Source: Takakia lepidozioides
Lineage: Eukaryota > Plantae > Bryophyta
Assembly (NCBI GenBank): GCA_030704615.1
Contig: CM060731.1
Coordinates: forward strand, 74,028,001-74,092,000
DNA: 64,000 nt
Reading direction: 5' to 3'
The notes under the pieces were generated by a model, which was not told where the DNA came from, searched no databases, and saw nothing but the letters and a program-made list of their open reading frames with translations. The position numbers and the translations under genes were made by a program. Positions 1 through 64,000 of this stretch are shown one piece after another. The stretch's first letter is position 1. The number at the start of each line of letters is the position of its first letter.

Positions 1-1223
1 CAGTGGAGAAGTGAGCCTTGACGGCTCCGCCCTTGTCTGGCGGGTGTGCCCGAGTGTGATGTGCAAAATTGTGTAAGTTTATTTTTGAGTACCTCCTCCA
101 AGAAGCTATAAGAAGATGAAACCTCTCTCTACTTTTCTCTGATGACCTGAATGAAAGGCCTTTTTGAATCTTGAACATTGTTTGTCTGCCATGTTTGGAT
201 CCTCCCCTCATCTCTCATGTTTAATGCAAAGCTCTGCTGCATCAATCCATAGATCCTTTGATCAAGCTCTACCTCTCCTGGCTGCACTTCCAAAGAGTGA
301 AATGTGAATCCAAGTGGCGGGGTCTCGTCCTTTCAATGGATCATCACCGTGTTACTGGCCCCCACCTCTGAGATTGTTGAAGCTTTTCTCAGCAATCCAG
401 CGATCTACTGGGGACGTGATAATAGAGAGGGCCGGCGTGGGCTCAGCGACACAGCCGCCGACACACCCACATAGTCCAACGTATTATACCAGGTATTTTA
501 AATACGTATACATAAATGGTATTTACTCTGTATTATACTAAAACATAAATAAGAATACATTGAGTATGTGTACGGGTAAGTAGTTACTGAATGTCGTTAG
601 ACTTTTACTACTGGGAAAAGTAATAACTTGAGCACGGACCGCGCGTACAATGGAGCACCAAGTCGCGCAGATACATCACGTGACCGCACGGTGACCGCAC
701 GGCAGCTGCTGCTGCACTTTATACCGCGCGTGCGGCAGCTTTAAAGATAGAGCACATGAATGTATGAATGAAATTTATTTCATCCATTCTTCCGTTCATT
801 TATGCGACGTTTGATCCAATAATAATCAGTTTTAAATGAAGAAATAATTTGTGGGTATTTCTAGCCTGCCACTTTGGGCCTCAGAAAATTAAATTAAAAC
901 AAATAAAAATAGAAACCCACAGGATTCACTGTTAAGGATGTATATAGGAAACATGACATGATTGTGACGACTAACTTTTAGCAGCTTTATGAGAAATGTG
1001 CCCAGGTATGTTACTTACAATCACTCACTTATTATACTCCAGTTTGTACAGGTGCAAAATTAACCATTTTGTTTAAAAGAAAGAAAAAAGAAAAAGGGAC
1101 CCTAGAAAAATAACTAAATTAAATTAAATTAAATCATGAGGTATGAAATTATTCAAAAAACAAAACAAAACAAAACAAAACATGTTGAAAATGAGAAAAC
1201 AAATGAGAAGAAAGGGAAAATTT

Positions 1224-1484
1224 CAGTAGCTCAGTTGGTTAGTGCACTGAGTGCCACCCAGATGATTCTGGGGTCAAATCCTGCTACTTGACGAGTGTGG
1301 TATACTCTCCCTGGGCGGTATCCCATTTCGGAGCCTTCACGGCACGGTTACTGTGAAAGAGGTTATTCCTCTCACTATCAAGGGGCCTGATTTGTAAGCT
1401 GTCGCGCCCCTTGAAATTCCAAATCTGCCACGTGAAGGGCCAGGTGTTTCCCTTTTGTTTTCAAAAAACAAAAACAAAAAAAAA
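1224..1484 (+). mobile_element. tRNA-derived SINE, copy 1
   Basis: tRNA-like head with an A box (TAGCTCAGTTGG) and a B-box-like GGTCAAATCC; GCC in the anticodon-like loop. Non-tRNA body ends GGTGTTTCCCT followed by an A-rich tail. A closely related copy lies at about 30220-30460. Confidence 0.8.
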
Positions 1485-3139
1485 GCAGGATTTATTATGT
1501 GGGCAGGACGAAATCTGAGGGGGGGGCAGGTTTTAAATAACGGGGTCAGGGCAGTCCCTGCGCGCCAGGCTCATTTAAGATCGTCACCTTTCCTCACTCG
1601 TCTTCCTACATCTGGTTCGAACGTCTTGAGAGCTCGACGCTGCTACTATTCTTAGATTGTTGTCATATGCTCGAGTTTAAGGGCTTGTTGTCGAAACTGT
1701 TGACATGCCATGTCTTTCTCTTCAAGCAACTGATGCTGAGTGACGTCCGGGTATATCTTTGATGGTCGATGTCTGTCTGTCTGTCTCTCCCTTCACTTTC
1801 CGAGGTCTATTCGGCTTTCCCCCACAGCCGTGTCACTTTGTTGTCTCTGTAGAATCCCTCCATACTTACACTGAAGCTGGAAGCTTATCCATCTTGAAAA
1901 AAAACATACAGTACATGCTCTAATATATGTGCTAGAATCTGCTCAGCTGTCCTGCGTATCGTCTTATCCTCTTCGTTTTCAGTCTTGGAAGTCTCGATTT
2001 CGTCACGTTGCCTGCAACTGGAACCACCCGAGATTTTCCAACGATGGTTGCGGACCGTCAGTGAGCTGCAGGCGCATCACATGTGACTTTCTTCAGACCA
2101 ACTGGTAAGACCTCTCCCCTTCTGGGTGGTTCAGTCTGTCAACACACCATGTGCACACAAAGTTCAGCTCTTTTCGATCTGGACAGTCTTCTTACAAGCA
2201 GTATATGTCTTCTTTGTACCTCCGGCCCATGCAGTCCAGTTTGTTTCCGCTCCAGCACGAGCTCTCGTCAGTGGTTTTTGAGGTCTCGAAGAATGCTCCT
2301 CTTTCACTTCTAGCCGGTATGTTTTGTTTGCCATCCACCTCTACAATGGCTGTTGGTGCATCTACTCATCTCAGCCTATAAGAAGACTGTCAGTCGGAGT
2401 GGTGCTTGTTGCCCCATCGAGAATGCCGTCAAGCTTATCTCTACAATCCCTCGAAAGTCTTACCCTGTTTTCTAACCAAATGCAAACTTGTAGAAATACA
2501 GGAAGCCAACTTGCTGCTGGGTTCGTGATTTGGACCAAATCGCCAACCCAATAATGCAAGGTGTGGACAGAGAAAAACTTTGCGTGTGCATTCGCGTATT
2601 AGTCAAGGTACAACAGTACTCGAATCTGATATATGTCCCGAAACGCCCACCACAACCCCTAGAGTCACGTGATCAAAATGACTTCACCTCGCAGTAAGTG
2701 AACGATATCTCCAGTTAGTTTCTAGTAGATGGTTGCAGCCCTGATTCTCCCTCCACCTGCCCTTTAATCTCACTACGTAGGACGTTGCTCTTTGTGCAGT
2801 CTCATTGGATATCTGGCAGCTGGATTCCATCGTTATCTGTCTCTAGTTCTTCGGTATTTACAGTGATGCATATTTGTTACATAGATTTTTGGCCATGTTG
2901 ATGCGCGAATGAAGAATCTGCAATGAGAAGACTGGCTATGTAACCATACATATTTTTTGAAGAACAACCTTAAATTGCAATGTCAAAATATTCTCTCTGT
3001 GTGCAGGTATATGGACGAGACAATATTTTACCGGACAGAGCCAGATCAACTGTGACAACACGTTGAGTGAGGGGGTTCTGGCCACTTTTGCGATACTCCC
3101 GGTCTGGAGACGGAGTTCGCCTCTACCGCTACCGCTACG

Positions 3140-6100
3140 ATGCCAGCGTTGAAGGTCCATGCATTGGGAGTTCGCCTGTGTAGCTTCCTCTCCATCATCG
3201 TACTCCTTCAAACACATGCCACGCTTGGACTGCCTGGGTCCTGGGAGGTTAGTTTCTAAAAGTTTCGTGTGGAGCCAAGTGCTGGCCAAGGAACTTAGTT
3301 GTATATCGCCTTTTTAGATTGGTAGGGCAATGCAATCACGGGAAGTAAATTTGACTTAGGATGTCCAACTGGCTTGAATAAAAGCTACAAATGTAAAATC
3401 AACCTTCCACAATCAGTGTCGAGTGCTGGAGAGGTCTTTTGGCAAAGCATGGGTCTACATGCTCTACAAGATCAGAGGACACAGCTGTCTGTTTCAAGTT
3501 ACCATGGATCTCATCACAAAAGGAAAACTTGCCCAGGGATATGATTTGCTGAAGACTTCCTTGTGTATCTGCAGCTCCTGTCAGAGAGTGTGGGAATCGC
3601 ATCAATGCACACAGCTGTCACTCACACAGGCACCGTGATGTTCCTTGATAGAACGAATGTGGGGCCATCCAAAATCAGCTTGGCTGATGGCAGGTGCCGC
3701 AACGATGCTAAGGATGCTGTAAGCCATATTTTTCAACTCAAGGCTTTCTCTTGGCATTTTAAGGAGTTGATGGACCGTTTTTTACTTGAAGTTATTCATT
3801 CCGAATACAGTCCTCGACAATAACGAGACTCAAATAGAACAAGCATTTCATCACGACAGTGACTAACTGGTCAAGCCCTCATTGAAAGCCCGTATCCATC
3901 CTTTAGAGGTCACTTGCATTTTTTCCTACGGACCATGCTGGTAGGGGAGCTTTAAAGGTGTGAACCCACCTCAACCCTGCTCTGTTCATAACTGGGGAAG
4001 GACTGGCATTCTTACTCCTGGTATGAACGTATGAACCAGCAGATGAAACGATTCGGAACTTCCTCGCCTGCAGTTACTAGTATCTCATTGTTTAGCACTC
4101 TTCTGACAAGAGACTTTGAGGTCACCTTTGGCATTCCGCATCTATCAGGCTGACGATTTGCTGGAAATTTCCTGGACCCAAGCAAAGAGGTAGAGAACAG
4201 CTTCCTGAGGTATCCAGATGACTGATTGATTAAAGGGCTACTTTCAGTTCAATTTGAGATAAATTTTCTCCCTGTTGTATCAGACATCTAACATTTGGGA
4301 TAGAGTCCTAAGGCCACATCTGCCCCATCCAATCACTGCAGGTATCAACACACGATTGCTCAGCGCACTCTGTGGAGTTCACACCAGGGCCGAATTCAGT
4401 GCGACCCCTTACGATCCTAACAGATACATGGTGCAGCTCAGGCCAGTTCCGGGCAGATGGGACTCTGGTTCAAACTGGGGGTGATCAGGACGGGGCCCAA
4501 AAAATCCGCTATTTCAAACCCTGTGCTCCAGGAGGCACCTGCGACTGGGTGGAGGACGAGGCAAACAATCTGCAAGTACGACGTTGGTACGCCTCAAACT
4601 TGCTGCTTCCTGATGGCTCTATGCTCGTGTTGGGGGGTCAGAACGCCTTCACGTACGAGTTTGTCCCTCCAAAAGCTGCGGGACAGGTTAGACTACCTTT
4701 TCTGCAGTCTACCAAATTTAGGCCCGGAGATGAGGACAACTTGTACCCCTTTCTGCATCTACTGCCCGATGGAAGTGTGTTCATCTTTGCCAGAAGGGAT
4801 TCCATCATCTTCGACGTGGCTACAGGTACCTAATCAGAGAGTCCCAGTCAGTTTCCCGTTTTTTTCACACTGAGATTGTGAAGGAGAGTTCGGGAGGAAA
4901 ACGCTCACGTGTGTTTCTCCTCTTTGATATTTGTATCAGGATTTGTACAGTATCTATAATCCACATCGCGGCCACACATTCTTCTCAGACTTACATAGTT
5001 CATCTTCCCCAGCTGTGAGAGGGCACCATGATATTCAAATAACACTCCCGGGTTACAGTTTCCTATGAACAGTAAGTTGAGGAGTATCTCAGCTCCTTAC
5101 AATCACACTGACACCGTTAATCATACTACAGCTTCATACTGGACTAAAAATCCATCCCCTGCCTGCTGGCAACGTAGTAACACCTTGACTCCTGCTTAAG
5201 TATACCCTCTGAGTTCAATCTCACTCAAACTCTCTTCTTCACGGCTCTACTGACCACAAACACCCCGCCTTGCAGGCAATGTTTTGCGGCAGCTACCCTC
5301 CATACCAGGAGAAGCTCGGAACTACCCAGCACAGGGGTCATCAGCAATGCTTCCTCTGGACAGCGCCAACGGCTACAGCAAGGTCACAGTGGTGGTCTGC
5401 GGGGGCGGCGACGAGAACGCCTACGAAGATCCCAAAGCACAGCTCCCAGCCTCCAGCACCTGCGGCTCCATCGACCCCACCTCGGCCGCCCCGCAGTGGA
5501 CCATGAGGACCATGCCCCTGCGCAGAGTGATGGGCGACCTCGTGCTGCTGCCCGACGGCCGCCTCCTGCTCATCAACGGTGCGCAGAACGGGGCGGCCGG
5601 GTGGGGCGGGGCCTCCAACCCGGCGCTCAACCCGGTGGTCTTCGACCCGGCGGACGGCAGCTTCACCCTGCAGACGCCGACCACCGTGCCGCGCGTCTAC
5701 CACTCCACGGCCGCGCTGCTGCCCGACGGCCGCGTTATCGTCGCCGGAAGTAACACGCACGAGTTCTACACGTTCTCCGGGCCCTTCCCGACCGAACTTC
5801 GCGTCGAGGCTTTCCGGCCCGATTACCTGTCCCCGGCCTCCGACTCCCAACGCCCCGTCGTCCACGCTGCCCCTGCCGAGGTCCGTCCACATCCATCCAT
5901 CCATCTAAGCATCAATCCGTCATCCATCTATTTTGCAACCCTTGCAACGCCCCCAATTCGTCTTCTAACTGTGGGTTGACCGGTTCTGCAGGTTGGCTAC
6001 GGACAACGTTTCACCGTAACCGTCACAGTGCCAGCACCGCAAGGCGGTTTCCAGCTCCGACTTGCCAGCGCCCCATACGTGACCCACTCGTTCTCGCAGG

Positions 6101-6273
6101 GGCAGCGCCAGCTCCTGCTCCCCATTTTTGGCGTGCAAATTACAGGCCAGAACTTGTACACCATCTCCAGTCAGGGTCCTCCCGGACCTAACCTTGCTCC
6201 GGCCGCGTATTACATGTTGTTCCCAGTGCAGAACGGGATTCCAGGACCTGCTACGTGGGTACATGTTGCATAA
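3140..6273 (+). CDS. Secreted glyoxal/galactose-oxidase-like copper-radical oxidase (plant GLOX family), 5 exons
   Basis: Exons 3140-3247 (signal peptide ...LPGSWE), 3575-3718, 4342-4825, 5276-5880 and 5992-6273. All introns are GT-AG and phase-consistent. Catalytic motifs WCSSG (Cys), RRWYAS (Tyr), PRVYHS (Tyr-His) and THSFSQGQR (His) are present. Confidence 0.92.
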
Positions 6274-7035
6274 TCTATTTCATCTCCCGCCAACGGAGAA
6301 CCCTCGCACCATCCCTCATTTTTGCATCATTAATTTGTCAATGGTTAGCACTCGTTTATCATACTTACCGCTTGTTTCCATCGGTCTATTTGTATGGGAA
6401 TGGCTCTTCCCCAAGGAGTTCTCATGTTTGAGATCATGTCACATTCTTGAAAACATGTTTCCCTGCCTAAAGAACTGCTGGGAAATTTCCGCTCTAAAAG
6501 GGCACCTCATGGATCCCATGAGAAACTTGCTAGGAAATTGTACTGAAAATACAATCAAAAGTTCCCAATAGTTCTTTATGTGACAGAAACTGTATCCTAT
6601 AATGTTTGCAAATTTATATTATACGGATGTGTTGTATAAAGTATGCCTATGGCGGAGTTCTTTGGGTCACACATGCCTCTAGGTGAAATGGCCATGCGCT
6701 CCTGTGTAATGTTGTGCAACCTATGCCTGGACGAAAGAAATGGCACATTTTCTTCTCATCCGACAAGTAGTTCATAATATAGAAACAAGCTGCTAGTCGG
6801 GTATGGCTCTTCTTTATGAATAGTGAATCTACTTTCATCCATCATAAACTTGACAATGCATCCATTGTTTAGGGCACAAAGCCTCTTTACAAATGTTGGA
6901 GATTTGGGCAACGGTTAAGGTTGTTAGAAGGTCCAATCAGAATAGTAATTTTTCAGATGAAATGACACCATAAGTTACATTGGCTCCGACATGAACTTTT
7001 AGATGGTAGAACTTGTCTGGGAGGGATGAAAGTCT

Positions 7036-7500
7036 ACTGATTTAGCCATATCTAATCATTTTTTTCCCCATATAGCCTATGACCAGATTTGAACTGGAGA
7101 CCTCTCCCTTGTTGTCTCTCCCGTGAAGGCTCCAACCATTCTCCCTGGAATGCCCACTTTGCTATTTTTCCCGAATTTCCAACGGCCCAACGTCATCTAA
7201 GTAAGTTTATTTTTCCGAAGAGCCTACGACCAAATTTGAACCGGAGACCTTTCCCTTGATATCTCTTCCCTCGAGGCTCCAACCATTGTCCCGGAATGCC
7301 CACTTTGCCATTTTTGCTATTTTTTGTGAATTTCCAACTTGTCCAAAAATCATGAGACCAACCCGGTGCACCCCTCCTCATTGAGGGCTTTCCAACGGTA
7401 CCAAGCACCAGCGCCGGGCCTCACGGTTTGGGAGATCTCAACGACGCTACAAACAAACAAACAAAACAAAACAAAACAAACATCTCGCTTCATGTATTGA
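7036..7500. repeat. Dispersed non-coding repeat; inverted copy at about 29035-29500 and partial copy at about 29720-29800
   Basis: Long reverse-complement match to 29035-29500. Both give similar spurious ORFs (VGKPSMRRGAP.WSHDFWTS), and each has an internal duplication. Confidence 0.8.
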
Positions 7501-8361
7501 TCTTTATTTCTTAAATGGTTAAAGTCCAAGGTACCAAAGGAGCAATATATCTTGTGGGCCATGATGGGCCCACTTGTTTTACCCCTAAATTGCTATAGGT
7601 AGATGTCCTCTAATGAAAATTGCTCCAGAAAAGATGGGCCACATTAAGCGCTTTCCAATGGTATTTTTGGTTTTTTTTGTTACCATTTCAGGTAGAAAAG
7701 ATATTAATGAGATATGAATGAGTCATGATAGGAACAAGGTGCGCCACATGCTCACATTGACATCCTCTACTTCTATCCAGTTTTGATAGCAGATAAAGTC
7801 AGAATCTCATTTAACTTTCAACTAAGAAAAGCGGTCTAATCTTAAGAGCTCCCCTTAATTAGAGTGAGACTATAAAGTAACTACTTTCCGGTAGTTCATT
7901 TCCTTTGTGTACGTGGACATTTCATGCGCCCGGTCCCATTGCATATATCTAGCACTCCGAGTTTGACTTGTTCCAAGCGGAAGTAGAGAAGTAATATGAG
8001 AGTTGTAAGTTGACCCACTCAGTTGTATATTGGGTCAGCCCACAAATATAGGTTGTTACAAATCGTAGAACTTCAAACCTCAATGTCGGTGCCAAGAAGT
8101 CAAGCTCTTGTGCCAAGAACCAGCACAGTTTTCAGTATAATAAGGGCCCTACCACACTAGGGGCACACCGACGGCACGTGGACGTTGCACGCTAGGGATT
8201 GTTGGATAATATAGGTCCATGTCACGAAGCGGCAATGAATCTGTTATAGTGTACAAGCCCAACGGCCAAAAAAATCGCAACTACCTTGTCTTTGGTTCTA
8301 AAAATAACTAGTTCCTAGAAACGTTTGGGGGAGAATCGTGTCAGGACAAAGTGTCCTCCTG

Positions 8362-8455
8362 AAATTGTGGATTTCCGGGGACACCGCGTGGAAATCCGTA
8401 TTTTTCCTAAAATTGTGGATTTCCGGGGACACTGCGTGGAAATCCGTATTTTTAG
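8362..8455. repeat. Two-copy tandem repeat, unit about 48 bp
   Basis: AAATTGTGGATTTCCGGGGACAC(C/T)GCGTGGAAATCCGTATTTTT occurs twice in tandem. Confidence 0.8.
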
Positions 8456-8982
8456 GGAATGTGACATGTAGGCGCCAAGTCGGAGCCATGTAAACGCCTC
8501 TTCGTGTGGTAGGTAGGTAGAGCGGCACACTGCCCTCCCTTAAACCAATAGAGGGTCCGAAATTGAGTGCAGCTACCCCTCTTGCCGCTAGTGTGGTACG
8601 GCCCTAAGATTTTCCTTAATACCCGGGCCTGCCCAATAAGTTCAGCTGACTGAATGGGTGCGACGGATGCCTCTGTTAGAAACCCCGTTGTCGTCTTTTT
8701 CATCCATTGCAGTCTTGGTTGAACCAGTCAGCCCACGCAGTCTTGTTTGACCAGAAGGTCGCATATGCATGTGATTTTTGTAAAGCTCTCGTTTTTAAGA
8801 AAGACTCATTAGACGTCTGTGCTTGTGTGCGAGATAGAGCATAGAATAAACTTTGAGAGAGAGCGAGTGGCGCGACAGACAAATGCAGAGGGAGAGAGAG
8901 ATTCCCGCATTTCGTCAGGCCACAAGATCGGATTGAGACAAGGTGTGCAGGGCGAGAGGTCGGAGGGAATCTAGTGCGAGAA

Positions 8983-11900
8983 ATGGAGGGAACGATGCAC
9001 CAATTGCAGTACTCTAAGTATCATGGAGGCAGTTCAGCTCTTCAGGCATTGCACTTTCGCTCCTCTTCTGTGTCTTCCAGTAATTTGGTTGGATGGTTAC
9101 ACGCATGAAATTCCATACGATGCTTGAGGACGAAGCATTTAGTCGTCTTTTTTTACCAAATAGAAAGTACTCTCTGTCTGTCTCTACTGGCATTGAATCC
9201 GCCATACCCTTGCTGCTATGTTGGGTACCATAAACAGTTCAAGAATCCGAGCAAGAATTTCTCCTCTGTAGGCACAATTCTGTTCTGGATAGAATTACTA
9301 GTGACACGCCTAGGCCCTCTTTCTCGCCAGTAGGAGTATGCAGTTGGGTGATCTCTATGCTTCACTCCCTCTCTCCATAAGTGTATGGATGTCCGCCCTC
9401 TGACATGGCTGAAGAAGCGTCGTATCTGGAGTGAAAGGTCATTGCCCTCTGTTTCACCTACCATTCCCCCGTAAGTTTCTTGCGTGCATGAACGAAATGG
9501 ATTGCTGATGCCAGGTACTCTTTGTGATGATGATGATGAGTGCAGCATGTGGATGTGCCAATCCCCTCTCCCAGGGCGGGGGAGCTCCTGATCAAGGTCG
9601 AGGCAGCCTCTGTGAATCCGGTTGATTGGAGAATTCAGGATGGCTTGGCCAAGTACATCCTGCCTCGCAAGTTCCCATATGTTCCAGGTATCATTTTGAA
9701 TACTGCGGGGTAGCGATCCATTGACGGATCACTACTTCCATGGAATGCTGATCTCATCATAGTGAGCTAAGATGTAATTGTACCTCGAGCCCATCTTGTC
9801 GAACTGATTTTGAGCTGGTTTCTTTTTTGTTGGTTGCAGGCTCAGACATTACAGGCGAGGTAGTGAGTTTGGGTCCGCAAGTGACCGGCTTCAAACCAGG
9901 GGACAAGGTTATCAGCTACTTGAACGTACTGGTATGGCCCTTTTCTTTACTTGTCTCTTTCCATTAGACTCGGAGAAAGCATTTCCTAAGTTTGTCTAGA
10001 ACTAGCATCAGCGTAGATTTTTTTCTTTACGTGAGCATCTGTCAAGTCAGTTGAGTTGAGGAATCCCTATTTTCAACTTGCCATGGAAGCTTTTCCTTCT
10101 GCAAGGGACACAGTCTGTTTATTTGTGATATAAGAGGAGAGACTACAGGAAGGCTTGAAGAAAAGAGACCCACAAACAGTCAGAATCAGTTTACCTGCCT
10201 CAAGGGGTTAGATTTGTAGTGGGATTTATAATCTTGCAATGACCTGTGACATGGTCAATGGAGTGAATCCTCACAAGTCTCAGCTCAACGGGTTTTGGTA
10301 CTTGCAGCTACTTTGAGGGAAAGGAAACTTTGTCTGGAATTTTACAAGCCTTGAAGTCAACGGAAGCTTTCCTTTATCAGACTTAAATTTGGCCTTGTTA
10401 CTGGTTTAGTGGAAAGAGCTAAAAGCAGTTGTAGAATTCTGTGGGGATCAATGCAAGCAGAAGGGGGGCTCGTTGGCAGAGTACGCAGTATCAGCGGCTA
10501 GCACTACCGTCATAAGGGCACCAGGGATTTCAGCAGAACAGGGGGCCTGCCTCCCTGTTGCTGGATTCTCAGCAATACAAAGCGTGCGCAACTTAGCAGG
10601 CATACAATTGGATGGAAGCTCCCAAGGGCTGAATGTCCTCATTACAGCAGCCTCTGGGGGCGTTGGAATCTATGCTGTGCAGGTTGGATGTCTCTCTCTC
10701 TCTCCCTCCCAGCCTGAATAGAATGTACATTGTCCGGGATATTCTCACCAGAGAGTAACCCTCTTCAGGAACATCAACAACATTGTTCCTGCAGCTCTGT
10801 TCACCAACTTTGAAATCTTGAGGCTGAGCCTAAGCCCTGGCCCTGTTGGGGTCTAATTGCTGGGCAGCTCACACACATCAAGTGGATGCTTGTGTGAAGG
10901 GCTTTCTAGAGGATATCTGGAAAGCCCGAATAATCGGCTCTATCAAGGTAAGTCTCACTACCAGAGTGATCCCCTCACCAGTAGTGCCTCTTCCCTTTTG
11001 GTTCACCCAAGCTGGGCTTGGGATATGGCCACAAGGCTACGGCAAACAACGTCTGATGAGTACAATCTCTCCCTCCCATTGGTCCTCGGGCCCCCTTGTG
11101 GATGTTATCTAGAGTTTCCTTAATTTTCTCTCTCATGTTTGTCTGTTTCTTCTTTCTTCCTCTCATGCCCTTTATTGTGCTCCCCTTGTTCAAAACTGGG
11201 CACGAGGACTAGGGCAGGAGGTTAGGACAAGTAAGGTATATTGACTAGATCTCTCATACCTTTCTCTTTCAACATTACTGGCAGTGCAATCAAGCTGCAT
11301 GTCCACACCTCTTGCTAGAAGGATAGAGCAGCAGTGCTGGAATCATCGTATGATGTTAATCCCACCCTATAAAAATTAACACTCAACACTCCAATACCTG
11401 TCAGTGACCCTATTGATTCATATGAGTTTTCTGAAGCAGTAGCAGGACATCTTAACCTACATTGCACCAAGCAATTTGACCAATTACCCGGGATAGAAAA
11501 AGTGGTCTGATTGACAAATTTGTGTGTGTGGTGCAGCTTGCAAAGCTTGGAGGTACCCACCTGACAGTGACATGTGGGGCCCGCAATGTAGAATTGCTCA
11601 AAAGCCTTGGGGCTGATGAGGTTTTGGACTATAAGACCACTGAAGGTGAAAGGTATGAGAGCCCCTCAGGGAAAAAATATGATGTGGTCATCAACTGCGC
11701 ACACTATGTACCCCTTGCCAAGTTCAAGCCCCAGCTCAAGCCCATTGCCAAAGTAATTGACATGACGCCAATCATAACAAGTGTTGCAGCAAGTTTGTAC
11801 AATAGATTCACATTCGCAAAGCAGAAGTTTGTTTGCTTCTACCTGTCGACCAATGGACCAGATTTGCAGACACTGGCAGACCTTCTGAAAGAGGGAAAGT

Positions 11901-12004
11901 TGAGAGGCATTGTGGACTCCACATTTCCATTGAGACAGGCAGGGCAGGCTTGGGATCGCAGTAGTGGAAGGCATGCCACTGGGAAGGTCCTTGTCACGAT
12001 GTAA
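8983..12004 (+). CDS. ceQORH: Chloroplast envelope quinone oxidoreductase homolog-like (MDR family), paralogue 1, 5 exons
   Basis: Exons 8983-9045 (MEGTMHQLQYSKYHGGSSALQ, GC donor), 9546-9687, 9840-9931, 10461-10682 and 11537-12004. Motifs SVNPVDW, LITAASGGVG, LGADEVLDYK and GRHATGKV. Confidence 0.9.
10712..11065 (+). mobile_element. Old 5'-truncated RTE/RTEX-like LINE copy in ceQORH-1 intron 4
   Basis: Diverged match to the 3' end of the 14222 and 34568 copies, ending ATGAGTACAA. The 13-bp TSD TCTCTCCCTCCCA is at 10699-10711 and 11066-11078. Confidence 0.85.
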
Positions 12005-12513
12005 AAGATGTTCTGTGCATGCGCATGTTACATTAGATAAACCCAAGTTTTGTCACAGAAAATTGACTCAACAGCATATATGTGAAATGGACATTCGATC
12101 CATTGCGTGGATTCATGTGAGACATTTTATTGAATAACATATTTTTACTCTTAATCTACTCATCTCTCTAACCAGCTATGATCTTTGCAAACGTTGAAGA
12201 AACAAAAATATAAAGAAACTTCGATAAACTTATCAAGTTCACAAAGCCGGCATGGCTTCTCGCATCCATCTTCACCCCCACCAGTATCTGTGACATCCCC
12301 TTACCTTCCATCGATGAGGGAGGCCTGAATCTTCAGTCTGGGATTGGCATCACAGAACTTGGGTGCACTTGCAATTCTTTTCCTGAAGAATGACATAAGC
12401 TGCTTGGCTACTTTGGTTACACCTAATCTTTGCTAACCTTTCTTCTTTGCCTGCGGTCCTCTCCACGTCTTTGATATTTCACTTGCTGCCAGACAAGTAT
12501 CGGAGTGTCAGAC

Positions 12514-15500
12514 ATGGAAGCTGTTTGTGGGTTGAGTGTTGCAAGCACTGTGGGCCATAAGCTCTACTCGCCGGAGTGCAGGCTATGGCAATGTGGGAAG
12601 AACAAGGCAACTGTGGCACGCCTTGCATTCCGTGCTGCCTTGCCTCGCTCATCTGCCCTCGTGACTCCTACTCTAGTAAGTTCTCTCTCTCTCTTCTTCG
12701 TTCTGTGCGCTTTTCGTCCTTACGGACAGGTTCAGGACTGCACTGCAGTGGGCGTCACGCATTACAAATTCCTCCTCAGACCATCGCGTCAATACGTAAT
12801 AAGGCTACTCCAATGCACAGATCCTCGCCTCGCATCGTCCATTCACTCAGCATGTCAACCCAAGTCCAGACCATAAGTTTATCCGACTCTAGTCTGTAGC
12901 AATAATCACACTTCTCCTTTTGAACAATAGGGTAACAGGCTTCTTTGCTTGGAATTTCTGAAAGAAGCAGTCAGGTACGATGAGAACCTACACTCACGTA
13001 TTTTGAAAAGATCGTGACTTGGAGGGGCAGCCCCAATGCAGGATTGTAGAGTCCAGGGATTCAAATGAGTCACATTGTTGATGACACCAGACAAGAGGGA
13101 CTCGTCAAGAGAAGCCAATGGAGGAAAGTGGAGGAAAAAAGGAAGAGTGAAGTCCTGAAGAGATGTTGGCAATCAGACTGAAGTATTAGAGAAACCGGAA
13201 TGAAGAAATTACATTTTATCTGCAGCAAATGTTGATTTCTTCTCTGCTATTCTAGTGGCACTAGAGAGACAAGCACTTTAAAACTTAAGGAAGCGTTGTG
13301 ATGATTCACACTAATAACTGTAATTATATACTTTATCTTTCTCGTTCCTGGGTTCAACCTATTTTTTATTTAGTACTGGGCTACATTCAACCAAAGAGTT
13401 GTGGAAACTTAAGGTAGGTTTATTTTCAACCACCAGGTCCTCAAGCATGCAGATGAGAAGGAACTCTTTTTCTGTTTTCAATACACCAATTTGTGCACTG
13501 CCTGTATCTTAATCTTTTGGTTTGAGCTTTGTTCTTAGGTTTTAGAACAGTGTCTCAGAATGTCCATTGTGGAACAGGTTTGACCTTGTGTGCACTCTGA
13601 ATCATAAGTACTTAACGCACAGAAGGTCCACTTGCAGCAATTCGTTCGCACCAGACAGTCACAGTGCCTGAGTACCTCAAGGCGGCACCAAATGAAAATA
13701 AAGTGCCAGGCAGCAGCAGAAGAGGCCACCATTGACAACTCCACAGGTGTGCACCCGAGAGAGAGGGAAAGACAGTTCCCCTCTTCATTGAATGAACAGG
13801 GACTTCTGTAATGCTCATCATCATGATTGTATGCAGTCTCATTCCTGCTGTTCCGTGCAGTCTTGGTCGTTGGAGGGGGAGGGCTTGGAATGGAGGTGGT
13901 TCGTATATTTGCCAAGGCTGGATCTTGGGTCACAGCTTATCAGAGAGGGGAGAAATTCCGTAAAGAGATCGAAGAGCTCGGGGCAATGCTGGCTATTGGA
14001 GATGTGTTGGACATTGGTGCTATTGAAAAAACTTTGAAGTCTAACTCATTTGATGCGATTGTCTGCACTGTTGGTAAGATACCCTTTTCACCTATAGTGA
14101 ATCTGCATTTTGGATGAAGTTCTTATTTGCTTGAAGGGGCTGTGCACTTGATTTTTCCAGACATTGTAGTCTTTGTTAAGAGTCTATCGCCATCTCTATC
14201 TTAGTCTCTCTTCCCTTTTCTCTGGGGCTCACTAAATTTTTCCACTGCAGAGGGGTCAACTCTGAGGTTAAGAAAACGATGCTTTGTCGCGTTATTAGAC
14301 CTGCCTTGGAGTACGGATCTGCTATATGGGTTGATAACTCCAACCAGGCTAAGTCTCTAGAATCCATTCAAGTGGGGGTGCTTAAGGAGTGTATGTCAGC
14401 ATGCTCCAAAACAGCCAATGTGGCTGTTCGGGGTGAGTTTGGCATTCCGTCCTTAAGCTCCCGACGAGATGAATTCAAGGTCAGATGGTGGGGTCAGCTG
14501 CAACATATGCCCAACACCAGATATCCTAAATTAATCGACTCTATATCTTGGAAACAGGACCGCCCTGTCAAACAGGCTAAGTCCTGGCAGAAGAGAGTAG
14601 AAGAGATCCTCAAGGACCTGGACCTGGATCCGCAAGTCTTGACCCTGCTGGATAAATCTGACTTAGAGGCTGTAGTGTCCTCAGCCATGTCTGTTGCCAT
14701 GAGATTGTCTGATGAAAATGAAGTTAGGCAGAAAACTTCCCTGAACTTGTTTCCAGTCTGTGACATGGGGGAGGACATCTTGGATGACCTCAAGGGTCTA
14801 CCCACTCTCGGCACTAGACTGAAATTTAAACTCAGGGCAGGAAGCCTACCTTTGAACAGCAAACAGAAGCAGAGAGGAAAGGGAGAGTGCAATTGCCCGT
14901 TGTGTGGGCAATCTGAAGACAGTATTCATTTTCTGATACACTGTCCGGGGTTCTCTCACCAAAGAGACGCTCTCTTCAAATCTATTAAGGGAATTGTGCC
15001 TGTACCCCTGTTTACCAACTTTGAAAGTCTCGAGGCTGAGCCAAAAGCCCAGGCCCTCCTGAGGCCTAGTTTTTGGGCAAATCACACACAGCAGATTGAT
15101 GCTTGTGTGAAGGGATTTCTAGAGGATATCTGGAAAACCCGGATTAATTCTTTATATGGAGGTAAGTCTTACTACCAACGTCAGCCCCTGACAGAGGTAG
15201 GTTCTGTCCCTTTTGTTCCCGCTCAAACTGGGCGCGGGGTCAATGGCCACAAGGCTACGGCAAACAACGTCTTATGAGTACAATCTCTTCCCTTTTCTTG
15301 ATCCAAGATCCAAGGTAAATCATACTACCGGCGTCAGCCCCTGACAAAGGTAGTTTCTGTCGCTTTATGTTCCGTTCAAACTGGGCGCGGGGTCAATGGC
15401 CACAAGGCTACGGCAAGCAATGTCTTATGAGTACAATCTCTTCCCTTTTCTACATTTTCCTTTTCCTCTCTGGCTTTTCTTAAGCACCTTGTGACTAGCA

Positions 15501-17745
15501 GTGCAATCACAGGCGTATGCATAGATTGGGGGCCAGAGAAGCAGTTCTGGAAGCAACATTGTTCTCTAGCATGACAGCCCCTACATAACCACTCAATTCC
15601 CCGTAACTCGATTCTGCTGCATGCATCTGTCAAAGCAATCTGGGGCTGAGTTGCCATACCTTGGTGGGTAGAAACCCCACAGCTCTCACGTTTAATAGGT
15701 GTGAAGCATTAACCATTCTCCTTCTCTGAAAGGGAAATTCTACATGGGTGTACAGGTGGAGGGTCAAAGGAACCAACCGTGGATAAGGTACCGCGCCAGT
15801 TTCTTTTTCCTAAAAGCAGTGTGCTGTTGAGCTGCTGGAGTGCGTGTTGCTTGGGGAACATACCTAGTCAGAAGCTTTGACTTTAAGGTTGAACTAATGG
15901 GATGAGTGTTGGCTGTGTGGCAGGATGGTCCTATTAATTTGATAACTATCGCCAAGAAATTGGGCGTGCGAAGGTTCCTATTGGTAAGCAACACCTGATA
16001 TTCTGCTCCAATCAATCTTTCTCTAAGAAGAGAGATATACCATGTCTGTGTGATGCCAAAAACTGCTATGGATGTCATGCTGTCAGCCTACTGTGTCTAT
16101 TTGGGAAATACTGTTTCCTACAAAGCAAGGCTGGCTTTTGCAAATAGGCAAGTTAGGGCTTAAGTAGGCTATTTTAAAATTTAAATGGGGATGTTTGCTT
16201 GCAGGTATCAAGCATTGGAGCTGGTGATAGTGTGAAGGCAATTGATGAGCGGGTATGTGGAAACCTTTGCAGCTCATCTTCGCTTCAATCTTCCTTCACC
16301 GATGATGCACCAGTTCAAATTCCATAAGCCCTCCGGAGAAAACTCATTGGTCAATGGGGTTGAGCAAAACTGCAATTTTAATTAGTTAATTACTCCAAGT
16401 TCTTCACTAGATGGATCTCTTGGTATTGCTGGTGTGAGGCAGCAGAGATACTACACTCATTGAGCTGTCCTTGGATGTTGGTTTCATTCTCTCTGTCTTC
16501 GGCCTGCGGGACACTAATGCTCCCAGAGCCTGTAGTTGCGTTTAATCCACCATGTCAAGGTACTCTCATCAGCCTGCAATCAACACACACCCGCAATAGA
16601 ATGTACCCGTAATTGGTCTGCCTTGTTATCACACAGCTGTAGTAACCTTGACGCCATATACTGCACATGATATCTCCACTTCTGTGGTGATATGGGACTG
16701 CTCAGTCAGTGGAGCCTCCTCTGCCAAATTAGGCTTCCAGGGGTACTGGACATGAACATACCATTGAATGTAAAGTTGGGGTACCAAGGAAAATATTGCT
16801 GTGAGGTTGTGGTGTGCCCTGAGACAGACAGACAGAAAGAAATAATGTATCATTGTCCAGGGAAGGCCCAGATAGAGAGAGGTTGAGGGCGTACTCCGCA
16901 TAATTGCCCCATCATTCCTCGTCCCAAGTTTGGTCCTAATTTCGATCTACAGACGCTGGAGGTGTTGAGGATAGTGTTGAAGGCCAAGGAGGAGGCAGAA
17001 GAAGCCTTGAGAGCAAGCGGCCTACGTTACACCATCCTTCGTCCTGGGGGCTTGATACCTGCTGTGAGTTGCTCTATTCCAAGCAAGAGTCTGATTCTCT
17101 ATCAGGCATGGATTTGGCAGTCAATAGTGATGCCTGTCAAATCATGTCTCTCTCATGTGGTTTGTTCTTTGAAATGTGTATGATGTGGCAGCCACCAACT
17201 GGTAAAGGCATACTGACAGAAGACCCAAGTGTAGCAGGACTCATCAGCCGTGCTGATGTAGCCTCCCTTGTAAGTGCAGAACCCCTATTCCATCACTTCC
17301 AACCAAAGGTTTCAGTATGCTCCATATTTATAAGTATCACTGCTACCACCCCATACACATTTGATAGGCAAGGTTCATAGGCTGAATATGGGCCTATATG
17401 TGGACCCATGAGTGACTGACCTATGCAAAAGGCCTTTCTTGTGCTCATTCTCTCGCTTTTGTCCTTCCTTTGCATATGCTACCTCGTTATGTTATTTATC
17501 CTAAGCTCCTCTGCTCGGGCCAGTTCATTCATCGTCTTCTTTTACAGTGCCAATATTGGTCCCCATTCGGAGCATAACTTCCAATGTCTGGTTGTACTCC
17601 TAAACACTTTGTACAGATTTTGAGAAGACAAATGGATTTTCAAGCTCATGTTGGCTGGGCAATGGGTTGGTTGACTCAGATCATGAAAATTTTGTTCGAT
17701 AAACGAGCCGAAGAGAAGACATTCTCTGCCTTTGACTGTGAAAAG
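12514..17745 (+). CDS. Plastid-targeted NAD(P)-binding Rossmann-fold protein (atypical SDR, NAD(P)H-binding family); final exon not resolved
   Basis: Exons 12514-12675 (transit-peptide-like), 13623-13746, 13861-14073 (VLVVGGGGLGMEVV), 15756-15787, 15924-15983, 16205-16252 (VSSIGAGDS), 16953-17063 (KAKEEAE..LRASGLRYTILRPGGL), 17192-17269 (ISRADVA) and 17680-17745. Introns are GT-AG and in phase. The stop-codon exon was not identified. Confidence 0.85.
14222..15283 (+). mobile_element. Young 5'-truncated RTE/RTEX-like LINE copy (C-terminal CCHC region) in an intron
   Basis: Open frame to TGA at 15277 with [17 protein letters not shown]; nearly identical to 35618-36669. The 15-bp TSD TCTCTTCCCTTTTCT is at 14207-14221 and 15284-15298. 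Confidence 0.92.
15299..15436 (+). mobile_element. Second, shorter and more diverged copy of the same LINE 3' end
   Basis: Matches the terminal ~125 bp with several substitutions and ends ATGAGTACAA. A third TCTCTTCCCTTTTCT follows at 15437-15451. Confidence 0.88.
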
Positions 17746-20282
17746 GTATGTTCTGGTCTTGGGTTGGGAAGGAAAACATGGACACTTTCACATTTCGCAT
17801 TAATAACTAGTGATATGCTGATGATCTCAACCCAGAGTAGTGGAGCATGTGGGTCAATGTCATCTCATTCCTCTGGGTGTCCTTTAAATATCCATGTAGG
17901 GGATGGATAACGGCCCCTCTCAACACACAGACAATGAGAGGGGAGAGACCAGGCAAAGCCAGAAGGGCTATAAGGGTCTGGTATGTTTGTGTACCATGCT
18001 TGACCAATGTGCGTAAGAGCGAACTTCTTTGCCATTAGACTGATCATAGCCTTAGGCCATTGATCATTTGGGATGTAGTTTCTCTCAGTGGGGATAATCC
18101 CATTGTGGAACTGCTATGGTTCTTGCTGCCAACATGATCCCATTTGGGGAGATTTAGCAGTTTGAAAAAACAGGACATTGGCTGCTTTTTTAAGTGACAT
18201 ATGCAATTACAGATTGAAATATTGTGCGAGGTTACTGAGACTACTGGTGGGTGATTGGGTGCAGTTGCTTCCACCAACAGCTACGCTAGACAATGTTAAG
18301 CTGGCTTCATTTTCTTGAGGCACTTACTATCAGCTAATTTGTAACATTGTAGCACAGCTCAACCAGAAATTACCTGCGTTGTTAGGTCCCCGGATTTTCT
18401 AGCCACAGTCAGGAAGCTTGGAGATTTTTTGGATGGGCCATTGGAGTATTGAGATTTGGTTAATGGTACATTTTCAGCATCTTACCTTGTTGAGTTCAAG
18501 ACATTCTGTGGCTATAGCCACCAATGGCATGAGTATCTGTTTGCCTAGCATTGTCGGGGCCTACTCCAACACCAATGTGGTGGTGAGCATTTGGTGGTTC
18601 ACCAGAATAGGTTCAGTTTTAATGGCTGATGTACCAAGTCAATTTGGCCAATGCACTGCAGATTCGTCAGTCATATCTTCGCAGATGATTAGATCCATAG
18701 AAATGAACTGTTGAATCATGTTCCTAACTACATCCTCCAGCTCTACTTAAAATTTCATAGACTTCCATCATGTGGGTTTGCAAGATGTGCTTCGAACTTA
18801 ACTTCACCGCTCTTATCAAATTGTCTAAGTTGGGATCTACAAGGTGGTTTCTATGTGCAGATTTCAGGTATTTTGGGCATGCTCTCACCCGTTTGAATAT
18901 AAAAACAATAAGGACAATTTTTCTTCTGTCCAGATTGGGGTTTTTGTCCTTAAATTTGGATGAAATCTATCAATTGGCGCCCTTTCAGATTGAGGCACAT
19001 CAGCCCTCTGTTGCCGGGGCGCATCCACCAACGACCCCTTTGAACGAAGGGTGCCCCCATGAATTTAGAGTAGTAGCCCAATTACCACGTGCCAGGCAGG
19101 CCTGATGACATGTCATGCTTTTCGGCCCGGGCAGCCATAACTTTCTTCTTTTTGTAGTAACTAAAATAATTACTAGTATATGTAAGCGGTAAGGTGCAGC
19201 ACCTCCTTATATAAGTAGCCTCCGGAGGCGGGCAGGCCCACCCCTTCAAGCGGTGGTGGAGCCTTCTAGAATGCCCTACATGTCGTCCCTACAGAAACTA
19301 TTTGACACGTATGCACTAGTTGACCCCCCAAAAACACTCTAGTCCAGAGCCCATTGGTTCTTCCAATGCTGTGGCTATTTTTGACCTCTAAACAGCGTCA
19401 TTCCCTCTTTGCAGGTGTCCGTCCACCCGGGCCCCACCTGTCCACCAATGGAAACCCTTGTTCCCTTTGTCCTTCCTATGCGCTCCACCCGTCCTCTCAC
19501 TTGGTCATGTCATCTTCCTACTTACTGGCTAAATTTTCTGAAAATGAAACTTGGGCTGCATATACACTGAGATTATGATGCAAGTGTTTTTCCATGTAAC
19601 CTCAACAATTCACAAATAGGTACCCAAGCACAATCACTTTTCCAATCTGAAGTGTAAATGCGTGTACAAATATGCAAGAGCTGGAGAAGACCGCTGGCTG
19701 CACTCTGCACTTCAGGAAAAGACAACAAGCGAAGTTGCCGCGGGGCAAACTAGATCATGAGTAATATGTTAAAATCTTCTCGAAACATTTTCCAGGCGCA
19801 GTGAAACTTCCATGCATCAGCATAACACAACAAAGCTTTTCAGTGAGCCATCTTCACACTCTCTTTCACCAATCGCGGTAATGTCTGGTGATCAAATCTC
19901 TTACATCCGTTTGGGTCCTGAGGAGTGCGGTGGGGCTGAGTGGCTGAAGTACTACGCACATGAGGGCGCGGGCAGGGCTGATCAGCCAACGGATCAGCCC
20001 TGTAGAACCCAGCGACACTCGCCCTCACCACACACATGGGCGGATGAAATTCCACGACACATCCACCAGGTGAACTCGGGCAAAAATTCACCGTAGCAAT
20101 TTGGTCGTCTCTCTCCTCTCGACGGCACCCACGCCACTCCTCTAAGTGGAGAGCTTTACATCAAGGAGTTTTGAACCAGATACTATGAATGAAAGAGGTC
20201 CGTCATCTTTGCCACTCGTTATAGATTAGTACATATTGAAAAACCCACAAATCTGGTAGCATAAATTAGGTTCCTTGCAAAA

Positions 20283-20860
20283 ATGGAGAGGCTTTTCATT
20301 AGCAAGGTCATTTTTGATATGGATGTTTCTGTCTGTGAGCTTAGGGGATTGTTTGATAGTCAAATCAAAGGCGAGACTTATTTTGGGAGAGAAAGAGCAC
20401 TCACTGGGAATCGGGATATCGATACTTGTCAATTTTGGTGGCAATTTGTAGAAAGAAGAGAATGTCTGTCTGCATGTGGTGGAAGGAGCCTCGACAGTAC
20501 ACGCCCTAGGAGTTGATAGAAGCACAAGTTTGGCATATTACCCTTGAGGTCAGAGACAGGAAATTTCTACGGAATTATAGAATGACATATGCGGCTTTCA
20601 ACAATTTGGTTGATGAACATATGCCTTTTGTTAAGTCCGCTACATTAAATCAAGTAAGACCCACAACTAGAGATCCGAAAGATTCTAGTAGTTGTTCTCT
20701 ATAGATTCACACATAGTATTTCCTCAACCATAATAGCAGATCAATTCAATGTTGGTGCGTCAAGCATACGCAAATATATTGACATTGTTTGTGCTACTCT
20801 AATGACACCCGAGTGTCTATTTAGCAAGTACATTGACACACCAACATGATAACGATTAAC
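20283..20860 (+). mobile_element. Degenerate PIF/Harbinger transposase, N-terminal relic
   Basis: Frameshifted peptide DRKFLRNYRMTYAAFNNLV...LEIRKILVVVLYRF...IIADQFNVGASSIRKYI resembles the HTH region of HARBI1-type transposases. Confidence 0.7.
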
Positions 20861-21519
20861 AAAAATTACTCATGCAGCATGAGCTCAAAATATTCTACAT
20901 GCAAAAATGTGAAAGCATGTCACATTTTCAAAGAAAAACAAAGTACATCAAGCTGGACCTTGATTTTCCAATCATAACTTTTTGTGGTTTTATTCAATGG
21001 AGATGAAACCAAGACTTAGAATTGGGGAGTCAAGCTAGCTTTCCAACAAAGATATTCCACACCCATACATCATTCTAGAAGCCAAAATGTGCAAGAAGGT
21101 CAGGTTGTGAAGAAAAAACATTGTACATCTTCATTGCCTTCAGATTTTTTGTCATAACTTCTTGTAGTTAGCTTCAATTGATGTGAAATGAAAATGAAGA
21201 CGCAGAGGTGAGAAATCCTTCTAGCTTTTCAACACCCTATTGCACTTACAAAATGCTGGAATTGACAAAGATCTACAAGCTAAATTCTGAAACAAGGTCA
21301 AATTGAGAAAAAAAACCACGTCAAACTTCATTGCCTTCACATCTGTGCTCACTGTCACTAAACACACTCATGAACCACAACAAACTCAGTACATCAAGTG
21401 CTATCACCCACAGATGATAGGCTTGAACCATCGTTTGCCTTTAACACATCCACAAATAGAGCGATCATGTGAAGCGGGGTTTGTGTTGCCAACTCCCGAC
21501 TTATTTGTTTGCTTTAAAG

Positions 21520-21910
21520 AATCTACGAAGTGATTCTGTCGGTCATTGCCATCTTTAGCGTCTCCATCTCTTTGATCCCCTCCCCAAGCTCTTTGATTGC
21601 ACTTGCATTAATGGCAGTAGAACCTCCAAACAAACGTCGTTTCTTTGAATTTGGACGACTTTGCACACCTGACAACTTGCAAGCTGCCGTCCTATGAGTG
21701 ATAGATGCAACGGAAGGATTGCCGAGTGTGGTGCCTGTCGTCACATCTAGTGTTGTTCCAGAAGCAGTGTCTCCATCAAATACATGAGCATGTCATAGAG
21801 GACTGAATTGTATATCAAATTGTGTATCTGACACGAATGCAACATCATCATCATCATCAATGGTTTGGGGAGGATTGTTGCGCACTTCCTGCTCAATACC
21901 TCCAGGAATC
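21520..21910 (-). mobile_element. Probable C-terminal relic of the Harbinger partner (Myb/SANT-like) ORF
   Basis: Convergent to the transposase relic. Basic KKRR patch followed by a coiled-coil-like SAIKELGEGIKEMETLKM. Cut by the adjacent LTR. Confidence 0.4.
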
Positions 21911-21914
21911 CCAT

Positions 21915-24225
21915 TGTCAAGGACGAGAACATGATTGAACACAAACAAGAGATCAGACTAGAGGTACAAGATTAGACAAAAAGTCAAGGTCGGCGTGGTC
22001 GAATGCATGGTGGGTAAACATAAATCAACATGTTATTTATAACAATGGACAAGAGTACAAGATACTGGAACTCGACTCGAATACTGGAATGCTGGAAACT
22101 GGACTAGAGTACTGGGAGCTGGACTGGAGTACTGGGACTGGGAACAAGAGTAGCTTGAACTTGTATTGGCGAGACTGAAAAATGTCCAGTCTCGCCTCCT
22201 ATATATACTGGCTACTAAGAAGTTCCCTTAGAAGCTTCCCCTATAGAGGTTTCTTGATGGAGAAGCTTCCTTAAACAAAAGAAGTATCTTGATGGAGAAG
22301 TTTCCTCCAAATGAAGTTTCCTGAGCAGTTTCCCAAGTTACTCTTGGTAATTTGGTAAACTTCCGGTAACTTGGTAACTAATGATAAATCATGGTAGATC
22401 ATGGTAAATCACGATAAGTCATGATAACTTCCGGTAACATGGTAACTTGGTAATTTCTGATATTTACTCATGATAAGTTCTTCTGGGCTATGTCCGTGAC
22501 TAACCCCCTCCTCTAGTGTCGAGTTCCTCGAGGAGCGGTAAAATCTTGGACTTGTTTAGAGTTGGAGAAAATCCAAAATCCGACGAATGGTACTTGCCAA
22601 ATATTCGGCTCTTCGTTCTTAACTCAAATGATTTATAGGTCCCTACAACCATCAATAGTGTCCAACACCTTGAACATGTCACTGACTGGAAACAAGTTCG
22701 GGGAAGTTTTCTGCCTAACTTCATTTTCATCATACAATCTCATGGCAACAGACATAGCTTTGGACACTACAGCCTTTAAGTCAGATTTATCCAGCAGGGT
22801 CAAGACTTGCGGATCCAGGTCCAGGTCCAGGTCCTTGAGAATCTCTTATACTATCTTCTGCCAGGACTTAGCCTGTTTGACAGGGCGGTCTTGTTTCCAA
22901 GATATAGAGTCGATTAACTTAGGATATCTGGTGTTGAACATATGTCGCAGTAAGTTGAGCATTCTGATTTTCGAAGCTGCCTTCAAATATGATTTCGTTG
23001 CCCTCTGGGTCTGAAGCCTCAAGTTCCAATAGAATTATCAGACTTCGAGTAGGCTCCACTTGCCGTCGTACGGGGTCCAGACGAGGAAGTACGAGTCGTA
23101 TTGGTGGCCCATCGTCTCGAGAACGTCGGCGTGATATTGAACGTCGTGAGAGTCGGAATGGCTGATCTGGTAGTTGGGTAAGCGACAACTCCAATGTATT
23201 TGGTTCATGTGACTCCATGCTGCCAATACAAGATGCAATAGTGCTAGAAGTGTAGCTATATATACTGATGTGTGGTGCTCATCTCTCCTTAGCGTGTATC
23301 AGGTACATTGAATGTGGAGTCTTCACCTTGAAACTAACTTGGCTGACATCATCGTTGTGACGTCTTATTGACGTGTAGCTCGAGGCTTAGCTGGATATCG
23401 TTGATGAAACTCTTGGATTTTGTCAGATGCTTGGCGAGGTTGGATGAAGGTTCTCACATTCGTTTGCTGATGTCATAGTCTTTCCAATGTACGAAATACT
23501 CAAGACGTTTATACTTGATGCGAACGTCTATGACTTCGTCGACTTCATACTCAATTTTCTGATTGACTTCGATTGGTGGAGGTGGTACGGATACTCTCCC
23601 TGAAATATTCAATGGATGATACAACTCCAATAATGAAACATGAAAAACTGAATGGATGTGCATACTTCGTGGGAGTTCAAGCCGAAAATTGACCGGATTT
23701 ATTTGTTGAATAATTTTGAATGGTCTCAGGCGTTGATAATCCAACTTCCTTGATGGACACGAGGTTTGTATGTCCCGTCGAAGAAGCCACACACGATCTC
23801 CAACCTTGAACTGGGGTTGGAGTTGGCGATGTTGATCTGCATACTCCTTGTATTGTTTTTGAGCTTCTGCGAGGTGGAATATAAGCTCCTTGTAAATCGT
23901 AGCAAGATGAGTAGCAAGGTTTTCTGCAGCAAGGCTTCCAACAGTCTTCATGTGGAAATGATTTGCTCGAGGATGATGACCATAATTGGAGAAAAATGAA
24001 GTTTGTTTGGTCGAAGAATGTATAGAGTTGTTGTAGGCAAACTCAGCCAATGACAGAAGGTCCGTCCAATTATCTTGGTGATAATTTATCGTACAACAAA
24101 GATATTGTTCCAAAATCTGGTTTACACGTTCGGTTTGACCATCAGTCTGTGGATGATTAGCTGTAGAGAGGTTGATCTTAGTATCCAATATGTAAAATAA
24201 TCCCCTCCAAAAATTTGATATACTC
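21915..24225 (-). mobile_element. 3' part of a chromovirus-type Ty3/gypsy element (integrase + chromodomain, PPT, 3' LTR)
   Basis: ORF 23454-24188(-) has HPQTDGQTERVNQ, GPF-like region, IH.VFHVSLL and chromodomain EYEVDEVID...YFVHWKDY. PPT AGAGGAGGGGGTT lies at about 22502-22514(-). LTR spans about 21915-22501. Confidence 0.85.
22676..22950 (-). mobile_element. Internal fragment of the RTE/RTEX-like LINE
   Basis: Reverse-complement match to about 14497-14767. The element's 3' end is absent. Confidence 0.8.
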
Positions 24226-24714
24226 TAGACCCTTGGGAATCATTAGGGAAAGAATAGGGCCTCCTAAGGGCCTCCTCTCTTTAGGAGAAAGTAACCATTC
24301 GTTCAACTTGAAAAAAACCTGAACGGTCAAGATCGATTTGATCTAACGGCTGTTAGCTTAAATTAAAAAATTTGCCCGATTTAGCAATCATTGCGGTCCT
24401 AATCAGCGCTCCACGCGGATCGCCGCCCTCCCTATGCAATTTAGGTGCATCGCTCCCGCGCTCCAGCTCAATCGAGCTCCCGCTCAATCGTTCATCCCGT
24501 CTTGGATGGAGCGCTCCCACGCTCCCGCTCAATCGCTCGTTCCCCCCAATCTTGGATCTATCAGTTTGAGCTCACGAAGAGCGTAGGTACGATGTCGAAC
24601 ACATTTTGAGCTCATGAAAGAGCTGCAGGTACAGTGTTGACCAGAGCACCAAGAATGAGATAACCAGGGATGCCATCCTGATGAACCAGGGAAAGTGTGA
24701 TATTTGTAATGCAG

Positions 24715-26063
24715 ATCCTATGGTGAAGTTCATGCGAAAGACTCTTGAGAAGGCAGGCTGTCCAATAGCAGATCAATTCTTCAAATCTGAAGTATGTCAT
24801 ATGCAAGTTGGTGGTGGCTTCAAGCGGGATGATGGGGTCAGGTCTTTTCTGTACTCTCTCTCTCCCTCTATTTGTGGCATCCATAGCCACCATTGTCTTC
24901 GTCCCTGATGACTCTCCTACTTTGGTGATTGCACAGAACTTCGTTGTTGCCCTACTGCTTGCTGGAGCTGGAGGCTTGTTTATAGGATCAATTTTGCTTA
25001 GTGGATTGCAAGAAGAATAAAGGAATTCGCGATTCTCTTGATTCCACTGTGCCTGCATATTGTTGCAAGTTATTCCAGCTGCCATTTGTCTTTCCAATGA
25101 CGTCACTTGTCTGATGAAGTCTTTCTCGACTAAAGCATTTCGTGGATAGTTTCATTGACTTCAACACTTCTTTAGCCATTCACAACGAGCAGATTGTGTG
25201 TGTCTATTATCCTGACTGCCAAAAGATGTGGTCGAATGCAGTCGATGAATAACTGGTTGTAGCAACATTCCTCCCTTAAGCTCCCTACGAGATGAAGTCA
25301 TATGTGCAGGGGTAAATTAAGTGCAAGGTGCGGTATATTGATGGGTTTTCTACTTTGTAGGTACTGATCTGCAGCAACCATTTGATGATGCAGGATGAAG
25401 TGGACGTGGCTATGACCCATGAGTTGTTGCATGCTTACGACCATTGCCGTGCTGCAAACTTAGATTGGACCAATTGTGAGCACCATGCTTACAATGAGGT
25501 GTGCCTCTTTTGCCCAGGCTTTGCTAGCTTTTGTGAAGACAGGTCAAAGACGAATCAATCATGCTTCTTAAGGGGTTCATCTAATTGATGTGTAAGAAAA
25601 AGTGTGGGAATGTTATCTAGAAGTCGCCACTTTCTCAATAGTAGATATGGACGTATATCTCTGGTCAATGGTTTGCACTTATTACAGTGTAACACCGATT
25701 GTGATGTCTATTAGGAACATGCTTGAATGGATAGTTTTCAAGAAAGGTCATGGTACTCATTGTGGTTTACTTTTTTTGTTAGGTTTGCTGGAGAGGTGGC
25801 ATTGAGTGTGAGTGACATGTTGGTTGTTGAATCTGTTTAGGCTTTTGCAGCTTGCAGAAGGTTTCTCCGTCTGTTATGTTGCTACCTTAGTCTTAGTGTA
25901 CAGCCATCAGTTATGACCATTCCAGTGCTGCTCAGGGTAGTTGCTTGATGTAGCTTGAGGCCAAATTGCCTAATATGCAGAGAGTTTTTGACAGACATTG
26001 AACAAGAAACATGATATGTGTAGAGATTTTTGGGGTATGGCAGATACGGGCAGCTAACTTGAG
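24715..26063 (+). pseudogene. ATP23: Truncated mitochondrial inner-membrane metalloprotease ATP23
   Basis: Exons 24715-24836 (PMVKFMRKTLEKAGC), 25361-25498 (HELLHAYDHCRAANLDWTNCEHHA, HEXXH) and 26044 onward (IRAANLS). Homology stops abruptly and the remaining exons are not seen in the window. Confidence 0.8.
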
Positions 26064-28575
26064 TGACAATGAGTCTGACCAGCGCTTGTATTTGGTGCCA
26101 AGCCAAACTCGGGATCATTCTACCCTCGACCTGAAGTTGATCAAAGACCTGAGACTGGTGACCAGTCCTTCTGTGTTTGCCTTCGATGGTGTTGCACCCG
26201 AGACGATCAACTGCCTACTTGTAAGCTGACAGTCTCTGCCCCGATTCTCAGAAACGCATAAGCTGAAGATGACAGGACTGGCAACCAATTGATTTCCTGT
26301 TGGTTCAAGAGTTGGACAACCAAAACACTAATGTAATATATGTATGTACAAATTTTCTCGGTGCAGTCACATGTGCCATTTGGAGATTTACGGTTGCTTA
26401 TATACCACCACCAAAGTTTGTTCAAAAAATCTTCCTTCGCACATTATATACTAGTTGTAGATGATAACGTCAAACTCACGGATACCATGGCGCAACCACA
26501 GTCTGAGGTTTGGGGGGATGCTGCTTTCAACCCACCTAGGACTCCTGCTGCACGGGAGTACAATCGGGCTATGATTATGCCCTTCAACCAAATTCCCATT
26601 GTGATGGATTTGGCTTGGAAGGAATTCAGTCCTCCACAGTCTTTGGCACATTATTACCAAATCATGCGCATTTGGTTGTCAGTGGCAACTCGGACTTAGA
26701 TTCTTCCGAACAATCGACCCATTGAGGATCATCATTTTGCAAGGTACTGGTCTGAGGCAGGCACCATGCTGAAGGAATTAATTGTCTTCCAGGTTGTTCA
26801 TGGGTACATCTACACCAAGACCAAGGAGGTATCTAGTATTGTCATGGGTTGTGGATTGTACTATGCTGCTTGTTTCCTTGCACGTTATCACATTGAGCAG
26901 CAGAAAATGCAGTCAAGATTTCTGAGTTATTCCAGTGGAGATCATTGGGTCTTACCTTCAGTTCCACCTCATATGTATCTATATGATGCAAAACTCATGA
27001 TGCAGAAGGATTCCCAGCTTCGTTCATGGTTTAATTTGGCTTGGAACAGCTTGGCCAAAGAAAAATTGGGCCCTGATGATATTTTTTATAAGGGACATGA
27101 AGCCTGGAAATACTTACACTATTCCAAAGTCATTGACACACCCCTCACCTATACGGCCAAGGAGTTCACAAACTTCACTCATTTTGCTTGTAAGCGATTA
27201 AAACAAGTAGTCCAGTTCAAGCTTCCAGACATGGTGGGCCAACACTGCATGCCATGCAGGATTCTTGAGGAACCACTTAAGGTTCGGCCGCCGAAACACC
27301 TCAGGGGGGGAGATGATTCTGATACTACTAGTTCTACAGATGAACCTTTTGACATGGCGGAGGACTATGCACTCCAGATAGCAGAGAAGAAACGACGGGG
27401 ATCTCCTATGCCTGAGAGGTTACATCGTTATCAAGAACAGGAGGATCAGACATTTCCATTTGGTGCTCAATCGCCTCCATCAACCAGTGACAGGGCTCGA
27501 GCTCGCACACAGAGCCCTTCAAGAGACTCTCACCGACAAAAGGGTGTGCGCTCACAAAGGGTTGTTGTTCCTAAAGTGTAAACCGTGAGGACACGACTTT
27601 TTGAGGGGGGGAGGGGTAATGTTAGAGGGTTGTCTGGGACTTAGACATTTTTATGGGTTTTGTGGGGTACCCTTAATTTTTGGGCAGACTTACAGATGGT
27701 AGACTTAGACCAACAGAGGCCTTAGGGGTGACAGGCGCAGGCTTTAGGAGGGGGGGGGGGGGGTAGACAGGCTTATACAGCCAGTCACAGCCCGTCATAG
27801 TCTATCACAGCTCGACACAGCTTCACACAGTTTCACACAACCAATCACAGCCCGTCACAATCTATCACAACCAGTCACAGCTTGGCACAGTCACAGCCCG
27901 ACACAGTTTGGCACAGCCCGTCACAACGTACATAGGGAACGGTTATCATTGGCAGGGAACAACTGTGTGGGAACGACATCTGCAAGGGGAACGTGTTACT
28001 TCTTGGGGTGACAGTTAGTTAGTTAGGTGGTTAGAACAGCTTGCATGTAGATGAGGCAGAGCAGCAACGGGGGGAGAGATCACTTCTTGGAGAGCGACTT
28101 GGTCAGGGGAAGAGGAGGTAAAGCGGAGAGCGGAAACAGAACCAGGGATAGAGGAAACGGTGAAGATGGGAAGATGACTTGATCGATGCTTAATTCATGC
28201 AAGCTGCAGAATCATACAGTAGGGCAGATTAGGGACACCATGGCATTGGCCTGATACCTGATAAATCTTAATCTGATACTTATTCGATACAATCACACTG
28301 TGTAGAGATACATGAGTGAAGCTGTGGAATGAATGGATGAGTGAATGGAACCTGGTAGTTACTGAAGCAATCTGATGCTTCAGTATACATAGTAAGGTAA
28401 TTTGCTAATATGAAGGCAAGAAGAAATACAAATAGGAAGCACAACCATGATTCACTAGCTGTAGGTCATGACTGATTGTTCTGAGCGGGCTGAGTGCTTA
28501 GAGATATCCAACTCTTTTATCTTGGAGTTTCCACCTCGGATAGCGAAGGGATGGGTGAGTAAAAGCCGCTCGACA
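26064..28575 (+). mobile_element. 3' portion of an LTR retrotransposon: extra ORF, PPT and 3' LTR
   Basis: PPT GAGGGGGGGAGGGG at about 27603-27616, then TGTTAGAG at 27620. The LTR probably ends CTCGACA at about 28575 and contains TCACAG-based 10-mer repeats at about 27780-27930. No 5' LTR or pol is seen. Confidence 0.7.
26487..27581 (+). pseudogene. Unknown ~364-codon ORF in the pre-3'-LTR position, with one in-frame TAG at 26697-26699
   Basis: ORFs 26340-26699 and 26766-27581 share a frame. The sequence is intronless and ends about 20 bp before the PPT. Confidence 0.6.
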
Positions 28576-28609
28576 GTTCTCTAAAAATAAAAAAAATAAA
28601 AAAATGATC

Positions 28610-29880
28610 AGATATGGGATTGCACTTGGACTTAGATGACATTGGACACTTGGGCCTGTACACGGGAGATGCACTTGGATACTTGAATAGAGGATTGCAC
28701 TTGGGCTTAGATTTCAATTCTTTATACATGGGCCTTGACATATGAGACGTTACTTGAATACATAGGGGATTGCATTTGGACTTAAATTTCATTCTTAAGC
28801 CATGGGCCAATGGCACAGGCTACCCTAGGCCTATATCTCCCAAAGAGGAGGGTCTCTAGATACATAGGGGATTGCACTTGGACTTAGATGACACTGGACA
28901 CTTGGGCCAACGGCACAGACTACCCTAGAGGTTGCATTTGGGCCTCGACATAGAAGACGCACTTTGATACATAGGGGATTGCACTTGGACTTAGATGACA
29001 CTGGACACTTGGGCCAACGCGCAGGCTACCCTATCAATATATGAAGCAAGACGTTTGTTTTGTTTTGTAGCATCGTTGAGATCTTGCAAACCGCAGGGGC
29101 AATGCGTGTGCTTGATGCTGTTGGAAAGCCCTCGATGAGGAGGGGTGCACCTGCTTGGTCTCATGATTTTTGGACAAGCGGTGAGGGAGATGTGGAATTC
29201 CAAATACTTTTGGTCGCTGGAAATTCACAAAAAATAGCAAAAATGGCGAAGTGGGTATTCTGGGACAATGGTTGGAGCCTCGACGGGAGAGATATCAAGG
29301 GAAAGGTCTCCTGTTCAAATCTGGTCGTAAGCTCTCTGCAAAAAAACTTACTTAGATGACGTTGGGCCGTTGGAAATTTGGGAAAAATAGCAAAGTGGGC
29401 ATTCATGGGAGAATGGTTGGAGACTTGACGGGAGAGACAACAAGGGAGAGGTCATATGCTATGTGGGAAAAAAAAAATAGATATGGCTAAATCAATAGAC
29501 TTAGATGACTTAGATGACAGTGGACACTTGGGCCAACGGCACATGCTACCCTAGAGGTCGCACTTGGGCCTCACTTAGGAGGCGCACTAGCTGGATACAT
29601 ATGAGATCTTGCACTTGGGCTTAGATGACACTGGGAATTTGGGCCAACGGCACAAGCTACCCTAGAGGTCGCATTTGAGGCTTGACACAGGAGACACACT
29701 TGGATATATATAGGGGATAACACTTGGAGATATTAAGGGAAAGGTCTCCGGTTCAAATCTGGTCGATGGCTCTATGGAAAAAAATGATTGGATATGGCTT
29801 GCTTCATATATTGATGCACTTGAACTTAGATGAATTGGACACTTGGGCCAACGGCACAGGCTACCCTAGTGGCCCCTGTA
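28610..29880. repeat. Degenerate tandem array (unit about 100-110 bp) interrupted by the dispersed repeat
   Basis: Recurring core GGGATTGCACTTGGACTTAGATGACACTGGACACTTGGGCCAACGGCACAGGCTACCCTAG. Confidence 0.8.
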
Positions 29881-30219
29881 AAGAGCACAAGAAACATACC
29901 GCCTACTACCATAAATGTATCAATTTTAGATTAGAACAAACTGCAAACTGCAAAAGGATGTGGCAATGCATATAACAAACATATCCGAAATATACAAAAA
30001 TGACAAGCATACATACCTTTCTGTGGTTTCCAGAATTCTTCCAATGTACTTAAGCCTAATCTCTTTGTATGACGGTTTCCTAAGGGTAACCCGAATTTGG
30101 TGAAAAGATTTAACCGCCGGCGCCTGGTCAGGGTATTATTATTATTATTATTGACTTTATTGAGATTTGAAAAATTGTTGGGATGCTGGCAACTTGATAT
30201 TTTCAAAACAATAACTATT

Positions 30220-30460
30220 ACCAACAGTTAGTAGCTCAGTTGGTTAGCGCACTGAGTGCCACCCAGATGATTCTGGGATCAAATCCTGCTACTTGACGGG
30301 TGTGGTATGCTCTTCTCCCACTTCCCTTTGGCAATGTCCCATCAGAAAGCCTCACGACGAGGTTACTGTGAAAGAGGTTATTTTTTCCTCTCACTATCAA
30401 GGGGCGTGATTTGTGAGCTGTAGCTCCCAGGTGTTTCCCTTAAGAATATAAATAATAAAA
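30220..30460 (+). mobile_element. tRNA-derived SINE, copy 2
   Basis: Same head and body as 1224-1484 with an A-rich tail. AATAACTATT flanks both sides (30210-30219 and 30461-30470) as a probable TSD. Confidence 0.82.
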
Positions 30461-31434
30461 AATAACTATTTTGTCATAAAAGTCACATTGAACACATCAT
30501 TGGGCACCTCTGGTAGTAAATATGTCGTATTGTCGTATAGTCATATGGCGCACATTAGAAAAGGCCCGGGAGTTTAATGCGACCCCTTCGGTCCTGCGTG
30601 CGTGGCACCCCCCGCCACCCCAGCCGCACCCCCTTCGCCGGCTCCTGCGCGGCTCGCGGTCGCTGCGCCCCGGCGCCCCCTCACCCCCGCGCCAGCCCAC
30701 CCCTCATCCCCCCCCCCCTGCCACCCCCATCCCCCTGCCCGCCCGCCCGCCGGCCGTCACCACACCACATGAACTCTGTGGCACATGACACCTGTCATCA
30801 CAACCCAACATCGCGCGCGGGACACATCGCATGACGAAAGATGGATGGGATGCAACATGATCCATGTGCTGCAATCACCCATGATGATGGACGGCTTGAC
30901 ATGACAGGATGTGACACATACTCATATATGGCCGTAGGGAGATCGCGATGATCATGCTTTCATGCTTTTCGCATCCAGTTCGCACGCACATGGTGGACCT
31001 GTCGATTCGAATGCGGCCCTTCAACTGTCACTCCCCACGTCGATGCTTGATTGATTTAATTCATGGCAGCCACATGACAGGTTTTCCAAGCTACCTGGCG
31101 TTTGCATGGCCCGAAATGTATGATCCCGGCGGAAGCGGTGTTACAAGCACTTCATTGAGGAGTATGCATCGCGGCTGTTATAAACTGTTGATTGAGTTGT
31201 GGCGGTGAAGCGATTACTCATTTGACTTGAGTATAGGGTTTCTTTTTGGAGAATTTGGAAGTCATTCGTGTGATTTTCAGCTATTTTCTTCCTCTTGCTT
31301 GCCATTTCTGTCTGTTGCAGTCCATTTGCATGCTTCATGTTTTAGTTTGAGTTCTTGCTTTCACATTCCAGCAACCTCTGCTCGGCTGGAGGATTCTTCA
31401 GGAGGAGGGTAGTGGATTTGGAGTGGGCGCCGAT

Positions 31435-31932
31435 ATGGTGAAACAATCCTCCATGCGCGAAGCGCGTCGGACATACAATGAAACGTACGACTCTGATGAG
31501 TGGGAAAATTTCATATGTGAGGCTCACTCAGAGGCAAGGGTTGAGCAGCCCGGTGATGATAATAGGAAGCCATTCAAGTGTATCCACTGTCTTAAGCAAT
31601 ATAAAGATAAGAAGAAACTTAACATTCACAGGATAAATGGCTGTGATGCTGCTGTGGGAAAGGGTGGGCCTAAACTGAAAATGTACCCTGTTTTTAAAAA
31701 GGGGAAGAGGCACATCATGGAGGCTGTTCTTAGTAAGCACGGGATGAAGCCTCATTCCTGCAAGTTGATGAAGACGAGGGTAGAACGCGAGGAGACGACG
31801 GCAGAAGAGACTACACGAGAACCTAAGCGCAGGAAGCACATGAGTCTTCGGAAAGAGCCGGGAGTGGACCTTGATGATGATGATGACGATGACGATTTCC
31901 AGTTGTTGGACGCACCACCTGCGCTGCCATAG
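31435..31932 (+). CDS. Unknown zinc-finger (CxxC-x12-H-x4-C) protein or fragment, possibly TE-derived
   Basis: KPFKCIHCLKQYKDKKKLNIHRINGC, a basic NLS-like patch and an acidic run. No family recognised. Confidence 0.35.
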   Translation: MVKQSSMREARRTYNETYDSDEWENFICEAHSEARVEQPGDDNRKPFKCIHCLKQYKDKKKLNIHRINGCDAAVGKGGPKLKMYPVFKKGKRHIMEAVLSKHGMKPHSCKLMKTRVEREETTAEETTREPKRRKHMSLRKEPGVDLDDDDDDDDFQLLDAPPALP

Positions 31933-32339
31933 CAGACTGTTAGACCTCAGCGCACCTCTGTCATCACAGCAAAGTCTTCCATCTGAGCGCATTGTAAACT
32001 CTATGTTTGTACGACCTCCTGTCGTGCCGCAGCAAAGTCTTCGACCCAAAGTGCACGTTGGAGTTGCATCTTCAGGTAGACAAGATAGCAGATCTCTAGT
32101 GCACAATCTTAAGTCCACAACCCTTGCACCGCTAAGTAGAGAAGAGGCAAGGTAAGGCTTTGTCAAGGCGTCGTTGCTACTGACCTCGGATATTGTCGTG
32201 CCTCCCATACCCGCACCTGTTTCATGCCCAAGACTGACCTATCTGATCAAGTTCGACTTGTTTCCCGACGGATTTCCATCTCTGGATGAGCCTTCTTTTC
32301 TCAATCGTCTTGTGGCTCTTATTGGGAAATTTGAGTTCG

Positions 32340-32405
32340 GGGTTGTGAGCTGTCGCTCCGAGGTGTTTCCCTTCTTAAAATAAAATAAAATAAAATAAAA
32401 ATAAA
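32340..32405 (+). mobile_element. Isolated SINE-type 3' tail
   Basis: TTGTGAGCTGTCGCTCCGAGGTGTTTCCCTT followed by (TAAAA)n matches the 3' ends of both SINE copies. Confidence 0.65.
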
Positions 32406-32660
32406 TTCTGAAGTTAGATATGAAATGCTACCCCGAGGTCGACCCTTAATTGATCGTCAGATGCACAATAAACTGAACCATAGATTTATCTAGAATGGAC
32501 GGCGTATTGATGTGGGATTTATGGGTGTGCTTGGTAGGGTTTATGGACTTTAGGGTTCGAAGCTCTTCTTTTCCATCTCCATGCAAGAACACGTTTTGCA
32601 GGCACAGATCTAATAACACCCCGGTCGCTCATCCATCGCTGGACTCTTTGGCAGGAAGCC

Positions 32661-35600
32661 ATGCAGCACGATGAGGTCATATGGCAGGTTATCAACCATG
32701 GACACTGCAGCTACAAGGCCAAGTGAGCTTCCATGGGCATGCCCTGTTTTTCCTTTTTGATTTATAGGATGTGTTGAAACTCTGCCTCTCCTTTTGCCAC
32801 TTTCCGAATGGTCTGTATGGGGCTTCAACGATATTTTTCCGTGGGATTTGTAGGGTTCTGTGTATTCACATGGTTGGTGGTTGTTATGCAGTCTTTGGTC
32901 CACCATTCTATGCATGTGCCTGTGTGTGTGTGTTCTTGTCGTCCTGGGCCAAATAACCAAACAAAAAAGGGAGGCATTGGAGGGAGTGAGATTCATTACC
33001 TTCACCGAAGAGTTTGATTTGCAAGCGAACAATATCAACTGGATGAATACAAATAGTAGGTTATGTTATTTTCATTGAAATGGTAAAGCTATCTGCTTGG
33101 GTTTCTACTCTAGATCGAGCTCTGTGCAAGAGGAATAGTGAAGATTAAACATGCTGATGGAAGGTCAAATTTACATGAATTTGTTTTTTTGGGGTGGGGT
33201 ATGCAGGATGCAGACTCAGAATTTTTGTAGGAATGAAAATAATGTAACAGGTCTATGCAACCGCAGTTCATGCCCGCTTGCCAACAGCCGTTATGCCACT
33301 ATCCGGGAACATGATGGTCAGTTTTTGAGCTCCCTTCTGTACAGCTAGGAGAATAAGTTGAGGAACAGTCTTATAGTGCATTCCATAAATGTCGTTTCTA
33401 ATTTGAATCAGTTTCTGGCTGAAATCACCGCATAGTTCATTTAAAGGAGGGTCACAGCTTGTATCTGGCTCAAGCTTCTTAAGCTGAGAGAATCAGGTAG
33501 AGTGAGTATTTTGAACCTGTGGTGAAAGAGAACTCATGCATTTGATCTGTGGCTCTTTGTTAAGAGGGATATGTCACCTTCACGCACACAGATTAGATGC
33601 ATGGGTTCCTTTTCCTCCAGATGGGTTGACTTACTAGTCAGAGGTCGGCAGCCTACAGCTGATTTGAAGTTCATGCTAGATCCAGTGAGGAAGGTTCAGA
33701 GGGTCCTGCAGAGAGATTTAGTTGAAGAGAAGTTTGAAGGCCGTGAATTTGGTCATGCAAGTGCAGGGACACTTTATTTGTATATGAAAAGCATCGAGAG
33801 AGCCCATGCACCCAAGGACTTATGGGAGCGCATAAAGCTGCCTCGCAATTATGCCAACGCTCTGGAGTTGATTGACAAGTATTTGGTAAGTCTCTTTGTG
33901 CTACTAATGAAATTGTCGTTATGGCTTTGGAATGGGACAATCTTGCAACCTCAATACCTTTTTCAATTGTCATAAGTAGGAGTGGCTTGTGTGGCATGGC
34001 AGGAGCACTGGCCAAAGTTTTTGGTGCACAAGAACAAGCAGCGCCTCACTAAAATGACCCAATACCTCATTCGTATGCGCAAGCTAACCCTCAAAGCCAG
34101 GTCTACCCCTCTTTGCCCTAATCATCTTTTGGAAAGTCGTCAAATGTTTGAAGCAAAACTCCTTTAACAGATGCTAACAAGGGCAGAGGGTGTGGTTTGC
34201 CAGACCAAAACTCATGACGATGCCTGCAAAACAAACTAAAAGAGAGGTTCGACGGGAGGCCAAGGCAGAAACAGCTGCTGTGCTTGACAGGGTAACTTCC
34301 AGAACAGTGGCTGCCCTTTGTCTTCCAGTTACATAAAAGTGACATTAGGTTCCGGACTTAATGCTCATTGAAATGTAATGTTTGGCTGTGGTGGGTGTAG
34401 GCCATAGAGAAGGAATTGCTGCAAAGATTACAAAGTGGAACATATGGCGACATTTATAACTTCCCAGTAAAGGAGTATGAAAAAGTGCTGGCTATGGAGG
34501 AGATGGAGGCTGCAGGTGAAGAGGATGATGAGGTTGGATCTCTTTCTCTGTCTCTCTCTTGCTGTCAGTATATTTCAATGGCTTATAATGCTCCCATTAG
34601 TTCTTCTGAGATTGTGGAAGCAATTGAACATTTAAATGGATATAAAGCTGGTGGACCTGATGGTATTGTCAACGAGCTTATCAAGCACGGTGGCGATCCC
34701 ATGATAGAGGCCCTAGTTCTCCTCTTTAACCTTATCTGGAAGACTGAAATGATCCCCTTTCGCTGGCGATAGGGGGTCATTGTCAATCTATACAAGAAGG
34801 GTGACAGAGAAGAACCGGGGAACTACCGTGGCATCATGCTCCTCATTGCTGTTGGCAAGACATTCTGCAGAGTTATAAGTATTCGTCTCGAGGTTGATCT
34901 GGAGTCTAGAGGTTGTTTCCACGAAGGCCAAGCTGGCTTTCGGCGAAACAGGGGCTGTGTGGATCATATCTTCACTCTAAGCCAGATTATCCAGGGAAGG
35001 AAAAAAGAAGGGAAACCCACTTATGTCTTTTTCCTGGATGTCAAAAAGGCTTATGACACAGTGTGGAGAGATGGCCTATGGTTCCGCCTCTGGTCTTGTG
35101 GGATCAAGGGAAAGATGTGGAGAGTTGTCCACAACTTGTATGCTCACACCAAAAGCTGTGTCACTGTTAACGGACAGAAGTCCAACTTCTTTGACATAGA
35201 CCAAGGTGTAGCTCAAGGATGTACTCTCTCCCCTCTGCTCTTCAATGTTTTCATCAATCAACTCCTCGAGGATGTGGAAAGTGAGGGATTTGGGTTAAGG
35301 GTGGGTGATACCACCATACCAGCCCTTATGTTTGCGGATGACGTCGCAGGCATAGGGGAGACTCCAACCAATCTCCAGGAGTTGATTGATTGCGCGAAGA
35401 GATACTTTGATCTTTGGGGGCTAGAGGCTAATGTCAGCAAATGTGCAGTGGTAGCATTCAACGACAGAGGAGAGGGAGGAAGTGATCTTAAGTGGCAGTG
35501 GGGTAGCCAAGAGATCCCGGTCCTCCCTTCCTACACTTACCTGGGCGTTGAGTTCTCCTCCAATTGTAATTGGGATGCACATATCCGGAAAGTTGTTCAA

Positions 35601-38330
35601 ACTGGCAAGGGCAAAGCTCTGGGGCTCACTAAATTTTTCCACTGCAGAGGGGTCAATTATGAGGTTAAGAAAACCATGCTTTGTCGCGTTCTTAGACCTG
35701 CCTTGGATTACGGATCTGCTATATGGGTTGATAACTCCAACCAGGCTAAGTCTCTAGAATCCATTCAAGTGGGGGTGCTTAAGGAGTGTATGTCAGCATG
35801 CTCCAAAACAGCCAATGTGGCTGTTCGGGGTGAGTTTGGCATTCCGTCCTTAAGCTCCCGACGAATTCAAGGTCAGATGGTGGGGTCAGCTGCAACATAT
35901 GCCCAACACCAGATATCCTAAGTTAATCGACTCTATATCTTGGAAACAGGACCGCCCTGTCAAACAGGCTAAGTCCTGGCAGAAGAGAGTAGAAGAGATC
36001 CTCAAGGACCTGGACCTGGATCCGCAAGTCTTGACCCTGCTGGATAAATCTGACTTAGAGGCTGTAGTGTCCTCAGCCATGTCTGTTGCCATGAGATTGT
36101 CTGACGAAAATGAAGTTAGGCAGAAAACTTCCCTGAACTTGTTTCCAGTCTGTGACATGGGGGAGGACATCTTGGATGATCTCAAGGGTCTACCCACTCT
36201 CGGCACTAGACTGAAATTTAAACTCAGGGCAGGAAGCCTACCTTTGAACAGCAAACAGAAGCAGAGAGGAAAGGGAGAGTGCCCGTTGTGTGGGCAATCT
36301 GAAGACAGTATTCATTTTCTGATACACTGTCCGGGGTTCTCTCACCAAAGAGACGCTCTCTTCAAATCTATTAAGGGAATTGTGCCTGTACCCCTGTTTA
36401 CCAACTTTGAAAGTCTCGAGGCTGAGCCAAAAGTCCAGGCCCTCCTGAGGCCTAGTTTTTGGGCAAATCACACACAGCAGATTGATGCTTGTGTGAAGGG
36501 ATTTCTAGAGGATATCTGGAAAACCCGGATTAATTCTTTATATGGAAGTAAGTCTTACTACCAACGTCAGCCCCTGACAGAGGTAGGTTCTGTCCCTTTT
36601 GTTCCCGCTCAAACTGGGCGCGGGGTCAATGGCCACAAGGCTACGGCAAACAACGTCTTATGAGTACAATCTCTTGCTGTCACTCATAGATGCACCCAGT
36701 TCCCTCTGGTCCCTATAGTGTAATGGGCTTGCTACCAGGTCAGATAGGGGGCTGCAGTGGCAGTATTGGGCTCGACATAATGAGCTCTACGAAGATGTCA
36801 AGGCTAGTCCTTCATTCAACCCACAACATCCTTACAGAGGATCGTGATCTCTATGTGACCACTCTGGCAATTTCGGGCTTAGTTTGAAACCCGGACGAGT
36901 TAAAAACCACAATTGCACTTAGAGGTGATTATCTAGTGAGGACTACATGCCCATGGGTATGCAGTGACAGTGAAGGTATCTATCTTTCTCTCACAGAATG
37001 TCTAGAGTGAGTGAGATTGAGGCTGAGGTGAGTTCGGTAATGTGTTCTCGGAAGCTCGTTTGACTCGATATCTGATAACCCACTATATAGGGAGATTTGA
37101 TCCTACTTCACTTTTTTACATCAGGTCCAAGGCCTTCCAACACCAACATGCTCACAATGTGTGTAGAAGTGCCTAATGGGCTATTTAACTTGGTGTATGT
37201 GTTCAGGAAGCAGAACCTGAGGTAGAATATGTGGAAGGTTATGAGATGGAGGATGAGGGCGATGATGCCCTCGAAGATTTTGCCCTTGGCATTAACAGAC
37301 AGTCAGATACAGCTGATGGTAAGATACAGATACAGATTGTGGGGTTTTTCACTAAGTATCATGGATCTATTCCAGATGAAGGTGGGTATGTACTCTTGAA
37401 GTTTATCTCTGTTCTAGTGCATTCATTGTCTCTTTGACCACTTGTTTCAGAGGTTCTAAAACAGCCATGTGTCCACATCACAGCTTTGGAGACTTGATTT
37501 GTGCTGCGTAAACCTGTAGTCAACCCAACTCAAGTTCTCCGTTGTTGGACTTAATTCCATCACTTCTTGGCTCAAATTTTATCCTTGTGTAGGCTTAAGT
37601 CCCTCAAAGACCGTCATCTGTTGGGCTCTGCCCCGGTGGCATGTTGGCCCATCTAGATCTAGAACATTCAGCTGGATTATCAATGTTTTGAGTAATAAAT
37701 GTGGGTTGATAACTGAATACTTCGTCTATAATTATATCAGAACTTAGTGCAGTAAAGTGCATTTGTTTTTCTGGAACAGATGATGCCGATGAGGAGTTTA
37801 ACGGTTCAGATGCATCAGATGAAGCTGATGTAAAAGCAATAAGTGGATTGCAACTGACCAATGGGCCCACGAGACTGCCTAAGGGTCCTCTTGCAGCAGG
37901 TGGTAAGAGGGGCGATGCAAATCAGGATGAGGTGGTCACTGCTAAGAGGAGAAAAAGACGACCCCATGTTGAGGTATGTGTGCATCTCCAAAGTGGCCTA
38001 TGGTTGCTGATTCACAAGGTTCAACTTGTATATTTGTTGTAGAGGTCTTGTAAGATGCATGGGAGAGAACTTAGATGCTGATTTGGATGTCTTGCTACTC
38101 CTCTTTCATAGAGATTGAAGAATTTCTGCTCACTGCACAGCCTGTATTGAGCCGACTGTCTTCTTTTGAGACTTATTAAAAATTGCAGTACACCATTTTT
38201 ATTTTCCAGCTTCTTGGGGTTTTTTGTCCGTTCATTCTGCTGAGAGGCACTTCCGTTTTGTGGGGGGGTATTGTTCTTGGGGCAGATCGAGTATGAACAG
38301 GAGCACGAAATGCCATCCGCTGCCCTCTGA
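32661..38330 (+). CDS. MAK16: Protein MAK16 (60S biogenesis factor), 9 exons
   Basis: Exons 32661-32722 ([19 protein letters not shown]), 33207-33316 ([26 protein letters not shown]), 33767-33885, 34003-34100, 34204-34291, 34401-34532, 37207-37318, 37780-37973 and 38286-38330 (IEYEQE). All introns are GT-AG and in phase. Confidence 0.93.
34568..36669 (+). mobile_element. 5'-truncated RTE/RTEX-like LINE (RT + CCHC) in MAK16 intron 6
   Basis: RT motifs [41 protein letters not shown] and LMFADD. One stop (34770-34772) and a 5-nt deletion near 35862. The 13-bp TSD TCTCTTGCTGTCA is at 34555-34567 and 36670-36682. Confidence 0.93.
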
Positions 38331-41177
38331 CATTGCTAATTTGGCAATATAGCCAAGCACACATTTTTGTAGGGAGATACTGACTTAATTGTAGAAGTAA
38401 AAGACGTGACAGTATGGAGGACCTTGTGGAGGAACTACCTTGTATCATCTCCGTCCTCCTTTTCCATGGGGGACTGAAACCCCCACAAATAGCTCTGGGG
38501 GGTAGCATGCAGGAAGTATGCCCTCAAGAGTGTGTCAGAGCCAACTATGAAGTGAGTACTTTCTCTCTTGCTCTCTCACTCTCTGGCTTCTGTGCTCCTA
38601 CTCAGCTCTGTTGGAGTATATGATCCACAATCCCGGTGTACCTTCGGTCTCCCTAGGGGCCTTTGGTGACTGATTTGTCTACATGCAAATCTTAACAGCA
38701 GGAGGTTGGGTCAAGCTCCATGTTTCTTCTAATAACCCATCAGCTCGAGAGCTCTTTCACAGCGATGTGCACAGGCTGCTGATTTCTGTGGACCTATTAA
38801 GAAAGGGCATGGAAATCAGAGCAGGCCAGAAGCCTGTGTATGCTGGAGGTTAACATGCCGCTGTTGAAAACCAGTTCACAGTGTGAACGTGGAAAGGCTA
38901 TTCTGAGAGGAGCTGCCTACAGTGTAAGGTGTAGCAGAGAGTGTACCAAAGATGTCTTGTGCCTTGGATGTTACTATTGATTAGTTGATATTTATTACTG
39001 GAAGCTATGTATTAAATCAATTCGGGTGCTGGAATTGACTGGTCACCCCTCAACAGGGGGGTACAGATGTACCACTACTTGCCTCCTCTTATCTTTGGTA
39101 GATACAAACAGGTGTCTCAACACTGTCCTGAGATCAAAGCTGACGTTCCCAGAACCATCCCTTGTAACTCACACTATTATGCAAAGACATCTGACAGGTC
39201 TTTGAACTGTCGAGTACAAAAGTTGGTCTTCGAGCTACTTCCAACAGGTGTCACATAGTACCTGTTCTGGTGGTCTATATATGTGGCATTGAGCAGGATA
39301 AGTACGAGGCTTATGCCCACACCATGCTTAGGAAGGCCTTGTACGCAAGAGAACCTTTTCGTCAAGGCTTTTCCTGAACCTTTGCCTGAACTTGGGTGCC
39401 AGCATCAGCGGACTTTTAGGTCTCTCATGTTGCCCCTCAGGAAACCCCACGTGCTGTACCCTACAAAGACCATATGGTGGATTTTTTTCTCATGCAAAGT
39501 GTAGGTTTCAGTGGAGCAGTGGTCTTCGCCTTCTCCCCTTCCTACCTCCGCCCCAGCCAATTGAAATTTTAGCGGAACTAAGAGTAAGTACAACAAGGCG
39601 TGAAACACAGTGATACATGAGCCTGCTGCCTGACCACAAGAACTATAGACTTCTGTAACATCTACAGGTCTCCAAGACAGATGTCAGAGGGAATGCTCTT
39701 GAGTCTTGTTCTCTTCTAACGAACCGGATGCATGATGTCTCTGTCCGGATGCACGACTTCTCTGTTTCCTGATCCTAAGGAGAAGAATAATGGGTAGGAG
39801 TGGGCTCAGAATTTTGTGTGGCCACAAAAATTCAGAGGCGTAGGAGTGCTGCCGCCCAAAAAGGTTCACCTGTCGCCCAGCACCTGGACCTGTGAAAAGC
39901 AACTGTTGAGATAAGACTGCTTTTGATGACGCGGTCCGGAAGATTGATTCGCCATGTCGGAAACCTGTTCGTGGCTGCCCTTTCTTCTCTGCCCAGATAC
40001 AACAAGAAAGAGGTCATCAGATCCGCACCAACATTATTCCTCTCGAGTCTCCACTGTCGCCTTCACGTGAAGGTTTGAATACAGACCACTCTCTCCGTGG
40101 GCCCCCTCCCCCCTCCTTTTCACTCTGCCGCATCAACGCTACCTCTCTCAGTCCCTCCCTCCCTCCCATCCTCTCTCTCTCTCTCGGGGCCACAAGACTA
40201 CTTACGGCGAACAAGGTCTTGTCAGAACATTCTCTCCCTCCTCCCTCACATCCTCCTTGCACTGTCGATGCAGACCAGGATTCCTAGGGGACGGAACCCT
40301 ATCTCGGTGCACTTGGACGGACGTGTCGTCATAGAATATTCATCCGTACGGGGGATCATCGGTGGCACTGGCAGCAGCCGACGCGGGAATCGGGATACTT
40401 TACTTCAGTCATCCGTGCGGGGCTTCATTCATCCGGCGGCGCTGTCCTTGCCGTACTCGTGGAACGGCCAAGCGGTTAGACCGGGGCTGACCCGGAGCCG
40501 GGCCCGGAAAGCGTGCGGGACACGTGGCGGCCACGCAGGGGCGTGGCAGCATGTGGCTGCTCTTTGTTGGCCTGCGCTTTTCCGGCCTTCGCTCTGCGCC
40601 CTCAGCTGCTGGCGGCACGTCGCGGGTTCGAAGCCTGGTCACAGCGAGAAAGCAAGTGATGGCGCGGCGGAGATGGCGCCATGTGGCCGTTGCTTTTGCT
40701 TTTGTATTCCGGATGTCGGTCAGTGGAGTGGAGCCAAGACTGCTCTCTCTCTCTCTCTCGCTCGCTCGCTCAGGGACGTTTGAATTTTGCGTGCTGCTGC
40801 TGAGATCGTGTTGCTCTGGTTCTTGCGATCGTTGTTGCGAGAGAGAGAAACTGAGGTCTGAGAAATTTCTGTGCTTGAAAAGGTTGGTGGCTTTTGCTAC
40901 ACCTGTTGTGTTGAGGATCTAGTACCTGGACTAATCGTGGACGAGGTAGAATAGAAACTGTTGGGGCGAGATTGCCCAGCATCGTGAGGTGGAGAGGAGG
41001 AAGAAGGAGAAGAAGAGGGTAGGCACGTTCATTTGTAAGCGAGAAGCAAAGAGGGAGACCTAGAGGTTGAGCAATTGGGTCGGTACGCCGGTACAGCCAT
41101 TCAGGTTTGGGAGAGGCAGGCTGAGGCAGAGCAGGGTTGGTGGATGTGGAAGAGTCATGCCGAAATTCTGGGAATGT

Positions 41178-43689
41178 ATGATCGAGGATAGAGAAGAGGG
41201 AAGTGTTGGCACGGATCCTGCTATCAAGCTGTTTGGACAGACCATAGCGGTTCGTCCCGCTATTGTAAGTGCTGGCGAGGGGGCTTCTGCTGTACCAACA
41301 CCGTCTTCTAGTCAGGTTGGCTATGATGAATCTCTCTACCACTCCAAGCACAAATTTTGTCCTGCATGCTTGCGTGGTGTGAGGGGTTCATTATCAGGCT
41401 AAATACCACGCCTCTGTTGTAGTTGTTTTCGGAGTCGATAGTCTCCTGCATTTTGTTGATTTGTGTGCTCTGCCATTATGTATTGTGGTTGCGAAGACGA
41501 AGGCAGGTAGTTCTTTTCTGGAAGCGATTCACGTTCGTATGTGGCGTTAGGAGGTAAATGATGCTATGGAAGGACATTGCTGGAGGCGTCAAATTTTACT
41601 ACGCGTACACATTGCTCTTATTCCTTAACAACCCAGCAGATCAAGCAGCTTTCTGGTTATTTGTATCTTGACGGATCGCGAGCAGCTGCAGAAATGGAGA
41701 GGACTTGTATGAAACATTGCCGAGTGAAATATTGGACGTTGTATGGATATGCAGGATGAAGAAGGTGGCTCCGGGGATGGAACAGTGTTGCAAGCTATGG
41801 ACGATGGTTTGTCTCAAGAAATTCGAAAGCTTGAACACCAAAGGTTTCCGGGCACCAACGAGAACGATGCGAAAGTTTCCAACGTCCGTAGCAGTGAAAC
41901 TGTGGCAGATGTAGAAGCCCTGGCTCGGGGAGTTGTATGCAAAGAAAGTGAGAGGGGTGAGGATAAGGACGAGGACGAGGACGAGGAAAGCCAAGGTAAT
42001 GGGTCTGAAGACAAGGTGATGAGCAAGCCTGAGCAAGTGGTCGCATGTCCCCGCTGCGACAGCATGGATACTAAGTTTTGCTACTATAACAACTACAATG
42101 TGAACCAACCCCGCCACTTTTGTAAGAAGTGTCAGAGGTATTGGACAGCAGGTGGGACACTCAGGAATGTCCCAGTCGGTGCAGGACGGAGAAAGAACAA
42201 GCACGGGGGACTACAACCTGAGGTGCGAAGTGATGTATCAGATAATGCCCAACAGTTACTATCCTGCTCTCTCACATCACCCACTGGCCGTAAGGTGTCT
42301 AATATGATCGTGCCCCATGGCACTAGAATGCCCTACTCTCCACTGCCCGTTTCGGACTCCAGTCCGAGTGCGAGCAAATTAGCCTCCAACAGCAATTGGA
42401 CTTCGGCAGCTTATTTGCATAGAACGAGGGCACTGCACACACAACCATTTTCAACCACTAACTTCATCGGAGCAGGTGAATATCTACACTTGTACATACA
42501 GCTTACGGTCCCGCATTGTGCTCATGCATCCTGCCATATGTGTGAAGCGCGAAAGCAGGTTGTCCAACATCCATAAATTAAACTACCTCGTTTCTGTCGG
42601 GCAAATGTTGTTATTGTTTGGCAAGAAATTGTCGAAGTAAACTTGCCTGAGTACCAGGGGACTCTTCTTGTAAAGCTTCATTGGAGATCATCCAAGAATA
42701 TACTGGTTTGAATGCATGTTGATTAGCGAGCTCATTTTTTAAGTTCCATAAAGCATTCCTGCTGTTGTCTAGAGTAACTTGAGATTGATCACTAGCAGCC
42801 GGATCTTGAAGCAAGAGTGGCTAATTTTGGATGGCAAATGTCAAGTGTTTTGACAACACCCACGTTTGCAGATGCTGAGATTCGCACGGTTGGAGAACCA
42901 CACTCCGAACACAGACTACACCGACAGATCATGGGGAACCCCTTACAGAAAAATGTTAGCGGCAGTGAGATGGTCCCCATGGTAACTAATGGCAGCACAG
43001 CCCCAAAGCAAGATGCAAAGGATCTCGGTACAATTTCAAACGCACAGCTTCGGCCAGATTGTCCAGTAGTGTATCATCCAACACCTACTGGCCGCTCTCA
43101 GATCAATGCGCAACCTCCTTACTGTTATTTCCCTTATGGATACAACGTTGCTTGGAATGGAGGGTCACCTGCTGCTGCGTCCCGGGTACCGAACCCGCCA
43201 AGTATGGGATCATATTACCGTTACCCCACAGGACTGTGGAGCCTGCCACCCGGCGCTGTCAGTGGCCAGTGCCCACCCTCCATGCTTGGAATGCTTAGAC
43301 ATCCAGTGGCTTCCCCAGCGTCGATGGCTACGCCGTTGGGAGAAGGCGCGGCTGCAGCAACAGCAGCTGCGCAGGCTGCTGCTACAGCCAGTGGAGGATT
43401 GTCACCAGTCAAGCGTGAGAGATCAGTAGGTGGGAGAATTGCAGGAGACCTTTGGGCTCCCAAGACATTGCGGATAGATGATCCTGAAGAAGTCGCACGC
43501 AGCTCTGTTTGGACAAGGATTCGTTCGATGAATAGGCCGGATCCCATCAATTCTGGCGGCATATTCAAGGCATTTCAACCCAAGACACAGAGTAAACGAA
43601 ATGAGGAGCAAGCAGGTTGGACATCTCCCAGTAGACATGCAAACCCGGCAGCAATGACAAGATCACGAAGCTTTCAAGAGAATAACTAG
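41178..43689 (+). CDS. CDF: Dof zinc-finger transcription factor, CYCLING DOF FACTOR type, 3 exons
   Basis: Exons 41178-41315 (DPAIKLFG motif), 41755-42475 (Dof domain [37 protein letters not shown]) and 42872-43689 ([29 protein letters not shown]). Confidence 0.93.
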
Positions 43690-44280
43690 GAAGGGAAGCG
43701 ACAGGTTTTGCGTACTCTATTCTTGCGGGTGTATCACATGTCACCTCCCTGGAGAGGGTTATATTCAAATGTAAATTTGTCAATCAATAATAGAAGCCAT
43801 AGCTGAATCTATTCAGGCTCCCTTTCCACACCCTCTGACTGCTGAAAGCTGGAGCATCTTTGTCACTGGATACAGTTGAATGTTATGGACTTGATTGATA
43901 GAGGTAGATAATATTTGCAGTAATATCACTGTTCGAGCCCCTCAATTCTATCTTCCAGCAGATCATGTCTCCCTCTCTCCCTTTCAAAAAGGGAAGTGTC
44001 CTCTTATAGCATCAATGGAAGTGCTCGCTTGAAGGTGACAACATTAGCTTGGATGCATTCAGTTGGAATTTCACACCTGCGCTTTCAGTTCGAATTGCAG
44101 ATTGCAGGAAAACGTATCTCTCACATAAGCTGTAATTTTGCTGCAAATCATAGTAGATTAGATGCTTCAAACATTACAACTTTGATATTTTGGGCTCTCA
44201 CCTTGTCCACTATAATTACAAAGGGACCCCAACTGGGTTGGCATAACTCATGTACATCTGTCCAGAGAGATTCAGATGCT

Positions 44281-47145
44281 CTATTCTGGAGTTACCACAA
44301 CCTTCCCAGTAGCGTGTCCCTCTATACTGCGTACCCAAGCATCTTCTGCCTTTCCCAGAGTATATGTGGAGTCGACGATAACCTTCAGCTTCCCCTTTTT
44401 CACAAGGTCTGTCAGGAAATCAAGATCCTTTGCATTGGCAGACATGATGAGAGGAACATACTTCTGCTTTGCAAATGTGGCTGTGCGAATGACTGCTGTT
44501 AGCAGCCCTGCAGCATTAGGCGTCAGGTCAATCACCTTGGCTGTTGGCGCAAGCTGGGGCTTAAAGAGGGAGAAGGGCACGTAGTGTGCACAGTGAATGA
44601 CTGCATCATATTTCTTCCCTGAGGGACTAATAAGCTTGGAACCTTCAGGAGTCTTGTAGTCCAGAACTTCATCAGCCCCAAGGCTCTTCATCAATTCAAT
44701 GTTGCGGGACCCACATGTTGCTGTCACATGGGCACCTCCTAGTTTGGCAAGCTGCAAGATACACATCAAAGTCAGTTAGACCAAAATCTGTGCGTCCCTC
44801 ACTACCTAATGTAATCACGTTCTAATCCGGTTATCTCATCTGGGCATTTTGGTAACTACTGAAAGGAGCATGTTGGCCACAGAGTCATAGCATTTCAGGA
44901 TAACCAAAATGGAGCTCCAGCACTATCCACCTATTTCAATGCTATCGTGCAGTAGCCCTTCACTATGTATTCCATGTCTGAATGGCAATATGCGACTTGA
45001 TGTAAAAAAGTATATGAGCTGAATAACCGACACATCATCAGAGAGAGATAGAGAGAAAGAAGAAGAAAGGTTATCCGATATTACACTTAGAGAGAGAGAG
45101 AGAGAGAGGGAGAGCACCTGCACAGCAAAAGTTCCAACACCACCAGACGCAGCTGTTATGAGCAGATTTTTTTTCACTGAATTACTTCCATCAAGTTTGA
45201 CACCAGCAGCGTCCCGTACAGCTTGTAGTGCAGTGAATCCAGCAACAGGCAGGGAGGCACCATCCACTGCTGAAACCTCAGGTGGCCTCTTTGCTGTGGT
45301 TTTAATGGGTGCTACTGCATACTCTGCTAGTGATCCGCCATTCTGCATGAGCCCCTCATCAAATTTAACAGCTAAAAAAATTTCTGCTGTCCCTTAAAAA
45401 ACCAAGACACTTCTCAGTGGCTTTCTGCGTCTGTGCAAAAACGGGCACCAAGGCTACTTCAAACATCTCTCTCAATCTGAAAAGTCCCTGTTCTGGGAGT
45501 GGCCTCAACCATGTGCATGAGCTACGAAGGTTTGGCAAAGGTGCCATACTATCGATCGTGCAAACCTCACAACTAGATCCCGTGCAACAAGGACTACGGT
45601 CTTAGCTGCTCTTACACCAATGGGTACCACACCATCACCAATTCCAACTCATTTCTACGACTACCTGGCCAAATACCGGCAAACTGTCCCCTGTCACTGG
45701 AATGTCGTTTGATGTTTACTAGCTTCCACGTCCACTGCAACAGATTTTTACATTGAACAACAAGTTCCGCACTCTACAAGATTTTCAATGAACCAAACAG
45801 ATCCATAATGAGCAAAAACAGAGAGGTACCCTAAGGTCCAGCCAGCTTGAAACCTTGTCACCAGACGCAAAGGTTGTAACTCCAGGACCAACACTAACCA
45901 CCTCCCCGGCAACATCAGTTCCTGCCAACCAGTGGGCTCCAAATATTCTCTCTTTTAGCTTGGCTTGCATCTTGCTCTTGATACATTTGCTTTCCATCAA
46001 ATAGCCACATCTAGCAAGACAAGAAGGTATCTCATCCCAAATATCACCCAAAATCAATGGAATGTATTAACACTTGTGTCGATAGAATTGTTGTGTCATG
46101 GAGGTACATTGGAAACTCAACATCACTTACTGCAGGTCAATTCAACTATGCTGTGCCAACACAGTGAACAGTGAGGTGCAGGACAAATCACCCTCAAGCT
46201 CAGGCGCATGACCAAAAGAACACCTTAAGGTGTCGAAACTTTGAGTGATGGCTTTTGTCGCAGTGATCAGGAAAGGCAAGCAGTGGGATTTGTTCTGGAC
46301 TCGATTTATTCCCCACTGCAGACAATTCACAATACTAGATGACAAACTCTCACAATTACGCAGAAGTATGAAACATGCTAAGACTGACAATTCCATCATT
46401 TATGTTTACCAAAGGTCCGGAGCCATCAGCAACACAGTTAACTCTTTCAACAACACTGCTGTCTGGATCATTCCAGAAAACGGTTTATGGGACTGTGTTT
46501 GTTTTTCAAAAGTGGAAGAGGCAACACATGGGGTCCTCAATTAGTACCTGGTATGTGAGGAAACTTAGGCGGCAGAAAGAATTTAAGGAGGCCGTCCTGA
46601 ACTTTCCAGTCAACTGGGTTCACGCTGGCTGCCTCTATCTTTACCAGCACCTGGTCCTTCTTCGGTGTGGGCACGGGCACTTCCACATGCTGCACGTGTC
46701 GTACCATGAAACCATAAGGCAGCGAGCAAAAGAGAGACCGAAACAGAGAAAGAAACAAGTACTCTTACACTTTCCTTGCCACACGCTCGTGGCCAAAGAA
46801 TCTGAAGTAAGTTTCACGAAGGATAGACTGATAGCTGCACCTCACTCACATACATAGCGCTTTGCACAGTATCCAAAACCTACACCTTTGCTGCGAAAAG
46901 AGTCAAGTAGAATGACACGCACCTAAAGGCGTATCAGATTCTCTAGGCAAAGCTTCATCCCTAGTGGACACCTATTTAATTATCATGCGACTTAAACTCC
47001 CATCTCTTTCTGGGTCTGGATGTTTTGAACATCATATGTGCATGAAAGACAAAAAGAGGGAAGAGAAAAAACAGAAACCTGCCTTCAGCGATGAAGCCCC
47101 ACCCCCAAAGGCGGAGTACTGCACACCTCGCATCACATTGGCCAT
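44281..47145 (-). CDS. ceQORH: ceQORH-like quinone oxidoreductase, paralogue 2, 5 exons
   Basis: Exons 47145-47083 (MANVMRGVQYSAFGGGASSLK, GC donor), 46689-46548, 45921-45830, 45342-45118 and 44751-44281. Intron positions are the same as in paralogue 1. Confidence 0.92.
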
Positions 47146-47792
47146 CTCTCCCAAAAACAACTTCAGCCTCCAATCCTTGTCTCTTCTCCTCTCGATCACT
47201 CTCTCCCACCCTCGCTACCGTAGCAATGACACTCACATATACACTCAAAAAAAAATTTGATCATTCCAACACCTCTCTCTCCCTCTCTTGTCCAATTCTT
47301 CCCTCAACGATTGCCGACAATGTGGGAGAACGCATCAATCGGCACGCAATCTCGAGTCGCGCTCTCACTACGAACATCACCGTCTTTCTGGTCGCATGCA
47401 TTCCACCACAGCCCTCTCTCTACACGTGCCCATCCTTACCTTCTGATCCGATCTCTCCAGGTCAGATTGACCGGGATATCCAGTCGGAGCACAGTTATGC
47501 TTTCATCGAGAGTACATCCATCCATCTATCATTACTTCTCTCTCTTTCTTTCATCCATCCAACCTTGATGACCATCCACCGACTCATCCATTCATTTCAA
47601 TCACACATGACTGGAGACGAAAGAGAGAGACTCAGAGAAGCTAAGTATGTCTGAGATGGAGAGAGGGAATTGAGAACGCAGCAATTGCATCCGTCAGGGT
47701 TTGGCAGAGAATCAGCTTTAATGAAGTTTGCAGCGAGTTTCTGGATCTTGCTAGGGGCTCAGGATACGGCTTTGATGGAGCAGATTTAGTAC

Positions 47793-48800
47793 TTATACTC
47801 CCAGGTTTCTTCCAGTGCTTCTGGATCTCTCCGTCTCATATAACCATGCTTTGTAGCGTTCTTTGTAATTGGAATTGGCAATCTTTGTGATGAGAAGAGG
47901 TCCCTGTTGTATGGTCGAAACCATTGGCACATTGGACAGTCCCATCTCACCGATTAGCCTATGCTGGGAACCTTTGTGAATGAGGTCAATGGTATGATCT
48001 CGGAAGGAGATGGTGGGATCTTTTGTGTCCAAGAATAACGTCGATGTGAGCTAGATCCATTACGCCGAGGTCAAGCGCATCGCAGTAGGTCTGAATCTGA
48101 AGAGGGACAGAGACCCGCCTATTCCATCGTTGGTTTGAGCCATCTGGAAAGTGGAGCACGTAGGGCTCAGAGACGATCGTCTTGAGTCCTAAAGCTAGAA
48201 CCACTTTGGAACTAACAAAATTGTGTGTACACCCCGAGTCTAACAACACAATGACATCTTTGCACCTGATCTTTCCTTTGATCTTGAGATGCTCCCAGGA
48301 ATAAAAGCCGTTATCAGCTCTCTCGCTCACTGAATCAGCAAACCTTACCTTGCGTGGATCTGGGGTTGGGGTCTTGGTCGTGCCTGGCGCTCCAAGACCA
48401 AGGGTGGGGGTCTTGGCACCCTTCTCCTTAGCTTCTTGTGGATTCCTGATGAGGGTACTTGGCATTCCAATGGTCATTTCTGTTGCCAAACGTGCATGCT
48501 TCACTAGCTTTGGGGAGAAGCACTTGTGTGAAGAGGTCGGTGGCTTTTTACATATGATGCACAATGCTGGATCATGCAGCTTCCCCATCTGCCCAATGAG
48601 CTTACATGTGGGAAGTTCACCTTCGTGAGTTCAGACGGGGGTGGAAGCGTGTTGATCCCTTTTAATTCTTGCCACTCTAGTTCTAGTAATCCCCTTTCAT
48701 GCGTAACAAACTTCAGCTCCCTCTCTCTCTCTCCATCGATTTGTGAAATAACTTTCAGAAAATCATACCTGGGGAAAATCTCAGTTACAAGGAGATTTTG
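47793..48800 (-). mobile_element. Ty3/gypsy gag-protease relic
   Basis: Aspartic protease IVLLDSGCTHNFVS ... DVILG in ORF 47986-48588(-), preceded by a Cys/His knuckle-like segment. Confidence 0.7.
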
Positions 48801-49389
48801 CCACAAAATCTGGGCTCAATGCACAAACACCTAGAGCCCACAGTAGCTTCACCCAGTGGATGCCGTTGATTGTGCACAGGGGTGCAGCCCTTGCAAAGGA
48901 CGTGACCTTTCACACCACGTTTATCTCTCAAGAAGGGCTTTCTTATGTCCATGGGAGCAGAAACACCCACAAAGACCATAAAACATAACTATCTCTGACT
49001 GTATAAATTAGTAGAAACATGCCACGTCAGCGAGTCTGCTCTAAGAATCAGTTATGGGGCCATATTTCCTAGGAGGGTCCTCCTCTGCTAAGAGAAACAG
49101 GCCATATTGCCTTTGCCTGGGCACGCACAGGCAGGGCATTCAGGTAAATAAGGAACATATTTATACACTAGGAAATATGGCCCCATGACTCCTCTATACG
49201 TAAAAAAAGATGCTTAGAATGTTTTCTTTGCAATTTGCGTGGCTTATATTGGTGAATCCTAATTCGTAAAAACAAGCGTTACAACCGGGAACGCCAACGC
49301 CAGGCTAGCGAGTGGGCTAGGGGCGTACTTGCTGAGTCAGCAAACCTTTTCAGCGATATTACGCTCCGTAAAGAACCGGGGCGCTGGGG

Positions 49390-49913
49390 TGTGGAGCTGG
49401 GATTCCTTCTCTCGACTTGGAGGAACGGAGGAGGGATGTGCCCCATATGATTTAGGGATGGACGGAACCAGGATGAGGTCTGGATGAACTCACACCTTGC
49501 TGAGCTGGCAACCGCTTATGACTTTATTAGGTGCTGTCTTATTCTAACAGCTAGTTTAGGATTAGATTAGGATGGATCTGGGTGATCTAGCTTCTTTCTA
49601 TGGCTATGCTAGAAGGGCATCTGGCTGGCCTATATATAAGTGTCATGCGGCACTAGGATTAGATTACGACCTAATACTATTTAAGCTCCACTACCGTGGC
49701 AGTGAGGGTGGTGGCTTTTGGATCTTACGCGAGTGTACGTTTGGTGTAACGGTGTGCTTGAGTGTGTTGATGAATGTGTTTTGGATGTTCGACTCTGTTG
49801 CATGCTCTTCGTGAGATTCTGTCTTCTCTGCCAGGCCCATCTATCGACTACATCCCCCTTGATAGGATGAAGTCCGGTAGAGGAAGGAGAACAAACCCAT
49901 AGAGCCGGAATCG
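49390..49913 (+). repeat. 5' LTR (repeat A1); ends ...GGAATCG without a terminal CA
   Basis: Matches 62636-63174 with substitutions and two ~10-bp indels. Confidence 0.9.
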
Positions 49914-49931
49914 TGGTGGAGATGCGGGGTA
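49914..49931 (+). promoter_or_regulatory. Primer-binding site complementary to the 3' end of tRNA-Ala
   Basis: TGGTGGAGATGCGGGGTA is the reverse complement of the plant tRNA-Ala 3' end ...TACCCCGCATCTCCACCA. Confidence 0.85.
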
Positions 49932-52900
49932 GGAAAAATCGTTAACAAGGAAATTGGCTCGTACGAAACACCGGAGAACAATAGATAGCGTACGGGGGAT
50001 CCTGAATGATTGAGGGGAGAGGTAGTGGCAAAATGGCGGCTTGTATGTCATGCACAGTGAGAGAGAGAGAGTTTGCCTACTCAAGCTTTTCTGTGTTTTG
50101 AGAGTTTCACAAGTGAGCACTATGGCTTCCAGTTCTGAACGCGGTTGGTTTGAGCTTGATCAGTTTGAGGTCCCGCGCTTGAGACAGACCCAAGCGTTAG
50201 AATCTCGCTATATTTGTGAACTTGCACGCAACATGTTACATAGCAGCTTGTATTTGTCGATTATCCGGAAGGAGAGCCGATTCCGCAACCTGAACTCCCG
50301 TTTGAGCCAAGACTTTTGAGGAGACTGCACGCAAAGAAGCTTCCAAGCCCATAACGCCGCACGCCTTCTCCTCAAGCTTCATTCCAGGGAAGTCACTCTG
50401 CAGATTCCCCTTGCTAGTGCCAAGGAGCAGTTGGAGAGTGGTGAGAAACTTACTTGGGCTGTCTTGGGCATTCCACAATTCTTAGTAAGTCGAGAATTGG
50501 GTGTAGAGCTTGAGAGCTTCATGCCTCCTGACAAGCCGAGCCCTCTATGATTGTGGGAACTGGTTAAAGGGGGTACATCGATTCTGCTTGCTAATTTGAA
50601 GTCTCGAGTTCCACCAGCCCACTTGGGAAGAGCTCATCACTGGTATTCCCGACTCCGATTTTCTTTTTTGTCCCAGTGATGTGTTGATCTTTCCGGGGGT
50701 GTGTTTTCGGCGTGAAACAGTAGGACTCTACAAGGCCAAAGCAGCCAAGGGATATCCTGCCCATACGCTATTGGTGAAGGAAAAGGTGGTCTGCAACATC
50801 GTGCGCGTAACTTTTTGGCTCAAGGGTGAAGAGGAGCTGTGGGCTTTCTTGGGGGAAGGAGTGTACCTGTTGCACAAGCATCGCCTCATCACCTCTCACT
50901 GTGTGTCTGGGTGGGATTCGAAGCTCAGTGCCCCTTCGGACAGGTAGCCGTGTACTCCTCTTCTCATGCCTGTATTTACAAGCTTTATGCTAGAGAGAGA
51001 AGCAGAAGAGACGATGGGACTAAGTGAGTTGGAAAAACGGAGGAGATGGAAGAAACAACAACTAATGAAAGAAATAATACGGAAAGGGGAGAGTCGTCTG
51101 GAGATCACAAGGATCCGGCGACTGTGCCTCAACCCACATTTGATTTGGACGAGCTGTGTGAAGCCATGGGGGTGATTTCAAATTGCCCCTCGCTTATGAA
51201 GATGTTGTTGAAACAAACTGAAGCTCCGGATATTACATCACGGAAAACTGATCATGGGGAGCGAATGCATAAGCAACAATACCCTGAGTACAACTTAGGG
51301 GAGGATTTTGAGTCCTTCTTGGAATTTTTTGAAATCAGCACTGAAATGAATGGTGTTCCCCTCGGTTCCAAATAAAGTCTTTTTGGATCTGTCTCAAGGG
51401 AGAGGCCAGGCAACTGTTTGAGTCCAATATCAAGGACAAAAATGATCTTACTTGGGTAGAAGCCAGAGAATTGGCTCACAAGCTCTTTCGTAAAGAAAAG
51501 CCCATAGCTTACACCACACCAGACTTAAAATTTCATCATGGCGATAGTGTGTGGAAATACTGCACTGACTTGCGAACTGCAATTTGTAAGTCAGTTCTAA
51601 TTGCCTCAGAGAGACCTGCTATTTTGAAACATTGTTTTGTAAAGGGCTTGCCCTCCTGCTGAGAAAGTGTTTCTACAGAAACAAACATACACTATTGAGG
51701 ATGAAATGGTTGAATTAATAGAAGAACGCCTTCGTCTTAAAGCTGCCAAGGTTGGATTTGCCAAACCAGCCACTATCAAGCACACACACCTGGCCAGTGA
51801 AAGAAATGATGTTGCGATTACTGATGGGCACCTTGGGGTGAAAGGCCTTGCAGAAGAATTGGTACCTTCCCTTGTGCATGAATTGTCCTCCTTACGTGAT
51901 GAAATCCAGGGTCAACTACAGGCCTTCAAGGCAGAGGTTAACTGGAAACCAGCTGGCTCCCAAAACACTGGTCACAAGGGTAAGACTAACACTGGCCCTA
52001 GGTATGAAGCCAGACTATCCGTGGTGGCATGCATGGTTTGCAAATCCAAAGAACACTACACCAGGTTCTACCCTTACCTCTCTCAACTCCCTGCTCTAAT
52101 TGATCGTTATGAGAAAGAGAAACTCCCGAAAGGCCATTTTAAACGACCAAGATCGTCTGTAAGGGTGCCAGCCGATCTCTCTACAAACCCACAACCTGTT
52201 GCTGGTGTTGTTTTGTCCAATGATTTCAAACTCATGCATTGTGAAGCCTCTAGGGTGCTTAGAAGAGAACGCATACATCCCTTGATGACTCAGTGTCACA
52301 TTGGCCACCTTTCTTTTTCATGTGTGATTGACACATGTTGCACCACGTCTGCCATTCCACTCTCCATTGTACGCATATTAGGCCTCAAGTTACGGCCTGC
52401 CAAAGGGCTGGAAGTAACCATAGCATATGGTACAGCCTATGAACCCATGGGTTTGGTTACTGTGCCTATCCATGTTAGTGGCAAGACAATGGTGCTAACC
52501 TCTATTGTCACTTTGGGGGAGCAGCTTTTGCTGGGCCTTGACTAGATGAAGGGGGCGGAGACTAGCCTGGACATCATGGGCAATGTGATGTGGTTACACA
52601 ATGGTGAGGGCCAGCCTTATAAGGTAAATCTCAACGCTGTCACCTTGGCTGTTGGTACCTCTTTAGCCAACTACTCTCGATTGAAATTGCAAGCTGAGCA
52701 CATGAAGGAAACTGTAGGCCAGCACTACAATTGGGCCAGATTTAGTCAATTTCAAGCCCCCGAGGGCTGCCTTTATCAAAGGCAGTTCCCTTTGCCCGGT
52801 AAGAAATCTGAACCTTCGCTGCTAGTGGCCAAGAACACAATGCTACTCCGAGCTCTTGTCGACTTGGTCATTCCTGCTTTTTCTCAACATGTAATTCCTT

Positions 52901-55729
52901 CTGGTCTAGCTTTTGCTTGCCCCCAAGGCCACTATATTGAGGTGGAAGGTTGGAAGAAGCTGACCTTGCAAAAACATTGTCTGATTGCATCTGGTGTGAT
53001 TGATAGAGGTTTCAAGGGTGAAGTGAGACTGTTGGTGGCTAATCCTGAGCGTATTGGCACTACAACACACCCTATATAATTTCGACGATTTAGTTTGACG
53101 CTGACGTTGACTGTTGTCACTTTCGACTGTTCCAACCATTTTGCAGTCAAAATTTATATTAAAATATTCGAAGTGCTAGACAATCGCGAAAATTTTGACT
53201 GTAGTGAGAGACTTTGACTATCTAAAGTGAGCTGACTAGGACAACCACTTAAACAATGGCACGTGTAATCACAATATATAAATTATATAGCAGTATATAT
53301 ATGTGGATAATAAGAAGTAAAAACATTTAACTATTTTCTTACTGACCCATCATATTAATATTAAACTAATCGTGTTAATGTTAGTGAAACAAAACAAATG
53401 AATTATGTGAACGAATGATAAACAAAACGCCTTGCTGGCAGCTATTGGATGAACGTATCAAACATAACTTTTGCGCACTGGATGAACGTATGAATGAATG
53501 ATAAAGCAACTATTGGATGAATATATGAACGCATAGATTGATGGAAAACCCAAAATCCAGCTATCTCTGAATACATTCATCCATCAAGAGATGTACCTAT
53601 CACGTGCGTGAACAAAAGGGGGTTAATTTAATACCCCCATATACAAACTATGTATATATTAAAAGGCTGGAAAATTTACAAAAGTATATATACATACTTT
53701 TCGGGAAAAGTTGTAAATGAGTGTATATAGCTTACTGGTAAGGACTCTCCATGTTTCGCGTAGTTTTTTAAGCCCCACTAAGCCCTATCGCATCGCTGCT
53801 GCGCGCACTCTGTCCTCGTGCAGGGTTGGTCTTAGCAGGTCGTGTTTCAATCTCTGCTCGCTCAGCTGCACCATGGTGGTTCTCATAGACCAATCCGACA
53901 TTACCGGACTACAGACAAAAGCAGCACACACAAGAGGTCCGTTTGGGTTCATGGTCAGTCAAATCCTCCATGGGTCATGACACAAGGACGAGGACAATAT
54001 GTGGTGAGGGCACCTTCTTCTTTGACCTATTTTCAGCCAGTTTTGCCCTCTCATCAATCAGGTCAGGCTAAAACTTTTGGTAGTGACGATGTCTTTTGGA
54101 ATGAAACGGACACCTGATGCTATGCACGGGGGACTATCGTTGTGGGCACAGTTGAAGGAGCTAAAGGCAGAGCTTGCTCTTCTGAGAGTGGCGAAGGTGA
54201 CGGGTGGCGCACCAAATAAGCTGTACAAAATGTATGGCCAGTTAGGGTTTTTTACTTCACGTGCCCCCTGTAATGATGCATGCCCCATCTTGAGTCTGCA
54301 GATGTAGGTATTGTGTCCTTGGAATTGTAACTATATTACCAGCCATGAGCAAGTAGTACCCCTTTGGGAGAAATGGGCTCTTAGTCCTGGTAACTCATCC
54401 ATGGCTGGATCTCTCTTCCTTGATTTGCCCAGCACTTTTCAGTTAATGCTTCATTGTTTTGCAGCAGTAGTTTTCCATGTGATGGCAGTTGTTTTCCAAA
54501 GGCCCTGCTGAGCATGTAATATATCTTATTTCACGTCATAACGAAGAATGGGTTGAGATGGTTGCAGGCTTCTTTGAAAATAGAGAAACAGAAGAAGAAA
54601 GAGGCGTATTTCCCCTTGCGAAAATATGTTGTGAAAGTGTAGATTTTACATATCAGAGTAGTCAATTTTGGTGAGTCACACTGATGGGGTCATTCTCTTT
54701 GGTTATACTGGTGGCTGGAAAACTTTTCATGTGTTACCAAATGTTTCTTAGCAAAGTCACATGCACATGAAGTCAGTGTTTGGCTTTCAAGCTTATTGTA
54801 CCTTGGCTAACCCTGGAATGGAGTTTTCTCTTTTGGTGTCTCTCCCTAAAAAGTTATGTATGAACTATGAACGAACAGTTTGGTCTTGAAATCATTGGGA
54901 AATCATTCTGGAAATCTTAAACCACATCTAGTTAACTCCTCCATATGTTATTGACCTTCGACTTCAAATATCTGTGCCTCCAAATAAAATGTGACCTGCT
55001 TCTCTAACTGTTTTTGTTCCCTGAATTTGCAGCACGGAGCAGAGCTGGCATGAGTTTTTTACAGATCCTTCACGATGGTGGAACAATCGCAATCGCAAGG
55101 TGTGGCTTTTTCTTAATGTAGGATGTGAAGAAATTTGTCCATCCTGCAAATGTGGGCTTTTGGCTCCTGTTAGTACCATGATTTGGTATTCTTCCTGATG
55201 TTTACAAGGTTCTTGGGAGAGTCAGCTTGGTCTTAGCAGGCCGTGTTTCAATCTCTGCTCGCTCAGCTGCTCCGTGGTGGTTCTCATGGACAAATCTGAC
55301 ATTACCTGACTACATACACAAACAGCACACATAAGACGTCCTTTTGGGTTGATGGTCGGTCAAATCCTCCATGGGTCATGACACAAGGTCAAGGTCGACA
55401 ATGTGGTGAGGGCACCTTCTTCTTCAACCTATTTCTGCCTGTTTTACCCTCTCATCAGACTCGGCCCTGAGATGCATATTGAATTCTGTAAGTTAGCTCA
55501 TTGGGTGGATCTGTGGTGGTTAGGAGTGACTTTGATAAGTTTACTGCCGATGTAGCAGCAGGAAAATATCCAGAAACAGATAACATAGATGAGGAGAAGC
55601 TCGTTGGTGGATCTATGGTGGGTTTGGAGTGATTTTGATATGTTACTGTAGGTAGGGTTAGGGTGTCAGTGTCAGCTTATACACACGCATGGATAGCTGA
55701 AGGAGTGTAGGGATAGATTGTGGGTCCAG

Positions 55730-57105
55730 ATTCATCCAAGAGGCCCGGATTTCAAGCTCCAGATTACCTATGATTCCCTGTGGAAGGATAGCTACAAGAA
55801 ACAGATGGTCAACTGGAAGCCGCAGCAGCAGCGGCACAATGGATAAAATCAGGCACTGCTAATGAAGGCACCTTCTCCAACACATTTCACCCTGTTTTTC
55901 CTTCTTATCAGAATCGGCCCTAAATTTCCATGTTGAATTCTGCAAGTTAGCTGGTTGAGTGAATCTTGTTTGGAGTGTTGACATGATACTGCCAATGTGA
56001 CAACAGGAAAGTATCCAAAAACAGGTAACAAATATGAGAAGAAGTTGTGGGGTGAATACTTATCTGACCCCAGTAACTGGTGGGACAACCGAGGCAAAAA
56101 GGTGAATGCCTGTCAGATTACAGAGTGTAGCAGATGCAATTGACCATAGGAACTAGTGTGATAAGTTGAGTTGGGTGCAATTGCACTCTCCCTTTCCTCT
56201 CTGCTTCTGTTTGCTATTCAAAGGTAGGATTCATGCCCTGAGTTTAAATTTCAGTCTGGTGCCGAGAGTGGGTAGACCCTTGAGGTCATCCATGATGTCC
56301 TCCCCCATGTCACAGACTGGAAACAAGTCCAGGGAAGTTTTCTGCCTAACTTCATTTTCATCAGACAATTTTCTGGAAATGGACATGGCTTTAGACACTA
56401 CAGCCTCTAAGTCAATAGGGGTGGGGCGTTTGCTGGAACAATTCTAAAAGGTGAATGTCAGTCAGATTACCAGATGTCATTCTGAACATTGCCCCTGCCC
56501 TGGTGGTCAAATGTGGGTGCATCGAGGATGCCAAGGCAGTGTTCAACGCTATGGCTGAATGAGATGTGGTGTCGTAGAACGCAATGCTTGCAGGGTGTGC
56601 AGAGCAGGGGCGCCGGATGGGGCTTTGGAGACCTGAAAGCAAATGATGGGGGAAGGGGTGAAGCTCGACCACATCATGTTTGTGTGCGTGCAGTGCATGT
56701 GCAAGCCTGGCAGCCCTAGAAAATGGCAAAGAGGTGCATGGTTGCATCACCAAAGCTGGAAATGTACCAGATGGATCAATAGCTACAAGAAACCTGCATG
56801 GATAAATGGTCAACTAGAAGCCGCAGCAGCAACGACACAATGATATACTCAAGCACTGCTAATGAAGGCACCTTCTTCAACACATTTCACCCTATTTTTC
56901 CCTCTTATCAGAATCGGCCCTAAATTTTCATGTTGAATTCTGCAAGTTAGCTGGTTGAGTGAGCCTTTGATAGTTTGGAGCGACTTTGACATGGTACGGC
57001 CAATGTGACAACAAGGAAGTATCAGGTAACAGCTGAGACGAGGAGAAGCTGTGGAATGAATACTTTTCTGACCCCAGTCAATGGTGGGACAATCGAGGCA
57101 AAAAG
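55730..57105 (+). pseudogene. Captured OSB-type PDF-motif exon fragments (duplicated)
   Basis: IHPRGPDFK near 55730-55756. KLW(G/N)EY(L/F)SDPS(N/Q)WWDNRGKK|GT at about 56041-56101 and 57046-57104. Confidence 0.65.
56178..56412 (-). mobile_element. Internal fragment of the RTE/RTEX-like LINE inside the CACTA
   Basis: Reverse-complement match to about 14660-14896. Confidence 0.8.
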
Positions 57106-58180
57106 GTGAATGCCTGTTGGATTACAGAGACTAGTAGATGCAATTGACCATAGTGAACTAATGTGATAAGTTGAGTTGGGTGTTTCCTAGAACAAATCTA
57201 GGCTGTCATTGTTAGGTGCTAGCAGCAAGGCAAGGATGTTAAGCATGTGAAGATGCTTTGTGAGGCAGGCAGACTGACAGAGGCTCTACAGACTTTAAAC
57301 CAACGAGGCATTTCAGCAGATTCAGATACGTATGTCTGTCTCTTGCTTATGTGCATCAAGATGAAAGGTCTGGAAACTGGAAACAGGTGCACACTCACAT
57401 TATCCAAAGTGGATTCGTGCCAAATGTTTTTCTACTCAACACCCTTGCCAACATGTATGTTAAGTGTGGGAGCGTCATGGATGCTCACCAAGTTTTCCAC
57501 AGAGTGCCTCAACGATCTTTGATCACGTGGAATATAATGTTGGCAGGATTTACCAAGGATAGGTGTGGCAGGAATGCTTTGGAGACCTATGAGCAACTGT
57601 TGCGCGAAGGGTGAAGCCCAACCACATCACGTTTGTTTGTGTTTGCAATGCGTGTGCAAGCCTGGGAACTCTGGAAAAGGGGAAAGAGGTGACATCGTCA
57701 AAGCTGGATTTGTACCAGATGGCATTCTGAACACTGCCATGGTGGACATGTATGCCAAATGTGGGTGCTGCAAGCCTAATGCGCAGGGAGAGTTCGACAA
57801 TATGGCTGAACGAGATGTGGTGTTTTGGAGGGCCATGATTGCAAGGTATGTGCAGCATGGGTATGGGATTAAGGCTTTGGAAACATAAGAGCAAATGATG
57901 TGGGAAGGGATGAAGCCAGACCAGGTCATATTCATTTGTGTTTGTAATATGCGTATGCGAGCCTAGCAGCCCTGGGAAGGGGCAAAGAGGTTCATGGTGA
58001 CATTATCAAAGCTGGAATTGTACCAGATGTCATTCTGAACATTCCCTTGGTATACATCTATGGCAAATGTGAGCCTGGCAGCCCTGAAAAGGGCACAAAG
58101 GTCCATGGTGACATCGTCAAAGCTGGAATTGTATCACTAGATGTCACTCTAAACACTGCCTTGGTGGATATGTATGTGAC
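56470..58180 (+). pseudogene. Captured, frameshifted PLS-class PPR gene fragments
   Basis: LCEAGRLTEAL..DSDTYVCLL..QVHTHIIQSGFVPNVFLLNTLANMYVKCGSVMDAHQVF..WNIMLAG, plus further P/L/S motifs with deletions and stops. Confidence 0.85.
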
Positions 58181-61100
58181 GGCAACCCTGGATCAAGTGG
58201 ATGTCACTTTAGGTGACATGGTAGCTGGCACCACCATTCTCAAGAACTACAAGTTCCTGAATTCATTCTCGAAATGATTTCTTTTGTTCTCTTGACATGT
58301 CCACGACAGTGCTTTACCTAGCTGCACATCAGATTTTCCTTCCTCAATTCAATGACTTCACTTGGGCAGTGATCTATGGATATGGCAACATGGCCCTCAT
58401 GTTGGTCATCTGTAGAATGTGGCCAAAACTTGTTTTAAAAACACTCTTGATATAAACCAGTTTTGAGCCATCCAAATGATTTTGGTTCCTGCCATGTATT
58501 TGTATTCTATGTTTTGCTATATTTGTAATATATTTTCAATGCAGTGCAGCGAATCAAATAAACCCACTAATTAAAATGAAAAGTAAATGAAAATAAATAA
58601 ATAAAAACAAAATAACAGTAGTAAACAAAAACAGTAAAACCAAACATTAAACAAAAAGCCTCTCTAATTCATATATATATTTTATATTTATGTATATATA
58701 TACTATATATAAGTCATGCGTCCACGTCATACTGCAGTAGAACTATTTTAGTACACGTCATGCATCCACGTCATAATGCAGTTACACCACTTTACTACAC
58801 GTCATAGCCACGTCTCATCCACGTCATACTGTGGTACAATCACTTTACTACACGTCACCCCTAGGTTTTACTGTCACATTTCACTGTTAGAACCTGGCAT
58901 CTGGATTCGACTGCTTGACTGAAACGACTTGACTTTTGTCACGCACATTCGACTATGGAGGCTGGGAGTAAAAATGTCACAAACGACTCAAAAATGAGTC
59001 AAATACAGAGTCGAAAAACCCTGCTTGTATTTTAGTGTGGCATTACCATTTGTAAGGGGCAAGTCTTAGCTAGGCTGTCTGTCTCACCTTTATCTGAGTT
59101 GGCTTCTGTTCAGAAAGGTCTCTCCTTCCACGACATAGGTCTGGTGGATTCCCCTCTTGACCAACTGCAAGCCTTTGCTACCAATATCGGGCCTGTTGCC
59201 AGTCTTCCCTTGACCTCAGATCAAGAGGTGCATTACCAGCAGGTTTTGTAAGACATCACGGTTGGGGAGCATCTCACGCCTCAGCAAACCAGCCAATTCC
59301 ATGGCTTTCTCCGTAATAATCTGGATATTTTTAGCAAGGGCCATCATGACCTTGGTCGCACGACCATCCTGGACCATGATATCATCACTGAAGGTAAGCC
59401 TATCAAACAGTATGTCTACCGAAAGAGTGTGCGAGAAAGAAAGGTTATTCAAGAAATCTCGCCTTGGGCCAGTCCCATTGTCTTAGTAGGGAAAAAAGAT
59501 GGTTCAACTCGCTTCTGTGTTGATTTTAGACGTCTGAATGCTATCACTAAAAAGGATGTGTATCCTTTGCCTCGTATTAATGAGACTCTTGACCAATTGA
59601 ATGGAGCTACTATATTCTCGTCGTTAGATCTAGCAGCTTGATTCTGGCAGGTGCCCTTGACTTCGGCAACCAAAGAGAAAACGGCCTTCACCTGTCGCAT
59701 GGGCATGTATCAGTTCAAAACTATGCCTTTTGGATTATGCAATGCTACTGCCACCTTTCAGAGGCTCATGGATGTTGTGCTTGGCAATCTTCGCTGGTAA
59801 TGTGCCTTAGTTTACATAGATGACATTAATATCTACTCCACTACCTTTGATGCTCACTTGTTGGATTTACAACGGGTGGTGTGCAGACTTCGGGTTGCAG
59901 GCCTAAAAGTCAAAGCCAAGAAGTGTGACTTCTGTATGGAACAGCTACACTTCCTTGGGCACCTGCTATCTATTGCTGGCATCAGGCCAGATCCTCGTAA
60001 AATTCAGGCTGTTTGGGATTATCCTACTCCTAGGGATAAGACCTGTGTCAAGACTTTTCTGGGTCTGGGTTCCTATTATCGTCGTTTCATCTTTCAGTTT
60101 GCCAAGCTTGCTGCCCACTTACTCGCTTGCTGTCCAAGGATGCGCGCTTTGTATGGGGTACTGCAGAAACCTCGGCTTTTGAGAAGCTCAAGATTGCTTT
60201 GACTTCGGCCCCTGTTCTTGCCTACCCTGATTTTACCTTACCTTTCCTTTTACAAACTAACGCTAGTGACTTAGCTATCTCTGTTGTGCTTAGTCAAATT
60301 CAAGATGGGTAGGAACATGCGATTGCCTATGCCTTGCGCCGTCTTAACAAACATGAAAGAAACTACTCTATCACAGACAAAGAGGGCTTACCAGTTATAT
60401 TTGGTGTTAAATATTTTAGGCAGTATCTTCATGGTTGCCACTTTACCATTGAGACGGATCATCTGCCTTTGAAAGCCTTGCTTTCTCCTCGCGAACTAAC
60501 TGGACGTTTGGCTAGATGGGCTCTGATTTTACAGGGTTATGATTTTCAGATCTCTTACAAGCGAGGCAAAGATAATGTTAATGTTAATGCATTGACTCGT
60601 GGGGAAACTAAGCCTCTTGCCCCTTACACTACTCTAGATGATCTTGTTCATGTTCTTTCTTCCCCTTCTGTTACTGCACATGTCACTGATCCTTATGCAT
60701 TATGTCGTCTGCTGGATTTCCCTTATGTTCCTCCCGATCTGCTAGATTCTTGGGATCTAGTTCAATTTGATGTTCCTTAAATTTCCTGCTTGGTACTTGG
60801 CAATGCTAGTAGGTTGGCAATCTGCAGCCTAGGAAAGATTTGGCCCTACCTTTTCCATGATCATGTTTCTCCCGCTCCCTAGCCAGTCTTAATCCCGACC
60901 AAGGGACTGAGCTGCATTTCATAGCCTGTTTGCTTCCTCATATGCAGCCAACTGAAAATTGAAGTCAGGAACCATGAGAGGAGGATCACGGGGGCTGCCA
61001 CTTTCTTCTCACCTGCACTAACATGCTGATTGTGTGGCCATGAGTGTTGTAGGCATGGATGAACCTCTTTACGATGCTCTACTCCACAGGTGCAAAGCCG

Positions 61101-62635
61101 GCACCCACCTTAGTGGCATATCCAGGCTCCTCATGAGGCAAGTGAACTATCACTTACCCACCCACCGGGAAAGTGAAGGGAGGTTGTTCAGAGTGAATGC
61201 ATTGGAAGGTGATCTTACTGTGGAAGTCCCTCCTAGGTCTGCTGTCCCTGCCTTGCTAGACTTGTACCATGCTTTTACTTATGCTGGTCATTTAGGGGTT
61301 ATCAAAACTGTGAAAAGGCTCCAAGAACAGTATCACTGGAAAGGTTTAGTTAAGGACGTTTCAGCTTTCATTGCAAGGTGTGTACCCTGTCATGCCAAAA
61401 CCATCCTGCCTAGGACCGAAGCACCACTCCCTTTGCAGCCTATCCCGGTTACTGAACCCTTTGCCCGGGTGGGCTTAGATCTTGTTGGACCCCTCAAACC
61501 TACGTCTAAGGGCCATGCATACCTTGCTGTTGCTACGGATTACCTGACTAAATGGGTTGAGCTCCGACCCCTGGTCGCTAAGGACAGTGATGAGGTAGTA
61601 TAATTCTTCTTTGATAAGGTGATTCTCCGCCATGGTTGCCCTCTTGAGATCCTCACGGATCAAAGTACAGAATTCTGCAACCAGCTTATAGAGATTGTAT
61701 TATTCAATCTAAACACTAAACATGTCGTGACTGCGCCTTATAATCCCCAGTGCAATGGCTTGACTCAGCGTTTTAACAAGACAATGTGCCAGATGCTAGA
61801 GAAAAATGTGTTACTCATAGATGAATGGGACATTGTTGTGCCTATCCTGCTGTTTGCCTATCGAACCTCTATTCATGCCAGTACCAAAATTTCTCCTTTT
61901 GAACTTTTGTATGGTAGGAAATGTAGAACTCATTTGCATATCTCCTGGCTGCAGGTCTCCGCAACTGAGCCTGAAAATTGGGAAGTCTTTTTGCTTTCCA
62001 TGGATGCTAGACGACGTAGTTTGCGTGAAACAGCTAAATCTAACATTGTGTTTGCCCAAGCTGCTCAGGCCAAGAATTACAACAGACGTGTTGTGTATTC
62101 TGAGTCATTTAAGATAGGCCAGTCTGTTTGTGTCAGGCTCCAGCCTGGTAAGCAGGTATCTAAGGCCAGGCGTCAGATTGATGGCCCTTACTTGATCTCT
62201 GATATTCTTCCTGGCAAGCAGTATGTCTTGCTTCCCCAGCCTGCTTCTACTCCTCACTTAGCTAGCTCCATTCATGTATCATTGCTTGTTCCATGCACTC
62301 TTAATTTTGATCTAATTTGTTTGAATGTTGGAAACCGCCAGGTGATTTTCACCCCCACAGCTTGGACAACTCGTGATCAGGCCCTGGCATCTTCTTCTTT
62401 AGTGTAGTTTTACATTTCGTGCTAGTTTTCTGCACCAATTGTAGCACTTGGGATTTTTCCTATGGGATGTTTTGTCCTCCACCTAGCTTGCAGGGTGAGG
62501 TTTTCTTCCCTAGGTTTTTTCATCCCTCGTGTGCCGGGTGTGTAGTTTGTTTTGGCTAGGCTTCGTTTTTGTTATTCCTGAGTTCATCGCTCGCAGGAGC
62601 TCACCGTTTCTAGTGGCCCCAGCAGGCTTCACATA

Positions 62636-63183
62636 TGTGGAGCTGGGATTCCTTCTCACCTTCTTTTTTGACTTGGATGAACGGAGGAGGGATGTGCCCC
62701 AGATGATTTAGGGATGGACGGAACCAGGATGAAGTTTGCATGAACACCTTGCGCATGAGGATGAGCTGGCAACAACTTATGACTTTATTAGGTGTCGTCT
62801 TATTCTAACAGCTGGTTTAGGATTAGATTAGGATGGATCTGGGTGATCTGGCTTCTTTCTATGGCTATGCTAGAAGGGCATCTGGCTGGCCTATATGTAA
62901 GTGCCACGCGGCACTAGGATTAGATTACGACCTAATATTATTTAAGCTCCACTGCCGTGGCAGTGAGGGTGGTGGCTTTTGGATCTTACGCGAGTGTACG
63001 TTTGGTGTAACGGTGTGCTTGAGTGTGTTGATGAATGTGTTTTGGATGTTCGACTCTGTTGTGTCCTTTTCGTGAGATTCCGTCTTCTCTGCCAGGCCCA
63101 TCTATCGACTACATCCCCCTTGATAGGATTAAGTCCGGTAGAGGAAGGAGAACAAACCCATAGAGCCGGAATCGGGCTTCACA
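62636..63183 (+). repeat. 3' LTR (repeat A2 + B2), TGTGGAGC...GCTTCACA
   Basis: Canonical TG...CA with 7/8-bp terminal inverted repeats. It is preceded by GGCTTCACA-TA rather than a polypurine tract. Confidence 0.9.
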
Positions 63184-64000
63184 GGGGCCTCAGCACTAAG
63201 TCCTAAGCGTAATGAAGATAGTGTCGTGGGCCCAGAACCGTGCCCGGAACCATGCCCGGGCTACGTCTCTTGCTGGCCTGAGTGCCACGTAGCTTCAAGT
63301 CCTACGCACATGGAGAAGAAACGGGGGCTGATCCGCTTGAAAACAGGGTGGATCTGCCTGTGATAGCGCTTCATCGCGCTGATAGGGGAATCAGCCCAAC
63401 GCGGTCGTACAACTTACAAGCGGGTCCGTCGGATAAAACTAGATGAATAAAAATAACTTTTTAGAAAATAAAAGTTATTTTCCATGTTAAAACAAATGTT
63501 ACTTTGCTTTTTGTCGTGCATGCATCATACTGAATAGTATGGATGTGCATGAAGTACACGACACAGAAGCTCCCCTACCTAAGCATGGAGAGGGAATCCA
63601 TGTTAGAGTTACTATTGGAAGGTCTTGAGAGCGATTACTCAATTCAATGTAATCAGCTACCGGTAATTGTTGGTGTGAGAAGACCACTTCAGATTGAAAA
63701 GATGAGTTTGCACGAGGTTAGACAAATCTCTGCCGAGTGAAGTTCCTCACAAAGACCCCTTCTCCACCTACAACTATGATCTTTTGTTTGCCTCCAAATT
63801 TCATCCGTACCTCTACCGCCCAATTGCAAGCTGATCAGTCTCAAGATCTTGGCAACGCTCTCCACAATTTGCAACAACAAATTTCAGAGTTAAAGGAGTC
63901 GAACAATGGATCTTCAACCATACGAGTCCCTACTGCAACAGCTCCTACTGCAACGGTTCCTCATCAACAGATTACGAGATAACCAAAGATCAGCATGCCC

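Follow-up and report, generated by a model that had tools for sequence, protein, structure and literature searches.

LINE copies and target site duplications

The window, a stretch of 64,000 nucleotides of Takakia lepidozioides DNA, contained four 5'-truncated, 3'-intact LINE copies (c1 to c4), all on the plus strand and all ending in ATGAGTACAA (Table 1). A first-pass annotation had reported these copies, and their coordinates and common 3' end were all reproduced on re-examination. In addition, two internal fragments of the same family, absent from the earlier list, were found on the minus strand. LINEs are recognized by 5' truncation of varying extent together with a constant 3' end and flanking target site duplications (TSDs), and the window copies showed this combination. 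The longest copy, c4, was interrupted once by an in-frame stop (34770) and once by a frameshift (near 35860).

Table 1. Features of the LINE family and its surroundings in the window
Feature	Position	Strand	Remarks
Copy c1	10712-11065	+	Divergent subfamily, 77% identical to c4; 5'-truncated, 3'-intact
c1 TSD TCTCTCCCTCCCA	5' 10699-10711, 3' 11066-11078	+	Perfect pair
Copy c2	14222-15283	+	98% identical to c4; C-terminal ORF intact, 14279-15277
Copy c3	15299-15436	+	Older 138-bp 3' fragment, ~90% identical to c2
c2/c3 TSD TCTCTTCCCTTTTCT, 15 bp, three times	14207-14221, 15284-15298, 15437-15451	+	All identical
Copy c4	34568-36669	+	Longest, 2102 bp; RT and C-terminal domain
c4 TSD TCTCTTGCTGTCA	5' 34555-34567, 3' 36670-36682	+	Perfect pair
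Internal fragment, same family	22675-22950	-	92% identical; without either end
Internal fragment, same family	56183-56414	-	93% identical; without either end
Unoccupied (CT)n tract, start of paralogous oxidoreductase intron	45094-45125	-	No insertion
Reverse transcriptase segment	34773-35918	+	Pfam RVT_1, E=1.1e-32
C-terminal domain ORF, CCHC-type motif	35899-36663	+	Stop TGA 6 nt before element end
3' RNA module, two hairpins	36603-36647 (36603-24, 36625-47)	+	Conserved; same module in c2 at 15217-15261
Invariant 22-nt 3' terminus ending GAGTACAA	36648-36669	+	Follows the 3' RNA module directly

The TSDs of the four copies were 13-15 bp long and perfect, and they began with TCTCT at all three independent insertion sites that were read directly, as had been claimed in the first pass. 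TC immediately preceded the TCTCT target at each site. TCTCT occurs in the window at a frequency of 0.0024 per position and strand, so that the probability of three independent sites falling in the same register by chance is ~1e-8. Furthermore, ATGAGTACAATCTCT was counted four times in the window compared with an expectation of 0.24, and none of 100 shuffles reached this number. The bottom strand was opened directly 5' of the top-strand TCTCT and the top strand 13-15 bp further along, and the element end GAGTACAA was joined to TCTCT directly, without an intervening poly(A) or repeat tail, in agreement with the earlier description.

The upstream TSD copy likewise opened with TCTCT at 3/3 sites. 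TCTCT therefore belongs to the target, as the first-pass annotation had assumed, rather than being only a tail of the element. If TCTCT were instead a short (TC)n tail belonging to the element, the true TSDs would measure 8-10 bp, and the upstream TCTCT would be a coincidence of CT-rich surroundings. Every insertion site is indeed CT-rich, and relatives of the element have microsatellite tails. However, the duplication was perfect through TCTCT at 3/3 sites, and the TC units at the junction never exceeded those of the upstream copy. Even in CT tracts, three sites would be unlikely to share one register, and CT-tract targeting would still be required. We consider this explanation very improbable.

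Host introns

Exon homology (ADH_zinc_N, a Rossmann-fold exon, and Mak16; Pfam) placed all three sites in introns, in sense orientation, and within ~135 nt of the 5' splice site, supporting exon by exon the placement proposed earlier. Copy c1 was flanked by quinone-oxidoreductase-like exons, its nick lying 16 nt past a putative 5' splice site at 10683. The c2/c3 site lay ~133 nt downstream of the Rossmann-fold exon, which ends near 14074, and c4 lay 22 nt downstream of a Mak16 exon whose match spans only profile positions 30-67 of 100. Both host introns that had been described as starting with GTTGGAT were found. The (CT)n tract in a paralogous oxidoreductase intron was empty, as had been stated, but lies on the minus strand (Table 1). 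In the first pass it was suggested that the element is steered into intronic safe havens, a proposal based on these three sites; since ~40 further CT tracts of the window carried no insertion, the intronic sense placement of the sites may simply reflect the location of CT tracts on the sense strand.

These positions would also be accommodated by a purely regional preference, either for open chromatin or for transcribed regions at the 5' ends of introns, in which the intronic sense bias is primary and no nucleotide rule exists. However, such a preference leaves unexplained the fixed TSD start, the re-used c2/c3 site, and the head-to-tail joints that span CT runs in other parts of the genome (see below), and it is highly unlikely.

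Re-use of the c2/c3 site and copies elsewhere in the genome

The c2/c3 target was struck twice, leaving the same TSD three times with both nicks at identical positions. Judged from its sequence, c3 arose in an insertion event separate from that of c2, although both used one target, because c3 differs at several positions from most members of the family and c2 is nearly identical to c4. The upstream copy of the site survives insertion intact and is open to new hits, and its re-use thus leads to head-to-tail arrays with the younger copy upstream. A template switch or an unequal crossover was considered as the origin of the tandem and rejected, based on the TSD between the copies, the ~10% divergence of the copies, and the identity of the TSDs.

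The family is very abundant in public runs of the same organism, with ~12,800 Logan contigs per run; these contigs merge repeats, and figures taken from them represent neither copy counts nor a logo. Organism B (run X6), with just a few low-depth pieces, yielded no orthologous empty site. Among the best-supported loose ends listed for the runs of the same organism, 77-79 contigs ended after ACAA+TCT and 81-85 after ACAA+TCTCT. The contigs broken after ACAA+TCTCT went on CT-rich, continuation as (CT)n was frequent among the broken contigs of both kinds, and an independent plant-metagenome run had break points after the same two sequences. In addition, go-back joints led from the 3' end plus TCTCT, via CTCTC or ATCTCTCC, across short CT runs into a truncated copy, so that head-to-tail tandem copies with target sequence between them were seen in the contigs as well as at the c2/c3 site. 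Since most of the listed break points in contigs from other copies follow ACAA+TCT or ACAA+TCTCT, and the joints cross CT runs, the TCTCT rule appears to hold genome-wide.

Coding region and relatives

The reverse transcriptase (RT) is of the non-LTR type, as seen from the RVT_1 match and from 95,066 library matches, the best of which were LINE ORFs. Cluster names carried no clade labels, and the ESM Atlas returned generic RT clusters only. A word search with the 332-aa C-terminal ORF retrieved nothing; its homology to relatives was seen in pairwise comparison instead. The CCHC-type motif of this domain is homologous in the relatives, and zf-RVT matches were weak.

All window copies lack their 5' part, and the remainder of the coding region was examined in relatives, which occur in brown algae and marine animals. 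Exo_endo_phos or Exo_endo_phos_2 is present in relatives with an RT identity of 38-67%, and full-length relatives contain a single ORF of 1255-1480 aa with APE, RT, and a CCHC C-terminal domain. The 3' tails of the relatives are true microsatellites, (TTA)n in L001 and L029 and (CAAA)n in L033. Full-length L029 lies at a non-repeat site to which it brought its own tail, and its TSD TTGTTAACAATGCTTT has only TT in common with the (TTA)3 tail.

The RTE/RTEX label of the first-pass annotation is regarded here as provisional. The very short 3' UTR (the element ends 6 nt after the stop codon), the absence of poly(A), and the microsatellite-like ends of the relatives are features of the RTE group. 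On the other hand, classical RTE elements are not known to have a Cys-His motif after the RT, whereas the CCHC-type motif is present here. The single long ORF, with APE followed by RT in the relatives, and the stop adjoining the 3' end are also shared with RTE and RTE-X; the CCHC C-terminal domain and the length of the ORF are differences. RTEX has a substantial ORF1, and RTE has none or a rudimentary one (PMC3905857). In L029, L030, and L033, which have one ORF with only 120-830 nt upstream of it, no substantial ORF1 of the RTEX type was seen. LINE/RTE-X has been reported around Marchantia centromeres (bioRxiv 10.1101/827881), and RTEX-1 in Saccharina (PMC4421812). The RT of a 45%-identical full-length relative matched L1 at 1e-27 and R2 at 2e-25. 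Its similarity to L1 ORF2p is thus no better than that to R2, which argues against membership of the L1/Tx1 group.

A conserved RNA module at the 3' end

The last 41 nt of c1 and c4 were identical at 40 positions, although the two subfamilies are only 77% alike overall. A two-hairpin module near the 3' end was kept in distant relatives. Across its 17 pairs, 94% of cells were paired compared with 29-54% when the partners were slid, compensatory changes were observed in 5 pairs, and 0/500 shuffles matched the observed values. The structure rests on this covariation, since the single-sequence fold of the last 135 nt was no better than shuffles (z = -0.93). ARAGORN and Rfam searches gave no match. 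In two scans of metagenome DNA, an exact 24-mer of the 3' end had 0 matches, and the 24 matches to a degenerate hairpin pattern were bacterial and due to chance. The module was not recognizable in L028 and L032, and no usable 3' ends were obtained from the Ectocarpus loci L026 and L031 or from locus L027. New in this analysis are the conserved two-hairpin module and the position of the stop codon, 6 nt before the 3' end.

'Stringent' LINEs of the L2/UnaL2 type are recognized via a conserved 3' stem-loop. The present module resembles it in its location near the 3' end and in its compensatory changes across very distant hosts. In contrast, it overlaps the last ORF codons in liverwort-type copies, L001, and L029 (in L033 it lies inside a non-coding 3' UTR), and its sequence, for which Rfam gave no match, appears unrelated to published stem-loops.

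Target recognition

A sequence-specific endonuclease or priming rule had been suggested in the first pass, and a nucleotide-level nicking or priming rule is indeed the best reading of the TSD register and the contig break points. The endonuclease alone could provide such a rule if the APE domain read and nicked 5'-AGAGA^GA-3' on the bottom strand, RNA pairing being unneeded. APE recognition and nicking of the target are assumed for site-specific elements of the Tx1 and R1 clades. The exact register at 3/3 sites, each after TC, agrees with this explanation, and the identical re-use of both c2/c3 nicks is explained by a sequence-reading endonuclease no less well than by pairing. Furthermore, fish Kibi, which has APE, targets (TC)n (PMC3812793). 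However, many copies seem to have only TCT in common with the reference flank, others enter long (CT)n, and the relative L029 carries a tail of its own and is inserted at a non-repeat site. Mixed TCT and TCTCT overlaps fit pairing better than a fixed recognition word. Recognition by the endonuclease alone is plausible but less likely than not.

On the available sequences, the family may be best described as a very abundant tail-less APE-type non-LTR retrotransposon (APE being taken from the relatives) that inserts by target-primed reverse transcription at TC^TCTCT with pairing of the template, a model that we give about an even chance of being correct. Because the element itself is tail-less, the UCUCU of the template RNA would be read-through sequence from the 3' TSD of the donor copy, and a targeting rule supplied in this way would perpetuate itself. 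For R1Bm, initiation is said to be helped by target sequence that read-through adds to the 3' end of the RNA (as cited in PMC6007223). The conserved two-hairpin module, which lies ~22 nt upstream of the 3' end, would serve to position the RT, and the endonuclease probably contributes through a preference for pyrimidine tracts. The intronic sense orientation would result from the presence of CT tracts close to 5' splice sites on the sense strand.

Discussion

To our knowledge, target-specific LINEs belong almost only to the early-branching clades with restriction-like endonucleases, Tx1, and R1, and occur almost only in animals and protists. (TC)n targeting by LINEs is already known from fish: Kibi (Tx1 clade; zebrafish and pufferfishes) is (TC)n-specific, and its insertion-regenerated repeat target permits tandem copies (PMC3812793). 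The present element resembles Kibi as a LINE, APE-type by its relatives, that enters TC repeats, and both fixed-register insertion and head-to-tail tandems, traits of microsatellite-specific APE LINEs (Kibi and Koshi of Tx1; Waldo and Mino of R1), were observed. Unlike the animal Tx1 element, it has a streptophyte host, an RT without special affinity to L1-group ORF2p, and targets that include short TCTCT words within mixed CT tracts and are not limited to long microsatellites. No plant report of such a TCTCT/(TC)n-targeting LINE was found in the literature. The precise re-use of one target and the tandems with target sequence between copies are also reminiscent of R1 and R2; however, these target single long rDNA sequences, and R2 has a restriction-like endonuclease.

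In RTE-clade LINEs and SINEs, the first TSD nucleotide matches the 3' microsatellite, and nick-site choice and/or base pairing have been proposed as the cause (Nishiyama and Ohshima 2018, PMC6007223). The present element is similar in this signature, in the causes proposed for it (nick-site choice and/or pairing of the template RNA with the nicked target), and in the absence of poly(A). However, the published overlap is 1-2 nt in elements with their own repeat tails, whereas that of the present tail-less element is 3-5 nt or more, and its target word acts as a true specificity, leading to arrays and to repeated use of sites.

These comparisons lead us to propose, tentatively and at somewhat less than even chances, an active land-plant lineage of sequence-specific APE LINEs outside Tx1 and R1. 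Such a lineage would have given up its own tail and would take its priming sequence from the donor's target duplication, so that target and template end regenerate each other; polar head-to-tail arrays and thousands of sense insertions in CT tracts at intron 5' ends would be the outcome.

A hugely amplified tail-less plant family with a 5-nt target word and a deeply conserved 3' RNA handle would help to separate the endonuclease from RNA-target pairing as the source of specificity, both being easily manipulated here given the short target word and the small RNA handle. Such a family would, in addition, account for part of the genome architecture, namely, the LINE stacks and the intron insertions associated with CT tracts. 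Annotation of bryophyte genes would then have to regard simple-repeat tracts as landing pads for transposons.

Target-site duplications and genomic context of the LINE copies

The first-pass annotation described four plus-strand LINE copies (c1 to c4). Sequence reading, a BLAST search of the window with the longest copy and a pattern search bore this out: the 5′ ends differ and all copies share one 3′ end, ATGAGTACAA. The 15-mer ATGAGTACAATCTCT occurred 4 times in the window compared with 0.24 expected by the pattern search. A script check found that a perfect target-site duplication (TSD) flanks all four copies. In each duplication the upstream copy likewise begins with TCTCT, and therefore TCTCT was already present in the uninterrupted target. 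TCTCT is thus a target and not merely an element tail, the reading that the annotation had set against its own proposal. Because the frequency of TCTCT in the window is only 0.0024 per position and strand, the chance that three independent sites share one register is approximately 1e-8. Approximately 40 further CT tracts in the window were empty in the script check.

Features of the window
Feature	Positions (strand)	Sequence or remark
c1	10712-11065 (+)	TSD TCTCTCCCTCCCA, perfect duplication (script check)
c2	14222-15283 (+)	TSD TCTCTTCCCTTTTCT, 3x: before c2, between c2 and c3, after c3 (script check)
c3	15299-15436 (+)	TSD as for c2
c3 start	15299-15308	TGATCCAAGA
c4	34568-36669 (+)	TSD TCTCTTGCTGTCA, perfect duplication (script check)
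3′ RNA module of c4	36603-36647	
Internal LINE-family piece	22675-22950 (-)	
Internal LINE-family piece	56183-56414 (-)	
Oxidoreductase paralog homology	10454-10708	
ADH_zinc_N_2 match	11522-12001	
GTTGGAT intron starts	10683-10700; 34533-34560	
Dof zinc-finger ORF	41743-42573	
Inverted repeat pair	7030-7501; 29033-29502	internal repeats 7059-7315
Gypsy-type fragment	23457-24188 (-)	integrase SH3/chromodomain piece
Gypsy-type fragment	47989-48588 (-)	aspartic protease piece

The copies had also been assigned to introns in sense orientation. The host is a streptophyte: the window contains a Dof zinc-finger ORF, and streptophyte clusters are the nearest in the Atlas. Each host exon was searched singly. 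c1 lies between oxidoreductase-like exons, a Rossmann-fold exon is located approximately 133 nt upstream of c2/c3, and c4 begins 22 nt past an exon that matches the Mak16 profile in its middle part only. Since the three host genes are all on the plus strand, intronic sense insertion is supported at three sites, a number (n = 3) without statistical weight. The (CT)n tract at the start of the paralogous intron, which is on the minus strand, is empty as claimed. Two unrelated host introns open with GTTGGAT and continue as a CT tract. This unusual 5′ splice-site sequence, common to two genes, could be a coincidence or a local intron-start pattern. The two internal LINE-family pieces on the minus strand (92-93% identical) lack both ends and a TSD; possibly they come from copies broken by other insertions or were captured in other repeats. 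The inverted pair (approximately 470 bp, 76% identity) belongs to an unclassified repeat family.

Re-use of the target site and genome-wide junctions

Over their shared stretch, c3 and c2 are approximately 90% identical, and c3 departs from nearly all family contigs at several places, whereas c2 and c4 are 98% identical. Therefore, c3 is the older insertion, and c2 subsequently entered the upstream copy of that site. The second insertion yielded the same 15-bp duplication, indicating that the two nick positions were identical in both events. Neither a template switch nor an unequal crossover accounts for the tandem, because identical TSDs flank copies differing by 10%. The 10 nt at the start of c3 partially duplicate the element's next 7 nt (ATCCAAG) and are 5′-junction filler or a microhomology footprint.

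Positions 10600-15560 were compared with contigs of two same-organism runs, one plant-metagenome run and one other-organism run. Approximately 12,800 contigs per same-organism run matched at 90% or more, and the summed word depth of c2, which is not a copy number, exceeded that of the single-copy flank by four orders of magnitude. Among the loose ends listed at the c2 3′ junction, 77-79 contigs left after ACAA+TCT for unrelated sequence, 81-85 left after ACAA+TCTCT for CT-rich sequence (as did 10 in the plant-metagenome run), and 79 left one base before the element end for TTCTCT. Contigs collapse repeats, and these counts come from the best-supported loose ends and do not equal a logo; a CT flank at element 3′ ends genome-wide has good support. 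In addition, joints led from a 3′ end with its TCTCT back into a 5′-truncated copy, with CTCTC or ATCTCTCC in between. These joints show that head-to-tail stacking of LINE copies is common.

The element, its relatives and the 3′ RNA module

c4 encodes a reverse transcriptase (RT; RVT_1) followed by a C-terminal domain of approximately 330 aa with a CCHC-type motif, and the stop TGA sits within ATGAGTACAA, 6 nt before the element end. An exhaustive HMMER search of approximately 15 billion predicted proteins gave 95,066 relatives. The closest, from Ectocarpus, reached only 49% identity across the whole piece or 59% across part of it; therefore, the window family itself is absent from these proteins. 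Other relatives came from eukaryote assemblies with animal-type neighbour genes (SRCR, LDLa) and from metagenome or Logan contigs. Full-length relatives have a single ORF of 1255-1480 aa encoding an N-terminal extension, an AP-type endonuclease (Exo_endo_phos / Exo_endo_phos_2), the RT and the same C-terminal domain. In a comparison with solved structures, the RT of the 45%-identical full-length relative P0122 showed no greater similarity to L1 ORF2p than to R2, which argues against membership in the L1/Tx1 group. RTE/RTEX is a plausible candidate label.

In P0122, which is GC-rich, the stop (GAGTGA) is followed directly by the CT-rich run TTCCCTGCCTCCCTCCTCTCC (L030:5265-5300), and the end of this contig is a poly-G artefact. 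This lineage may be a second one with CT-rich targets. Another relative (L027:6880-7420) is broken close to the 3′ end; the interrupting sequence seems, by eye, to code for an integrase-like peptide, and this relative was therefore left out of the 3′-end comparison.

In the relatives at loci L001 and L029, the 3′ end is similar in nucleotide sequence to the window copies, even at synonymous positions, and at L033 the same module lies in non-coding sequence approximately 250 nt past the stop codon. The module forms a two-hairpin structure of 17 pairs, with 94% of cells paired compared with 29-54% when partners were slid, and with compensatory changes at 5 pairs; none of 500 shuffles reached the observed values. 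The last 41 nt are identical at 40 of 41 positions between window subfamilies only 77% alike overall. True tails follow the module in L001 and L029, (TTA)n, and in L033, (CAAA)n; the 16-bp TSD of the full-length L029 copy (3960-7888) has only TT in common with its tail. The window copies end in CAA and pass directly into the target. The L033 module (4285-4325; TCAGGATG ... ATGGCCAAGCGGCTAAGAC) has what we take to be a resemblance to the 5′ part of tRNA-Leu/Ser, in the D-arm region. ARAGORN detected no tRNA in the window copies.

Target selection

LINE targeting of (TC)n is known from fish (Kibi, PMC3812793), and 1-2 nt microhomology at RTE junctions is also known (PMC6007223). In Marchantia, LINE/RTE-X elements were reported near centromeres, with targeting unmentioned (bioRxiv 10.1101/827881). 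For plants or bryophytes, the searchable literature yielded no description of a LINE specific for a CT word.

The present analyses demonstrate where the nicks fall, that the element joins the target directly and that a regenerated site was used again. A sequence-reading endonuclease that alone sets the target would fit the finding that both nick positions were re-used exactly, and Kibi provides a precedent; we regard this explanation as possible but somewhat doubtful. We prefer, at about even chances, a reading in which the freed AGAGA-3′ end would have to pair with UCUCU at the template 3′ end. Read-through into the TSD of the donor copy itself would provide this UCUCU, and the RT would dock on the hairpin module. 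Such pairing fits the varying TCT, TCTCT and (CT)n overlaps, the tails carried by relatives, and a signature published for RTE-related elements, namely a first TSD base that matches the 3′ microsatellite (PMC6007223). Pairing at the template end and sequence reading by the endonuclease are compatible with each other, and both may contribute to the insertion of this LINE family at TCTCT.
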